Positions 1 through 64,000 of a stretch of DNA of 64,000 bases are shown one piece after another. The DNA is from Macrostomum lignano (lineage: Eukaryota), in assembly GCA_002269645.1 (NCBI GenBank), contig NIVC01003121.1, positions 5,243 to 69,242 on the forward strand, given 5' to 3'. Made by a program: the position numbers and the translations under genes. Positions within the stretch are counted from its first letter, which is position 1. Each line of letters opens with the position of its first letter. Below the pieces are notes generated by a model. That model was given only the letters and a program-made list of their open reading frames with translations, searched no databases and was not told the DNA's origin.

Positions 1-1694
1 TGGTGCCAACGTTGGACGCCACCAAGGCCTGGCTGGCCAAGAATCCCGCGGACACGGCGGCTGCGGCTGGCGATTCGCCTCCAGAGCTGCTGGCCGCGGC
101 CTGCGGCAGCGCCGGATTCAAGGCGCACCTGCTGGGCGAGCTGCAGCAGCTGGGCAAGCAGAAGGGGCTGCAGAGCTTCGAGCAGGTTGGTTGCTGGATT
201 TGCTGGCTGACTGGGCTGCCGCTTCCAGTAGCTTGGACTGACGGGTGATATCATGTGGTCTAAAGTGATGATCTTAGGTGACCTTGAATGGTGATCTGAG
301 GTAACCTTGAATGGTGATCTGAGTTGATCTTGAATGATGATCTGAGGTGACCTTGAATGGTGATCTGAGGTGACCTTGAATGGTGATCTGAGGTGACCTT
401 GAATGGTGATCTGAGGTGACCTTGAATGGTGATCTTAGGTGACCTTGAATGGTGATCTTAGGTGACCTTGAATGGTGATCTGAGGTGACCTTGAATGGTG
501 ATCTGAGGTGACCTTGAATGGTGATCTTAGGTGACCTTGAATGGTGATCTGAGGTGACCTTGAATGGTGATCTTAGGTGACCTTGAATGGTGATCTGAGG
601 TGACCTTGAATGGTGATCTTAGGTGACCTTGAATGGTGATCTGAGGTGACCTTGAATGGTGATCTGAGGTGACCTTAGGTTTTCTCCGATAACCTTCAGT
701 GTTCACAGGGTGGCTGGCTTTCGGTGATCTGATAAGTTTAACCCTATCGAACCCGGTACCATGGCCCACAGCTTTGCCGGCTTGCTATCATAGACAACTT
801 TTTTAAGCCTGCAGAAATCTTAGCCGCAAGAACACAGACTTACAGGTGACGGATTTGAATCGTAGTCTAAAAAAAGTATAAAAACACGAGAAAGGTAACC
901 ATTTTTTGCAGGAGGTATGGAAAAAAGAACTGATATTTGACGTTTTGAAGAATTTGTTTCCTGTGTTTCGACCCCATCTGACATTGGAACGAGAAGAAGA
1001 AACGGATACGTACTCAAATTTCGTACACTGCACAGGATAAGTTGCGCAAACTTGTGCAAACTCTGAACACTGGCTGAGGAGTCACAGGGAACAGGGAGTG
1101 CACTTAAACAAATAAACTGCATGGCCATATTGGATACCAAAAGCTCTAATTTAAATAACTTGTAATGTAACAGCGATACAAAATAAAGCCTAATAAAGCC
1201 TTACAAACAGGATATATACACAAATGGAAAGCGTACTAAAATGTATAATACACAAAATAGTATATAAGGTAACACAGAAAAAGAAAAAAATAACGGCAAT
1301 AAAGAAACACACAAACCAGGCGGTCAATCGGTGGAGCTGTGAATTAAAGAAGAACGAAATGAAGCAATTATAAACGCTGTAAAATAAGAAGCGTGAGTGA
1401 GACCCAAAGGCATCAAGTCTCAGTTAACTTTGAGACCATTTTAGGTTTCCGTTGAGATATCTTGAGTGATTCTGAGTGTCTTAACTTCAATTCATGCCTA
1501 AGCTTTTTAAAATATAAACTCAACATCGCCTCCACCTCAACAACCCTCGCCAGGTGAAGGCCATCCTGCTGCACCCCGAGCCTTTCAGCGCCGAGAACGA
1601 CCTGATGACGCCCACGATGAAGCTGAAGCGGCCGCAGTTGCGCAAGCGGTTCGCCGACGCCTTCGACGCCATGTACGCAGAGGTGGAGCCGTGA
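1..1694 (+). CDS. ACSL: Long-chain fatty acyl-CoA synthetase, last two exons (partial; left-arm copy)
   Basis: Exons <1-185 (..LGKQKGLQSFEQ, donor GTTGGT) and 1554-1694 (VKAILLHPEPFSAENDLMTPTMKLKRPQLRKRFADAFDAMYAEVEP*), a typical ACSL C-terminus. Confidence 0.88.
262..676. repeat. 23-bp minisatellite (TGGTGATCTGAGGTGACCTTGAA)n in ACSL last intron
   Basis: About 18 tandem units; mirror at ~56434-56845. Confidence 0.95.
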
Positions 1695-1843
1695 GGCGCC
1701 GTGTCGCCTGATCACCCCATTGCCTCATTAATCAGAGGAGATTATTTAAAAACTCCCTAAACTTCCCACTAGATATCCTGTTGACTCTACTGTTAGTAGC
1801 GTGCAAAGTCTGTCATTTTTTGCAGTTGATGGACAATCAAAGT

Positions 1844-1943
1844 AGAAAGACGCTGCACTCACAAATCCTGCAACATTCGACAGTATGATGATGAGAAAGA
1901 CGCTGCACTCACAAATCCTGCAACATTCGACAGTATGATGATG
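1844..1943. repeat. 50-bp perfect tandem duplication leading into the GAT array
   Basis: agaaagacgctgcactcacaaatcctgcaacattcgacagtatgatgatg occurs at 1844 and 1894. Confidence 0.9.
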
Positions 1944-2703
1944 ATGGTGATGATCATGATGATGATGGTGATGATCATGATGATGATGGTGATGATCATG
2001 ATGATGATGGTGATGATCATGATGATGATGGTGATGATCATGATGATGATGGTGATGATGATCATGATGATGGTGATCATGATGATGATGGTGATGATGA
2101 TCATGATGATGATGGTGATGATGATCATGATGATGGTGATCATGGTGATGATGGTGATGATGATAATGATGATCATGATGATGATGGTGATCATGATGAT
2201 GATGGTGATGATGATCATGATGATGGTGACCATGATGATGATGGTGATGATGATCATGATGATGATGGTGATGATGATCATGATCATGGTGATCATGGTG
2301 ATGATGATCATGATGATGATGGTGATGATGATCATGATGATGATGGTGATGATGATCATGATGATGGTGATCATGATGATGATGGTGATGATGATCATGA
2401 TGATGGTGATCATGATGATGATGGTGATGATGATCATGATGATGATGGTGATAATGATAATGATGATCATGATGATGATGGTGATCATGATGATGATGGT
2501 GATGATGATCATGATGATGGTGATCATGATGATGATGGTGATGATGATCATGATGATGGTGATCATGATGATGATGGTGATGATGATCATGATGATGGTG
2601 ATCATGATGATGATGGTGATGATGATCATGATGATGATGGTGATGATGATCATGATGATGGTGATCATGGTGATGATGATGATGATGATGGTGATCATGA
2701 TGG

Positions 2704-2734
<31 letters not shown>
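1935..2734. repeat. Compound (GAT/GGT/CAT)n trinucleotide microsatellite
   Basis: About 800 bp of ATG/GTG/ATC triplets; mirror at ~54399-55176. It explains the His-rich and Met/Ile-rich ORFs. Confidence 0.95.
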
Positions 2735-2736
<2 letters not shown>

Positions 2737-3299
2737 GGACTCAGCCTCCGAACTCGCAATTGAAGTTCAGTAAATAATAAAGTTTAAAAAATGGTGATTA
2801 GAGATCATATCTGAAGTTAAATGTATTTTTTGAAACTAATGCTAGACTTGCGAGTGCAGCGTCCCTGTACTTTAGAGTTGTCCGTGATGCAGTGTTGTGG
2901 AAACTTGAGTTTATTCCCCTACCAAAAAAGGCTCGCTGCGCATTAATTCCGTTTTTTGTTTCTTAGAAAAGCCGCGCAAGTTCCTGCCGAGCATTTACCG
3001 TATTCCGCTGTTTGCAATATTCGGCTCTATAAACATTTTAAACAACTTCCAAATCATTAAAATTGGTTGTTTTGCTAATATTAATTAGACACTTTGACCG
3101 CTTGGAGCTGTTCATCGAATGCTTTAATAACAATGTGTAAGAAATATTATATAATACTAGCACAATACACTTTTTGCTATCCAGTCTGATCGAACTGCCG
3201 CTTCTGTGGATTGAAAGTACCGTTTCGAATTTTGTTTCGTTTGGGCTGGCGTTTTTATTATTTCCGGCCCTTTAAACAGATCCCGGCTGAAGCACATGT

Positions 3300-4420
3300 A
3301 GCTCCCGAAATTCGGAATCCCACAATCCTGAATTCTTGAATCCTATCCTGCATTTCTGAATCCAATCCCAAATTTCCGAATTATACAATCCCGAATTTCC
3401 GAATCCTATAATACTTAATTTCCGAATCCTACAATTCTGAATTTCGGAATCCACCCCGAATTTTCGAATTATACAATCCCGAATTTCTGATCCTACAATC
3501 CTGAATTTCCGAATCCAATCCTGAATTTCTGAATCCAATCCCGAATTTTCAAATGCAATCCTGAATTTTGGAATTCAATTCCGAATTTCCGAATTATACG
3601 ATCCTTAATTTCCGAATCCTAAATCCGGAATTTCCAAATCCTACAATCCTGCAATCTGCAGTACTGCAATCATGAATTTCGGAATCCTGCAATCCAGAAT
3701 TTCTGAATCAGACATGTAAAATTCTGAATTTCCAAATCCCACAATCCTGAATTTCCGAATCCTAAAATCCTGAATTTCCGAATCCCACAATCCTGAATTT
3801 CCGAATCCCACAATCCTGAATTTCCGAATCCTACAATCCTGAATTTCCGAATCCTACAATCCTAAATTTCCGAATCCTACAATCCTGAATTTCCGAATCC
3901 CACAATCCTGAATTTCCGAATCCTACAATCCTGAATTTCCGAATCCTACAATCCTGAATTTCCGAATCCTACAATCCTGAATTTCCGAATCCTACAATCC
4001 TGAATTTCCGAATCCTACAATCCTGAATTTCCGAATCCCACAATCCCGAGTTTCCGAATCCTACAATCCCGAGTTTCCGAATCCTACAATCCCGAGTTTC
4101 CGAATCCTACAATCCCGAGTTTCCGAATCCTACAATCCTGAATTTCCGAATCCTACAATCCTGAATTTCCGAATCCTACAATCCTGAGTTTCCGAATCCT
4201 ACAATCCTGAGTTTCCGAATCCCACAATCCCGAGTTTCCGAATCCTACAATCCCGAGTTTCCGAATCCTACAATCCCGAGTTTCCGAATCCTACGAGTAC
4301 AATCCCGAGTTTCCGAATCCCACAATCCCGAGTTTCCGAATCCCACAATCCCGAGTTTCCGAATCCTACAATCCTGAATTTCCGAATCTCACAATCCTGA
4401 GTCTCCGTATCCCGAATATC
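3300..4420. repeat. 23-bp minisatellite (AATCCTGAATTTCCGAATCCTAC)n
   Basis: Homogeneous core with degenerate edges; shorter mirror at ~52915-53830. Confidence 0.93.
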
Positions 4421-5048
4421 TGACTGTGTTTTGGGGGTTTCCGAACACAGAATTCTCAAATCCGGGCCGAGATTTGATCTAAGCCGTTAATTCCTGCATC
4501 CGCCTGCCCTGAGTCGCATTGGCCATGACTTCTCATCATGAATTCTACACATGGCGTCCAGCTATGTACGAATTAGTCTGCGCATGCGGAACACACCAAC
4601 CAGCCTTCCAACTGTAATCCTTTGTCTGTTAATATTTAATGCCTGCAATGCTTGCACATGCAGCGGGTCGCAGGTCACGTAAGTTTGCAGTCCGCTGTAA
4701 TTAATAATCTCTCACACCTGTGTCAGGTTTTTCATTTGCTACACGCGCGCCCATGCAACAAACGCACCGTGAGCTGGCGTTTCTATAGCAACATTCAGTA
4801 CAATTGATACAATATATATTTCTGTGTATACACATATTATGGTTAGCACATATATTTTAACTTAGCTATTCCTTCCATCGATAAATACATGCATTCGCGA
4901 TTGTGAGAAGCGTCATCTGCAGCGATAATGTCAGAGTTTGTACAGTAATAAGCGGTATATGTACCTGCGCGCCAGCGCTTATTCAACTCGCCGGCCAAAT
5001 TAATCTTTCATCGCGTTCTCGGCTTGCCGCAGTGTCCATATAGCCAGC

Positions 5049-5762
5049 ATGCAACAGCAGCATCTGCGGCTGAGCTCTGCTGGGCATGGCAGAAAGCCGA
5101 ATCATCATCGGAGGCGGCAGCACCACCAACTGCATCGGCTGCTAGAGCTGCCTGAACAGCAGCAGAGCTCGGCCATAGACAATGGGATCAGTAAACCGTC
5201 GGAGGATTTCGGAGCGGCGGGCAGCGTCCTCTGGCAGAACTTTAGCCGGAATTTCCGAAGCGCTCTGATTGAAACTCGCCTGCGGGCCAAGCGGCAGGAG
5301 GCTGCAGAGGCGCCGGAGGCAGCGGGGACGGCAGCGACGGCGGCGACGGCATCGACGGGTCCGGATGGCACGGAGAGCTGCAGCGTTAAGAAGAGTCCCG
5401 GAGTGCAGCAGCAGCAGCTCAGGTATCAGCAGCTTCGAGCCCGCCGACGCTGGCATCTGCTGCGGCAGAACCTGGGCCGCGTGGTGCAGGCGGCGCAACA
5501 GAAAGACGACCTATCTGTCCGGATTGCAAAGCCCCAGCAACAGCAGCAGCTCACCGGCTGGGAGCTGTTCAGCCGCACCGGACCGAGAATCCGTCAGCAG
5601 CTCTACTCGCGCTACAGTTGCGGCCACGGCGGAGTGACCGCCGCCTCCGCCGCGGTTATCGCGAACCTGCCGAGCGCTCCCGACCAGCCGATGGCAACTG
5701 TCGGCCTTCCAGCGCTGCCAGCAGCGTCGCGTAGTAGGAATCGTCGAGGCAATCAGCAGTGA
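5049..5762 (+). CDS. Hypothetical single-exon protein, 237 aa
   Basis: ATG-initiated GC-rich ORF. All indels relative to the mirror copy are multiples of 3. Trp-containing blocks WQNFSRNFR, RARRRWHLLRQNL and GWELFSRTGPRIRQQLYSRY. Confidence 0.6.
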   Translation: MQQQHLRLSSAGHGRKPNHHRRRQHHQLHRLLELPEQQQSSAIDNGISKPSEDFGAAGSVLWQNFSRNFRSALIETRLRAKRQEAAEAPEAAGTAATAATASTGPDGTESCSVKKSPGVQQQQLRYQQLRARRRWHLLRQNLGRVVQAAQQKDDLSVRIAKPQQQQQLTGWELFSRTGPRIRQQLYSRYSCGHGGVTAASAAVIANLPSAPDQPMATVGLPALPAASRSRNRRGNQQ

Positions 5763-6368
5763 ATTTGGAGTAATCACGAGTAACTTCGACTCATGCTCAT
5801 CAATGCTCATCGACTCGTTCTAAACTCATGAAGTTTTTTTACACCGTACATTGTAATGCTAAATAAGAACGCGCATTGTTAAAAGCTCTAGAAAATGATA
5901 ATTGCACTAAAAACTGCCAAGCTGCGCGCCGACAGCTCTGTCTGCCTGTCTGTCTTTCCCCCCCCTAGTGTCAGAACTGTGGCACAGTTGGCAGGGCTCC
6001 CTACTGGCCAAAGTGCTAAGCTACTGCTAGCAATTTCTCACTCGCTCTTGCTCTGCAAGTGGCACACTGGCGGCAGCTGAGGGCGAACGCATTGTACAAG
6101 AGCTGCTGCTGCACTGCTATTCGGCGGGCGGACTGTTAAGGCACTCTGTAGACAATGAAAATGTCTACTTAGCAACGGGTCTCTCTCCCATCTTTTTCTA
6201 CACCTTTCTATCACTTACTCTAAGTCTTAGTCCGAGTATTTTTGCCTTAGGAAGCTCAACTTCATCGGAACGAGAAACTGTTTCGAGTAGATTAAACTGA
6301 AAGCTAGCGGCGAGGCTTTTGAATAAGTCACTGAGAATCAAATCAAGGTCACCGTATAACTGGGCAAA

Positions 6369-9216
6369 ATGGACGGAGAAGCAGTGGAAGCTGCTCAAGA
6401 AACAGCAGTTGAAGAAGCAGCCGAAGGAACAGCCGAAGAAGCGGGTGAAGCAGCAGATAAAGCAGGTAAAGCAGCAGATGAAGCAGCAGATGAAGCAGGT
6501 AAAGCAGCAGATGAAGCAGGTAAAGCAGCTGAAGAAACAGGTGAAGCAGCTGAAGAAGCAGCAGAAGAAGCAGGTAAAGCAGCTGAAGAAGCAGCTGAAG
6601 AAACAGGTGAAGCAGCTGAAGAAGCAGGTGAAGCAGCAGAAGAAGCAGCTGAAGAAGCAGGTGAAGCGGCTGACGAAGCAGCTAAAGAAGCAGGTGAAGC
6701 GGCTGAAGAAGCAGGTGAAGCGGCTGAAGAAGCAGCTGAAGAAGCAGGTGAAATAGCCGAAGAAGCAGCAGATAAAGCAGCTGAAGAAGCAGCTGAAGAA
6801 GCAGGTGAAGAAGCAGGTGAAGCAGCCGAAGAAGCAGCTGAAGCAGCTGAAGAAGCAGCTGAAGAAGCAGCTGAAGCAGCCGAAGAAGCAGCTGAAGAAG
6901 CAGCCGAAGAAGTAGCCGAAGAAGCAGCTGAAGAAGCAGCTGAAGAAGCAGCCGAAGAAGCAGCTGAAGAAGCAGGTGAGAAAGGTGATGGGAACAGGAG
7001 GTCAAGCAGGATCATAGCGATAGCAAAACGAGGATTATATATGATTTTATTATAATTTTATTAAAGGAAATTAGGAAAAGTAAAAACACTAGGGATTAAA
7101 AGTGAAGCTCCACATCGCCATCAATTCTCCCCTCACCCCCGCCCGACCGCAGAGCCGCCCCCGGACTACGAGGTCACCCGGGCGCGCATCGACGAGCTGA
7201 ACGCCCAGCTGGAGAGCGAGCCGCTGCCGGAGGAGGAGACCCAGCGCAGGCCGACGCGAATCCGCTTCCAGGAAGGGACGGACAGCTTTGAAGTGCCGGA
7301 GCACTACCACGAGGCGCTTTCAGCAGCGGGCGTGTCGGCGGAGGAAGCGAAGAAGTACTATCGCACATTCAAGCTATTCGACGCGGATGGATCCAACAGC
7401 ATCGATGCCGGAGAGCTTTACAGCTGTCTGCAGGTTTCAGGCCAGGTGAGAGTGCAGTTGGAGCTCACCTATGCTCGTAGCCTAGCGTGTGTGTGTGCTC
7501 AGGTTACCGATATTCGTAATTCTCTCCTGTCTGAAGTTGTCCCCGAAAACCTGACCAACTAACGCCAAGCAATCCATGACTTCCACCAGGCACCGGAAAG
7601 CCAGGAGGAAATCCAGCAGATGCTGTCGGAGAGCGACACGGACGCCAGCGGCAGCATGGAATTTGTGGAATTCGCCTCGCTGATGTCGCGTCTTTGCAAG
7701 CCGGAGGCGGACGTGCGCCAGCAGCTGGTGAGCAGCTTCCAGGTGTTTGACAAAGACCAGAGCGGCTACTTGGACCGGGAGGAGCTGCGCGACGCCATCT
7801 ACAGCATGGGGCCGGTGGAGCTTTCCGAGGAGGAGTTCGACGAACTGCTCAGCGCGGTGGACAAGAACGGAGACGGCCGCATCGACTATGAAGGTGAATT
7901 TTAGTGCGCAAGAACACCTTGCTTGCATTGCATTTGTTCGCGAAATAAAAGTTCGAGTAAGAATATAGGCTGGTCTAGTTTGTGCATTCAATTGATTTCT
8001 TTTCAGAGTTTGCCGCGATTCTTTTAACTGACATCAATCAGCTGATTCAGACTACAAAAGAAGAGATGCAACGGAAAGGGTGAGATTTAAATAGAAATTT
8101 ATGTTTTGAAAAGTGACCATGGCTTTACTTGTAGTTTAAAGTACGAGTACGCTCTTTTGCAGGCATCCAGCACACCCGGAACATCCGGAACATCCTGAGC
8201 ACCCTGAGCATCCTGAGCATCCTGAGCACCCTGAGAATCCTGAGCATCCTGAGCATCCTGAGCACCCTGAGCATCCTGAGCATCCTGAGCATCCTGAGCA
8301 TCCAGACCAATCAGACAAAGAGAAAAGTCGCGGGAATGGAAGGAAGGGGGCTGGAGCAGCTGCAGTTTCAATCTCTAGGTCTGGTGGAGCTGAAGGAGCT
8401 GATGCCGCGACTATAGGTGAAGCTCCAGTGGAGGAACCATCAGCTGAAGAAGAACCACCCATTGAGGAACCTCCTGCTGAAGAGCCGCCAGCTGAAGAGC
8501 CACAAGCTGAAGAGCCGCCAGCTGAAGAACCACAAGCTGAAGAACCACCAGCTGAAGAACCACCAGCTGAAGAACCACCAGCTGAAGAACCACAAGCTGA
8601 AGAACCACCAGCTGAAGAACCACCAGCTGAAGAACCACCAGCTGAAGAACCACCAGCTGAAGAACCACCAGCTGAAGAACCACCAGCTGAAGAACCACCA
8701 GCTGAAAAACCACCAGCTGAAGAACCACCAGCTGAAGAACCACCAGCTGAAGAAGAACCACCAGCTGACGAAGAACCACCAGCTGAAGAACCACCAGCTG
8801 AAAAAGATCCACATCTTGAGGAAAAACCAGTTGAAGCACCGCAAAGTCAGGAACCACATGTTGTACCCGCTGGGCAACCAGGTGTTTTTGTTTCTGTACA
8901 GCCAGGTGCTGTGCAAGTTGAACAGCCAGTGGTGGTACCAGCAAATCAGCAATCGGATGAGAAATCGCATGCCTCAGGTGGCATCCAACTTCAATTCAAT
9001 GCTGGGGATGATTCACAGAAGCAGAATCAAGTACAGGCCGATGTGAAACAGAAGGACGCTCATGGTCAGCATCAAGTTAAAATTAAAAGACAGTCTGCCA
9101 AGTCTCGAGATGACCGATCTAGGCAGTCATCCGGTCATAGCTTCAAATCAGGCTCTCGGAAGTCGGCATCAAAGCCAAATTCAAAATCAGGTGGCGGTTC
9201 CAGTGACTCAGACTAA
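6369..9216 (+). CDS. Calmodulin-like 4-EF-hand protein with acidic repeat tails (left copy, carrying a CCDC181-derived insert)
   Basis: Predicted exons 6369-6975, 7153-7445, 7590-7893, 8007-8079 and 8163-9216 total 2331 nt (in frame). EF loops DADGSNSIDAGE, DTDASGSMEFVE, DKDQSGYLDREE and DKNGDGRIDYEE. The first intron is inferred. Confidence 0.72.
6996..7268 (+). other. Captured fragment of CCDC181 (shortened intron 2 plus first ~116 nt of exon 3)
   Basis: Matches ~10997-11046 (aggtcaagcaggatcatagcg..gcaaaac..atgatttt) and ~11600-11809 (..gtgaagct.cacatcgc..gcag/AGCCGCCCCCGGACTACGAG..ATCCGCTTC). Absent from the mirror gene. Confidence 0.88.
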
Positions 9217-10718
9217 ATAGTTTTGAGAAAAAATGTACGGTAAAAACAGTGAGCGCTGTTTCTTAATTACGAATATATGCGCCATATTTATGAGACTGAC
9301 AATTTAGTTTTTTGACGACTCAGATATAATTAAAGCGCTTTATGATCTTTAATCCAACCGCAGAAGCCAAAACACAGTTTCAAAGAATCGCTCTGTTATA
9401 TTTTTAGCGGCTAAATACTCAATTATATAAACATTCTGTGTGTTGATAAAATTGCTTGTTATACATGTACATTAATTTGGGTCAGAGCTGTATAAATTTG
9501 ACTAAAAATGATATTGTAACTTTATTGATATTTTAACTTTTTTGATAAATTTGTTGAGATAGTCTTCACCTTAATGGAATTAAAACTGATAAGTTAAGTC
9601 TTATGGCTTTTTGAATAGCTTTTAAAAAAGAACTAATTTTACGCAACACCGGAACAATGATTGTTGTCATGGTAATTTGTTTAACTATGCAGAGACAAAT
9701 TTAACGTTGAAAAATGAGCTAATTTTGCAAAGGGTGTGCACTGCTCTGAAAACATTTTTGTACTATTGAATGCTTTCTTGCTGATAGCTTACTTCTTGTT
9801 GTTGGCATTTTTTAAAAATGCAACAAAAATGACGCACAAACTAATAACATACAAATAAACTATCATTAAAATAATAGCGTTGGCATCACTTTTAAATGAA
9901 AACCTGCCAAATGAGTCAATGACAAGTAGTCATAGGGATTCAAAGGATTTTTCACTGAAGTACGATTGTAATCACTCATTGATCTTCATCTATGCTTAAT
10001 AAATAGTTTTATACTAGTTTTGATTAGGTGAATAAAATACGATTAGGATAAAATAAATATATAATAGGTGTGAATTTTTTATTTCGAGACAGTACATTAT
10101 TACAACAAATAGAACAGACTTTGAAGTTAGGATGAAAGCAAAGCTGTAATTCTAAATAACAACTATGTTGATCTATCAATTTTCTAAATATTTTGTTCTT
10201 ATAATAATTTCCAGTGACTAAGGCCAATCAGATGTCTATTAAATATTCTGAGTGCTGATTCACTGCCATGTCATTGAATGGATTTCACACACACACACAC
10301 ACATATATATATGTATATTTACTCCTGTACTATATAGTGTTCTTTTCTACTAGAAAACTTTAGCAAAAAATAATAAAATATTACTTATATTACTTATGAG
10401 ATATGAATAAACTAATAGATAAATTATTTGCTATCAGTTTAAAGAAAATATCATTTAAGTCTTTTTTATTATTTAGGTGACAATTTTTTCAAGTAAACAT
10501 TGCAGAACAGATAAAACCTTTTTTATGCTTAAAAATACCATCTAGAACTTGTTAATCTGTTATCTGTTGAGTCCAGAAGGTTATTGTAAATTCTAGCAAA
10601 GTGACTAACACATTGTTTTGATATTGAAATTTCAGCTCAAAATCAACTTTTTGAACTGTTTTTTAACCAAAACATCTTCCAGACCGCCGAGCCCCAGCAG
10701 CCGCCCCCATCGGCAGGC

Positions 10719-13419
10719 ATGCCGCAGACCGGGGAGTCCGACGACTTCGGCATGCGAGACGATCAGCGCGCCGCCATGGCGGAGCTCGAGCGGCTGCAGA
10801 GCACCAGACCGGAGGACTGGAACGGTGAGTAGCGCTTCCTTGGCTGCGTGCGACTTACATTTGAATTTTTAAAGATTTTCATCGCATTTTGAGCACCGCC
10901 GCCCCGCACCCCGCAATTCCGCATTGCAGAGGAAAAGGACGCCGAGTTCTTGCAGCTGCTCATGGGTGAGTCTGCGAGTTGATCCGGTCTCGAGCAGAGG
11001 TCAAGCAGGATCATAGCGGTAGCAAAACTAGAATTAGAAATGATTTTCAGCTTCAGCTTTGAGGGGTTGGCCCTCATGGGCACGAGATGCAAGACAAACC
11101 CGTTGCATTACTGCTGTGAGCTACTCAGCTCCTTGATGTACTCGTGGAAGCTTTTTTCAAGTATTTTGAGAACGTTAAACAGAGAGGCACGGCAGTTTCC
11201 ATATCCTCTCAGTGTAATTCCAAAAAAAGTCAGGGGCGTCGCCACAGGGGACAGGGGGAGATGTCCCCCAAGTGAAAGCAATGGTTTGTCCCCTCCGCCC
11301 CACCTTGTGACCCCGTTATGGAAATCAACAATTTTGCTTCAGGGCGCCGCAATAAGGGTCTGCGGCGCCGAAATGAGTGTCTGCGGCGCCAAAATGAGTG
11401 TCTGCGGCGCCGAAATGAGTGTCTGCGGCGCCGAAATGAGTATCTGCGGCGCCGAAATGAGTGTCTGCGGCGCCGAAATGAGTGTCTGCGGCGCCAAAAT
11501 GAGTGTCTGCGGCGCCAAAAAAATGTAGGATTTTATTTCATGGTAGAATTCTTGGCTTTGCCCCCTCACCATAAAATCCATGGTGACGGCCGAGGCAATT
11601 TTCAGGGAATTTAAACCGAAAACGTTAGAAGCTAATCATTAAAGGTGAAGCTGCACATCGCAAACGATTCTCCTCCAACCCGCCCGGCCGCAGAGCCGCC
11701 CCCGGACTACGAGGTCACCCGGGCGCGCATCGACGAGCTGAACGCCCAGCTGGAGAGCGAGCCGCTGCCGGAGGAGGAGGCCAAGCGCAGGCCGACGCGA
11801 ATCCGCTTCAGCGAGAATCTCGTCAGCGTGGCGCCCGAGCCCGAGCCGCCGGCTGGTGAGCTGCATGAGGACACGAGCGACGAGGCGGAGGACGAGGAGG
11901 AGGACAGTGAAGAGGAACAGCAGCAGCAGCAGCAAGAAAGCGGCGATGCGGACGGGCTGGGCGAAATGCCGCAACCGGCCGCCAACCAAGACGATGTTGA
12001 TGAAGCACCACCTTCCAGATTGCCTCCCGCCACCACTGCTGAGCAGCAACAACAGCAGCCGCAGCAAGAGAAAGAAGCATCACAGAAGGTTGTCGTTGTA
12101 AACGGCGGTCGGATTCGGTTTGTCGACAGCTCCGACTTCGAGGCGAAGAACTCGCCGTCGCCCAGGCCGGCAAGTCGGCGCCCGAAATCAGCCGCCGCCT
12201 CCGAGTCCCGCCGGCAACCGCAGGCGCAGCAGCAGCCGCAGTCCCAGCGCCGGAAGAACCGGCAGCAGGCGGCCGCTCGGCCGACCAGCGCCCCGCAGGC
12301 CTCCTTCAGCAGGCAGCAGCAGGAGGAGGAGCAGCAGAGGCTCGAGCTGCAGCAGCCGCAGCAGCAGCACAGCCGCGAGGAGAACGAGGCCGCCTTCCAG
12401 GCCTGGCTGGCCAAGAAGCGTCGGGAACGCGGTGGCAGCGGGCGAAAGTCGTCCGCCTCAACATCTGGCGGCGGCGGCGGCTCGAAGGCGGAGGACAGCG
12501 AGGCCGCCTTCCAGGCCTGGCTGATCCGCAAGCGGCAGCAGTCGGAGGCGGAGCAGCGCCGGGCGGAGGCGGCGCGCCGCGCCGAGACTGATCGGCGCCG
12601 GGACGCAGCGGCCGAGCGCGACGGCGTCAGCTTCGAGCGCTGGCTGGAGGCGAAGCGGGCGCAGCTCCGCCGCGAGGCCGACCTGCAGCAGCGGCGGCGG
12701 ACGGAAGAAGACCCGCCGCCTGAGGCGATCCACTCGCCGGAGGAGTGTCGCAAGGCATTCAGGAGGTGAGTCGCGGGCCTGGAGCAAGGGAGGTCCTGGA
12801 GCCCCCGTTCTGCTGACCCCTGGAGGGCTGACACGTCTCGGCGAGTCGCCAGCAGCTGCGTAATCCCTACCTGAGATTACCCACCTGAGGCTACCCACTT
12901 GAGGTTTCCCACCTGAGATTACCCACCTGAGGCTACCCACTTGAGGTTTCCCACCTGAGATTACCCACCTGAGGCTACCCACTTGAGGTTACCCACCTGA
13001 GATTACCCACCTGAAGTTACGCACCTGAGGTTAACCACCTGAGATTACCCACCTGAGGTTACCCACCTGAGGTTACCCACCTGAGGTTACCCACCTGAGA
13101 TTACCCACCTGAAGTTACCCATCTGTAATTAGCCACCTCAAGGTAACCTGAGGTCAGTTACTCTGGTTAGTTCACAGAGTTAAAAGCGCTGGTGGCACAG
13201 TCCAGAGTTCGAATCCTAGTCCATCCCGAACCCCCCCCCCACCCCGCCAGCTGGCTCAAGAGGAAGGAAGAGCAGCGGCGCCAGGAGGAGAAGCTGGAGC
13301 GCCAGAGGGCGCGCATCACTCGCCTGGCGCTGCGCCGCTCACGCAAGTCGCAGGCCCTGGCCAGCGCGTTGCTGGCCGCAAACTCCTACAGGTACATGGA
13401 CTACTATGGTTATCGATAG
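10719..13419 (+). CDS. CCDC181: Coiled-coil domain-containing protein 181 ortholog, ~460 aa
   Basis: Exons 10719-10824, 10930-10965, 11694-12765 and 13251-13419 total 1383 nt. Recognised motifs: ARIDELNAQL..RIRFSENLV, KVVVVNGGRIRFVD, repeated ENEAAFQAWLxKK / FERWL / AFRSWLKRK, and C-terminal YRYMDYYGYR. Confidence 0.8.
11231..11594. mobile_element. Putative MITE-like insert with imperfect 14-bp TIRs, in CCDC181 intron 2
   Basis: CAGGGGCGTCGCCA at 11231 and TGGTGACGGCCGAG at 11581 (10/14 match). It encloses a 21-bp minisatellite; no target-site duplication identified. Confidence 0.4.
11346..11520. repeat. 21-bp minisatellite (GTCTGCGGCGCCGAAATGAGT)n
   Basis: About 8 units on the left; expanded with 25-bp variants at ~45505-45930. 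Confidence 0.92.
12865..13150. repeat. 14-bp minisatellite (TTACCCACCTGAGG)n in CCDC181 intron 3
   Basis: Tandem units; shorter mirror at ~43975-44165. Confidence 0.92.
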
Positions 13420-13829
13420 ATAGTTTTTCATGATAACAACTGGACTGGCGACTTGGGTTTGAGCTGCGACTCAGGCTGTAAAGCTGTCCGATTGCAAACT
13501 GCCAGCTCATCCTGCAACTCTTGCAGATTTGTTTGCTCCTAGAAGATTTCTGATTTTATTTCTATTTTTCTTTTTGACTATATAATTTTGGCAATCAGTG
13601 CTTAGCCCATCATATTTTCCTTCTTTGTAGGCTCTTTTACCTGTGATTTATAAATGCTACTCAGATTTATTGTTTGTTTCACGGATTCTAAACTCGCATA
13701 TCAGCACTTGTCTCTGTGGCTCTGTGCACTTTTATATGACCCACGCACTGCCTTTTGTGAGCTGCCTGTCCTCTGCTTGCGATCCTCTTCTCGATCTCCA
13801 ATTCTGTCACTGCCCTGTCACTCTCTCCG

Positions 13830-15330
13830 CCTTCTACCTCTTCGCTCACTGTCACACTCTCTCCGCTCTTTGTCACTCTCTATCCGCTCTCTGTCACACG
13901 CTCTCCGCTCTCTGCCCCACTCCCTCCGCTCTCTGCCCCACTCTCTCCGCTCTCTGCCCCACTCTCTCTCCGCTCTCTGCCCCACTCCCTCCGCTCTCTG
14001 CCCCACTCCCTCCGCTCTCTGCCCCACTCCCTCCGCTCACTGTCACACTCTCTCCGCTCTTTGTCACTCTCTCTCCGCTCTCTGCCCCACTCTCTCTCCG
14101 CTCTTTGCCCCACTCCCTCCGCTCTCTGCCCCACTCCCTCCGCTCTCTGCCCCACTCCCTCCGCTCTCTGCCCCACTCCCTCCGCTCTCTGCCCCACTCC
14201 CTCCGCTCTCTGCCCCACTCCCTCCGCTCTCTGCCCCACTCCCTCCGCTCTCTGTCACTCTCTCTCCGCTCTCTGCCCCACTCCCTCCGCTCTCTGCCCC
14301 ACTCCCTCCGCTCTCTGCCCCACTCCCTCCGCTCTCTGTCACTCTCTCTCTCCGCTCTCTGCCCCACTCTCCGCTCTCTGTCACTCTCTCTCCGCTCTCT
14401 GTCACTCTCTCCGCTCTCTGTCACTCTCTCCGCTATCTGTCACTCTCTCTCCGCTCTCTGTCACTCCCTCTCTCCGCTCTCTGTCACTCTCTCCGCCTTC
14501 TACCTCTTCGCTCACTGTCACACTCTCTCCGCTCTTTGTCACTCTCTATCCGCTCTCTGCCCCACTCCCTCCGCTCTCTGCCCCACTCTCTCTCCGCTCT
14601 CTGCCCCACTCTCTCTCCGCTCTCTGCCCCACTCCCTCCGCTCTCTGCCCCACTCCCTCCGCTCTCTGCCCCACTCCCTCCGCTCTCTGCCCCACTCCCT
14701 CCGCTCTCTGCCCCACTCCCTCCGCTCTCTGCCCCACTCCCTCCGCTCTCTGCCCCACTCCCTCCGCTCTCTGTCACTCTCTCTCCGCTCTCTGCCCCAC
14801 TCCCTCCGCTCTCTGCCCCACTTCCTCCGCTCTCTGCCCCACTCCCTCCGCTCTCTGCCCCACTCCCTCCGCTCTCTGTCACTCTCTCTCCGCTCTCTGT
14901 CACTCTCTCTCTCCGCTCTCTGCCCCACTCTCCGCTCTCTGTCACTCTCTCTCCGCTCTCTGTCACTCTCTCCGCTATCTGTCACTCTCTCTCTCTCCGC
15001 TCTCTGTCACTCCCTCTCTCCGCTCTCTGTCACTCTCTCCGCTCTCTGTCACTCTCTCTCTCTCCGCTCTTTGTCACTCTCTCTCCGCCCTCTGTCACAC
15101 TCTCTCCACCCTCTGCCCCACTCTCTCCGCCTTCTGTCACACTCTCTCCACCCTCTGCCCCACTCTCTCCGCCTTCTGTCACACTCTCTCCACCCTTTGC
15201 CCCACTCTCTCCGCCTTCTGTCACACTCTCTCCGCCCTCTGCCCCGCTCTCTCAGCCCTCTGTCACACTCCCACCACCCTCTGTCACTCTCTCTCCGCTC
15301 TCTGCCGCACTCTTTGCCACACTCTCCCCG
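13830..15330. repeat. Pyrimidine-rich ~21-bp minisatellite (CTCCGCTCTCTGCCCCACTCC)n
   Basis: About 1.5 kb of tandem variants; mirror at ~41790-43300. It generates many low-complexity spurious ORFs. Confidence 0.95.
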
Positions 15331-15920
15331 CCCGCTCTTTTTTAACAAGCAAGCATTTATGGTATTAAAATTCAGACCAAGTGACCCGTTCAGCTTCAGT
15401 TTAGCTGGTTTGTTTCCCTCCTAACTTTGCAGCTCGTTTTTCTTCTGTTGGCAACAGGTCGCAATTTCTGTCTCTGTCAGACCTCTCTCTAGTTAGCAGG
15501 GCTCTAGCGGACTGTGCAATTAATTAAGCTGGTACATGCTTACAGTTCGGCTTTGTGTCTGATTTGCCCCTGGTCCTTTTCTGCCTTGCGCGCACCTTAC
15601 TTTGCCTCCGGCTTATCTGTTCCTATGTTATATATTTATTATTTTTATATAATATACATATTTTTATCCGATAACTCAGCGGTGTAAACGTGCAACAGAT
15701 ATGAACCCTCTTGTGTTTATTGCATATTTTGCCTGCGTATGAATAAACTCTAATTTGTACACACTTTGAAAACACTGCGCAGCAAACTGCAATTACAAGA
15801 CTGACAGCTCGGCTTCTCAACACTTCATTGCATCAAATTTCTCCATCTGAACGCCACCGATGACCATCTGGAAAGCAAATTCCAACCACTTATGGCAACT
15901 AGATGAATCTACTAGAATAT

Positions 15921-18447
15921 TCACAAGCTATGGAATCTTCACAAACTAGAATCTTCACGAACTATAATCTTCACAAACTATAGAATCTTCACCAACTAGA
16001 ATCTACAAAAACTGGAACATTCAAAAACTAGAATCTTCCCAAACTAGAATCGTCACAAACTAGAATCTTCAAAAACTAGAATCTTCCCAAACTAGAATCT
16101 TCAAAAACTAGAATCTTCACCAACTAGAATCTACAAAAACTAGAACATTAAAAAAACTAGAATCTTCCCAAACTATAATCTTCACAAACTACATGTATAA
16201 TCTTCACAAACTAGAATCTTCACAAACTAGAATCTTCACAAACTAGAATCTTCACAGACTAGAATCTTCACGAACTATAATCTTCACAAACTAGAATCTT
16301 CACAAACTAGAATCTTCACAGACTAGAATCTTCACGAACTATAATCTTCACAAACTAGAATCTTCACAGACTAGAATCTTCACAAACTAGAATCTTCACA
16401 AACTAGAATCTTCACAGACTAGAATCTTCACAAACTATAATCTTCACAGACTAGAATCTTCTCAAACTAGAATCTTCACAGACTAGAATCTTCACGAACT
16501 ATAATCTTCACAAACTAGAATCTTCACAAACTAGAATTTTCACAAACTAGAATCTTCCCAAACTAGAATCTTCAAAAACTAGAATCTTCCCAAACTAGAA
16601 TCTTCACAAACTAGAATCTTCACAAACTAGAATCTTCACAAACTACATGTATAATCTTCACAAACTAGAATCTTCACAAACTAGAATCTTCACAAACTAG
16701 AATCTTCACAGACTAGAATCTTCACGAACTATAATCTTCACAAACTAGAATCTTCACAAACTATAATCTTCACAAACTAGAATCTTCACAAACTACAATC
16801 TTCACAAACTAGAATCTTCACAAACTAGAATCGTCACAAACTAGAATCTTCACAAACTAGAATCTTCACAAACAAGAATATTTACATACTATAGAATGTT
16901 CACAGACTAGAATCTTCAGAAACTATAGAATCTTCGCAAATTGGAATCTTTTAATTAGAATACTGCCTGAGATGTTTGTAAAGAATCTAGTTTCTGAAGA
17001 TTTTAGCTTGTAAAGATTATAGCTGGTGAATCTTATTTTTTGTAAATATAGTTCTAGTTTGTGAAAATTCTAGTTTGTGAAGATTCTACGAGTAGTTTGT
17101 GAAGATTCTAGTTTGTGAAGATTATAGTTTGGGAAGATTATAGTCTGTGAAGGTTATAGTTTGCGAAGATTTTTATAGTTTGTGAAGATTATAGTTTGTG
17201 AAGATTTTTATAGTTTGGGAAGATTGTAGTTTGTGAAGATTATAGTTTGTGAAGATTAAAGTTTGTGAAGATTCTAGTTTAGGAAGATTATAGTTTGTGA
17301 ATATTATAGTCTGTGAAGATTCTAGTTTGGGAAGATTATAGTTTGTGAAGATTATAGTTTGTGAAGATTCTACGAGTAGTTTGTGAAGATTCTAGTTTGT
17401 GAAGATTATAGTTTGGGAAGATTATAGTCTGTGAAGGTTAAAGTTTGCGAAGATTTTATAGTTTGGGAAGATTTTTATAGTTTGTGAAGATTATAGTTTG
17501 TGAAGATTTTTATAGTTTGTGAAGATTCTAGTTTGTGACGATTCTAGTTTGTGAAGATTCTAGTTTGTGAAGATTCTAGTCTGTGAAGATTCTAGTTTGT
17601 GAAGATTATAGTTTGTGAAGATTCTAGTTTGTGAAGATTATAGTTCGTGAAGATTCTAGTCTGTGAAGATTCTAGTTTGTGAAGATTCTAGTTTGTGACG
17701 ATTCTAGTTTGTGACGATTCTAGTTTGTGAAGATTCTAGTTTGTGAAGATTTTTATAGTTTGTGAAGATTCTAGTTTGTGAAGATTCTAGTTTGTGAAGA
17801 TTATAGTTTGTGAAGATTCTAGTTTGTGAAGATTATAGTTCGTGAAGATTCTAGTCTGTGAAGATTCTAGTTTGTGAAGATTCTAGTTTGTGACGATTCT
17901 AGTTTGTGACGATTCTAGTTTGTGAAGATTCTAGTTTGTGAAGATTTTTATAGTTTGTGAAGATTATAGTTTGTGAACATTATAGTTTGTGAAGATTATA
18001 GTTTGTGAAGATTATAGTTTGTGAAGATTATAGTTCGTGAAGATTCTAGTCTGTGAAGATTCTAGTTTGTGAAGATTCTAGTTTGTGACGATTCTAGTTT
18101 GTGACGATTCTAGTTTGTGAAGATTCTAGTTTGTGAAGATTTTTATAGTTTGTGAAGATTCTAGTTTGTGAAGATTCTAGTTTGTGAAGATTATAGTTTG
18201 TGAAGATTCTAGTTTGTGAAGATTATAGTTCGTGAAGATTCTAGTCTGTGAAGATTCTAGTTTGTGAAGATTCTAGTTTGTGACGATTCTAGTTTGTGAC
18301 GATTCTAGTTTGTGAAGATTCTAGTTTGTGAAGATTTTTATAGTTTGTGAAGATTATAGTTTGTGAACATTATAGTTTGTGAAGATTATAGTTTGTGAAG
18401 ATTATAGTTTGTGAAGATTATAGTTTGGGAAGATTATAGTTTGGGAA
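15921..18447. repeat. Fold-back satellite: 16-bp (AAACTAGAATCTTCAC)n array followed by its inverse
   Basis: Forward units ~15921-16935, degenerate loop ~16936-17050, inverted units ~17051-18447. Confidence 0.93.
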
Positions 18448-19054
18448 GCTGCCCAGAAAAGTGCAGATTTTCCGAAAGATGTCAGTTGAACACCTGCACA
18501 GAATGTACGCTCGTATTGCAGGCTCGTACAATTTAAGCACTGGCCTGAGGCTTTGACGAGAATTATAAAGTGTCTCGGAATCACGCGCAGCCCTGCACGC
18601 TACGTAAGAGCTGGAATTATAGATGAGGCACCGCACGGATCCCTGATTTTAATTGCCTTCATCTGCGAGATGGAGATCCGCAAATCCACCAGAGACTTCG
18701 CAAGATACCCGGTTGCATACAGTAAAATTTGAGTCGCAAATCCAATTCCACTTGAGCCAGGCATGAGGACTGGCTGAGCTGGGGTTGGTAATGAAATTGC
18801 TCAGTCACGTGATAGCAGGTGGGCACTGGAAGAGCCAGTGCTGGATAGTCACTCGCGCACATCAGCCCCTCAAAAAGTGGGGCAAGGGAGCCGGTGTACA
18901 TTTACTCAGTTTAACAAGCCCCACCCCACCTGTACTCACCGCTCCAACTTGGAGGCAGGCAAGAAAGGAGAGAGAGAGAGTGTGTATGCGTGTGTATAGA
19001 AGCCAGACCGCTAGAAGCCACCCAGGCAAAAGCAACACTCAAGCAAGCCAGGAA

Positions 19055-21260
19055 ATGTCAAAGAAGCATCTGGAACACGCACTGCAGGCTGGGCACAGAA
19101 TCTCGGCCGGGCAGCCGCATCACCAGCCCCGGGGTCCCGTCCGGCTGGAGGCTGGGCCGTCCATCGCCGGCTCCCCAGAGGACGAAGGCCTGTTCGCCCT
19201 CTGCTACGTTGACGGCGACCGTCGGCTGGTGCTGGGCACCGGCTCCGAAGGAATTCGCTGCCTGGCGGCTGACTTCGCGGCGGGCGGCGAGGCGGCCGTT
19301 CTGGCCGAGGCGGTGACGGTGAAGCAGAACCAGCCATTTGGCGGGCTGGCGGTGGCCTGCGTGCGCGGGGTGAGGGCGGGCGATTGCGGGACTCGATGAG
19401 CTTCGGGCTGTAATATGCTGTAATTTGCTGCGACGATGCTGTAATGATGCTGTGATGATGCTGTAATTTGCTGCGACGATGCTGTGATGATGCTGTAATT
19501 TGCTGCGACGATGCTGTAATGATGCCGTGATGATGCTGTAATTTGCTGCGACGATGCTGTAATGATGCTGTGATGATGCTGTAATTTGCTGCGACGATGC
19601 TGTAATGATGCTGTGATGATGCTGTAATGACTCTGTAATGGTGATGTAATATGCTGTAATGGTGATGTAATATGCTGTAATGGTGCTGTAATATGCTGTA
19701 ATGATGCTGTAATATGCTGCAATAATGCTGTAATATGCTGTAATATGCTGTAATGATGCTGTAATATGCTGCAATAATGCTGTAATATGCTGTAATGATG
19801 CTGTAATATGCTGCAATAATGCTGTAATATGCTGTAATGATGCTGTAATATGCTGCAATAATGCTGTAATATGCTGTAATGATGCTGTAATATGCTGTAA
19901 CATGCTGTAATGATGCTGATGCTGTGATGATGCTGTCATAAAATGGCATTTCCCGCAGATCCGCAGCCACCCCGACGTCATCCTGGCCGCCGCCACTTCC
20001 GGCTACGTTTACAAGGCCGACTGGAGCAGCCCGGGCTTCAGCACCGTCGTCACCGAGCGGGGCAACCATCTGTCAGCAGTGGACACCTCGGACGAGCACC
20101 TGGCCACGGTTGGCTCGGACTGCAGCGTCCGAGTTTACGACCTGCGCACCTGCCAGCCCGTCCGGCAGTACAGCGGTTACCGGGATCTCGACCCCGACTG
20201 TCCCGAAGGCCACGCCACTCGCCTGTTCGCCGCCAGGTTCAACGCCGACGGCCTTCTGCTGACCTCCGGCTGGGACGACTGCGTCAAGTTTTGGGACCTC
20301 CGCCTGGCCAGCGGCGACCCCGTCAGGCGCCTGTCCGGGCCGCACATCTGCTGTCCAGACGGGCTCGACGTGAAAGGCGACCGCGTGCTCACTGGTGAGC
20401 TACGGTCTCTCAGAGTCTGCGATTGGGGATTCCCGAGTCTGCGATTGGGGATTCCCGAGTCTGCGATTGGGGATTCCCGAGTCTGCGATTGGGGATTCCC
20501 GAGTCTGCGATTGGGGATTCCCGAGTCTGCGATTGGGGATTCCCGAGTCTGCGATTGGGGATTCCCAGAGTCTGCGATTGGGGATTCCCGAGTCTGCGAT
20601 TGGGGATTCCCGAATCTGCGATTGGGGATTCCCCAAGTCTGCGACTGGGGATTTCCCCAGTTTACGACTAGGATTCCCAGAGTTTACGACTGGGAATTCC
20701 CCACTTACCGACTTTGCGACTGGGGATTCCCCACTCCCCGAGTTTGTGACTGGGGGATTCTCCGAGTCTGCGGCTGGGGATTCCCGAGTCACTGTTAGGG
20801 ATTCCTGACTCTGGTTAAATTCCTCGAGTCTTTGAGTGAAATTCACGCAGTCTTTGGCAGGGTTTCTCGAATATTTGATTGTGAACATGGGATTACCCAC
20901 TCTCTGATTTGCCTGTGCTGGCAGCCCTGAAACCATGCCAACCATTCGCTCCGCAGGCTCCTACCGCGCCGGCTCGGCTCTACAGCTTTGGGACGCCAGG
21001 CAGTGCGAGGCCCCCTCACCAGCTGGCCAGCCGACCACGTCTACTGCGCCCGGTTCACCGCCAAATCCACCGTGGCCTCGGCCGGCGCTCTCAGCCGCTG
21101 CCTGACTGTATGGCCCGCCGCGGTGACCAGCGAGACGTCGCCGGAGCCGCTGGCCCGGCTGGAGCTGGACTCGGCGGTGTACAGCATGGCCGCGGCTGAG
21201 GATGGACGGCTGGCCGTCGGGTGCCGCAGCGGGAGGCTGCAGCTGGCGAGACTGCGGTGA
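19055..21260 (+). CDS. WD40-repeat protein, ~351 aa (one 1-bp frameshift in exon 3)
   Basis: Exons 19055-19369, 19959-20394 and 20957-21260. Motifs ATVGSDCSVRVYDLR, GHATRLFAARF..LTSGWDDCVKFWDLR, LSGPHIC..LDV..VLTGSY..LQLWD. The C run at ~21011-21015 is one base short. Confidence 0.82.
19405..19935. repeat. GATGCTGTAAT-type short-unit minisatellite in WD40 intron 1
   Basis: Tandem 9-12-bp variants with higher-order blocks; mirror at ~36590-37155. Confidence 0.9.
20410..20800. repeat. 22-bp minisatellite (CTGCGATTGGGGATTCCCGAGT)n in WD40 intron 2
   Basis: The intron is 562 bp on the left and 474 bp on the right; the difference of 88 equals 4 x 22. Confidence 0.93.
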
Positions 21261-21399
21261 TCGGAGAGACCAGCAGATGAAGTTTGTCTTCAATCGGCAC
21301 ATGCTTGAGTTTACCGTGATTGACTGTTTGGATTTCCGAGTCGGATTTTTATTTCTAAAAGCAGAGACTTTTTGGTATTCCCTTTGTCTGCGATTGTGG

Positions 21400-21610
21400 A
21401 TTCCCTCGTCTGCGACCCGGGATTCCCTCGTCTGCGACCCGGGATTCCCTCGTCTGCGATTAAGAATTCCCTAGTCTGCGATTGGGGATTCCCTCGTCTG
21501 CGATTAGGTATTCCCTAGTCTGCGATCGGGGATTCCCTTGTCTGCGATTGGGGATTCCCTCGTCTGCGATTGGGGATTCCCTCGCCTGCGATTGGGGATT
21601 CCCGAGTTTG
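21400..21610. repeat. 22-bp minisatellite (CTGCGATTGGGGATTCCCTCGT)n downstream of the WD40 gene
   Basis: Same family and orientation as 20410-20800; mirror at ~34905-35225. Confidence 0.9.
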
Positions 21611-22108
21611 TGATTTTGGTACGCTCGTTGGGAAGATTGAATAGCTACATCGTATTGAATAGCTAAGCTATTCAATACGATGAAACACAGCAGTTTCAGG
21701 ACTGTGGGGACAAAAGTCTCACGAATGCTTACAAATTTCGGTCTGCCATATTTTTAGACAACTGGCTTCTCGTCCGTCCTTTAGCTCACTCGCCTCACTT
21801 ATCCTGCTGTTTCCGCAGGATGAATTCAAATTCAAATGCCAATCCAATATTCCTTCCAGTCTAAATTAACCATGCAGGAATTCATGTATTTTCACGAATT
21901 CTCATTTCGTTTTAACATTTGACTTCAATTATTTTCAATCGAGAAAAATAAAATTTTATTTACAAGTGTAATTTTAGCTCACTGTTGTCCGATATTTACT
22001 GCTTTGAAAATCTTCTAATAGGTTGAAAGTAGTATGAACCCTTGGCACTTAGAGTCCAGTTTGAGTTCAATTTCTGTAACCTGTGAACTCGATATCTAAA
22101 ACCGCTGG

Positions 22109-22310
22109 TTGCACTGGTCAGTGACCGGTGATTGCACTGGTCAGTGATCGGTGATTGCACTGGTCAGTAACCGGTGATTGCACTGGTCAGTGACCGGTGA
22201 TTGCACTGGTCAGTGACCGGTGATTGCACTGGTCAGTAACCGGTGATTGCACTGGTCAGTGACCGGTGATTGCACTGGTCAGTGACCGGTGATTGCAATG
22301 GTCAGTAACC
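22109..22310. repeat. 23-bp minisatellite (TGCACTGGTCAGTGACCGGTGAT)n
   Basis: About 9 units on the left; ~15 at 34090-34450. Confidence 0.92.
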
Positions 22311-22504
22311 AGGGATCCCGCTGTTAAACCATAAAACCCCTAGCTTGTATAGTACAATATGCGGCAGTGCTACAGACTGTTAGCTCATGCTTCAAACCAA
22401 GATCTACTCAGAGGCCGCACCTGTCCCGTAATTATGAGCGCATTCTCATGGATCCGCTCCTCTCTCTGGACGTCTTCTGTGATAGAGAGGCTACCAAAAC
22501 TACC

Positions 22505-23558
22505 TCTTCAACTCATCGATGCCGCCATCATGGCGCTGTATCAGGACACCACCGCCGCGGTAGCGACGCTAGACGGACCGTCGGACCTGTTTAGCACGAC
22601 GTCCGGAGTGCTGCAGGGTGACACTCTGGCGCCCTTTCTCTTCGTGCTGGTGATGGACTGGGTGCTCAGGACCGGCCTGCCGACATCAGAGGACGGCTTT
22701 CTGCTGCAAAGGCGCACCAGTAGACGGCACCCGGAGAAGAAACTGTCTGTCCTTGGCTACGCGGACGACCTCGCCCTGCTGTCTTCGACGGCCGAAGGCG
22801 CCCAACGGCTGCTGGACGGCCTGACTGCGGCGGCGGCGAGGGTCGGTCTCGTCTTCAACGCCAGGAAGACCGAGGTGCCGACGGTGCTGCATGATCTACC
22901 CGCCGAGATTCGACTTCAAGACGGCGACGGCCCCGGGACGGCGCTCCCGAAGTGCCTTCAGTTCGTCTACCTCGGCGGACTGGTGCCGGACGTCGGCGAC
23001 GACCTAGCGAGACGGCGCGGCAAGGCCTGAGCTGCCTTCCGATCTATGCGGGCGTTGCTGCTCTCCGAGGCTCTGTCCGACGGCGCCAGGTCCCAGCTGT
23101 TCCAGGCGGTTGTTGAGACCGCCCTGCTGTACAATGCTGAGACCTGGACGCTGACCGGGGCGCTTGGGGCGCAGCTCGATGCGGCGCATGCGGCCCTAGT
23201 CCGCGCCGCTTTCGGCGCCCGCCGCGGCCCTGGTAGCGAGACAACCGAGTCCCTGTACAAGCGCACAGGCCTGACGCGGCCTTCTGCCCTGCTGAGTCAG
23301 CGGCGTCTGCGGCTTGCCGGACATGTCATCCGGGCCGAAGCCTACTGCCCAGAGCCGCTGCAGGACGTCCTGCTGTGGACCCCGCAGGGACCGCGCAGGC
23401 GTGGCCAGGGACGATCAGCCCGCTACGTCGACCGCCTTTTTGAAGATGCGCGAGCACCCAGCCAGGCGGCCGGGTGTGAAGCACGTTAGAGACCTAACTC
23501 TGAAACGCGCGATTTGACGCTCCCCCCTCTTGGCCACTCCCGTGGCTATTATTATTAT
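22505..23558 (+). mobile_element. 5'-truncated RTE-like non-LTR retrotransposon (RT C-terminal half), with an internal stop
   Basis: RT motifs GVLQGDTLAPFLFVLVMDWVLR, GYADDLALLS, FVYLG and LFQAVVETALLYNAETWTLT. TGA at 23028-23030; (TAT)4 tail at 23547-23558. Clade assignment is from motif style only. Confidence 0.82.
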
Positions 23559-24265
23559 GCTGGCATCAACTCCAAACCTTATGTCCTTAACAACTGCGAT
23601 CGCCCCACCATAACCTTCACCAGCATCCCAACCTCATGAAGCCGTGAAAGACCACTGGGCTCTGTAGTAAACCCAACAACGTCCTCATCAACGACAGCCC
23701 TGCAACTACTCGTAAGAAAGTCGACTCGAGAAATGACAATGTGAAACGGTAGAATAGAAATCTGACCTTCGAAAATAATCATTTTTTACGACTTGGACAG
23801 ACAACTTGCATGATGGCCGTGATGGCCAACTGCAGCTTCAAAGCAACTCAAAGCTTTCTAGTCAGAGAAAGTCTCTTGGAGTCACCTCACTGAGTCACTA
23901 CCTGCACAGTTGAAAATTCACACGGCGCACCGATAGTCGCTGCTAATGCCAGATAAAGCAGCGCAAGGCATAGCATACCCTTGAAAAAACTTTCTAAAAT
24001 TTTAATGAATTTCAATGCTACTGAGTCACTGCTGTGGTCACCCGCTGGGGTCACCTGTGATCGGGCATGAAACTGACTCGGAAAGCAAAAAGAAGGCAGC
24101 TCGTGATATCGGCCTACTTGAAAGGGGTGTGGTATCGGGTGGACAACAACATTGGTATAAAAAAACTAAATTGCTGGGTGAAAAAAATGAGCAAGCGCGA
24201 TTGAGCACGAAAGTGACGAAATTGACGAGTGCAGTAGTGCCAACTAAACCAACGGCGAACAACAA

Positions 24266-25963
24266 ATGGCGAAAGCAAAGTTCTTCTTAGCGAGCATTCT
24301 GCTTGGCAGTCTTCTGGCTACGGTTTGCAAAAGCTTTCCGGATGGCGATTTCATCAAGCTGCTGCCGGAGACTCGACCGCAGCCAGGGCAGAGCTCCGAC
24401 CCGAGCCACTGGGCCAAGATAGCCAAGCAGGACCTGCAGACCGCTACTGACGTCTTGCGCCAGACCAAGGAGAACAGAGCGAAGAACGCCATTCTCTTCC
24501 TCGGAGACGGCATGGGAGTGCCTTCGATCACTGTGGGACGCATCCTCAAAGGTCAGCTCGCAGGAAACAGCGGCGAAGAGGAGATACTGGAGTTCGAGAG
24601 GTTCCCACACACTGGTCTTTCAAAGACGTACAACACGGACATGCAGACTCCGGACAGCGCCGGGACGGCCACCGCCTTCCTGTGCGGCGTGAAGGCCAAG
24701 TCTGGAACCATGGGAGTGAACGAGCAGGTAATTAGTCGCAACTGCACTTCCCAGCTCAAAGAGCGCAACGTGATGTCGTTTCTGAATGAGGCTCAGCAGC
24801 TCGGCAAGTCGGTCGGCATCGTCACCACCACAAGGATCACTCACGCGACTCCGGGAGCTGCGTACTCGCACACGGCTTCAAGGGACTGGGAGGACGACAC
24901 GGAAAGGAACAGCGACGTGCCGAATGTTAATGAGCGTTCGATGTGCCCGGACATTGCCGAGCAGCTGGTTGAGTACGCCATCAACTATACCGTCATATTC
25001 GGAGGCGGTCGGCTGAAGTTTCTACCAAAGAACGAAATAACAATCGATCCCATTACTGGAAGAAACGTCAGCGGAAGCCGAAGCGACTCGGTAAACCTCA
25101 TCAACAAATGGAAGCAGCGACAGGAAGGCTATGGACGTCGTCCGGTCTACCTGGAGACTCGCAAGGAGCTGCAAGACACTCCGACGGATCCCAACGCTGC
25201 ATACTTTGGACTGTTCGCAATGAGCCATCTTCGCTACGACCTGGACAACCAAAAGGATGGGAAGGAGCCGACTCTGGAGGAGATGACGAGAAAGGCGATT
25301 GAGATTTTGAGTCAGAACCCGAACGGGTTCGCTCTGCTTGTCGAAGGAGGTCGAATTGATCACGGCCATCATGAAAACTTGGCGCAGAAGTCGATGCACG
25401 ATCTTTTGGCGTTCGAAAAGGCCATCAAGGCGGCTGGCGAGTTGACGAAACCGGATGACACATTGACAATTGTGACAGCCGACCACAGTCACGTGTTCTC
25501 CATCGGAGGCTGGGGTCGCAGAGGCCAGCCAATCTTCGGCAAGGTGAAGTTCTCCTATTTCAATAGGTTCAACAGCAAGGGCGAAGCGCTCGGCTTCGAC
25601 GATCTTCCTTACACACCCCTGTTCTACGGCGACGGGCCCGGCGCACCGGTCGGTCGGCCCGGGCGAACATCACGGATGTTGACACGAGCAGGAAAACTAC
25701 AAGCAGCAAGCTGTTGTGAATTTTCCAATCGAATCGCACGCCGCAGAGGACGTCCCCATCTACGCTCGGGTCCCGGGTCGCACCTGTTCCACGCTACCCA
25801 TGAGCAGTCGTACATTGCTCATGTCATCAAGTATTCGCTCTGCGTCGGCTCGTACAGGGCGGAGAACTACTGCCTGAGCAGTTCAGTGGGTTTTGTCTCT
25901 CCTTCGATTCCCGCCACACTGCTGCTGTCGGTTGTGGCGGCTTTGATTGGCAGATTCTGCTAA
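24266..25963 (+). CDS. ALPL: Alkaline phosphatase, intronless; this copy has a frameshifted segment at ~25660-25770
   Basis: Signal peptide, LFLGDGMG, PDSAGTATA (catalytic Ser), TTTRITHATP, VEGGRIDHGHH, TADHSH and hydrophobic C-terminal tail. Three 1-bp deletions relative to the mirror copy. Confidence 0.9.
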   Translation: MAKAKFFLASILLGSLLATVCKSFPDGDFIKLLPETRPQPGQSSDPSHWAKIAKQDLQTATDVLRQTKENRAKNAILFLGDGMGVPSITVGRILKGQLAGNSGEEEILEFERFPHTGLSKTYNTDMQTPDSAGTATAFLCGVKAKSGTMGVNEQVISRNCTSQLKERNVMSFLNEAQQLGKSVGIVTTTRITHATPGAAYSHTASRDWEDDTERNSDVPNVNERSMCPDIAEQLVEYAINYTVIFGGGRLKFLPKNEITIDPITGRNVSGSRSDSVNLINKWKQRQEGYGRRPVYLETRKELQDTPTDPNAAYFGLFAMSHLRYDLDNQKDGKEPTLEEMTRKAIEILSQNPNGFALLVEGGRIDHGHHENLAQKSMHDLLAFEKAIKAAGELTKPDDTLTIVTADHSHVFSIGGWGRRGQPIFGKVKFSYFNRFNSKGEALGFDDLPYTPLFYGDGPGAPVGRPGRTSRMLTRAGKLQAASCCEFSNRIARRRGRPHLRSGPGSHLFHATHEQSYIAHVIKYSLCVGSYRAENYCLSSSVGFVSPSIPATLLLSVVAALIGRFC

Positions 25964-28350
25964 TTCTTACCTGTAGAACCCGTTCCAGCTAATGTCACAC
26001 GGCGAAAGCTGCTACAGTTTTCAGGTTCAACTTGGGTAACTACTTTATCTGGTTTTTAGATCTGGTAGCGGCGTTTCAAATTTTCTTGAGTCGGAGACCA
26101 TTGTTCAAGTGACACGTTAAATCCCTTACATACCTTCAAGTATAACTACGTGTTCCTATTTGGTCTGCAAGTAATTTTGAGTAAATCATTTCAAGGAAAA
26201 TTTAACTTTGTAGTGAAAAACTACGCAACAATAGTTATCTCTGCAAAGCTCCTTCATTCGTATTGTTTTGTATTGCAGTCTGGCTAGTGTAAAATGGTTT
26301 GCAAAATTTTTCTTAAAAAACTCCCTAACTTCTACTTACAGTAGCTGCTTATGAGACGCTTGTAAAATTAAATAAAGTCGGTAGCTTTTCTGTAGTGACT
26401 TAGTTTGTGTTGTGTGGGGTGCTGGGGGGTTGTTGCGTACACTTTACCATCCGTGCTATGCTTTAACTCTCTCCTTCGTTTGCTCTTTTGTGCGAAACGC
26501 GCGTGACTAATATGTCTACTAAATGCTATTTCGATAAACACATGTAATGGACGATTTTATCATGCTATCGCTAAGCATCGTTCTGCGACACAAACTAAGT
26601 GAAGTCTTTACATTTTTCATCACTATTTTCAACTGTTTTAATAAATAAAATGCAAGCGTATGTTTGAAGGACCTTGCGTATTTTTGCTCCTTGCCATTCT
26701 GCGCAATTTTCACATTAAATTGGGACAATTTAATTTGGACAATTTTCGGGACAATTGTTAATCCCATTTCGCAGTTCTGAACTGTGAAAAGAGATGCAAG
26801 GCACAAGTTAGCATTAGCATTGCAAACACACACAACAAGGCAGACCGAGTGCAAAAGCCGGGGCCGAATTGAAAAGGTTGAACCAATCGTGAATTTTAGG
26901 CGAATTTCTCTGCTGCTGTCATTGAGAGCTACGTGAGAGTCCACGCAAACTTAACTGACATTTTTGGTTAGTCTTAAAGACTCAAGAAGGCGCTGATCGG
27001 AGTTGAGGCTCGAGAAGTGCAGAAAATTGAAGTTCCTAACTGCATTTTGTTCATCCCATGCTGGTCTGTGGCTTTTTATTCCTTGTTAATCGACCTCCAA
27101 GTAAACCATGCTAGACTTATGAGCGCATTGAAGTCAGGAAGGTGAGGTGAAATGCCAAACAGTGCGAAGTGGTGGTTGCTGCACCACAAACAGTGCCTCT
27201 ACAGTTTCGGTTGAGAAAAAATCCCTACACAAAAACCAAACCAGGCCGGTTACGCAACCAATTCAACAAGCGTTCAGAATAATTGGCCTTAAATCAACTC
27301 TGTCCAAAGAATTGGCATTCGCTAAGTCAGGGAGTTATTCGCCTCATTTGGTATGCTGCATTTTGATATTCAGCTCGTGCTAACTAAGGTTTAGAATTCC
27401 AGCTCGTGCGATCACGGGACAAGAGAGGTTCTGGAAGCGATAATTAGTACGTTGATTATCAACAGATGTTGTTGGAACCGGAAATGCCTCAGTAGAGTGG
27501 CCAGCAATTTTAAGTGCAGTATTTCGCCTCTGCTACTCCATGTGTACGCGAATGGAGTAAATTTTTATACCTTTAACTCATACCAGAAACTCGATAACAG
27601 ACGAATTCTCTACCTATAGCGGAGACCTACACGACGGCATGAAGCAGCGCAAGTTACCAACTTTACACCCTAGCAGCGTGCGCGTCTTAAGCTAGTCTTT
27701 CTTTGCAGGTAAGAACAGCATTGACGCATGTAGCTGCACATGCAGAATAAATATTAACGTATTATCATTTCAATCTACACAGACAGTAGAATATCTGCAA
27801 AGTAGCAAAGAGTCGCTTTAGCCGTCATGAAAATTGCCAACAACTCCGACATTTCGCTTCAACATTCCGGGGCTCTAAGCTACTCCAAAAGCTTTCCAGT
27901 TAAAAACCAAACCTTGAATGCCTGAAAAAACAGCAAATCGCCGCACTGCAATGTAAATTGCATTTATTTTTTCAGCTTTTGCTTGCCAGTGCGAGGTCCC
28001 CCCCCCGAAATTCGCGGGAACCGCAAGTCACGAACGCCAATAGGCCTTTCTGCAGCCTGTCACCTCGGGTTTATGATTCAGGCGGACCATTTCGGTGCAC
28101 GATAAATTTATTCAGCCTACAAATTCGATAAACATAGGCTGAAGACCCAGGGAAAGACGGGCACTGCGCGTCCAGCGGATGCTTGGTTTAGCTTTGGCAA
28201 AGCGTACAGTCTTATCAACGGCGCACAGATGCGACGCCGGTCAGTCAAGGACTTCCAGATCGGGCAACATCTGGATTGGAGCGGGCATCAATTCTGAATA
28301 ATCGTTACGTATTTTTCAGAGGCAAGCTGTTTGTGTTAGAGTTAAATGCA

Positions 28351-28392
28351 NNNNNNNNNNNNNNNNNNNNNNNNNNNNNNNNNNNNNNNNNN
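28351..28392. other. Assembly gap (42 N) at the centre of the inverted duplication
   Basis: Run of N. The sequence just right of the gap shows many single-base indels relative to its mirror, as expected at a contig end. Confidence 0.99.
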
Positions 28393-30432
28393 GGGGGACC
28401 TCGGCACTGGCAAGCAAAAGCTGAAATAAATGCAATTTACATTGCAGTGCGCGCATTTGCTGTTTTTTCAGGCATTCAAGGTTTGGTTTTTAACTGGAAA
28501 GCTTTTGGGGTAGCTTAGAGCCCCGGAATGTTGAAGCGAAATGTCGGAGTTGTTGGCAATTTTCATGACGGCTAAAGCGACTCTTTGCTACTTTGCAGAT
28601 ATTCTACTGTCTGTAGATTGAAATGATAATACGTTAATATTTATTCTGCATGTGCAGCTACATGCGTCAATGCTGTTCTTACCTGCAAAGAAAGACTAGC
28701 TTAAGACGCGCACCTCTAGGGGTGTAAAGTTGGTAACTTGCGCTGCTTTCATGCCGTCGTGTAGGTCTCCGCTATAGGTAGAGAATTCGTCTGTTATCGA
28801 GTTTCTGGGTATGAGTTAAAGGTATAAAAATTTACTCCATTCGCGTACACATGGAGTAGCAGAGGCGAAATACTGCTTAAAATTGCTGGCCACTCTACTG
28901 CTGAGGCATTTCCGGTTCCAACAACATCTGTTGATAATCAACGTACTAATTATCGCTTCCAGAACCTCTCTTGTCCCGTGATCGCACGAGCTGGAATTCT
29001 AAACCTTAGTTAGCACGAGCTGGAATATCAAAATGCCAGCAACCAAATGAGGCGAATAACTCCCTGACTTAGCGAATGCCAATTCTTTGGACAGAGTTGA
29101 TTTAAGGCCAATTATTCTGAACGCTTGTTGAATTGGTTGCGTAACCGGCCTGTTTGGTTTTTGTGTAGGGATTTTTTCTCAACCGAAACTGTAGAGGCAC
29201 TGTTTGTGGTGCAGCAACCACCACTTCGCACTGTTTGGCATTTCACCTCACCTTCCTGACTTCAATGCGCTCATAAGTCTAGCATGGGTTTACTTGGAGG
29301 TCGATTAACAAGGAATAAAAAGCCACAGACCAGCATGGGATGAACAAAATGCAGTTAGGAACTTCAATTTTCTGCACTTCTCGAGCCTCAACTCCGATCA
29401 GCGCCTTCTTGAGTCTTTAAGACTAACCAAAAATGTCAGTTAAGTTTGCGTGGACTCTCACGTAGCTCTCAATGACAGCAGCAGAGAAATTCGCCTAAAA
29501 TTCACGATTGGTTCAACCTTTTCAATTCGGCCCCCGGCTTTTGCACTCGGTCTGCCTTGTTGTGTGTGTTTGCAATGCTAATGCTAACTTGTGCCTTGCA
29601 TCTCTTTTCACAGTTCAGAACTGCGAAATGGGATTAACAATTGTCCCGAAAATTGTCCCAAATTAAATTGTCCCAATTTAATGTGAAAATTGCGCAGAAT
29701 GGCAAGGAGCAAAAATACGCAAGGTCCTTCAAACATACGCTTGCATTTTATTTATTAAAACAGTTGAAAATAGTGATGAAAAATGTAAAGACTTCACTTA
29801 GTTTGTGTCGCAGAACGATGCTTAGCGATAGCATGATAAAATCGTCCATTACATGTGTTTATCGAAATAGCATTTAGTAGACATATTAGTCACGCGCGTT
29901 TCGCACAAAAGAGCAAACGAAGGAGAGAGTTAAAGCATAGCACGGATGGTAAAGTGTACGCAACAACCCCCCAGCACCCCACACAACACAAACTAAGTCA
30001 CTACAGAAAAGCTACCGACTTTATTTAATTTTACAAGCGTCTCATAAGCAGCTACTGTAAGTAGAAGTTAGGGAGTTTTTTAAGAAAAATTTTGCAAACC
30101 ATTTTACACTAGCCAGACTGCAATACAAAACAATACGAATGAAGGAGCTTTGCAGAGATAACTATTGTTGCGTAGTTTTTCACTACAAAGTTAAATTTTC
30201 CTTGAAATGATTTACTCAAAATTACTTGCAGACCAAATAGGAACACGTAGTTATACTTGAAGGTATGTAAGGGATTTAACGTGTCACTTGAACAATGGTC
30301 TCCGACTCAAGAAAATTTGAAACGCCGCTACCAGATCTAAAAACCAGATAAAGTAGTTACCCAAGTTGAACCTGAAAACTGTAGCAGCTTTCGCCGTGTG
30401 ACATTAGCTGGAACGGGTTCTACAGGTAAGAA

Positions 30433-32133
30433 TTAGCAGAATCTGCCAATCAAAGCCGCCACAACCGACAGCAGCAGTGTGGCGGGAATCGAAGGAGAGA
30501 CAAAACCCACTGAACTGCTCAGGCAGTAGTTCTCCGCCCTGTACGAGCCGACGCAGAGCGAATACTTGATGACATGAGCAATGTACGACTGCTCATGGGT
30601 AGCGTGGAACAGGTGCGACCCGGGACCCCGAGCGTAGATGGGGACGTCCTCTGCGGCGTGCGATTCGATTGGAAAATTCACAACAGCTTGCTGCTTGTAG
30701 TTTTCCTGCTCGGTGTCAACATCCGTGATGTTCGCCCGGGGCCGACCGACCGGTGCGCCGGGCCCGTCGCCGTAGAACAGGGGTGTGTAAGGAAGATCGT
30801 CGAAGCCGAGCGCTTCGCCCTTGCTGTTGAACCTATTGAAATAGGAGAACTTCACCTTGCCGAAGATTGGCTGGCCTCTGCGACCCCAGCCTCCGATGGA
30901 GAACACGTGACTGTGGTCGGCTGTCACAATTGTCAATGTGTCATCCGGTTTCGTCAACTCGCCAGCCGCCTTGATGGCCTTTTCGAACGCCAAAAGATCG
31001 TGCATCGACTTCTGCGCCAAGTTTTCATGATGGCCGTGATCAATTCGACCTCCTTCGACAAGCAGAGCGAACCCGTTCGGGTTCTGACTCAAAATCTCAA
31101 TCGCCTTTCTCGTCATCTCCTCCAGAGTCGGCTCCTTCCCATCCTTTTGGTTGTCCAGGTCGTAGCGAAGATGGCTCATTGCGAACAGTCCAAAGTATGC
31201 AGCGTTGGGATCCGTCGGAGTGTCTTGCAGCTCCTTGCGAGTCTCCAGGTAGACCGGACGACGTCCATAGCCTTCCTGTCGCTGCTTCCATTTGTTGATG
31301 AGGTTTACCGAGTCGCTTCGGCTTCCGCTGACGTTTCTTCCAGTAATGGGATCGATTGTTATTTCGTTCTTTGGTAGAAACTTCAGCCGACCGCCTCCGA
31401 ATATGACGGTATAGTTGATGGCGTACTCAACCAGCTGCTCGGCAATGTCCGGGCACATCGAACGCTCATTAACATTCGGCACGTCGCTGTTCCTTTCCGT
31501 GTCGTCCTCCCAGTCCCTTGAAGCCGTGTGCGAGTACGCAGCTCCCGGAGTCGCGTGAGTGATCCTTGTGGTGGTGACGATGCCGACCGACTTGCCGAGC
31601 TGCTGAGCCTCATTCAGAAACGACATCACGTTGCGCTCTTTGAGCTGGGAAGTGCAGTTGCGACTAATTACCTGCTCGTTCACTCCCATGGTTCCAGACT
31701 TGGCCTTCACGCCGCACAGGAAGGCGGTGGCCGTCCCGGCGCTGTCCGGAGTCTGCATGTCCGTGTTGTACGTCTTTGAAAGACCAGTGTGTGGGAACCT
31801 CTCGAACTCCAGTATCTCCTCTTCGCCGCTGTTTCCTGCGAGCTGACCTTTGAGGATGCGTCCCACAGTGATCGAAGGCACTCCCATGCCGTCTCCGAGG
31901 AAGAGAATGGCGTTCTTCGCTCTGTTCTCCTTGGTCTGGCGCAAGACGTCAGTAGCGGTCTGCAGGTCCTGCTTGGCTATCTTGGCCCAGTGGCTCGGGT
32001 CGGAGCTCTGCCCTGGCTGCGGTCGAGTCTCCGGCAGCAGCTTGATGAAATCGCCATCCGGAAAGCTTTTGCAAACCGTAGCCAGAAGACTGCCAAGCAG
32101 AATGCTCGCTAAGAAGAACTTTGCTTTCGCCAT
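30433..32133 (-). CDS. ALPL: Alkaline phosphatase (tissue-nonspecific-like, probably GPI-anchored), 566 aa, intact, intronless
   Basis: All metal-ligand motifs present, including SHAAEDV (equivalent to mammalian THGGEDV); C-terminal SSS-spacer-hydrophobic segment typical of a GPI signal. Confidence 0.95.
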   Translation of the reverse strand: MAKAKFFLASILLGSLLATVCKSFPDGDFIKLLPETRPQPGQSSDPSHWAKIAKQDLQTATDVLRQTKENRAKNAILFLGDGMGVPSITVGRILKGQLAGNSGEEEILEFERFPHTGLSKTYNTDMQTPDSAGTATAFLCGVKAKSGTMGVNEQVISRNCTSQLKERNVMSFLNEAQQLGKSVGIVTTTRITHATPGAAYSHTASRDWEDDTERNSDVPNVNERSMCPDIAEQLVEYAINYTVIFGGGRLKFLPKNEITIDPITGRNVSGSRSDSVNLINKWKQRQEGYGRRPVYLETRKELQDTPTDPNAAYFGLFAMSHLRYDLDNQKDGKEPTLEEMTRKAIEILSQNPNGFALLVEGGRIDHGHHENLAQKSMHDLLAFEKAIKAAGELTKPDDTLTIVTADHSHVFSIGGWGRRGQPIFGKVKFSYFNRFNSKGEALGFDDLPYTPLFYGDGPGAPVGRPRANITDVDTEQENYKQQAVVNFPIESHAAEDVPIYARGPGSHLFHATHEQSYIAHVIKYSLCVGSYRAENYCLSSSVGFVSPSIPATLLLSVVAALIGRFC

Positions 32134-32839
32134 TTGTTGTTCGCCGTTGGTTTAGTTGGCACTACTGCACTCGTCAATTTCGTCACTTTCGTGCTCAATC
32201 GCGCTTGCTCATTTTTTTCACCCAGCAATTTAGTTTTTTATACCAATGTTGTTGTCCACCCGATACCACACCCCTTTCAAGTAGGCCGATATCACGAGCT
32301 GCCTTCTTTTTGCTTTCCGAGTCAGTTTCATGCCCGATCACAGGTGACCGCAGCGGGTGACCCCAGCAGTGACTCAGTAGCATTCAAATTCATTAAAATT
32401 TTAGAAAGTTTTTTCAAGGGTATGCTATGCCTTGCGCTGCTTTATCTGGCATTAGCAGCGACTATCGGTGCGCCGTGTGAATTTTCAACTGTGCAGGTAG
32501 TGACTCAGTGAGGTGACTCCAAGAGACTTTCTCTGACTAGAAAGCTTTGAGTTGCTTTGAAGCTGCAGTTGGCCATCACGGCCATCATGCAAGTTGTCTG
32601 TCCAAGTCGTAAAAAATGATTATTTTCGAAGGTCAGATTTCTATTCTACCGTTTCACATTGTCATTTCTCGAGTCGACTTTCTTACGAGTAGTTGCAGGG
32701 CTGTCGTTGATGAGGACGTTGTTGGGTTTACTACAGAGCCCAGTGGTCTTTCACGGCTTCATGAGGTTGGGATGCTGGTGAAGGTTATGGTGGGGCGATC
32801 GCAGTTGTTAAGGACATAAGGTTTGGAGTTGATGCCAGC

Positions 32840-33895
32840 ATAATAATAATAGCCACGGGAGTGGCCAAGAGGGGGGAGCGTCAAATCGCGCGTTTCAGAG
32901 CTAGGTCTCTAACGTGCTTCACACCCGGCCGCCTGGCTGGGTGCTCGCGCATCTTCAAAAAGGCGGTCGATGTAGCGGGCTGATCGTCCCTGGCCACGCC
33001 TGCGCGGTCCCTGCGGGGTCCACAACAGGACGTCCTGCAGCGGCTCTGGGCAGTAGGCTTCGGCCCGAATGACATGTCCGGCAAGCCGCAGACGCGGCTG
33101 ACTCAGCAGGGCAGAAGGCCGCGTCAGGCCTGTGCGCTTGTACAGGGACTCGGTTGTCTCGCTACCAGGGCCGCGGCGGGCGCCGAAAGCGGCGCGGACT
33201 AGGGCCGCATGCGCCGCATCGAGCTGCGCCCCAAGCGCCCCGGTCAGCGTCCAGGTCTCAGCATTGTACAGCAGGGCGGTCTCAACAACCGCCTGGAACA
33301 GCTGGGACCTGGCGCCGTCGGACAGAGCCTCGGAGAGCAGCAACGCCCGCATAGATCGGAAGGCAGCCCAGGCCTTGCCGCGCCGTCTCGCTAGGTCGTC
33401 GCCGATGTCCGGCACCAGTCCGCCGAGGTAGACGAACTGAAGGCACTTCGGGAGCGCCGTCCCGGGGCCGTCGCCGTCTCGAAGTCGAATCTCGGCGGGT
33501 AGATCATGCAGCACCGTCGGCACCTCGGTCTTCCTGGCGTTGAAGACGAGACCGACCCTCGCCGCCGCCGCAGTCAGGCCGTCCAGCAGCCGTTGGGCGC
33601 CTTCGGCCGTCGAAGACAGCAGGGCGAGGTCGTCCGCGTAGCCAAGGACAGACAGTTTCTTCTCCGGGTGCCGTCTACTGGTGCGCCTTTGCAGCAGAAA
33701 GCTGTCCTCTGATGTCGGCAGGCCGGTCCTGAGCACCCAGTCCATCACCAGCACGAAGAGAAAGGGCGCCAGAGTGTCACCCTGTAGCACTCCGGACGTC
33801 GTGCTAAACAGGTCCGACGGTCCGTCTAGCGTCGCTACCGCGGCGGTGGTGTCCTGATACAGCGCCATGATGGCGGCATCGATGAGTTGAAGAGG
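32840..33895 (-). mobile_element. Mirror copy of the RTE-like LINE fragment, frame uninterrupted
   Basis: ORF 32909..34039; has TGG at 33368-33370 where the left copy has TGA. Confidence 0.82.
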
Positions 33896-35358
33896 TAGTT
33901 TTGGTAGCCTCTCTATCACAGAAGACGTCCAGAGAGAGGAGCGGATCCATGAGAATGCGCTCATAATTACGGGACAGGTGCGGCCTCTGAGTAGATCTTG
34001 GTTTGAAGCATGAGCTAACAGTCTGTAGCACTGCCGCATATTGTACTATACAAGCTAGGGGTTTTATGGTTTAACAGCGGGATCCCTGGTTACTGACCAT
34101 TGCAATCACCGGTCACTGACCAGTGCAATCACCGGTCACTGACCAGTGCAATCACCGGTTACTGACCAGTGCAATCACCGGTCACTGACCAGTGCAATCA
34201 CCGGTCACTGACCAGTGCAATCACCGGTTACTGACCAGTGCAATCACCGGTCACTGACCAGTGCAATCCCGGTTACTGACCAGTGCAATCACCGGTTACT
34301 GACCAGTGCAATCATCGGTCACTGACCATTGCAATCACCGGTCACTGACCAGTGCAATCCCGGTTACTGACCAGTGCAATCACCTGCTCACTGGTCAGTG
34401 CAATCACCGATCACTGACCAGTGCAATCACCGGTCACTGACCAGTGCAACCAGCGGTTTTAGATATCGAGTTCACAGGTTACAGAAATTGAACTCAAACT
34501 GGACTCTAAGTGCCAAGGGTTCATACTACTTTCAACCTATTAGAAGATTTTCAAAGCAGTAAATATCGGACAACAGTGAGCTAAAATTACACTTGTAAAC
34601 AAAAATTTATTTTTCTCGATTGAAAATTATTGAAGTCAAATGTTAAAACGAAATGAGAATTCGTGACAATATATGAATACCTGCATGGTTAATTTAGACT
34701 GGACGGAATATTGGATTAGCATTTGAATTTGAATTTATCCTGCGGAAATAGCAGGATAAGTGAGACGAGTGAGCTAAAGGACGGACGAGAAGCCAGTTGT
34801 CTAAAAATATGGCAGACCGAAATTTGTAAGCATTCGTGAGACTTTTGTCCCCACAGTCCTAAAACTGCTGTGTTTCATCGTATTGAATAGCTTAGCTTGA
34901 AAAGAACTCATGTCGCAGACATGGGAATTCCCTATCAAAGACATGGAAATCCCCACCAAAGACATGGAAATCACAATCAAAGACATAGGAGTACGAGCGT
35001 ACCAAAAATCACAAACTTGGGAATCCCCAATCGCAGGCGAGGGAATCCCCAATCGCAGGCGAGGGAATGCCCAATCGCAGACGAGGGAATCCCCAATCGC
35101 AGACAAGGGAATCCCCGATCGCAGACTAGGGAATACCTAATCGCAGACGAGGGAATCCCCAATCGCAGACTAGGGAATTCTTAATCGCAGACGATATCCC
35201 GGGTCGCAGACGAGGGAATCCACAATCGCAGACAAAGGGAATACCAAAAAGTCTCTGCTTTTAGAAATAAAAATCCGACTCGGAAATCCAAACAGTCAAT
35301 CACGGTAAACTCAAGCATGTGCCGATTGAAGACAAACTTCATCTGCTGGTCTCTCCGA

Positions 35359-37510
35359 TCACCGCAGTCTCGCCAGCTGCAGCCTCCCGCTGCGGCACCC
35401 GACGGCCAGCCGTCCATCCTCAGCCGCGGCCATGCTGTACACCGCCGAGTCCAGCTCCAGCCGGGCCAGCGGCTCCGGCGACGTCTCGCTGGTCACCGCG
35501 GCGGGCCATACAGTCAGGCAGCGGCTGAGAGCGCCGGCCGAGGCCACGGTGGATTTGGCGGTGAACCGGGCGCAGTAGACGTGGTCGGCTGGCCAGCTGG
35601 TGAGGGGGGCCTCGCACTGCCTGGCGTCCCAAAGCTGTAGAGCCGAGCCGGCGCGGTAGGAGCCTGCGGAGCGAATGGTTGGCATGGTTTCAGGGCTGCC
35701 AGCACAGGCAAATCAGAGAGTGGGTAATCCCATGTTCACAATCAAATATTCGAGAAACCCTGCCAAAGACTGCGTGAATTTCACTCAAAGACTCGAGGAA
35801 TTTAACCAGAGTCAGGAATCCCTAACAGTGACTCGGGAATCCCCAGCCGCAGACTCGGAGAATCCCCCAGTCACAAACTCGGGGAGTGGGGAATCCCCAG
35901 TCGCAAAGTCGGTAAGTGGGGAATTCCCAGTCGTAAACTCTGGGAATCCTAGTCGTAAACTGGGGAAATCCCCAGTCGCAGACTTGGGGAATCCCCAATC
36001 GCAGATTCGGGAATCCCCAATCGCAGACTCGGGAATCCCCAATCGCAGACTCTGGGAATCCCCAATCGCAGACTCGGGAATCCCCAATCGCAGACTCGGG
36101 AATCCCCAATCGCAGACTCTGAGAGACCGTAGCTCACCAGTGAGCACGCGGTCGCCTTTCACGTCGAGCCCGTCTGGACAGCAGATGTGCGGCCCGGACA
36201 GGCGCCTGACGGGGTCGCCGCTGGCCAGGCGGAGGTCCCAAAACTTGACGCAGTCGTCCCAGCCGGAGGTCAGCAGAAGGCCGTCGGCGTTGAACCTGGC
36301 GGCGAACAGGCGAGTGGCGTGGCCTTCGGACAGTCGGGGTCGAGATCCCGGTAACCGCTGTACTGCCGGACGGGCTGGCAGGTGCGCAGGTCGTAAACTC
36401 GGACGCTGCAGTCCGAGCCAACCGTGGCCAGGTGCTCGTCCGAGGTGTCCACTGCTGACAGATGGTTGCCCCGCTCGGTGACGACGGTGCTGAAGCCCGG
36501 GCTGCTCCAGTCGGCCTTGTAAACGTAGCCGGAAGTGGCGGCGGCCAGGATGACGTCGGGGTGGCTGCGGATCTGCGGGAAATGCCATTTTATGACAGCA
36601 TCATCACAGCATCAGCATCATTACAGCATGCTACAGCGTATTACAGCATCATTACAGCATATTACAGCATTATTGCAGCATATTACAGCATCATTACAGC
36701 ATATTACAGCATTATTGCAGCATATTACAGCATCATTACAGCATATTACAGCATATTACAGCATTATTGCAGCATATTACAGCATCATTACAGCATATTA
36801 CAGCACCATTACAGCATATTACATCACCATTACAGCATATTACATCACCATTACAGAGTCATTACAGCATCATCACAGCATCATTACAGCATCGTCGCAG
36901 CAAATTACAGCATCATCACAGAATCATTACAGCATCGTCACAGCAAATTACAGCATCATCACAGAATCATTACAGCATCGTCACAGCAAATTACAGCATC
37001 ATCACAGCATCATCACAGCATCATTACAGCATCATCACAGCATCATTACAGCATCGTCGCAGCAAATTACAGCATCATCACAGCATCGTCGCAGCAAATT
37101 ACAGCATCATCACAGCATCATTACAGCATCGTCGCAGCAAATTACAGCATATTACAGCCCGAATCTCATCGAGTCCCGCAATCGCCCGCCCTCACCCCGC
37201 GCACGCAGGCCACCGCCAGCCCGCCAAATGGCTGGTTCTGCTTCACCGTCACCGCCTCGGCCAGAACGGCCGCCTCGCCGCCCGCCGCGAAGTCAGCCGC
37301 CAGGCAGCGAATGCCTTCGGAGCCGGTGCCCAGCACCAGCCGACGGTCGCCGTCAACGTAGCAGAGGGCGAACAGGCCTTCGTCCTCTGGGGAGCCGGCG
37401 ATGGACGGCCCAGCCTCCAGCCGGACGGGACCCCGGGGCTGGTGATGCGGCTGCCCGGCCGAGATTCTGTGCCCAGCCTGCAGTGCGTCTTCCAGATGCT
37501 TCTTTGACAT
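35359..37510 (-). CDS. WD40-repeat protein, mirror copy (one 1-bp frameshift in exon 2)
   Basis: Exons 37510-37196, 36572-36138 and 35663-35359. Reads TGTCCGAA where the left copy has TGTCCCGAA, at ~36329. Confidence 0.82.
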
Positions 37511-38104
37511 TTCCTGGCTTGCTTGAGTGTTGCTTTTGCCTGGGTCGCTTCTAGCGGTCTGGCTTCTATACACACCCTCTCTCTCCTTTCTTGCCTGCCT
37601 CCAAGCTGGAGCGGTGAGTACAGGTGGGGTGGGGCTTGTTAAACTGAGTAAATGTACACCGGCTCCCTTGCCCCACTTTTTGAGGGGCTGATGTGCGCGA
37701 GTGACTATCCAGCACTGGCTCTTCCAGTGCCCACCTGCTATCACGTGACTGAGCAATTTCATTACCAACCCCAGCTCAGCCAGTCCTCATGCCTGGCTCA
37801 AGTGGAATTGGATTTGCGACTCAAATTTTACTGTATGCAACCGGGTATCTTGCGAAGTCTCTGGTGGATTTGCGGATCTCCATCTCGCAGATGAAGGCAA
37901 TTAAAATCAGGGATCCGTGCGGTGCCTCATCTATAATTCCAGCTCTTACGTAGCGTGCAGGGCTGCGCGTGATTCCGAGACACTTTATAATTCTCGTCAA
38001 AGCCTCAGGCCAGTGCTTAAATTGTACGAGCCTGCAATACGAGCGTACATTCTGTGCAGGTGTTCAACTGACATCTTTCGGGAAATCTGCACTTTTCTGG
38101 GCAG

Positions 38105-41100
38105 CTTCACAAACTATAATCTTCACAAACTATAATCTTCACAAACTATAATCTTCACAAACTATAATCTTCACAAACTATAAAAATCTTCACAAACTAG
38201 AATCTTCACAAACTATAAAAATCTTCACAAACTAGAATCTTCACAAACTATAAAAATCTTCACAAACTAGAATCTTCACAAACTATAATCTTCACAAACT
38301 ATAATCTTCACAAACTATAAAAATCTTCACAAACTATAATCTTCACAAACTATAATCTTCACAAACTATAATCTTCACAAACTATAATCTTCACAAACTA
38401 TAAAAATCTTCACAAACTATAATCTTCACAAACTATAATCTTCACAAACTATAATCTTCACAAACTATAATCTTCACAAACTAGAATCTTCACAAACTAC
38501 TCGTAGAATCTTCACAAACTATAATCTTCACAAACTATAATCTTCACAAACTATAATCTTCACAAACTATAATCTTCACAAACTATAATCTTCACAAACT
38601 ATAATCTTCACAAACTATAAAAATCTTCACAAACTATAATCTTCACAAACTATAATCTTCACAAACTATAATCTTCAAAAACTATAAAAATCTTCACAAA
38701 CTATAATCTTCACAAACTATAATCTTCACAAACTATAATCTTCACAAACTATAAAAATCTTCACAAACTATAATCTTCACAAACTATAATCTTCCCAAAC
38801 TATAAAATCTTCGCAAACTTTAACCTTCACAGACTATAATCTTAACAAACTATAATCTTCACAAACTAGAATCTTCACAAACTACTCGTAGAATCTTCAC
38901 AAACTATAATCTTCACAAACTATAATCTTCCCAAACTAGAATCTTCACAGACTATAATATTCACAAACTATAATCTTCCCAAACTAGAATCTTCACAAAC
39001 TATAATCTTCACAAACTATAATCTTCCCAAACTAGAATCTTCACAAACTATAATCTTCACAAACTAGAATCTTCAAAAACTATAATCTTCACAAACTATA
39101 AGAATCTTCACAAAGTATAATCTTCACAAACTATAATCTTCACAAACTATAATCTTCACAAACTAGAATCTTCACAAACTAGAATCTTCCCAAACTATAA
39201 TCTTCACAAACTATAATCTTCCCAAACTAGAATCTTCACAGACTATAATCTTCACAAACTAGAATCGTCACAAACTACAATCTTCACAAACTATAATCTT
39301 CACAAACTTTAATCTTCACAAACTATAATCTTCACAAACTATAATCTTCACAAACTATAATCTTCACAAACTATAATCTTTACAAACTATAATCTTCACA
39401 AACTATAAATATCTTCACAAACTATAATCTTCACAAACTATAAAAATCTTCGCAAACTATAACCTTCACAGACTATAATCTTCCCAAACTATAATCTTCA
39501 CAAACTAGAATCTTCACAAACTACTCGTAGAATCTTCACAAACTAGAATTTTCACAAACTAGAACTATATTTACAAACAATAAGATTCACCAGCTATAAT
39601 ATTTACAAGCTAAAATCTTCAGAAACTAGATTCTTTACAAACATCTCAGGCAGTATTCTAATTAAAAGATTCCAATTTGTGAAGATTCTATAGTTTGTGA
39701 AGATTCTAGTCTGTGAACATTCTATAGTATGTAAATATTCTTGTTTGTGAAGATTCTAGTTTGTGAAGATTCTAGTTTGTGACGATTCTAGTTTGTGAAG
39801 ATTCTAGTTTGTGAAGATTCTAGTTTGTGAAGATTATAGTTTGTGAAGATTCTAGTTTGTGAAGATTATATTTCGTGAAGATTCTAGTCTGTGAAGATTC
39901 TAGTTTGTGAAGATTCTAGTTTGTGAAGATTCTAGTTTGTGAAGATTATACATGTAGTTTGTGAAGATTCTAGTTTGTGAAGATTCTAGTTTGTGAAGAT
40001 TCTAGTTTGGGAAGATTCTAGTTTTTGAATATTCTAGTTTGGGAAGATTCTAGTTTTTGAATATTCTAGTTTGTGAAGATTCTAGTTTGTGAAGATTCTA
40101 GTTTGTGAAGATTATAGTTTGTGAAGATTCTAGTTTGTGAAGATTATATTTCGTGAAGATTCTAGTCTGTGAAGATTCTAGTTTGTGAAGATTCTAGTTT
40201 GTGAAGATTCTAGTTTGTGAAGATTATACATGTAGTTTGTGAAGATTCTAGTTTGTGAAGATTCTAGTTTGTGAAGATTCTAGTTTGGGAAGATTCTAGT
40301 TTTTGAAGATTCTAGTTTGGGAAGATTCTAGTTTTTGAATATTCTAGTTTGTGACGATTCTAGTTTGTGAAGATTCTAGTTTGTGAAGATTCTTATAGTT
40401 TGTGAAGATTATAGTTCGTGAAGATTCTAGTCTGTGAAGATTCTAGTTTGTGAAGATTCTAGTCTGTGAAGATTATAGTTTGTGAAGATTCTAGTCTGTG
40501 AAGATTCTAGTTTGTGAAGATTCTAGTCTGTGAAGATTATAGTTTGTGAAGATTCTAGTCTGTGAAGATTCTAGCTTTTGAAGATTATAGTTTGTGAAGA
40601 TTATAGTCTGTGAAGATTCTAGTTTGTGAAGATTCTAGTTTGTAAAGATTCTAGTTTGTGAAGATTATACATGTAGTTTGTGAAGATTCTAGTTTGGGAA
40701 GATTCTAGTTTTTGAATGTTCTAGTTTTTGTAGATTCTAGTTGGTGAAGATTCTATAGTTTGTGAAGATTATAGATTATAGTTCATGAAGATTCTAGTTT
40801 GGGAAGATTCTAGTTTTTGAAGATTCTATAGTTTGGGAAGATTCTAGTTTGTGAAGATTCTAGTTTGGGAAGATTCTAGTTTTTGAATGTTCTAGTTTTT
40901 GTAGATTCTAGTTGGTGAAGATTCTATAGTTTGTGAAGATTATAGATTATAGTTCATGAAGATTCTAGTTTGGGAAGATTCTAGTTTTTGAAGATTCTAT
41001 AGTTTGGGAAGATTCTAGTTTTTGAAGATTCTAGTTTGTGACGATTCTAGTTTGGGAAGATTCTAGTTTTTGAATGTTCCAGTTTTTGTAGATTCTAGTT

Positions 41101-41195
41101 GGTGAAGATTCTATAGTTTGTGAAGATTATAGTTCGTGAAGATTCTAGTTTGGGAAGATTCTATGGTTTGTGAAGATTCCATAGCTTGTGAATAT
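38105..41195. repeat. Mirror fold-back 16-bp satellite
   Basis: Units at ~38105-39560, loop ~39560-39670, inverted units ~39670-41195. The first half is dominated by the AAACTATAATCTTCAC variant. Confidence 0.93.
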
Positions 41196-43699
41196 TCTAG
41201 TAGATTCATCTAGTTGCCATAAGTGGTTGGAATTTGCTTTCCAGATGGTCATCAGTGGCGTTCAGATGGAGAAATTTGATGCAATGAAGTTTTGAGAAGC
41301 CGAGCTGTCAGTCTTGTAATTGCAGTTTGCTGCGCAGCGTTTTCAAAGTGTGTACAAATTAGAGTTTATTCATACGCAGGCAAAATATGCAATAAACACA
41401 AGAGGGTTCATATCTGTTGCACGTTTACACCGCTGAGTTATCGGATAAAAATATGTATATTATATAAAAATAATAAATATATAACATAGGAACAGATAAG
41501 CCGGAGGCAAAGTAAGGTGCGCGCAAGGCAGAAAAGGACCAGGGGCAAATCAGACAAAGCCGAACTGTAAGCATGTACCAGCTTAATTAATTGCACAGTC
41601 CGCTAGAGCCCTGCTAACTAGAGAGAGAGGTCTGACAGAGACAGAAATTGCGACCTGTTGCCAACAGAAGAAAAACGAGCTGCAAAGTTAGGAGGGAAAC
41701 AAACCAGCTAAACTGAAGCTGAATGGGTCACTTGGTCTGAATTTTAATACCATAAATGCTTGCTTGTTAAAAAAGAGCGGGCGGGGAGAGTGTGGCAAAG
41801 AGTGCGGCAGAGAGCGGAGAGAGAGTGACAGAGGGTGGTGGGAGTGTGACAGAGGGCTGAGAGAGCGGGGCAGAGGGCGGAGAGAGTGTGACAGAAGGCG
41901 GAGAGAGTGGGGCAGAGGGTGGAGAGAGTGTGACAGAAGGCGGAGAGAGTGGGGCAGAGGGTGGAGAGAGTGTGACAGAGGGCGGAGAGAGAGTGACAAA
42001 GAGCGGAGAGAGAGAGAGTGACAGAGAGCGGAGAGAGTGACAGAGAGCGGAGAGAGGGAGTGACAGAGAGCGGAGAGAGAGAGAGTGACAGATAGCGGAG
42101 AGAGTGACAGAGAGCGGAGAGAGTGACAGAGAGCGGAGAGAGAGTGACAGAGAGCGGAGAGTGGGGCAGAGAGCGGAGAGAGAGAGTGACAGAGAGCGGA
42201 GAGAGAGTGACAGAGAGCGGAGGGAGTGGGGCAGAGAGCGGAGGGAGTGGGGCAGAGAGCGGAGGGAGTGGGGCAGAGAGCGGAGGGAGTGGGGCAGAGA
42301 GCGGAGAGTGACAGAGAGCGGAGGGAGTGGGGCAGAGAGCGGAGGGAGTGGGGCAGAGAGCGGAGGGAGTGGGGCAGAGAGCGGAGGGAGTGGGGCAGAG
42401 AGCGGAGGGAGTGGGGCAGAGAGCGAAGGGAGTGGGGCAGAGAGCGGAGAGAGAGTGGGGCAGAGAGCGGAGAGAGAGTGGGGCAGAGAGCGGAGGGAGT
42501 GGGGCAGAGAGCGGAGAGCGTGTGACAGAGAGCGGATAGAGAGTGACAAAGAGCGGAGAGAGTGTGACAGTGAGCGGAGGGAGTGGGGCAGAGAGCGGAG
42601 GGAGTGGGGCAGAGAGCGGAGGGAGTGGGGCAGAGAGCGGAGAGAGTGGGGCAGAGAGCGGAGAGAGAGTGGGGCAGAGAGCGGAGGGAGTGGGGCAGAG
42701 AGCGGAGAGCGTGTGACAGAGAGCGGATAGAGAGTGACAAAGAGCGGAGAGAGTGTGACAGTGAGCGGAGGGAGTGGGGCAGAGAGCGGAGGGAGTGGGG
42801 CAGAGAGCGGAGGGAGTGGGGCAGAGAGCGGAGAGAGAGTGACAGAGAGCGGAGGGAGTGGGGCAGAGAGCGGAGGGAGTGGGGCAGAGAGCGGAGGGAG
42901 TGGGGCAGAGAGCGGAGGGAGTGGGGCAGAGAGCGGAGGGAGTGGGGCAGAGAGCGAAGGGAGTGGGGCAGAGAGCGGAGAGAGAGTGGGGCAGAGAGCG
43001 GAGAGAGAGTGGGGCAGAGAGCGGAGGGAGTGGGGCAGAGAGCGGAGAGCGTGTGACAGAGAGCGGATAGAGAGTGACAAAGAGCGGAGAGAGTGTGACA
43101 GTGAGCGGAGGGAGTGGGGCAGAGAGCGGAGGGAGTGGGGCAGAGAGCGGAGGGAGTGGGGCAGAGAGCGGAGGGAGTGGGGCAGAGAGCGGAGGGAGTG
43201 GGGCAGAGAGCGGAGAGCGTGTGACAGAGAGCGGATAGAGAGTGACAAAGAGCGGAGAGAGTGTGACAGTGAGCGAAGAGGTAGAAGGCGGAGAGAGTGA
43301 CAGGGCAGTGACAGAATTGGAGATCGAGAAGAGGATCGCAAGCAGAGGACAGGCAGCTCACAAAAGGCAGTGCGTGGGTCATATAAAAGTGCACAGAGCC
43401 GCAGAGACAAGTGCTGATATGCGAGTTTAGAATCCGTGAAACAAACAATAAATCTGAGTAGCATTTATAAATCAACAGGTAAAAGAGCCTACAAAGAAGG
43501 AAAATATGATGGGCTAAGCACTGATTGCCAAAATTATATAGTCAAAAAGAAAAATAGAAATAAAATCAGAAATCTTCTAGGAGCAAACAAATCTGCAAGA
43601 GTTGCAGGATGAGCTGGCAGTTTGCAATCGGACAGCTTTACAGCCTGAGTTGCAGCTCAAACCCAAGTCGCCAGTCCAGTTGTTATCATGAAAAACTAT

Positions 43700-46574
43700 C
43701 TATCGATAACCATAGTAGTCCATGTACCTGTAGGAGTTTGCGGCCAGCAACGCGCTGGCCAGGGCCTGCGACTTGCGTGAGCGGCGCAGCGCCAGGCGAG
43801 TGATGCGCGCCCTCTGGCGTTCCAGCTTCTCCTCCTGGCGGCGCTGCTCTTCCTTCCTCTTGAGCCAGCTGGCGGGGTGGGGGGGGTTCGGGATGGACTA
43901 GGATTCGAACTCTGGACTGTGCCACCAGCGCTTTTAACTCTGTGAACTAACCAGAGTAACTGACCTCAGGTTACCTTGAGGTGGCTAATTACAGATGGGT
44001 AACCTCAGATGGGTAATCTCAGGTGGGTAACCTCAGGTGGGTAACCTTAGGTGGGTAACCTCAGGTGCGTAACCTCAGTTGGGTAATCTCAGGTGGGTAA
44101 TCTCAGGTGGGTAATCTCAGGTGGGTAATCTCAGGTGGGTAACCTCAGGTGGGTAACCTCAGGTAGGGAGCAACACAGCTGCTGGCGACTCGCCAAAACG
44201 TGTCAGCCCTCCAGGGGTCAGCAGAACGGGGGCTCCAGGACCTCCCTTGCTCCAGGCCCGCGACTCACCTCCTGAATGCCTTGCGACACTCCTCCGGCGA
44301 GTGGATCGCCTCAGGCGGCGGGTCTTCTTCCGACCGCCGCCGCCGCTGCTGCAGGTCGGCCTCGCGGCGGAGCTGCGCCCGCTTCGCCTCCAGCCAGCGC
44401 TCGAAGCTGACGCCGTCGCGCTCGGCCGCTGCGTCCCGGCGCCGATCAGTCTCGGCGCGGCGCGCCGCCTCCGCCCGGCGCTGCTCCGCCTCCGACTGCT
44501 GCTGCTTGCGGATCAGCCAGGCCTGGAAGGCGGCCTCGTTGTCCTCCGCCTTCGAGCCGCCGCCGCCAGATGCTGAGGCGGACGACTTTCGCCCGCTGCC
44601 GCCGCGTTCCCGACGCTTCTTGGCCAGCCAGGCATGGAAGGCGGCCTCGTTCTCCTCGCGGCTGTGCTGCTGCTGCGGCTGCTGCAGCTCGAGCCTCTGC
44701 TGCTCCTCCTGCTGCTGCTGCCTGCTGAAGGAGGCCTGCGGGGCGCTGGTCGGCCGAGCGGCCGCCTGCTGCCGGTTCTTCCGGCGCTGGGACTGCGGTT
44801 GCTGCTGCGCCTGCGGTTGCCGGCGGAACTCGGAGACGGCGGCTGATTTCGGGCGCCGACTTGCCGGTCTGGGCGACGGCGAGTCCTTCGCCTCGAAGTC
44901 GGAGCTGTCGACGAACCGAATCCGACCGCCGTTTACAACGACAACCTTCTGTGATGCTTCTTTCTCTTGCTGCGGCTGCTGCTGTTGTTGCTGCTCAGCA
45001 GTGGTGGTGGGAGGCAATCTGGAAGGTGGTGCTTCATCAACATCGTCTTGATTGGCGGCCGGTTGCGGCATTTCGCCCAGCCCGTCCGCATCGCCGCTTT
45101 CTTGCTGCTGCTGCTGCTGCTGCTGCTGTTCCTCTTCACTGTCCTCCTCCTCGTCCTCCTCCTCCTCGCTCGTGTCCCCGTGCAGCTCACCAGCCGGCGG
45201 CTCGGGCTCGGGCGCCACGCTGACGAGGTTCTCGCTGAAGCGGATTCGTGTCGGCCTGCGCTGGGCCTCCTCCTCCGGCAGCGGCTCGCTCTCCAGCTGG
45301 GCGTTCAGCTCGTCTATGCGCGCCCGGGTGACCTCGTAGTCCGGGGGCGGCTCTGCGGCCGGGCGGGGTGGAGGAGAATCGTTTGCGATGTGCAGCTTCA
45401 CCTTTAATGATTAACTTTTAACGTTTTCGGTTTAATTCACCATAAATTGGATTTTATGATGAGGGGGCAGAGCCAAGAATTCTGCCATGACTAGATTCCT
45501 AGATTTTTTTGGCGCCGCAGCCAGGCACACATTTTGGCGCCGCAGCCAGGCACACATTTTGGCGCCGCAGACACTCATTTCGGCGCCGTATACACTCATT
45601 TTGGCGCCGCAGCCAGACACACATTTTGGCGCCGCAGGCACTCATTTTGGCGCCGCAGCCAGGCACTCATTTCGGCGCCGCAGACACTCATTTTGGCGCC
45701 GCAGCCAGACACACATTTTGGCGCCGCAGACACTCATTTCGGCGCCGCAGCCAGGCACACATTTTGGCGCCGCAGCCAGACACACATTTTGGCGCCGCAG
45801 ACACTCATTTCGGCGCCGCAGACACTCATTTCGGCGCCGCAGACACTCATTTTGGCGTCGCAGCCAGGCACTCATTTTGGCGCCGCAGTCAGGCCACTCA
45901 TTTCGGCGCCGCAGACACTCATTGCGGCGCCCTGAAGCAAAATTGTTGATTTCCATAACGGGGTCACAAGGTGGGGCGCGGGAGACAAACCATTGGCATG
46001 TCCCCCCCCATAGCTTTCACTTCGGGGACATCTCCCCCTGTCCCCCGTGGCGACGCCCCTGACTATTTCTTGGAATTACACTGAGAGGATATGGAAACTG
46101 CCGTGCCTCTCTGTTTAACGTTCTCAAAATACTTGAAAAAGCTTCCACGAGTGCATCAAGGAGCTGAGTAGCTCACAGCAGTAATGCAACGGGTTTGTCT
46201 TGCATCTCGGGCCCATGAGGGCCAACCCCTCAGAGCTGAAGCTAAAAATCATATCTAATTCTAGTTTTGCCACCGCTATGATCCTGCTTGACCTCTGCTC
46301 GAGACCGGATCGACTCGCAGACTCACCCATGAGCAGCTGCAAGAACTCCGCGTCCTTTTCCTCTGCAATGCGGAATTGCGGGGTGCGGGGCGGCGGGTGC
46401 TCAAAATGCGATGAAAATCTTAACAAATTCAAATGTAAGTCGCACGCAGCCAAGGAAGCGCTACTCACCGTTCCAATCCTCCGGCCTGGTGCTCTGCAGC
46501 CGCTCGAGCTCCGCCATGGCGGCGCGCTGATCGTCTCGCATGCCGAAGTCGTCGGACTCTCCGGTCTGCGGCAT
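43700..46574 (-). CDS. CCDC181: CCDC181 ortholog, mirror copy, ~464 aa
   Basis: Exons 46574-46469, 46362-46327, 45352-44269 and 43868-43700 total 1395 nt. Intact, with in-frame indels relative to the left copy. Confidence 0.8.
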
Positions 46575-48093
46575 GCCTGCCGATGGGGGCGGCTGCTGGG
46601 GCTCGGCGGTCTGGAAGATGTTTTGGTCGAAAAAAATTTGATTTGGAGCTGAAATTTCAATTTCAAAACAACGTGTTCGTCACTTTGCTAGAATTTATTG
46701 TACAATAAACTTCTGGATACAGCATATTAGCAAGATCTAGATGGTCTTTCTAAGCATAAAAAAGTTTTTTTATCTGTTCTATAATCTTTAATTCAAAAAA
46801 ATTGTCACCTAAATAATAAAAATAAAGATTTAAATGATATTTTCTGTAAACTGGTAACAATCAACTTATATATTAGTTTATTCATATAGTTATGACAAGA
46901 TACAGTAGAATCTTGTAAGTAATATAAGTAATATTTTTAATATTTTATTGATAACGTAGTTTTTCTAGTAGAAAAGGTTACTTTCTAGTAAAGGAGTAAA
47001 TATATTTGTGAAATCAATGCTACATTCAATGGCATGTCAGTGAATCAGCACTCAGAATATTTAATAGACATCTGATAGGCCCTAGTAACAGGAAATTATT
47101 GTAAGAACAAAATATGTAGAAATGGATAGATCAAAATAATTGTTATTTAAAATTACAGCTTTGCTTTCATCCAAACTTCAAAGTCTGTTATATTTGATGT
47201 AATGATGTACTGTCGAATTAAAAAAATTCACACCTACTATATTTTTATTTTATACTACGCTCGTATCATATTCAATTAATAAAAACTAGTACAAACTATT
47301 TATTAAGCATAGCTGAAGATCAGAAGATAGCTAAAAATATAGCAGTACTGTTGTGAAAAATCCCTTGAATCCCTATGAGCTATGACTACTTGTCATTTGG
47401 CAGGTTTTCATTTAAAAGTGATGCCAACGCAATTTTTTAATGATAGTTTCTTTGTATGTTATTAGATTGTGCGTCATTTTTGTTGCATTTTTAAAAATTC
47501 CAGCAACAAGAAGTAAGCCATCAGCAAGCAAGCATTCAATAGTACAAACATGTTTTCAGAGCAGTGCACACCCTTTGGAAAATTAGCTCATCTTTTGACG
47601 TTAAATTTGTCCCTGCATATTTAAACAAATTACCATGACAACAATCGTTGTTCCGGTGTTGCGTAAAACTCCTTTAAAAAGCTATTCAAAAAGCCATAGG
47701 AGTTAACTTATCAGTTTTAGTTCCATTTAAGTAAAGATTATCTCAACAAATTTATCAAAAAAGTAAAAATAAACACACAAAATATCATTTTTAGTTGAAT
47801 TTATACAGCTCTGACGCAAATTCATGTATAATAAGCAATATTACCAGCACACAAAATGTTTATATAATTTTGTATTTAGCCGCTTAAAATATAACAGAGC
47901 GACGATTTGAAGAAAAGCCATACGTATTGTAACTGTGTTTTGGCTTCTGCGGTTGGATTAAAGATCATACGCTTTATATCTCAGTCCTCAAAAAACTAAA
48001 TTGTTAGTCTCATAAATATTGGCGCCGATAAATTACAGTAAAAAGAAACAGCGCTTTCTGTTTTACGGTACACTTTTTCTCAAAACTAAATAT

Positions 48094-50943
48094 TTAGTCT
48101 GAGTCACTGGAACCGGAACCGCCATCTGATTTTGAATTTGGCTTTGATGCCGACTTCCGAGAGCCTGATTTGAAGCTACGACCAGATGACTTCCTAGATC
48201 CGTCATCTCGAGACTTGGCAGACTGTCTTTTAATTTTAACTTGATGCTGACCATGAGCGTCCTTCTGTTTCACATCGGCCTGTACTTGATTTCGCTTCTG
48301 TGAATCATCCCCAGCATTGAATTGAAGTTGGATGCCACCTGAGGCATGCGATTTCTCATCCGATTGCTGATTTGCTGGTACCACCACTGGCTGTTCAACT
48401 TGCACAGCACCTGGCTGTACAGAAACAAGAACACCTGCTGGTTGCCCAGCGGGTACTACATGTGGTTCCTGACTTTGCGGTGCTTCAACTGGTTTTTCCT
48501 CAAGATGTGGATCTTTTTCAGCTGGTGATGGTTCTTCAGCTGGTGGTTCTTTTTCAGCTGGTGATGGTTCTTCAGCTGGTGGTTCTTCGGCTGGTGGTTC
48601 TTCAGCTGGTGGTTCTTCGGCTGGTGGTTCTTCGGCTGGTGGTTCTTCGGCTGGTGGTTCTTCAGCTGGTGGTTCTTCGGCTGGTGGTTCTTCAGGTGGT
48701 GATGGTTCTTCAGCTGGTGGTTCTTCGTCTGGTGGTTCTTCAGGTTGTGATGGTTCTTCAGCTGGTTCTTCAGCTGGTGGTTCTTCAGCTGGTGATGGTT
48801 CTTCAGCTGGTGGTTCTTCGGCTGGTGGTTCTTCAGCTGGTGATGGTTCTTCAGCTGGTGGTTCTTCGGCTGGTGTCTCTTTAGCTGGTGGTTCTTCAGT
48901 GGCTGGCTCTTCGGCTGGTGGTTCTTCAGCTGGTGATGGTTCTTCAGATGGTGGTTCTTCAGCTGGTGGCTCTTCAGTGGGTGGCTCTTCAGCAGCAGGT
49001 TCCTCAATGGGTGGTTCTTCTTCAGCTGATGGTTCCTCCACTGAAGCTTCACCTATAGTCGCGGCATCAGCTCCTTCAGCTCCACCAGACCTAGAGATTG
49101 TAACTGCAGCTGCTCCAGTCCCCTTCCATCCATTCCCGCGACTTTTCTCTTTGTCTGGTTGGTCTGGATGCTCAGGGTGCTCAGGATGTTCCGGGTGTGC
49201 TGGATGCCTGCAAAAGAGCGTACTCGTACTTTAAACTACAAGAAAACCCATGGTCACTTTAAAAAAAATAAATTTCTATTTAATCTCACCCTTTCCGTCG
49301 CATCTCTTCTTTCGTAGTCTGAATCAGCTGATTGATGTCAGTTAAAAGAATCGCGGCAAACTCTGAAGAGAAATCAATTGAATGCACAAACTAGACCAGT
49401 CTATATTCTTACTCGAACTTTTATTTCGCGTACAAATGCAATGCAAGCAAGGTGTTCTTGCGCGCTAAAATTCACCTTCATAGTCGATACGGCCGTCTCC
49501 GTTTTTGTCCACAGCGCTGAGCAGTTCGTCGAACTCCTCCTCGGAAAGCTCCACGGACCCCATGCTGTAGATGGCGTCGCGCAGCTCCTCCCGGTCCAAG
49601 TAGCCGCTCTGGTCTTTGTCAAACACCTGGAAGCTGCTCACCAGCTGCTGGCGCACGTCCGCCTCCGGCTTGCAAAGACGCGACATCAGCGAGGCGAATT
49701 CTACAAAGTCCATGCTGCCGCTGGCGTCCGTGTCGCTCTCCGACAGCATCTGCTGGATTTCCTCCTGGCTTTCCGGTGCCTGGTGGAAGTCATGGATTGT
49801 TGACGTTAGTTGGTCGGGTTTTCGGGGACAACTTCAGACAGAAGAGAGAGAATTACTAATATCCGTAACCTGAGCACACACGCACACGCTAGGCTAAGAA
49901 GATTAGGTAAGCTCCAACTGCACTCTCACCTGGCCTGAAACCTGCAGACAGCTGTAAAGCTCTCCGGCATCGATGCTGTTGGATCCATCCGCGTCGAATA
50001 GCTTGAATGTGCGATAGTACTTCTTCGCTTCCTCCGCCGACACGCCCGCTGCTGAAAGAGCCTCGTGGTAGTGCTCCGGCACCTCAAATCTGTCCGTCCC
50101 TTCCTGGTGGCGGCCGGAGCCTGCTCTGCTGCCGCTTGCCTTGCTGCCGTCCCTGCCACCTTCTCTGTAACCCTTTTTTCGATTGGCGCTTCCCTTCCGA
50201 CTGTCTCCGTCACCGAATTTTTCTCTTGCGCTGCCTTTCCTGCTGCCTCCTCTGCCTTGTCCGTCACCGTTTTGCTCTCTTGCGCTGACTTTCCTGCTGC
50301 CTCCTCTGCCTTGTCCGTCACCGTTTTGCTCTCTTGCGCTGACTTTCCTGATGCCTTTCTTCCCGTCACCTTTCTCACCTGCTTCTTCAGCTGCTACTTC
50401 GGCTGCTTCACCTGCTTCTTCGGCTGCTTCTTCAGCTGCCTCACCTGCTTCTTCGGCTGCTTCCTCGATTGCTTCTTCGGCTGCTTCACCTGCTTCTTCA
50501 GCTGCTTCTTCGGCTGCTTCACCTGCTTCTTCAGCTGCTTCTTCGGCTGCTTCTTCGGCTGCTTCTTCGGCTGCTTCACCTGCTTCTTCAGCTGCTTCTT
50601 CGGCTGCTTCACCTGCTTCTTCAGCTGCTTCTTCGGCTGCTTCTTCGGCTGCTTCACCTGCTTCTTCAGCTGCTTCTTCGGCTGCTTCACCTGCTTCTTC
50701 AGCTGCTTCTTCGGCTGCTTCACCTGCTTCTTCACCTGCTTCTTCAGCTGCTTCTTCGGCTGCTTCTTCGGCTGCTTCACCTGCTTCTTCAGCTGCTTCT
50801 TCGGCTGCTTCACCTGCTTCTTCGGCTGCTTCACCTGCTTCTTCAGCTGCTTCTTCGGCTGCTTCTTCGGCTGCTTCTTCGACTGCTTTTTCAACTGCTT
50901 CGTAAGCTGTTTCTTGAGCAGCTTCCACAGCTTCTCCGTCCAT
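48094..50943 (-). CDS. Calmodulin-like 4-EF-hand protein with (EAAEE)n N-terminus and (HPE)n/(EEPPA)n C-terminus, ~834 aa
   Basis: Exons 50943-49930, 49779-49476, 49362-49290 and 49207-48094 total 2505 nt (in frame), with GT-AG sites and four canonical EF-hand loops. Confidence 0.85.
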
Positions 50944-51555
50944 TTTGCCCAGTTATATGTTGACCTTGATTCGCAAGTGACTTATTCAAAAGCCTCGCCG
51001 CTAGCTTTCAGTTAAATCTACTCGAAACAGTATCTCGTTTCGGTGAAGTTTTTTGCGCAAAGTTGAGCTTCCTAAGGCAAAAATACTCTAAGACTAAGAG
51101 TAAGAGATAGAAAGGTGTAGAAAAAGATCGGAGAGAGACCCGTTGCTAAGTAGACATTTTCATTTTCTATAGAGTGCCTTAACAGTCTGCCCGCCGAATA
51201 GCAGTGCAGCAGCTCTTGTGCAATGCGTTCGCCCTCAGCTGCCGCCAGTGTGCCACTTGCAGAGCAAGAGCGAAGTGAGAAATTGCTAGCAGTAGCTTAG
51301 CACTTTGGCCAGTAGGGAGCCCCGTCAACTGTGCCACAGTTCTGACACTAGGGGGAAAGACAGACAATCAGAGCCTGCACTACCTTCGCGCTGAGCTGTC
51401 GGCGCGCAGCTTGGCAGTTTTTAGTGCAATTATCATTTTCTAGAGCTTTTAACAATGCGGCGTTCTTATTTAGCATCACAATGTACGGTGTAAGCAACTT
51501 CATACGAGCGTAAGTTGTTGAGCATGAGTCCAAGTTACTCGTGATTATTCCAAAT

Positions 51556-52269
51556 TCACTGCTGATTGCCTCGACGATTCCTACTACGCAACGCTGCTGG
51601 CAGCGCTGGAAGGCCGACAGTTTCCATCGGCAGGTCCGCGATAACCGCGAAGGGGGCGGTGGTCACTTCGCCGAGGCCGCAGCTGTAGCGCGAGTAGAGC
51701 TGCTGACGGATTCTCGGTCCGGTGCGGCTGAACAGCTCCCAGCCGGTGAGCTGCTGCTGTTGCTGGGGCTTCGCAATCCGGACAGATGAGTCATCTCTCT
51801 GTTGCGCCGCCTGCACCACGCGGCCCAGGTTCTGCCGCAGCAGATGCCAGCGCCGGCGGGCTCGAAGCTGCTGATACCTGAGCTGCTGCTACTGCTGCGC
51901 TCCGGGACTCTTCTTAACGCTGAAGGTCTCCGTGCCATCCGGACCCGTCGATGCCGTCGCCGCCGTCGCCGCTGCCTCCGGCGCCTCTGCAGTCTCCTGC
52001 CGCTTGGCCCGCAGGCGAGTTTCAATCAGAGCGCGTCGAAAATTCCGGCTAAAGTTCTGCCAGAGGACGCTGCCGCCGGTGCCGACGCCGCTGCCCGCCG
52101 CTCCGAAATCCTCCGACGGTTTACTAATCCCATCGTCTATGGCCGAGCTCTGCTGCTGTTCCGGCAGCTCTAGCAGCCGATGCAGTTGGTGGTGCTGCCG
52201 CCTCCAATGATGATTCGGCTTCGATCTGCCATGCCCAGCAGAGCTCAGCCGCAGATGCTGCTGTTGCAT
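51556..52269 (-). pseudogene. Mirror copy of the 237-aa hypothetical gene with a premature stop
   Basis: Collinear with 5049-5762, but a poly-Gln CAG is TAG at 51889-51891, splitting it into ORFs 51889..52413 and 51556..51819. Confidence 0.55.
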
Positions 52270-54398
52270 GCTGGCTATGGACACTGCGGCAAGCCGAGAA
52301 CGCGATGAAAGATTAATCTGGCTGGCGAGTTGAATAAGCGCTGGCGCGCAGGTACATGTACCGCTTATTACTGTACAAACTCTGACATTATCGCTGCAGA
52401 TGACGCTTCTCACAATCGCGAATGCATGTATTTATCGATGGAAGGAATAGCTAAGTTAAAATATATGTGCTAACCATAATATGTGTATACACAGAAATAT
52501 ATATTGTATCAATTGTACTGAATGTTGCTATAGAAACGCCAGCTCACGGTGCGTTTGTTGCATGGGCGCGCGTGTAGCAAATGAAAAACCTGACACAGGT
52601 GTGAGAGATTATTAATTACAGCGGACTGCAAACTTACGTGACCTGCGACCCGCTGCATGTGCAAGCATTGCAGGCATTAAATATTAACAGACAAAGGATT
52701 ACAGTTGGAAGGCTGGTTGGTGAGTTCCGCATGCGCAGACTAATTCGTACATAGCTGGACGCCATGTGTAGATGAGAAGATGATGAGAAGTCATGGATAA
52801 TGCGACTCAGGGCAGGCGGATGCAGGAATTAACGGCTTAGATCAGATCTCGGCCCGGATTTGAGAATTCTGCGGTGGGAAACCCCCAAAAACACAGTCAG
52901 ATATTCGGGATACGGAGACTCAGGATTGTGAGATTCGGAAATTCAGGATTGTAGGATTCGGAAACTCGGGATTGTGGGATTCGGAAACTCGGGATTGTAC
53001 TCGTAGGATTCGGAAACTCGGGATTGTAGGATTCGGAAACTCGGGATTGTAGGATTCGGAAACTCGGGATTGTAGGATTCGGAAACTCGGGATTGTGGGA
53101 TTCGGAAATTCAGGATTGTAGGATTCGGAAATTCAGGATTGTAGGATTCGGAAATTCAGGATTGTAGGATTCGGAAATTCAGGATTGTAGGATTCGGAAA
53201 TTCAGGATTGTAGGATTCGGAAATTCAGGATTGTGGGATTCGGAAATTCAGGATTGTAGGATTCGGAAATTTAGGATTGTAGGATTCGGAAATTCAGGAT
53301 TGTAGGATTCGGAAATTCAGGATTGTGGGATTCGGAAATTCAGGATTGTGGGATTCGGAAATTCAGGATTTTAGGATTCGGAAATTCAGGATTGTGGGAT
53401 TTGGAAATTCAGAATTTTACATGTCTGATTCAGAAATTCTGGATTGCAGGATTCCGAAATTCATGATTGCAGTACTGCAGATTGCAGGATTGTAGGATTT
53501 GGAAATTCCGGATTTAGGATTCGGAAATTAAGGATCGTATAATTCGGAAATTCGGAATTGAATTCCAAAATTCAGGATTGCATTTGAAAATTCGGGATTG
53601 GATTCAGAAATTCAGGATTGGATTCGGAAATTCAGGATTGTAGGATCAGAAATTCGGGATTGTATAATTCGAAAATTCGGGGTGGATTCCGAAATTCAGA
53701 ATTGTAGGATTCGGAAATTAAGTATTATAGGATTCGGAAATTCGGGATTGTATAATTCGGAAATTTGGGATTGGATTCAGAAATGCAGGATAGGATTCAA
53801 GAATTCAGGATTGTGGGATTCCGAATTTCGGGAGCTACATGTGCTTCAGCCGGGATCTGTTTAAAGGGCCGGAAATAATAAAAACGCCAGCCCAAACGAA
53901 ACAAAATTCGAAACGGTACTTTCAATCCACAGAAGCGGCAGTTCGATCAGACTGGATAGCAAAAAGTGTATTGTGCTAGTATTATATAATATTTCTTACA
54001 CATTGTTATTAAAGCATTCGATGAACAGCTCCAAGCGGTCAAAGTGTCTAATTAATATTAGCAAAACAACCAATTTTAATGATTTGGAAGTTGTTTAAAA
54101 TGTTTATAGAGCCGAATATTGCAAACAGCGGAATACGGTAAATGCTCGGCAGGAACTTGCGCGGCTTTTCTAAGAAACAAAAAACGGAATTAATGCGCAG
54201 CGAGCCTTTTTTGGTAGGGAATAAGCTCAAGTTTCCACAACACTGCATCACGGACAACTCTAAAGTACAGGGACGCTGCACTCGCAAGTCTAGCATTAGT
54301 TTCAAAAAATACATTTAACTTCAGATATGATCTCTAATCACCATTTTTTAAACTTTATTATTTACTGAACTTCAATTGCGAGTTCGGAGGCTGAGTCC

Positions 54399-54431
<33 letters not shown>

Positions 54432-55416
54432 CCATCATGATCACCATCATCATCATCATCATCACCATGATCACCATCATCATGATCATCATCACCATCA
54501 TCATCATGATCATCATCACCATCATCATCATGATCACCATCATCATGATCATCATCACCATCATCATCATGATCACCATCATCATGATCATCATCACCAT
54601 CATCATCATGATCACCATCATCATGATCATCATCACCATCATCATCATGATCACCATCATCATCATGATCATCATTATCATTATCACCATCATCATCATG
54701 ATCATCATCACCATCATCATCATGATCACCATCATCATGATCATCATCACCATCATCATCATGATCACCATCATCATGATCATCATCACCATCATCATCA
54801 TGATCATCATCACCATGATCACCATGATCATGATCATCATCACCATCATCATCATGATCATCATCACCATCATCATCATGATCACCATCATCATGATCAT
54901 CATCACCATCATCATCATGATCACCATCATCATCATGATCATCATTATCATCATCACCATCATCACCATGATCACCATCATCATGATCATCATCACCATC
55001 ATCATCATGATCATCATCACCATCATCATCATGATCACCATCATCATGATCATCATCACCATCATCATCATGATCATCACCATCATCATCATGATCATCA
55101 CCATCATCATCATGATCATCACCATCATCATCATGATCATCACCATCATCATCATGATCATCACCATCATCATCATACTGTCGAATGTTGCAGGATTTGT
55201 GAGTGCAGCGTCTTTCTCATCATCATACTGTCGAATGTTGCAGGATTTGTGAGTGCAGCGTCTTTCTACTTTGATTGTCCATCAACTGCAAAAAATGACA
55301 GACTTTGCACGCTACTAACAGTAGAGTCAACAGGATATCTAGTGGGAAGTTTAGGGAGTTTTTAAATAATCTCCTCTGATTAATGAGGCAATGGGGTGAT
55401 CAGGCGACACGGCGCC

Positions 55417-58400
55417 TCACGGCTCCACCTCTGCGTACATGGCGTCGAAGGCGTCGGCGAACCGCTTGCGCAACTGCGGCCGCTTCAGCTTCATCGTGGG
55501 CGTCATCAGGTCGTTCTCGGCGCTGAAAGGCTCGGGGTGCAGCAGGATGGCCTTCACCTGGCGAGGGTTGTTGAGGTGGAGGCGATGTTGAGTTTATATT
55601 TTAAAAAGCTTAGGCATGAATTGAAGTTAAGACACTCAGAATCACTCAAGATATCTCAACGGAAACCTAAAATGGTCTCAAAGTTAACTGAGACTTGATG
55701 CCTTTGGGTCTCACTCACGCTTCTTATTTTACAGCGTTTATAATTGCTTCATTTCGTTCTTCTTTAATTCACAGCTCCACCGATTGACCGCCTGGTTTGT
55801 GTGTTTCTTTATTGCCGTTATTTTTTTCTTTTTCTGTGTTACCTTATATACTATTTTGTGTATTATACATTTTAGTACGCTTTCCATTTGTGTATATATC
55901 CTGTTTGTAAGGCTTTATTAGGCTTTATTTTGTATCGCTGTTACATTACAAGTTATTTAAATTAGAGCTTTTGGTATCCAATATGGCCATGCAGTTTATT
56001 TGTTTAAGTGCACTCCCTGTTCCCTGTGACTCCTCAGCCAGTGTTCAGAGTTTGCACAAGTTTGCGCAACTTATCCTGTGCAGTGTACGAAATTTGAGTA
56101 CGTATCCGTTTCTTCTTCTCGTTCCAATGTCAGATGGGGTCGAAACACAGGAAACAAATTCTTCAAAACGTCAAATATCAGTTCTTTTTTCCATACCTCC
56201 TGCAAAAAATGGTTACCTTTCTCGTGTTTTTATACTTTTTTAGACTACGATTCAAATCCGTCACCTGTAAGTCTGTGTTCTTGCGGCTAAGATTTCTGCA
56301 GGCTTAAAAAAGTTGTCTATGATAGCAAGCCGGCAAAGCTGTGGGCCATGGTACCGGGTTCGATAGGGTTAAACTTATCAGATCACCGAAAGCCAGCCAC
56401 CCTGTGAACACTGAAGGTTATCGGAGAAAACCTAAGGTCACCTCAGATCACCATTCAAGGTCACCTCAGATCACCATTCAAGGTCACCTCAGATCACCAT
56501 TCAAGGTCACCTCAGATCACCATTCAAGGTCACCTAAGATCACCATTCAAGGTCACCTCAGATCACCATTCAAGGTCACCTAAGATCACCATTCAAGGTC
56601 ACCTCAGATCACCATTCAAGGTCACCTCAGATCACCATTCAAGGTCACCTAAGATCACCATTCAAGGTCACCTAAGATCACCATTCAAGGTCACCTCAGA
56701 TCACCATTCAAGGTCACCTCAGATCACCATTCAAGGTCACCTCAGATCACCATTCAAGGTCACCTCAGATCATCATTCAAGATCAACTCAGATCACCATT
56801 CAAGGTTACCTCAGATCACCATTCAAGGTCACCTAAGATCATCACTTTAGACCACATGATATCACCCGTCAGTCCAAGCTACTGGAAGCGGCAGCCCAGT
56901 CAGCCAGCAAATCCAGCAACCAACCTGCTCGAAGCTCTGCAGCCCCTTCTGCTTGCCCAGCTGCTGCAGCTCGCCCAGCAGGTGCGCCTTGAATCCGGCG
57001 CTGCCGCAGGCCGCGGCCAGCAGCTCTGGAGGCGAATCGCCAGCCGCAGCCGCCGTGTCCGCGGATTCTTGGCCAGCCAGGCCTTGGCGGCGTCCAACGT
57101 TGGCACCACGACGCCGAGCAGGCAGGAGCGCTCGCTGCGGCCATCAACAAAGACCTGATCGATGGCCGGGTTCAGGCAGTACACCAGCTCGATCTTCTCC
57201 GGCGCGATGTACTCGCCCTGGGCCAGCTTGAACAGGTGCTTGACCCGGTCAACGATGCGGTAGGAGCCGCCGGGAGCAGCTGGGCGATGTCGCCGGTGTG
57301 CACCCAGCCGTCGGAGTCAAGAGTCTCGGCCGAGCGCTCCGGCTGCTTGAAGTAGCCAGCGAAGCAGGTCGGGCCGCGGATGCACAACTCGCCGCGACCG
57401 TCAGCCTCCGCATTCGGACAGTCGGCGTCGGGGGCGTCAGCGAGGCGGACTTCAATGCCCAGCATCGGCCGGCCGGTGTGGTTGCTGGCCGGGTCGCCGG
57501 GCCGCTGGCACAGGCCGAGGCCGCAGGTTTCCGTCTGGCCGAAACCCTGCGGGGGTCGGGGAGGTGAGGGACGCTCGGATGGATCGATAGCAGAGAGGTT
57601 GCAGGAAGAGTGGGAGCGAGGGGTGAGAGACGGGAGTTAAAAGGAGTAAAGGGAGATCAAAATGGGAGCGACAGGAAGGATGGAGAGGGAGCGGGAGAAG
57701 TAGAGGAAGGATGGAGAGGGAGCGGGAGAAGTAGAGGAGGATGGAGAGGAGCGGGAGAAGTAGAGGAGGATGGAGAGGGAGCGGGAGAAGTAGAGGGAGG
57801 ATGGAGAGGGAGCGGGAGAAGTAGAGGGAGGATGGAGAGGGAGCGGGAGAAGTAGAGGGAGGATGGAGAGGGAGCGGGAGAAGTAGAGGGAGGATGGAGA
57901 GGGAGCGGGAGAAGTAGAGGGAGGATGGAGAGGGAGCGGGAGAAGTAGAGGGAGGATGGAGAGGGAGCGGGAGAAGTAGAGGGAGGATATAGGTAGGGAA
58001 AAGTAGGCGAGGGAGAGGAAGAAGTAGAGTTACGGAAGACTGTAGAGAAGTGCACCAGTAGTTTAAAAACGTCAGCCCCAAAGCACTGTCCCCCTATTAA
58101 GTCGCCGAATTCTTCAACACAAGAAGTGCAGCGCTGGTCCTCCAAAAGTTCGCCCAGCTCTCTCACCTGCACCACCGGGCAGCCCAGCGCGGCCTTCACA
58201 AAGTTCAGCGTGTCCGCAGAAATCGGCGCCCCGCCAACGGCTACAAAGCGGACGCGGCCGCCCAGGCCTTCCTGGACGCGGCGGAACACCAGCCGATCCC
58301 ACAGCGTGTCCTTGTCAACCCGGAGCTGCGACAGCCGGCGGCTCTTGCGGGACAGCGCCGTGTCAAGGATGGCCGACTTCAGCCGGCTGCCCGACACCGC

Positions 58401-61400
58401 TGTCAGGGCGCGCTCGCGAATGCGGCTCAGGACCTGCGGGCGGCGGCCAGTGACAGCTGATTGGATGATGATTGGAAACTTTACTCCTGTCTCTCTACAC
58501 TGCTGAATCAACCATCTCCCTTCCTGATCTGCCCCTATCCCACCCTGACCCTATCCCTCCCTGATCCGCCCTATCCCTCCCTGATCCGCCCCTATCCCCT
58601 GATCCGCCCCTCTGCCCCCTGATCCGCCCCTCCCTCCCTGATCGCCCCTCTGTCCCTCCCTGATCCGCCCCTCTTTCCCTCCCTGATCCGCCCCTCTGTC
58701 CCTCCCTGATCCGCCCTCTTTCCCTCCTGATCCGCCCTCTGTCCCTCCCTGATCCGCCCCTCTGTCCCTCCCTGATCCGCCCCTCTGTCCCTCCCTGATC
58801 CGCCCTCTGTCCCTCCCTGATCCGCCCCTCTGTCCCTCCCTGATCCGCCCCTCTGTTCCTCCCTGATCCGCCCCTCTTTCCCTCCCTGATCCGCCCCTCT
58901 TTCCCTCCCTGATCCGCCCCTCTGTCCCTCCCTGATCCGCCCCTCTGTCCCTCCCTGATCCGCCCCTCTTTCCCTCCCTGATCCGCCCCTCTGTCCCTCC
59001 CTGATCCGCCCCTCTGTCCCTCCCTGATCCGCCCCTCTGTCCCTCCCTGATCCGTTCCTCTGTCCCTCCCTGATCCGCCCCTCTCTCCCTCCCTGATCTG
59101 CCCCTCTCTCCCTCCCTGATCCGCCTCTCTCTCCTCCTTGATCCATCCGCCCGATCCCGCAGCCGCCCACCTTAGGCACGGCAGCCATGAAGGTGGGCTG
59201 ACACTCGCGCAGGTCGTCCATGAGGCCGGCCGATCGCCGCGAAAGAATCCCATGGACAGGCCGTGGGCGAAGGCGAACAGCTGGCACATTCGCTCCAGGA
59301 TGTGCGCCATCGGCAGGTAGCTGAAGTAGCGGTCCGAGCTGTTCAACTCCACCGGGTGCTGCGAATTGGGGAATAGGGGATGGAGATTCTGACACTGTGG
59401 ATAGGGATTCTGATGCTGGGGATGGGATTCTGATGCTGGGGATGGGGATTCTGATGCTGGTGGTGGGATTCTGATGCTGGGGATGGGGATTCTGATGCTG
59501 GTGGTGGGGATTCTGATGCTGGGGATGGGGATTCTGATGCTGGTGGGGGATTCTGATGCTGGGGATGGGGATTCTGATGCTGGTGGTGGGGATTCTGATG
59601 CTGGGGATGGGGATTCTGATGCTGGTGATGGGGATTCTGATGCTGGTGATGGGGATTCTGATGCTGGTGGTGGGGATTCTGATGCTGGGGATGGGGATTC
59701 TGATGCTGGGGATGGGGATTCTGATGCTGGTGGTGGGGATTCTGATGCTGGGGGTGGGGATTCTGATGTTGGTGGTGGGGATTCTGATGTTGGGGGTGGG
59801 GATTCTGATCTGGTGGTGGGGATTCTGATGCTGGTGATGGGGATTCTGATGCTGGTGGTGGGGATTCTGATGCTGGGGATGGGGATTCTGATGCTGGGGA
59901 TGGGGATTCTGATGCTGGGGATGGGGATTCTGATGTTGGGGTGGGGATTCTGATGTTGGTGGTGGGGATTCTGATTGGGGGTGGGGATTCTGATGCTGGT
60001 GGTGGGGATTCTGATGTTGGGGGTGGGGATTCTGATGCTGGTGGTGGGGATTCTGATGCTGGGGATGGGGATTCTGATGCTGGTGGTGGGGATTCTGATG
60101 TTGGGGTGGGGATTCTGATGCTGGGAATGGGGATTCCGATGATGGGGATTGTGATGTTGGGGATGGGAATTTTGATGTTGGGATGGGGTCAAATTTTATC
60201 GTGTTTTCACCTTAAAAGTGTCCTCTTTAATAGTATCCGTGACCAGGTGCACGCCCTTGACAAGGTTGTCATTTGTCAGCATGACGCCTTTGGGTTGGCC
60301 TTGATTGAAAACGAAAAAAATAACGTTAAAAATAAATTAGCAAATCATTGGATTAAAGCATTTGACTATACGAATTCCGACTTAAGCCCCTCGTTCCCAA
60401 CAGACCAGTGGTGCCGCTGGTGTAGCAGATCACAGCCAAGTCGCTGGGCTGCGGCCTCCTGTTGGCGTCAGCGTCCTCCTGCTGCTGCCCATCACCGCTG
60501 TTCTCCTTCTGCTCCCGCCGCTGCTGAAGCAACTCCCGGCCCTTGGCAATCGCATCAACGTAGCTGATAACCGCCGCACCGGCCGGCTGCTCCGCCTCCG
60601 ACGGCTCGGCCACAATCAGCCGGATGGCCTGTTCGGCCGACCCCAGCTCGGACACTGTGGCGGCCTGCTTGTCCGAGCGGCAGAACGCCACGCTGAGCTG
60701 CGTCTCCTACGGCAGGCAGGGGCAGAAGGAACTGGTTTAGTTGCTGGGGGGAACCGGCCTGGGATAGACTGAGGGGGGCTAAAGGATCAGGGCTGAGGTG
60801 GCCTGAAAAATCAGGGCTGAGGTGGCCTGAAAAATCAGGGCTGAGGTGGCCTGAAAAATCAGGGCTGAGGTGGCCTGAAAAATCAGGGCTGAGGTGGCCT
60901 GAAAAATCAGGGCTGAGGTGGCCTGAAAAATCAGGGCTGATGTGGCCTGAAAAATCAGGGCTGAGGTGGCCTGAAAAATCAGGGCTGATGTGGCCTGAAA
61001 AATCAGGGCTGAGGTGGCCTGAAAAATCAGGGCTGAGGTGGCCTGAAAATCAGGGCTGAGGTGGCCTGAAAATCAGGGCTGAGGTGGCCTGAAAAATCAG
61101 GGCTGAGGTGGCCTGAAAAATCAGGGCTGAGGTGGCCTGAAGGATCAGGGCTGAGGTGGCCTGAAAAATCAGGGCTGAGGTGGCCTGAAGGATCAGGGCT
61201 GAGGTGGCCTGAAGGATCAGGGCTGAGGTGGCCTGAAAAATCAGGGCTGAGGTGGCCTGAAAAATCAGGGCTGAGGTGGCCTAAAAATCAGGGCTGAGGT
61301 GGCCTGAAAAATCAGGGCTGAGGTGGCCTGAAGGATCAGGGCTGAGGTGGCCTGAAGGATCAGGGCTGAGGTGGCCTGAAAATCAGGGCTGAGGTGGCCT

Positions 61401-63708
61401 GAAAAATCAGGGCTGAGGTGGCCTGAAGGATCAGGGCTGAGGTGGCCTGAAGGATCAGGGCTGAGGTGGCCTGAAGGATCAGGGCTGAGGTGGTGCGAAG
61501 GATCAGGGCTGAGGTGGCCTGAAGGATCAGGGCTGAGGTGGCCTAAAGGATCAGGGGCTGAGGTGGCCTAAAGGATCAGGGCTGAGGTGGCCTAAAGGAT
61601 CAGGGGCTGAGGTGGCCTGAAGGATCAGGGGCTGAGGTGGCCTGAAGGATCAGAGCTGAGGTGGCCTGAAGGATCAGGGCTGAGGTGGCCTGAAGGATCA
61701 AGGCTGAGGTGGCCTGTAGGACCAGTGGCTAAGTGGCTTAAAACCGTGAAAGACTACTTATTGACAAGTAGAGTACATAGAAAATGGTCAGTTAAATAAT
61801 TCATCAAATCCGAGGCCATTTCTCACCTGCAGAATGTGGCTGCAGGCCTCCCGGCCCAAGGTGTCGTACAGCGGCACAATGACCAGGCCGCTGGAGTAGC
61901 AGGCAAGCTCCAGGACAACCAGGCTGGCGCTGTTGCTGGAGAAGGTGCCAACAAAACTGCCCCTGGTCAGGCCCAGCGGCCGGTCAGGTAGGCCGCCATT
62001 GCGCGCACTTCTTGAAGCACCTGCGTAAGGTAAACGGTGAGAGTAACTTTGCCTATCGTTTGATATCCAGGGGCCTCGTCATTAAATGAAGATTGAGGAT
62101 TGACTGGGTTGCCCGTCTGTCTCTAGCCGTCCAGATGGGATCCAGACTCGGCATGGTTACTGATTGGCATGCAGGGATCCGACTACCGACTATTAGCGCC
62201 CCCTGCACTTGGCAACACAATGCTTTGATTGACTTCGTCGCTTGAACTTGCACTGTGTGGCAGGGTGATGCAGGCAGCAGCAGCTGTGCCAGTTTCTTGC
62301 GAAACTGGCCGAACCGACATCACGCTTTGAAAAGCCACAGATTCGGATGCTAAGAGAACAGAAACAGAGAAAAGGAGGAGAGGCGGTTCAATTATTAGAC
62401 CGCGCAAATTTTGCTTTACGAATGAAAATGGTAAGCGAAGTACTTTCGGAAGAAAAAACATTTTAGGAATATAACTAGGAATAGATGTGAGACTCAGAGA
62501 AGAGGGGGGAAGGGAGAAAAAAGGAGAGGAAAGCGGAGAGGGAGAGAGAGAGTGGAGAGGAAGGGGAAGAGGGAGAGGAAGGGGAAAGGGGAGAGGAAGG
62601 GGAGATGGAGAGGAAGGGGAGAGGGAAGAGTAAAGGGGAGATGGGAGAGGAAGGGGAGAGGGGAGGGGGGGAGAGGAGGGGAGAGGAAGGGGAGAGGAAA
62701 GGGGAGAGGAAGGGGAGAGGAAAGGGGAGAGGAAGGGGAGAGGTAGAGAGAGGGATAGGAAGGGGAAAGGGGAGAGGAAAGGGAGAGGGAAGAGTAAAGG
62801 GGAGATGGGAGAGGAAGGGGAGAGGAGGGGAGAGGGGAGAGGAGGGGGAGAGGGGAGATGGGAGAGGAGGGGAGAGGGGAGGAGGGGAGAGGAGGGGGAG
62901 AGGGGAGAGGAGGGGGAGAGGAGGGGGAGAGGGGAGAGGAGGGGAGAGGAGGGGGAGAGGAGAGGGGGGAGAGGGGAGAGGAGGGGAGAGGGGAGAGGGG
63001 AGAGGAGGGGAGAGGGGAGGAGGGGGAGAGGAGGAGGAGAGGGGAGAGGAGGGGGAGAGGGAGAGGGGAGAGGAGGGAGAGGAGGGGGAGAGGGGAGAGG
63101 AGGGGAGAGGAGGGGAAGGGAAGAGGGGGGAGGAGAGGAACGGAGGAAGATGGAGAAAGGATCATTATATGGGATAAAAGCAGACAACGGGACAATTGAT
63201 CACTTAAATCTGAGGTTTTTTGGCAAATGTTAGGAATTTGATCAAGGATGTGCACTGACTGGCACCTGAAGCTAACTTCTAGAGAACAGAAGTGCTTTTC
63301 ACTCCTGGAGATGCAGTGCAGCCGTGGGAAAGAAGTTTATAAAATCGAAACTTCGATTGCTGTTTACACTGGAATAAGCAAACTGGCACTTGAAGCAGCA
63401 TTAACAGAATCTTGCAGAAGAAAAATCAATTCCACTGAAAGTCGAACTGACGATTTAATACCAACTGGTGCTGATACTACAACGGAATGTACTATAATTA
63501 GAAACAGCAAGGAAGAAACTGTTAATTAGCATGTCACAGCCTCACCTCGCCATAGGTACTGTATACAAATGGAGCACTGGCTGTCTGGCGCGGTGCCCAG
63601 GCAGGGCCCATCATGGCTGGCCGCCTCCAGGCCAGCAAGAAACAGGTCGAATGCCACGCGAGCTTCTGCCAGGGCTTTCTGCTGCTGCTGTTTTCCGCCG
63701 CTCTGCTG
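55417..63708 (-). CDS. ACSL: Long-chain fatty acyl-CoA synthetase (ACSL1/5/6-like), multi-exon, 5' end probably beyond the window
   Basis: Exons ~63708-63546 (DGPCLG..YSTYGE), 62020-61827 (VPLYDTLG), 60706-60406 (DLAVICYTSGTTG), 60299-60211 (QPKGVMLT), 59358-59171 (YFSYLPMAHILER), 58433-58167 (LGGRVRFVAVGGAPIS), 57546-56925 (GFGQTE, GELCIRGP, GWVHTGD, IVDRVKHLFKLAQGEYIAPEKIE) and 55557-55417. All have GT-AG boundaries; four apparent 1-bp frameshifts. Confidence 0.9.
57675..57985. repeat. 31-bp purine-rich minisatellite (GGAGAGGGAGCGGGAGAAGTAGAGGGAGGAT)n in an ACSL intron
   Basis: About 10 tandem units between exons 57546 and 58167. Confidence 0.92.
58520..59135. repeat. 23-bp pyrimidine-rich minisatellite (CTGATCCGCCCCTCTGTCCCTCC)n in an ACSL intron
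   Basis: About 26 tandem units. Confidence 0.92.
59385..60185. repeat. 21-bp G-rich minisatellite (GGGGATTCTGATGCTGGGGAT)n in an ACSL intron
   Basis: About 38 tandem units. Confidence 0.93.
60780..61730. repeat. 24-bp minisatellite (TCAGGGCTGAGGTGGCCTGAAAAA)n in an ACSL intron
   Basis: About 40 units; the AAAA spacer variant dominates the first half and AGGA the second. Confidence 0.95.
62500..63150 (+). repeat. Homopurine (GGGGAGAGGA)-like low-complexity tract in an ACSL intron
   Basis: About 650 bp of almost only G and A on the + strand. Confidence 0.92.
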
Positions 63709-64000
63709 CTATGGGACAAAACGATTTGGGGAAAGGAATGTCAGTAATGGAATGAGGAGCTTGTGTCACTGTTATGTTTGATAAAAAACAGATCTTTGAC
63801 TTTATAGCAATTTACTACTAAACTAAATGCTTGTGTAGATACTGCACATACATCCGCAAATGCTGGCCGACCTGCGCTGATCTGGCCACCGTAAATTGTG
63901 GTAGACCAGGGGTAAGTTGCAAAAATGCCCATCCAAAATACAGATGTAGTACTAATTTAGGATGACAAGGCATTTAGCCTTAATAAGACAGTTATAGTTA

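Follow-up and report, generated by a model that had tools for sequence, protein, structure and literature searches.

A 69-kb palindromic scaffold of Macrostomum lignano is very probably two paralogous contigs joined head-to-head across a scaffolding gap

In genuine large palindromes, single molecules can be read through from arm to arm, the outer boundaries are defined, and the sister arms are typically more than 99.9% identical by conversion. False duplications introduced by genome assembly have published hallmarks: a gap in the assembly that separates the copies, a surplus of erroneous k-mers, reduced (haploid-level) read depth per copy, and discordant read pairs (Ko et al. 2022, Genome Biol 23:205, PMC9516828). 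Retained haplotigs or paralogous contigs are the class of sequence targeted by purge_dups and purge_haplotigs.

The genome of M. lignano contains three diverged subgenomes (S, L1 and L2), the DV1 line is a neopolyploid, and the large chromosome MLI1 has been reported to be rich in rearrangements. The Mlig_3_7 assembly was based on PacBio CLR reads and made using Canu, then Pilon and then SSPACE; the relevant read runs are SRX1063031 and SRX2866466-SRX2866494. It is highly redundant, with 180-312 Mb duplicated, and just 64% of its bases were rated error-free by REAPR. Paralogues in this species diverge by 2.2% SNPs and also by large indels; more than one mapping locus is found for 93% of read pairs, and most of the four-copy blocks in Mlig_3_7 show three-fold read coverage, which identifies them as erroneously represented paralogues (Mol Biol Evol 2023, msad250, PMC10733133). 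The names of the scaffolds considered here do not occur in the searched supplement of the latter study.

We analyzed a window of 64,000 nucleotides that spans positions 5243-69242 of NIVC01003121.1, a 69,242-bp scaffold of Mlig_3_7. The scaffold is composed of contig A (33,592 bp), 42 N and contig B (35,608 bp), and nothing else; each arm of the mirrored block is one contig, and the limits of the copies fall at contig ends (Table 1). Positions 1-28002 of the window are colinear with the reverse complement of 57108-28393, so the inverted repeat is real in the sequence, and the palindromic arms of at least 28 kb described in an earlier note are confirmed at this level. The same note had observed that the left arm leaves the window and that the arms might be longer; on the full scaffold, they reach 33,244 bp (A) and 34,029 bp (B). 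Contig A begins 5,242 bp to the left of the window, and these 5,242 bp mirror window positions 57109-62421. The L006 sequence matches the window at 98 of 98 bases across the junction. Because homology between the arms reaches the first base of contig A, which is at the same time base 1 of the scaffold, and has no limit other than the end of this contig, neither an outer palindrome boundary nor a unique flank exists. The tail found in contig B only harbors a purine-rich satellite (62523-63138), and contig A ends around 100 bp before the equivalent position.

The duplicated block contains the 3' part of an acyl-CoA synthetase gene, sequences for an EF-hand protein, an EEPPA-repeat protein, a CCDC34-like protein and a WD40 protein, a reverse-transcriptase fragment and an alkaline phosphatase gene. 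These genes and fragments were identified in the arms by Pfam matches and annotation, and the previous count of six mirrored genes was about right. The arm B phosphatase is 100% identical to M. lignano UniRef entries. BLASTP comparison with this copy indicated that the arm A phosphatase is the same save for three 1-bp deletions (25657, 25684 and 25767), two of which sit in short C or G runs; because of these deletions, around 40 codons of the arm A gene are out of frame. The exact arm A product has no match in the protein collection. In the reverse-transcriptase fragment, 10 substitutions are private to arm A, and 9 of the 10 are transitions. The paired 16-bp minisatellite arrays inside the arms face each other in a genuine local inverted repeat that contains no gap and recurs in each of the four copies of the locus. 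Nothing was detected when the window was scanned for Rfam families and tRNA genes.

Table 1. Features of the window (window coordinates unless given as record positions of NIVC01003121.1).
Feature	Position	Strand	Remarks
Arm A, in-window share of Canu contig A	1-28002 (record 5243-33244)	+	Colinear with the reverse complement of 57108-28393
348-bp "spacer", terminal overhang of contig A	28003-28350	+	Ordinary downstream locus sequence, not a palindrome loop
Scaffolding gap, 42 N (SSPACE estimate)	28351-28392	.	Sole link between contigs A and B
Arm B, inner 34,029 bp of Canu contig B	28393-62421	-	Mirrors all of contig A minus the overhang; starts inside a C/G homopolymer
Tail found in contig B only, 1,579 bp	62422-64000	-	Runs to the scaffold end
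Alkaline phosphatase, arm A	24266-25963	+	Pfam PF00245, E = 3e-115
Alkaline phosphatase, arm B	30433-32133	-	PF00245, E = 2e-129; intact, 566 aa, single exon; annotated on NIVC01003121.1
Reverse-transcriptase (RVT_1) fragment	Arm A 22359-23500; arm B mirror 32909-34039	+; -	Pfam
WD40-repeat gene, 3 exons, intronic minisatellites	Arm A 19050-21264 (start approximate); mirror 35355-37510	+; -	Pfam WD40, annotation
CCDC34-like coiled-coil ORF	Arm A 11645-12769; mirror 44268-45410	+; -	Weak PF13904 matches in both, under the curated cut-off
Annotated 776-aa repeat-rich gene	6369-9216 (record 11611-14458)	+	AGCAGCTGAAGA and EEPPA-type repeats; Extensin-like and EF-hand Pfam matches
EF-hand exon region of the 776-aa gene	About 7542-7907; mirror EF-hand ORF 49468-49833	+; -	
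Long-chain acyl-CoA synthetase, arm B (P0126)	57172-59221 (annotated)	-	More AMP-binding exons to about 62078
Long-chain acyl-CoA synthetase, arm A (P0127)	Record 4885-6936		Ends at window position 1694
Internal inverted pair of 16-bp minisatellite arrays	15911-18448 (15911-16950 facing 16974-18448); mirror 38105-41201	.	

The center of the palindrome was examined in the light of other copies of the locus, which is assembled four times in Mlig_3_7: as contigs A and B, in the 832-kb scaffold NIVC01000180.1, which contains no N (L002), and in the 83-kb scaffold NIVC01003679.1 (L004). Both of the latter copies are gap-free, and both follow a single colinear path through the supposed center without folding back. 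As the earlier note had it, two alkaline phosphatase genes converge at this center around 4.5 kb apart (4,469 bp between stop codons), and a spacer of around 350 bp (348 bp, 28003-28350) adjoins a 42-N gap (28351-28392). The gap is unread, it is the only run of N in the window, and no assembled sequence crosses the center. Moreover, its two sides are discontinuous: the left flank continues the locus colinearly in the downstream direction, and the right flank consists of reverse-complement arm sequence whose start, inside a C/G homopolymer, lies 348 bp "earlier" on the coordinates of the locus. The spacer has no second match within the window. It is colinear in L002 (to 14083) and in L004 (to 14099), which match it exactly at its start and at its end, run past the last base of contig A, and go on with TGCGAAACGG... 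No fold-back was found in the tail of contig A, which is colinear with the other copies of the locus. As the gap lies in intergenic DNA, around 2.4 kb past the stop codon of either phosphatase, the reading frame is irrelevant to testing it.

Around 1.1 kb beyond the point where contig A ends, L002 carries a phosphatase paralogue on the same strand (91% identity), and no inverted copy of the arm is found within 12.7 kb. Annotated models of this downstream paralogue exist on the L002 and L004 scaffolds only. Gene models of the independent assembly ML2 show WD40, phosphatase and phosphatase, all on one strand; as the coding sequence is identical there, the ML2 protein models do not separate the A, B and L004 haplotypes. 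The true order of the locus is WD40 gene, reverse-transcriptase fragment, phosphatase 1 and then phosphatase 2 in tandem.

When the whole arms were compared, 3.1% of aligned bases were found to be substituted (807 substitutions, 437 of them transitions), and indels accounted for 12.8% of alignment columns. Forty indels of at least 20 bp were detected, mostly in minisatellites. Identity between the arms is a mosaic: it reaches 100% in blocks at 0-4 kb and 24-27 kb, as against 86-95% in blocks at 5-12 kb. Such divergence is in line with that published for paralogues (2.2% SNPs plus heavy indels).

Arms A and B are not each other's closest relatives, as B is closer to L004 than to A. In unique sequence, B and L004 show 0-5 mismatches per 500 bp where A and B show up to 14-39. 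A four-way comparison of A, B, L002 and L004, which covered 18.4-24.3 kb, grouped A and B against the other two copies at 22 of 199 informative sites; other patterns set apart L002 alone (67 sites), A alone (66 private sites, a haplotype of its own) or B alone (26). At its end, the L004 sequence used is identical to L002 and to both arms. Since B and L004 carry satellite arrays of different length, the former is no trivial duplicate of the latter, and A, B, L002 and L004 are possibly four real genomic copies.

Contig A has clusters of private small indels (1-3 bp) and miscalls at either end. The last 400 arm bases contain 20 errors in contig A, compared with 2 in B and none in L004, and 11 gap openings are found in the first 760 bp of contig A. 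Leftover 1-bp indel errors distort several GenBank gene models at the locus.

Altogether, the arrangement of contigs and gap, the two further copies that continue colinearly, the fact that the arms are not sisters, and the errors concentrated at the ends of contig A argue strongly that SSPACE mis-joined two paralogous (haplovariant) contigs, and that the palindrome is a scaffolding artefact, in other words a false duplication. Among the signs of false duplication, we found a gap between the copies, limits at contig ends, independent colinear copies, a divergence matching that of paralogues and an excess of consensus errors. The attributes of a genuine palindrome, namely a continuous sequenced center, arms that are closest relatives and defined outer boundaries, were not found. 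The most probable sequence of events starts with a DV1 locus that exists as several diverged copies (subgenomes S, L1 and L2), and that Canu built four times: in the 832-kb scaffold, in the 83-kb scaffold, and as the short, near co-extensive contigs A and B. These two contigs break at the same two spots, the purine satellite on the outer side and a site just upstream of the tandem phosphatase paralogue on the inner side. SSPACE would then have joined their inner ends head-to-head over an estimated 42-bp gap, giving rise to the 69-kb palindromic scaffold. We infer that the link was provided by spurious same-strand read pairs, which would pass for valid contig links only on account of the multiple representation of the locus.

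The link itself poses a difficulty for the mis-join explanation. An SSPACE join requires several consistent read pairs, and geometric reasoning indicates that a small positive gap between head-to-head contigs can be obtained only from same-strand pairs located close to the two inner ends, exactly the pairs that a real inverted junction would yield. Two sources of the link were considered and rejected, as their geometry implies overlaps of around 30 kb or insert sizes of 27-32 kb: ordinary FR/RF pairs cross-mapping between A and B, for which the implied overlap of around 30 kb should lead to rejection, and reads mis-mapped between the internal inverted 16-bp satellites. The head-to-head link is not accounted for without library artefacts, and this counts against an artefactual origin of the palindrome. 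A real inverted duplication in one DV1 chromosome variant, for instance on MLI1, with arms of at least 33 kb and a spacer of around 390 bp, would provide the pairs directly. It might have originated by fold-back repair or by fusion of two homeologous copies, with a Canu break at the center; two contigs broken at the center are to be expected even of a real palindrome because Canu splits hairpin-like long reads. Arm, short single-copy spacer and inverted arm make up the classic anatomy of a fold-back, four assembled copies with differing satellite lengths could be four real copies, and MLI1 is the chromosome for which many rearrangements have been reported. However, no sequence spans the center, the outer boundary is absent, and colinearity is seen in both gap-free copies as well as in the gene models of ML2. 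In eukaryotic genomes, moreover, long palindromes are unstable if their spacers are short. The arms are not sisters, and a real duplication would need fusion of different haplovariants or heavy later conversion. A recent fold-back of a single molecule is ruled out, since B is nearer to L004 and the grouping of A with B is a minority pattern. Furthermore, the four-copy blocks of Mlig_3_7 have mostly been reported as artefacts (PMC10733133). On balance, a real inverted duplication seems unlikely, and the specific version in which the join is real and an MLI1 variant in DV1 carries an inverted duplication of at least 33 kb, with arms from different haplovariants, has a slim chance of being correct.

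A missed SMRTbell adapter in PacBio sequencing, which leaves an insert followed by its own reverse complement, might also have seeded a palindromic assembly. Other assemblies have been reported to contain false chimeric PacBio palindromes about as long as raw reads (7-17 kb), and Mlig_3_7 was built on PacBio CLR reads. Arms of 33-34 kb are, however, above the range of such chimeras, and the arms are not two passes over one molecule because they differ in substitutions (3.1%, more than half of them transitions), in 40 indels of at least 20 bp, and in haplotype-specific blocks that are shared with other contigs. In addition, the center is an N gap between contigs and not continuous read-derived sequence, and the tail of contig A is colinear elsewhere. 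A hairpin-read artefact is thus effectively refuted by the length and the divergence of the arms and by the N gap at the center, and deserves hardly any credence. With regard to the interpretation offered in the earlier note, the headline of a giant palindrome, formed by fold-back or breakage-fusion and maintained by arm-to-arm conversion, does not survive an unspanned center, non-sister arms, the lack of an outer boundary and the colinearity of L002 and L004. Its caveat that two allelic or homeologous haplotigs might have been joined head-to-head at the gap is favored by the evidence and fits the published data on the genome and the assembly.

If the contigs were mis-joined, as we consider very probable, neither the mirrored six-gene block nor its "converging phosphatase pair" should be taken for a gene duplication or for a structural variant. 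NIVC01003121.1 may serve to illustrate how false palindromes of scaffold size arise when short-read scaffolding is applied to an assembly as redundant as Mlig_3_7, with its three subgenomes and over-represented four-copy blocks. Such palindromes would raise gene counts artificially, lead copy-number and synteny studies astray, and yield spurious "palindrome" matches in scans. If the join were real, the scaffold would preserve a fossil of a head-to-head fusion between homeologues, or of a breakage-fusion-bridge event, in the karyotype reshuffling of a neopolyploid, and the duplication would be tolerated in spite of its spacer of around 390 bp.

Inverted arms of tens of kb, a short spacer and genes in tail-to-tail arrangement are reminiscent of the ampliconic palindromes of the human Y chromosome and of breakage-fusion-bridge fold-backs. 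Unlike genuine palindromes, however, the structure described here has an unread center, non-sister arms that differ by 3% plus 13% of indel columns, and homology that ends only at contig ends. A closer likeness is found in the over-represented four-copy blocks of Mlig_3_7 (PMC10733133), as the four assembled copies of the locus fall into roughly three haplotype classes in unique sequence, a pattern attributed in that study to erroneously represented paralogues with three-fold read coverage; the study, however, provides genome-wide statistics only, and the satellite lengths of B and L004 differ. The false "heterotype" duplications (PMC9516828) differ in that the copies of this locus are probably subgenome paralogues (S, L1, L2) of a neopolyploid instead of diploid alleles, that the join is inverted, and that the copies fill the whole scaffold. 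The likeness to such "heterotype" cases lies in two diverged copies of a locus placed on one scaffold with an assembly gap between them, in boundaries that fall at contig ends, in consensus errors enriched at those ends, and in a source genome that carries diverged haplovariants.

Self-comparison of the window bore out the colinear inverted repeat described in the earlier note: positions 1-28002 pair with the reverse complement of 57108-28393. Between the left half (arm A) and the inverted right half (arm B) lies the sole run of N in the window (42 N, 28351-28392), and the spacer, previously put at about 350 bp, consists of the 348 bp of arm A that extend beyond the matching point (28003-28350). 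A second match to this spacer was looked for within the window and none was found. The converging alkaline phosphatase genes, said to be some 4.5 kb apart, are separated by 4,469 bp from stop codon to stop codon.

The suspicion that the arms exceed the window was also correct. The record (NIVC01003121.1, assembly GCA_002269645.1) is 69,242 bp long and the window takes up its positions 5243-69242; the 5,242 bp to the left, outside the window, were reached via the acyl-CoA synthetase gene, which lies across the arm boundary. They mirror 57109-62421 to record base 1, with 95.6-99.1% identity (97.9% in the first 760 bp). Hence, the whole scaffold is made of two contigs with the 42 N between them, A (a 33,244 bp arm with its 348-bp overhang) and B (a 34,029 bp arm with a 1,579-bp tail), and the palindrome has no outer boundary because homology stops only at the end of contig A. 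That outer end (record position 1, matching window 62421) falls around 100 bp short of a purine-rich satellite, which contig B reads through; arm B starts at the first base after the gap, within a C/G homopolymer. The breaks at both ends of the two contigs seem to be determined by repeats.

When continuity between the two sides of the 42-N gap was tested, they proved discontinuous. Sequence on the left simply carries the locus on downstream, and that on the right is oppositely oriented arm sequence that begins 348 bp "earlier" in locus coordinates, inside the homopolymer. No reading frame is affected, since the gap is intergenic and falls about 2.4 kb past the stop codon of either phosphatase.

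Two further copies of the locus within the same assembly (Mlig_3_7) were reached through cluster look-ups, and are designated L002 and L004. Positions 7843-14083 of L002 correspond to window 22100-28350 with 97.5% identity: the copy matches arm A up to contig A's final base and then runs on, with a second phosphatase copy on the same strand about 1.1 kb beyond that end point. The first 30 and the last 30 bases of the spacer match exactly in L002 and L004, and beyond the spacer both share one continuation, TGCGAAACGGATAGG..., for hundreds of bases. A search of L002 for 12.7 kb past the centre position found no inverted arm copy. Furthermore, in the older ML2 assembly, which took the same PacBio reads as input to a different assembler, gene models have WD40 together with two phosphatase domains, or else two to three stretches of phosphatase, all on one strand. 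These observations indicate that the usual order of the locus is WD40 gene, reverse-transcriptase fragment, phosphatase 1, the "centre" position and phosphatase 2. The 348-bp "spacer" is thus the next stretch of the ordinary colinear path.

Coordinates of features in the window and in the other copies of the locus
Feature	Position	Strand	Remarks
Alkaline phosphatase, arm A	24266-25963	+	Pfam PF00245
Alkaline phosphatase, arm B	30433-32133	-	Pfam PF00245
Tandem phosphatase paralogue	L002 15217-16712 (NIVC01000180.1); L004 gene span 10001-16125	same as first gene
RVT_1 reverse-transcriptase fragment	22359-23500; mirror 32909-34039		between WD40 and phosphatase genes; equivalents in L002 and L004
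Facing 16-bp minisatellite pair	15911-18448; mirror 38105-41201; L002 ~1600-3930; L004 ~1560-4075
Example minisatellite arrays	269-676, 1935-2736, 3303-4412, 6404-6979, 8449-8802, 13838-15313, 19407-19918, 57673-61716
Purine-rich satellite (GGAGAG-type)	62523-63138		contig B
L002 and L003	NIVC01000180.1 (832 kb) 378022-410351		L002 without N
L004	NIVC01003679.1 (83 kb)

Kinship of the arms was examined at arm positions 18.4-24.3 kb by a four-way comparison that took in both arms, L002 and L004. Among informative sites, 67 set L002 apart, 66 arm A and 26 arm B; A and B were paired against L002 and L004 at 22 sites, and A and L002 against B and L004 at 8. In unique sequence, arm B and L004 show 0-5 mismatches per 500 bp, and arms A and B as many as 14-39 at 21-22 kb. 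Given this site pattern and the mismatches between A and B, the arms are distinct haplovariants. Within the RVT_1 fragment, the 10 changes private to arm A (at 22.6-23.5 kb) are substitutions, 9 of them transitions, and are therefore real variants rather than long-read indel noise. Since all four copies have the fragment, it was inserted before they diverged.

Overall, 3.1% of the aligned bases are substituted between the arms (807 substitutions, 437 of them transitions), and gaps take up 12.8% of columns. Identity is mosaic, reaching 100% in blocks at 0-4 kb and 24-27 kb and dropping to 86-95% in those at 5-12 kb. Most indels, including the majority of the 40 that span at least 20 bp, come from length differences in minisatellite arrays. 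Such arrays are very dense, more than 20 of them (period 11-46 bp) occurring in 64 kb. The introns of the acyl-CoA synthetase and WD40 genes hold several, and some fall in coding repeats. Each arm also contains a local inverted satellite with arms of its own of ~1-1.5 kb, in which the 16-bp unit ACTAGAATCTTCACAA, repeated ~64 times in arm A, is set opposite a reverse-complement array (~90 copies) across a 23-bp spacer, without a gap. Because this structure is common to the four assembled copies and its array lengths vary among them, it is likely a genuine feature.

Both phosphatase ORFs match PF00245 (E = 1e-115 to 1e-129). The arm B copy is 100% identical to M. lignano proteins, and arm A differs from it solely by three 1-bp deletions (25657, 25684 and 25767) that leave about 40 codons out of frame. 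Arm A has no called phosphatase gene, and its exact 565-aa product was not found in the protein collection. The deletion at 25767 is also present in L004 (~11500). The three deletions look like residual long-read consensus errors, beyond Pilon's repair in multi-copy sequence. In the inner 3 kb, arm-to-arm differences are nearly all 1-bp indels, dense in the last 650 bp; against the four-way consensus, the last 400 arm bases hold 20 private differences in A, 2 in B and none in L004. The other end of contig A shows 11 gap openings in 760 bp. Altogether, the end differences of contig A and the phosphatase deletions look like leftover consensus errors, made where contig ends have little support and in multi-copy sequence.

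Annotation of the central region (window 20433-42133) is asymmetric: only the phosphatase of arm B and the WD40 gene of arm A are annotated, and their mirror copies are not, a pattern consistent with annotation filters that drop redundant or error-broken duplicates. In the complete copies, the tandem phosphatase paralogue shows 91% nucleotide identity and follows the first gene at a distance of ~3.5 kb. Two GenBank models, PAA88643.1 (566 aa, a gene span of 6.8 kb) and PAA50289.1 (372 aa, 6.1 kb), take in the first gene and the second copy; they probably splice both phosphatases together, a side effect of 1-bp indel errors in the former.

Mlig_3_7 was built from PacBio reads with Canu 1.4, polished with Pilon and scaffolded in SSPACE 3.0 with Illumina and 454 pairs; just 64% of its bases are error-free according to REAPR, and 180-312 Mb are duplicated (PMC5730564). 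The most plausible explanation by far, and one that we hold with considerable confidence, is that two Canu contigs from paralogous copies (haplovariants) were linked head-to-head by SSPACE and that the palindrome is not a genome feature. Recent fold-back of a single molecule is excluded, as the arms are two different haplovariants, and arm-to-arm homogenisation was not evident in the four-way comparison (18.4-24.3 kb). A chimeric PacBio read with a missed adapter can be effectively excluded.

A real inverted duplication would necessarily join two different haplovariants, and we consider it unlikely. Same-strand pairs are required to link contigs head-to-head across a small positive gap, and a real inverted junction would yield the same link; besides, a real palindrome would come apart at its centre through Canu's splitting of hairpin reads. 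It is for this reason that a real duplication retains a minor share of the probability. Ordinary pairs that cross-map between co-extensive contigs were discarded as the source of the link, since they cannot give one of this orientation and gap size. If the join is false, the same-strand pairs behind the link may have come from library or orientation artefacts.

The DV1 genome contains three subgenomes (S, L1 and L2); three-copy blocks make up 69.6% of the assembly and four-copy blocks 11.9%, the latter mostly at three-fold read coverage and regarded as "erroneously represented paralogs" (PMC10733133). Paralogues diverge by ~2.2% SNPs plus large indels, and as many as 93% of read pairs have more than one mapping locus (PMC10733133). 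Among the hallmarks of false duplication, Ko et al. (PMC9516828) name erroneous k-mers in excess and, where the copies share a scaffold, an assembly gap that separates them. The locus described here agrees with this published picture: it has four assembled copies in roughly three haplotype classes, with a gap between two of the copies.
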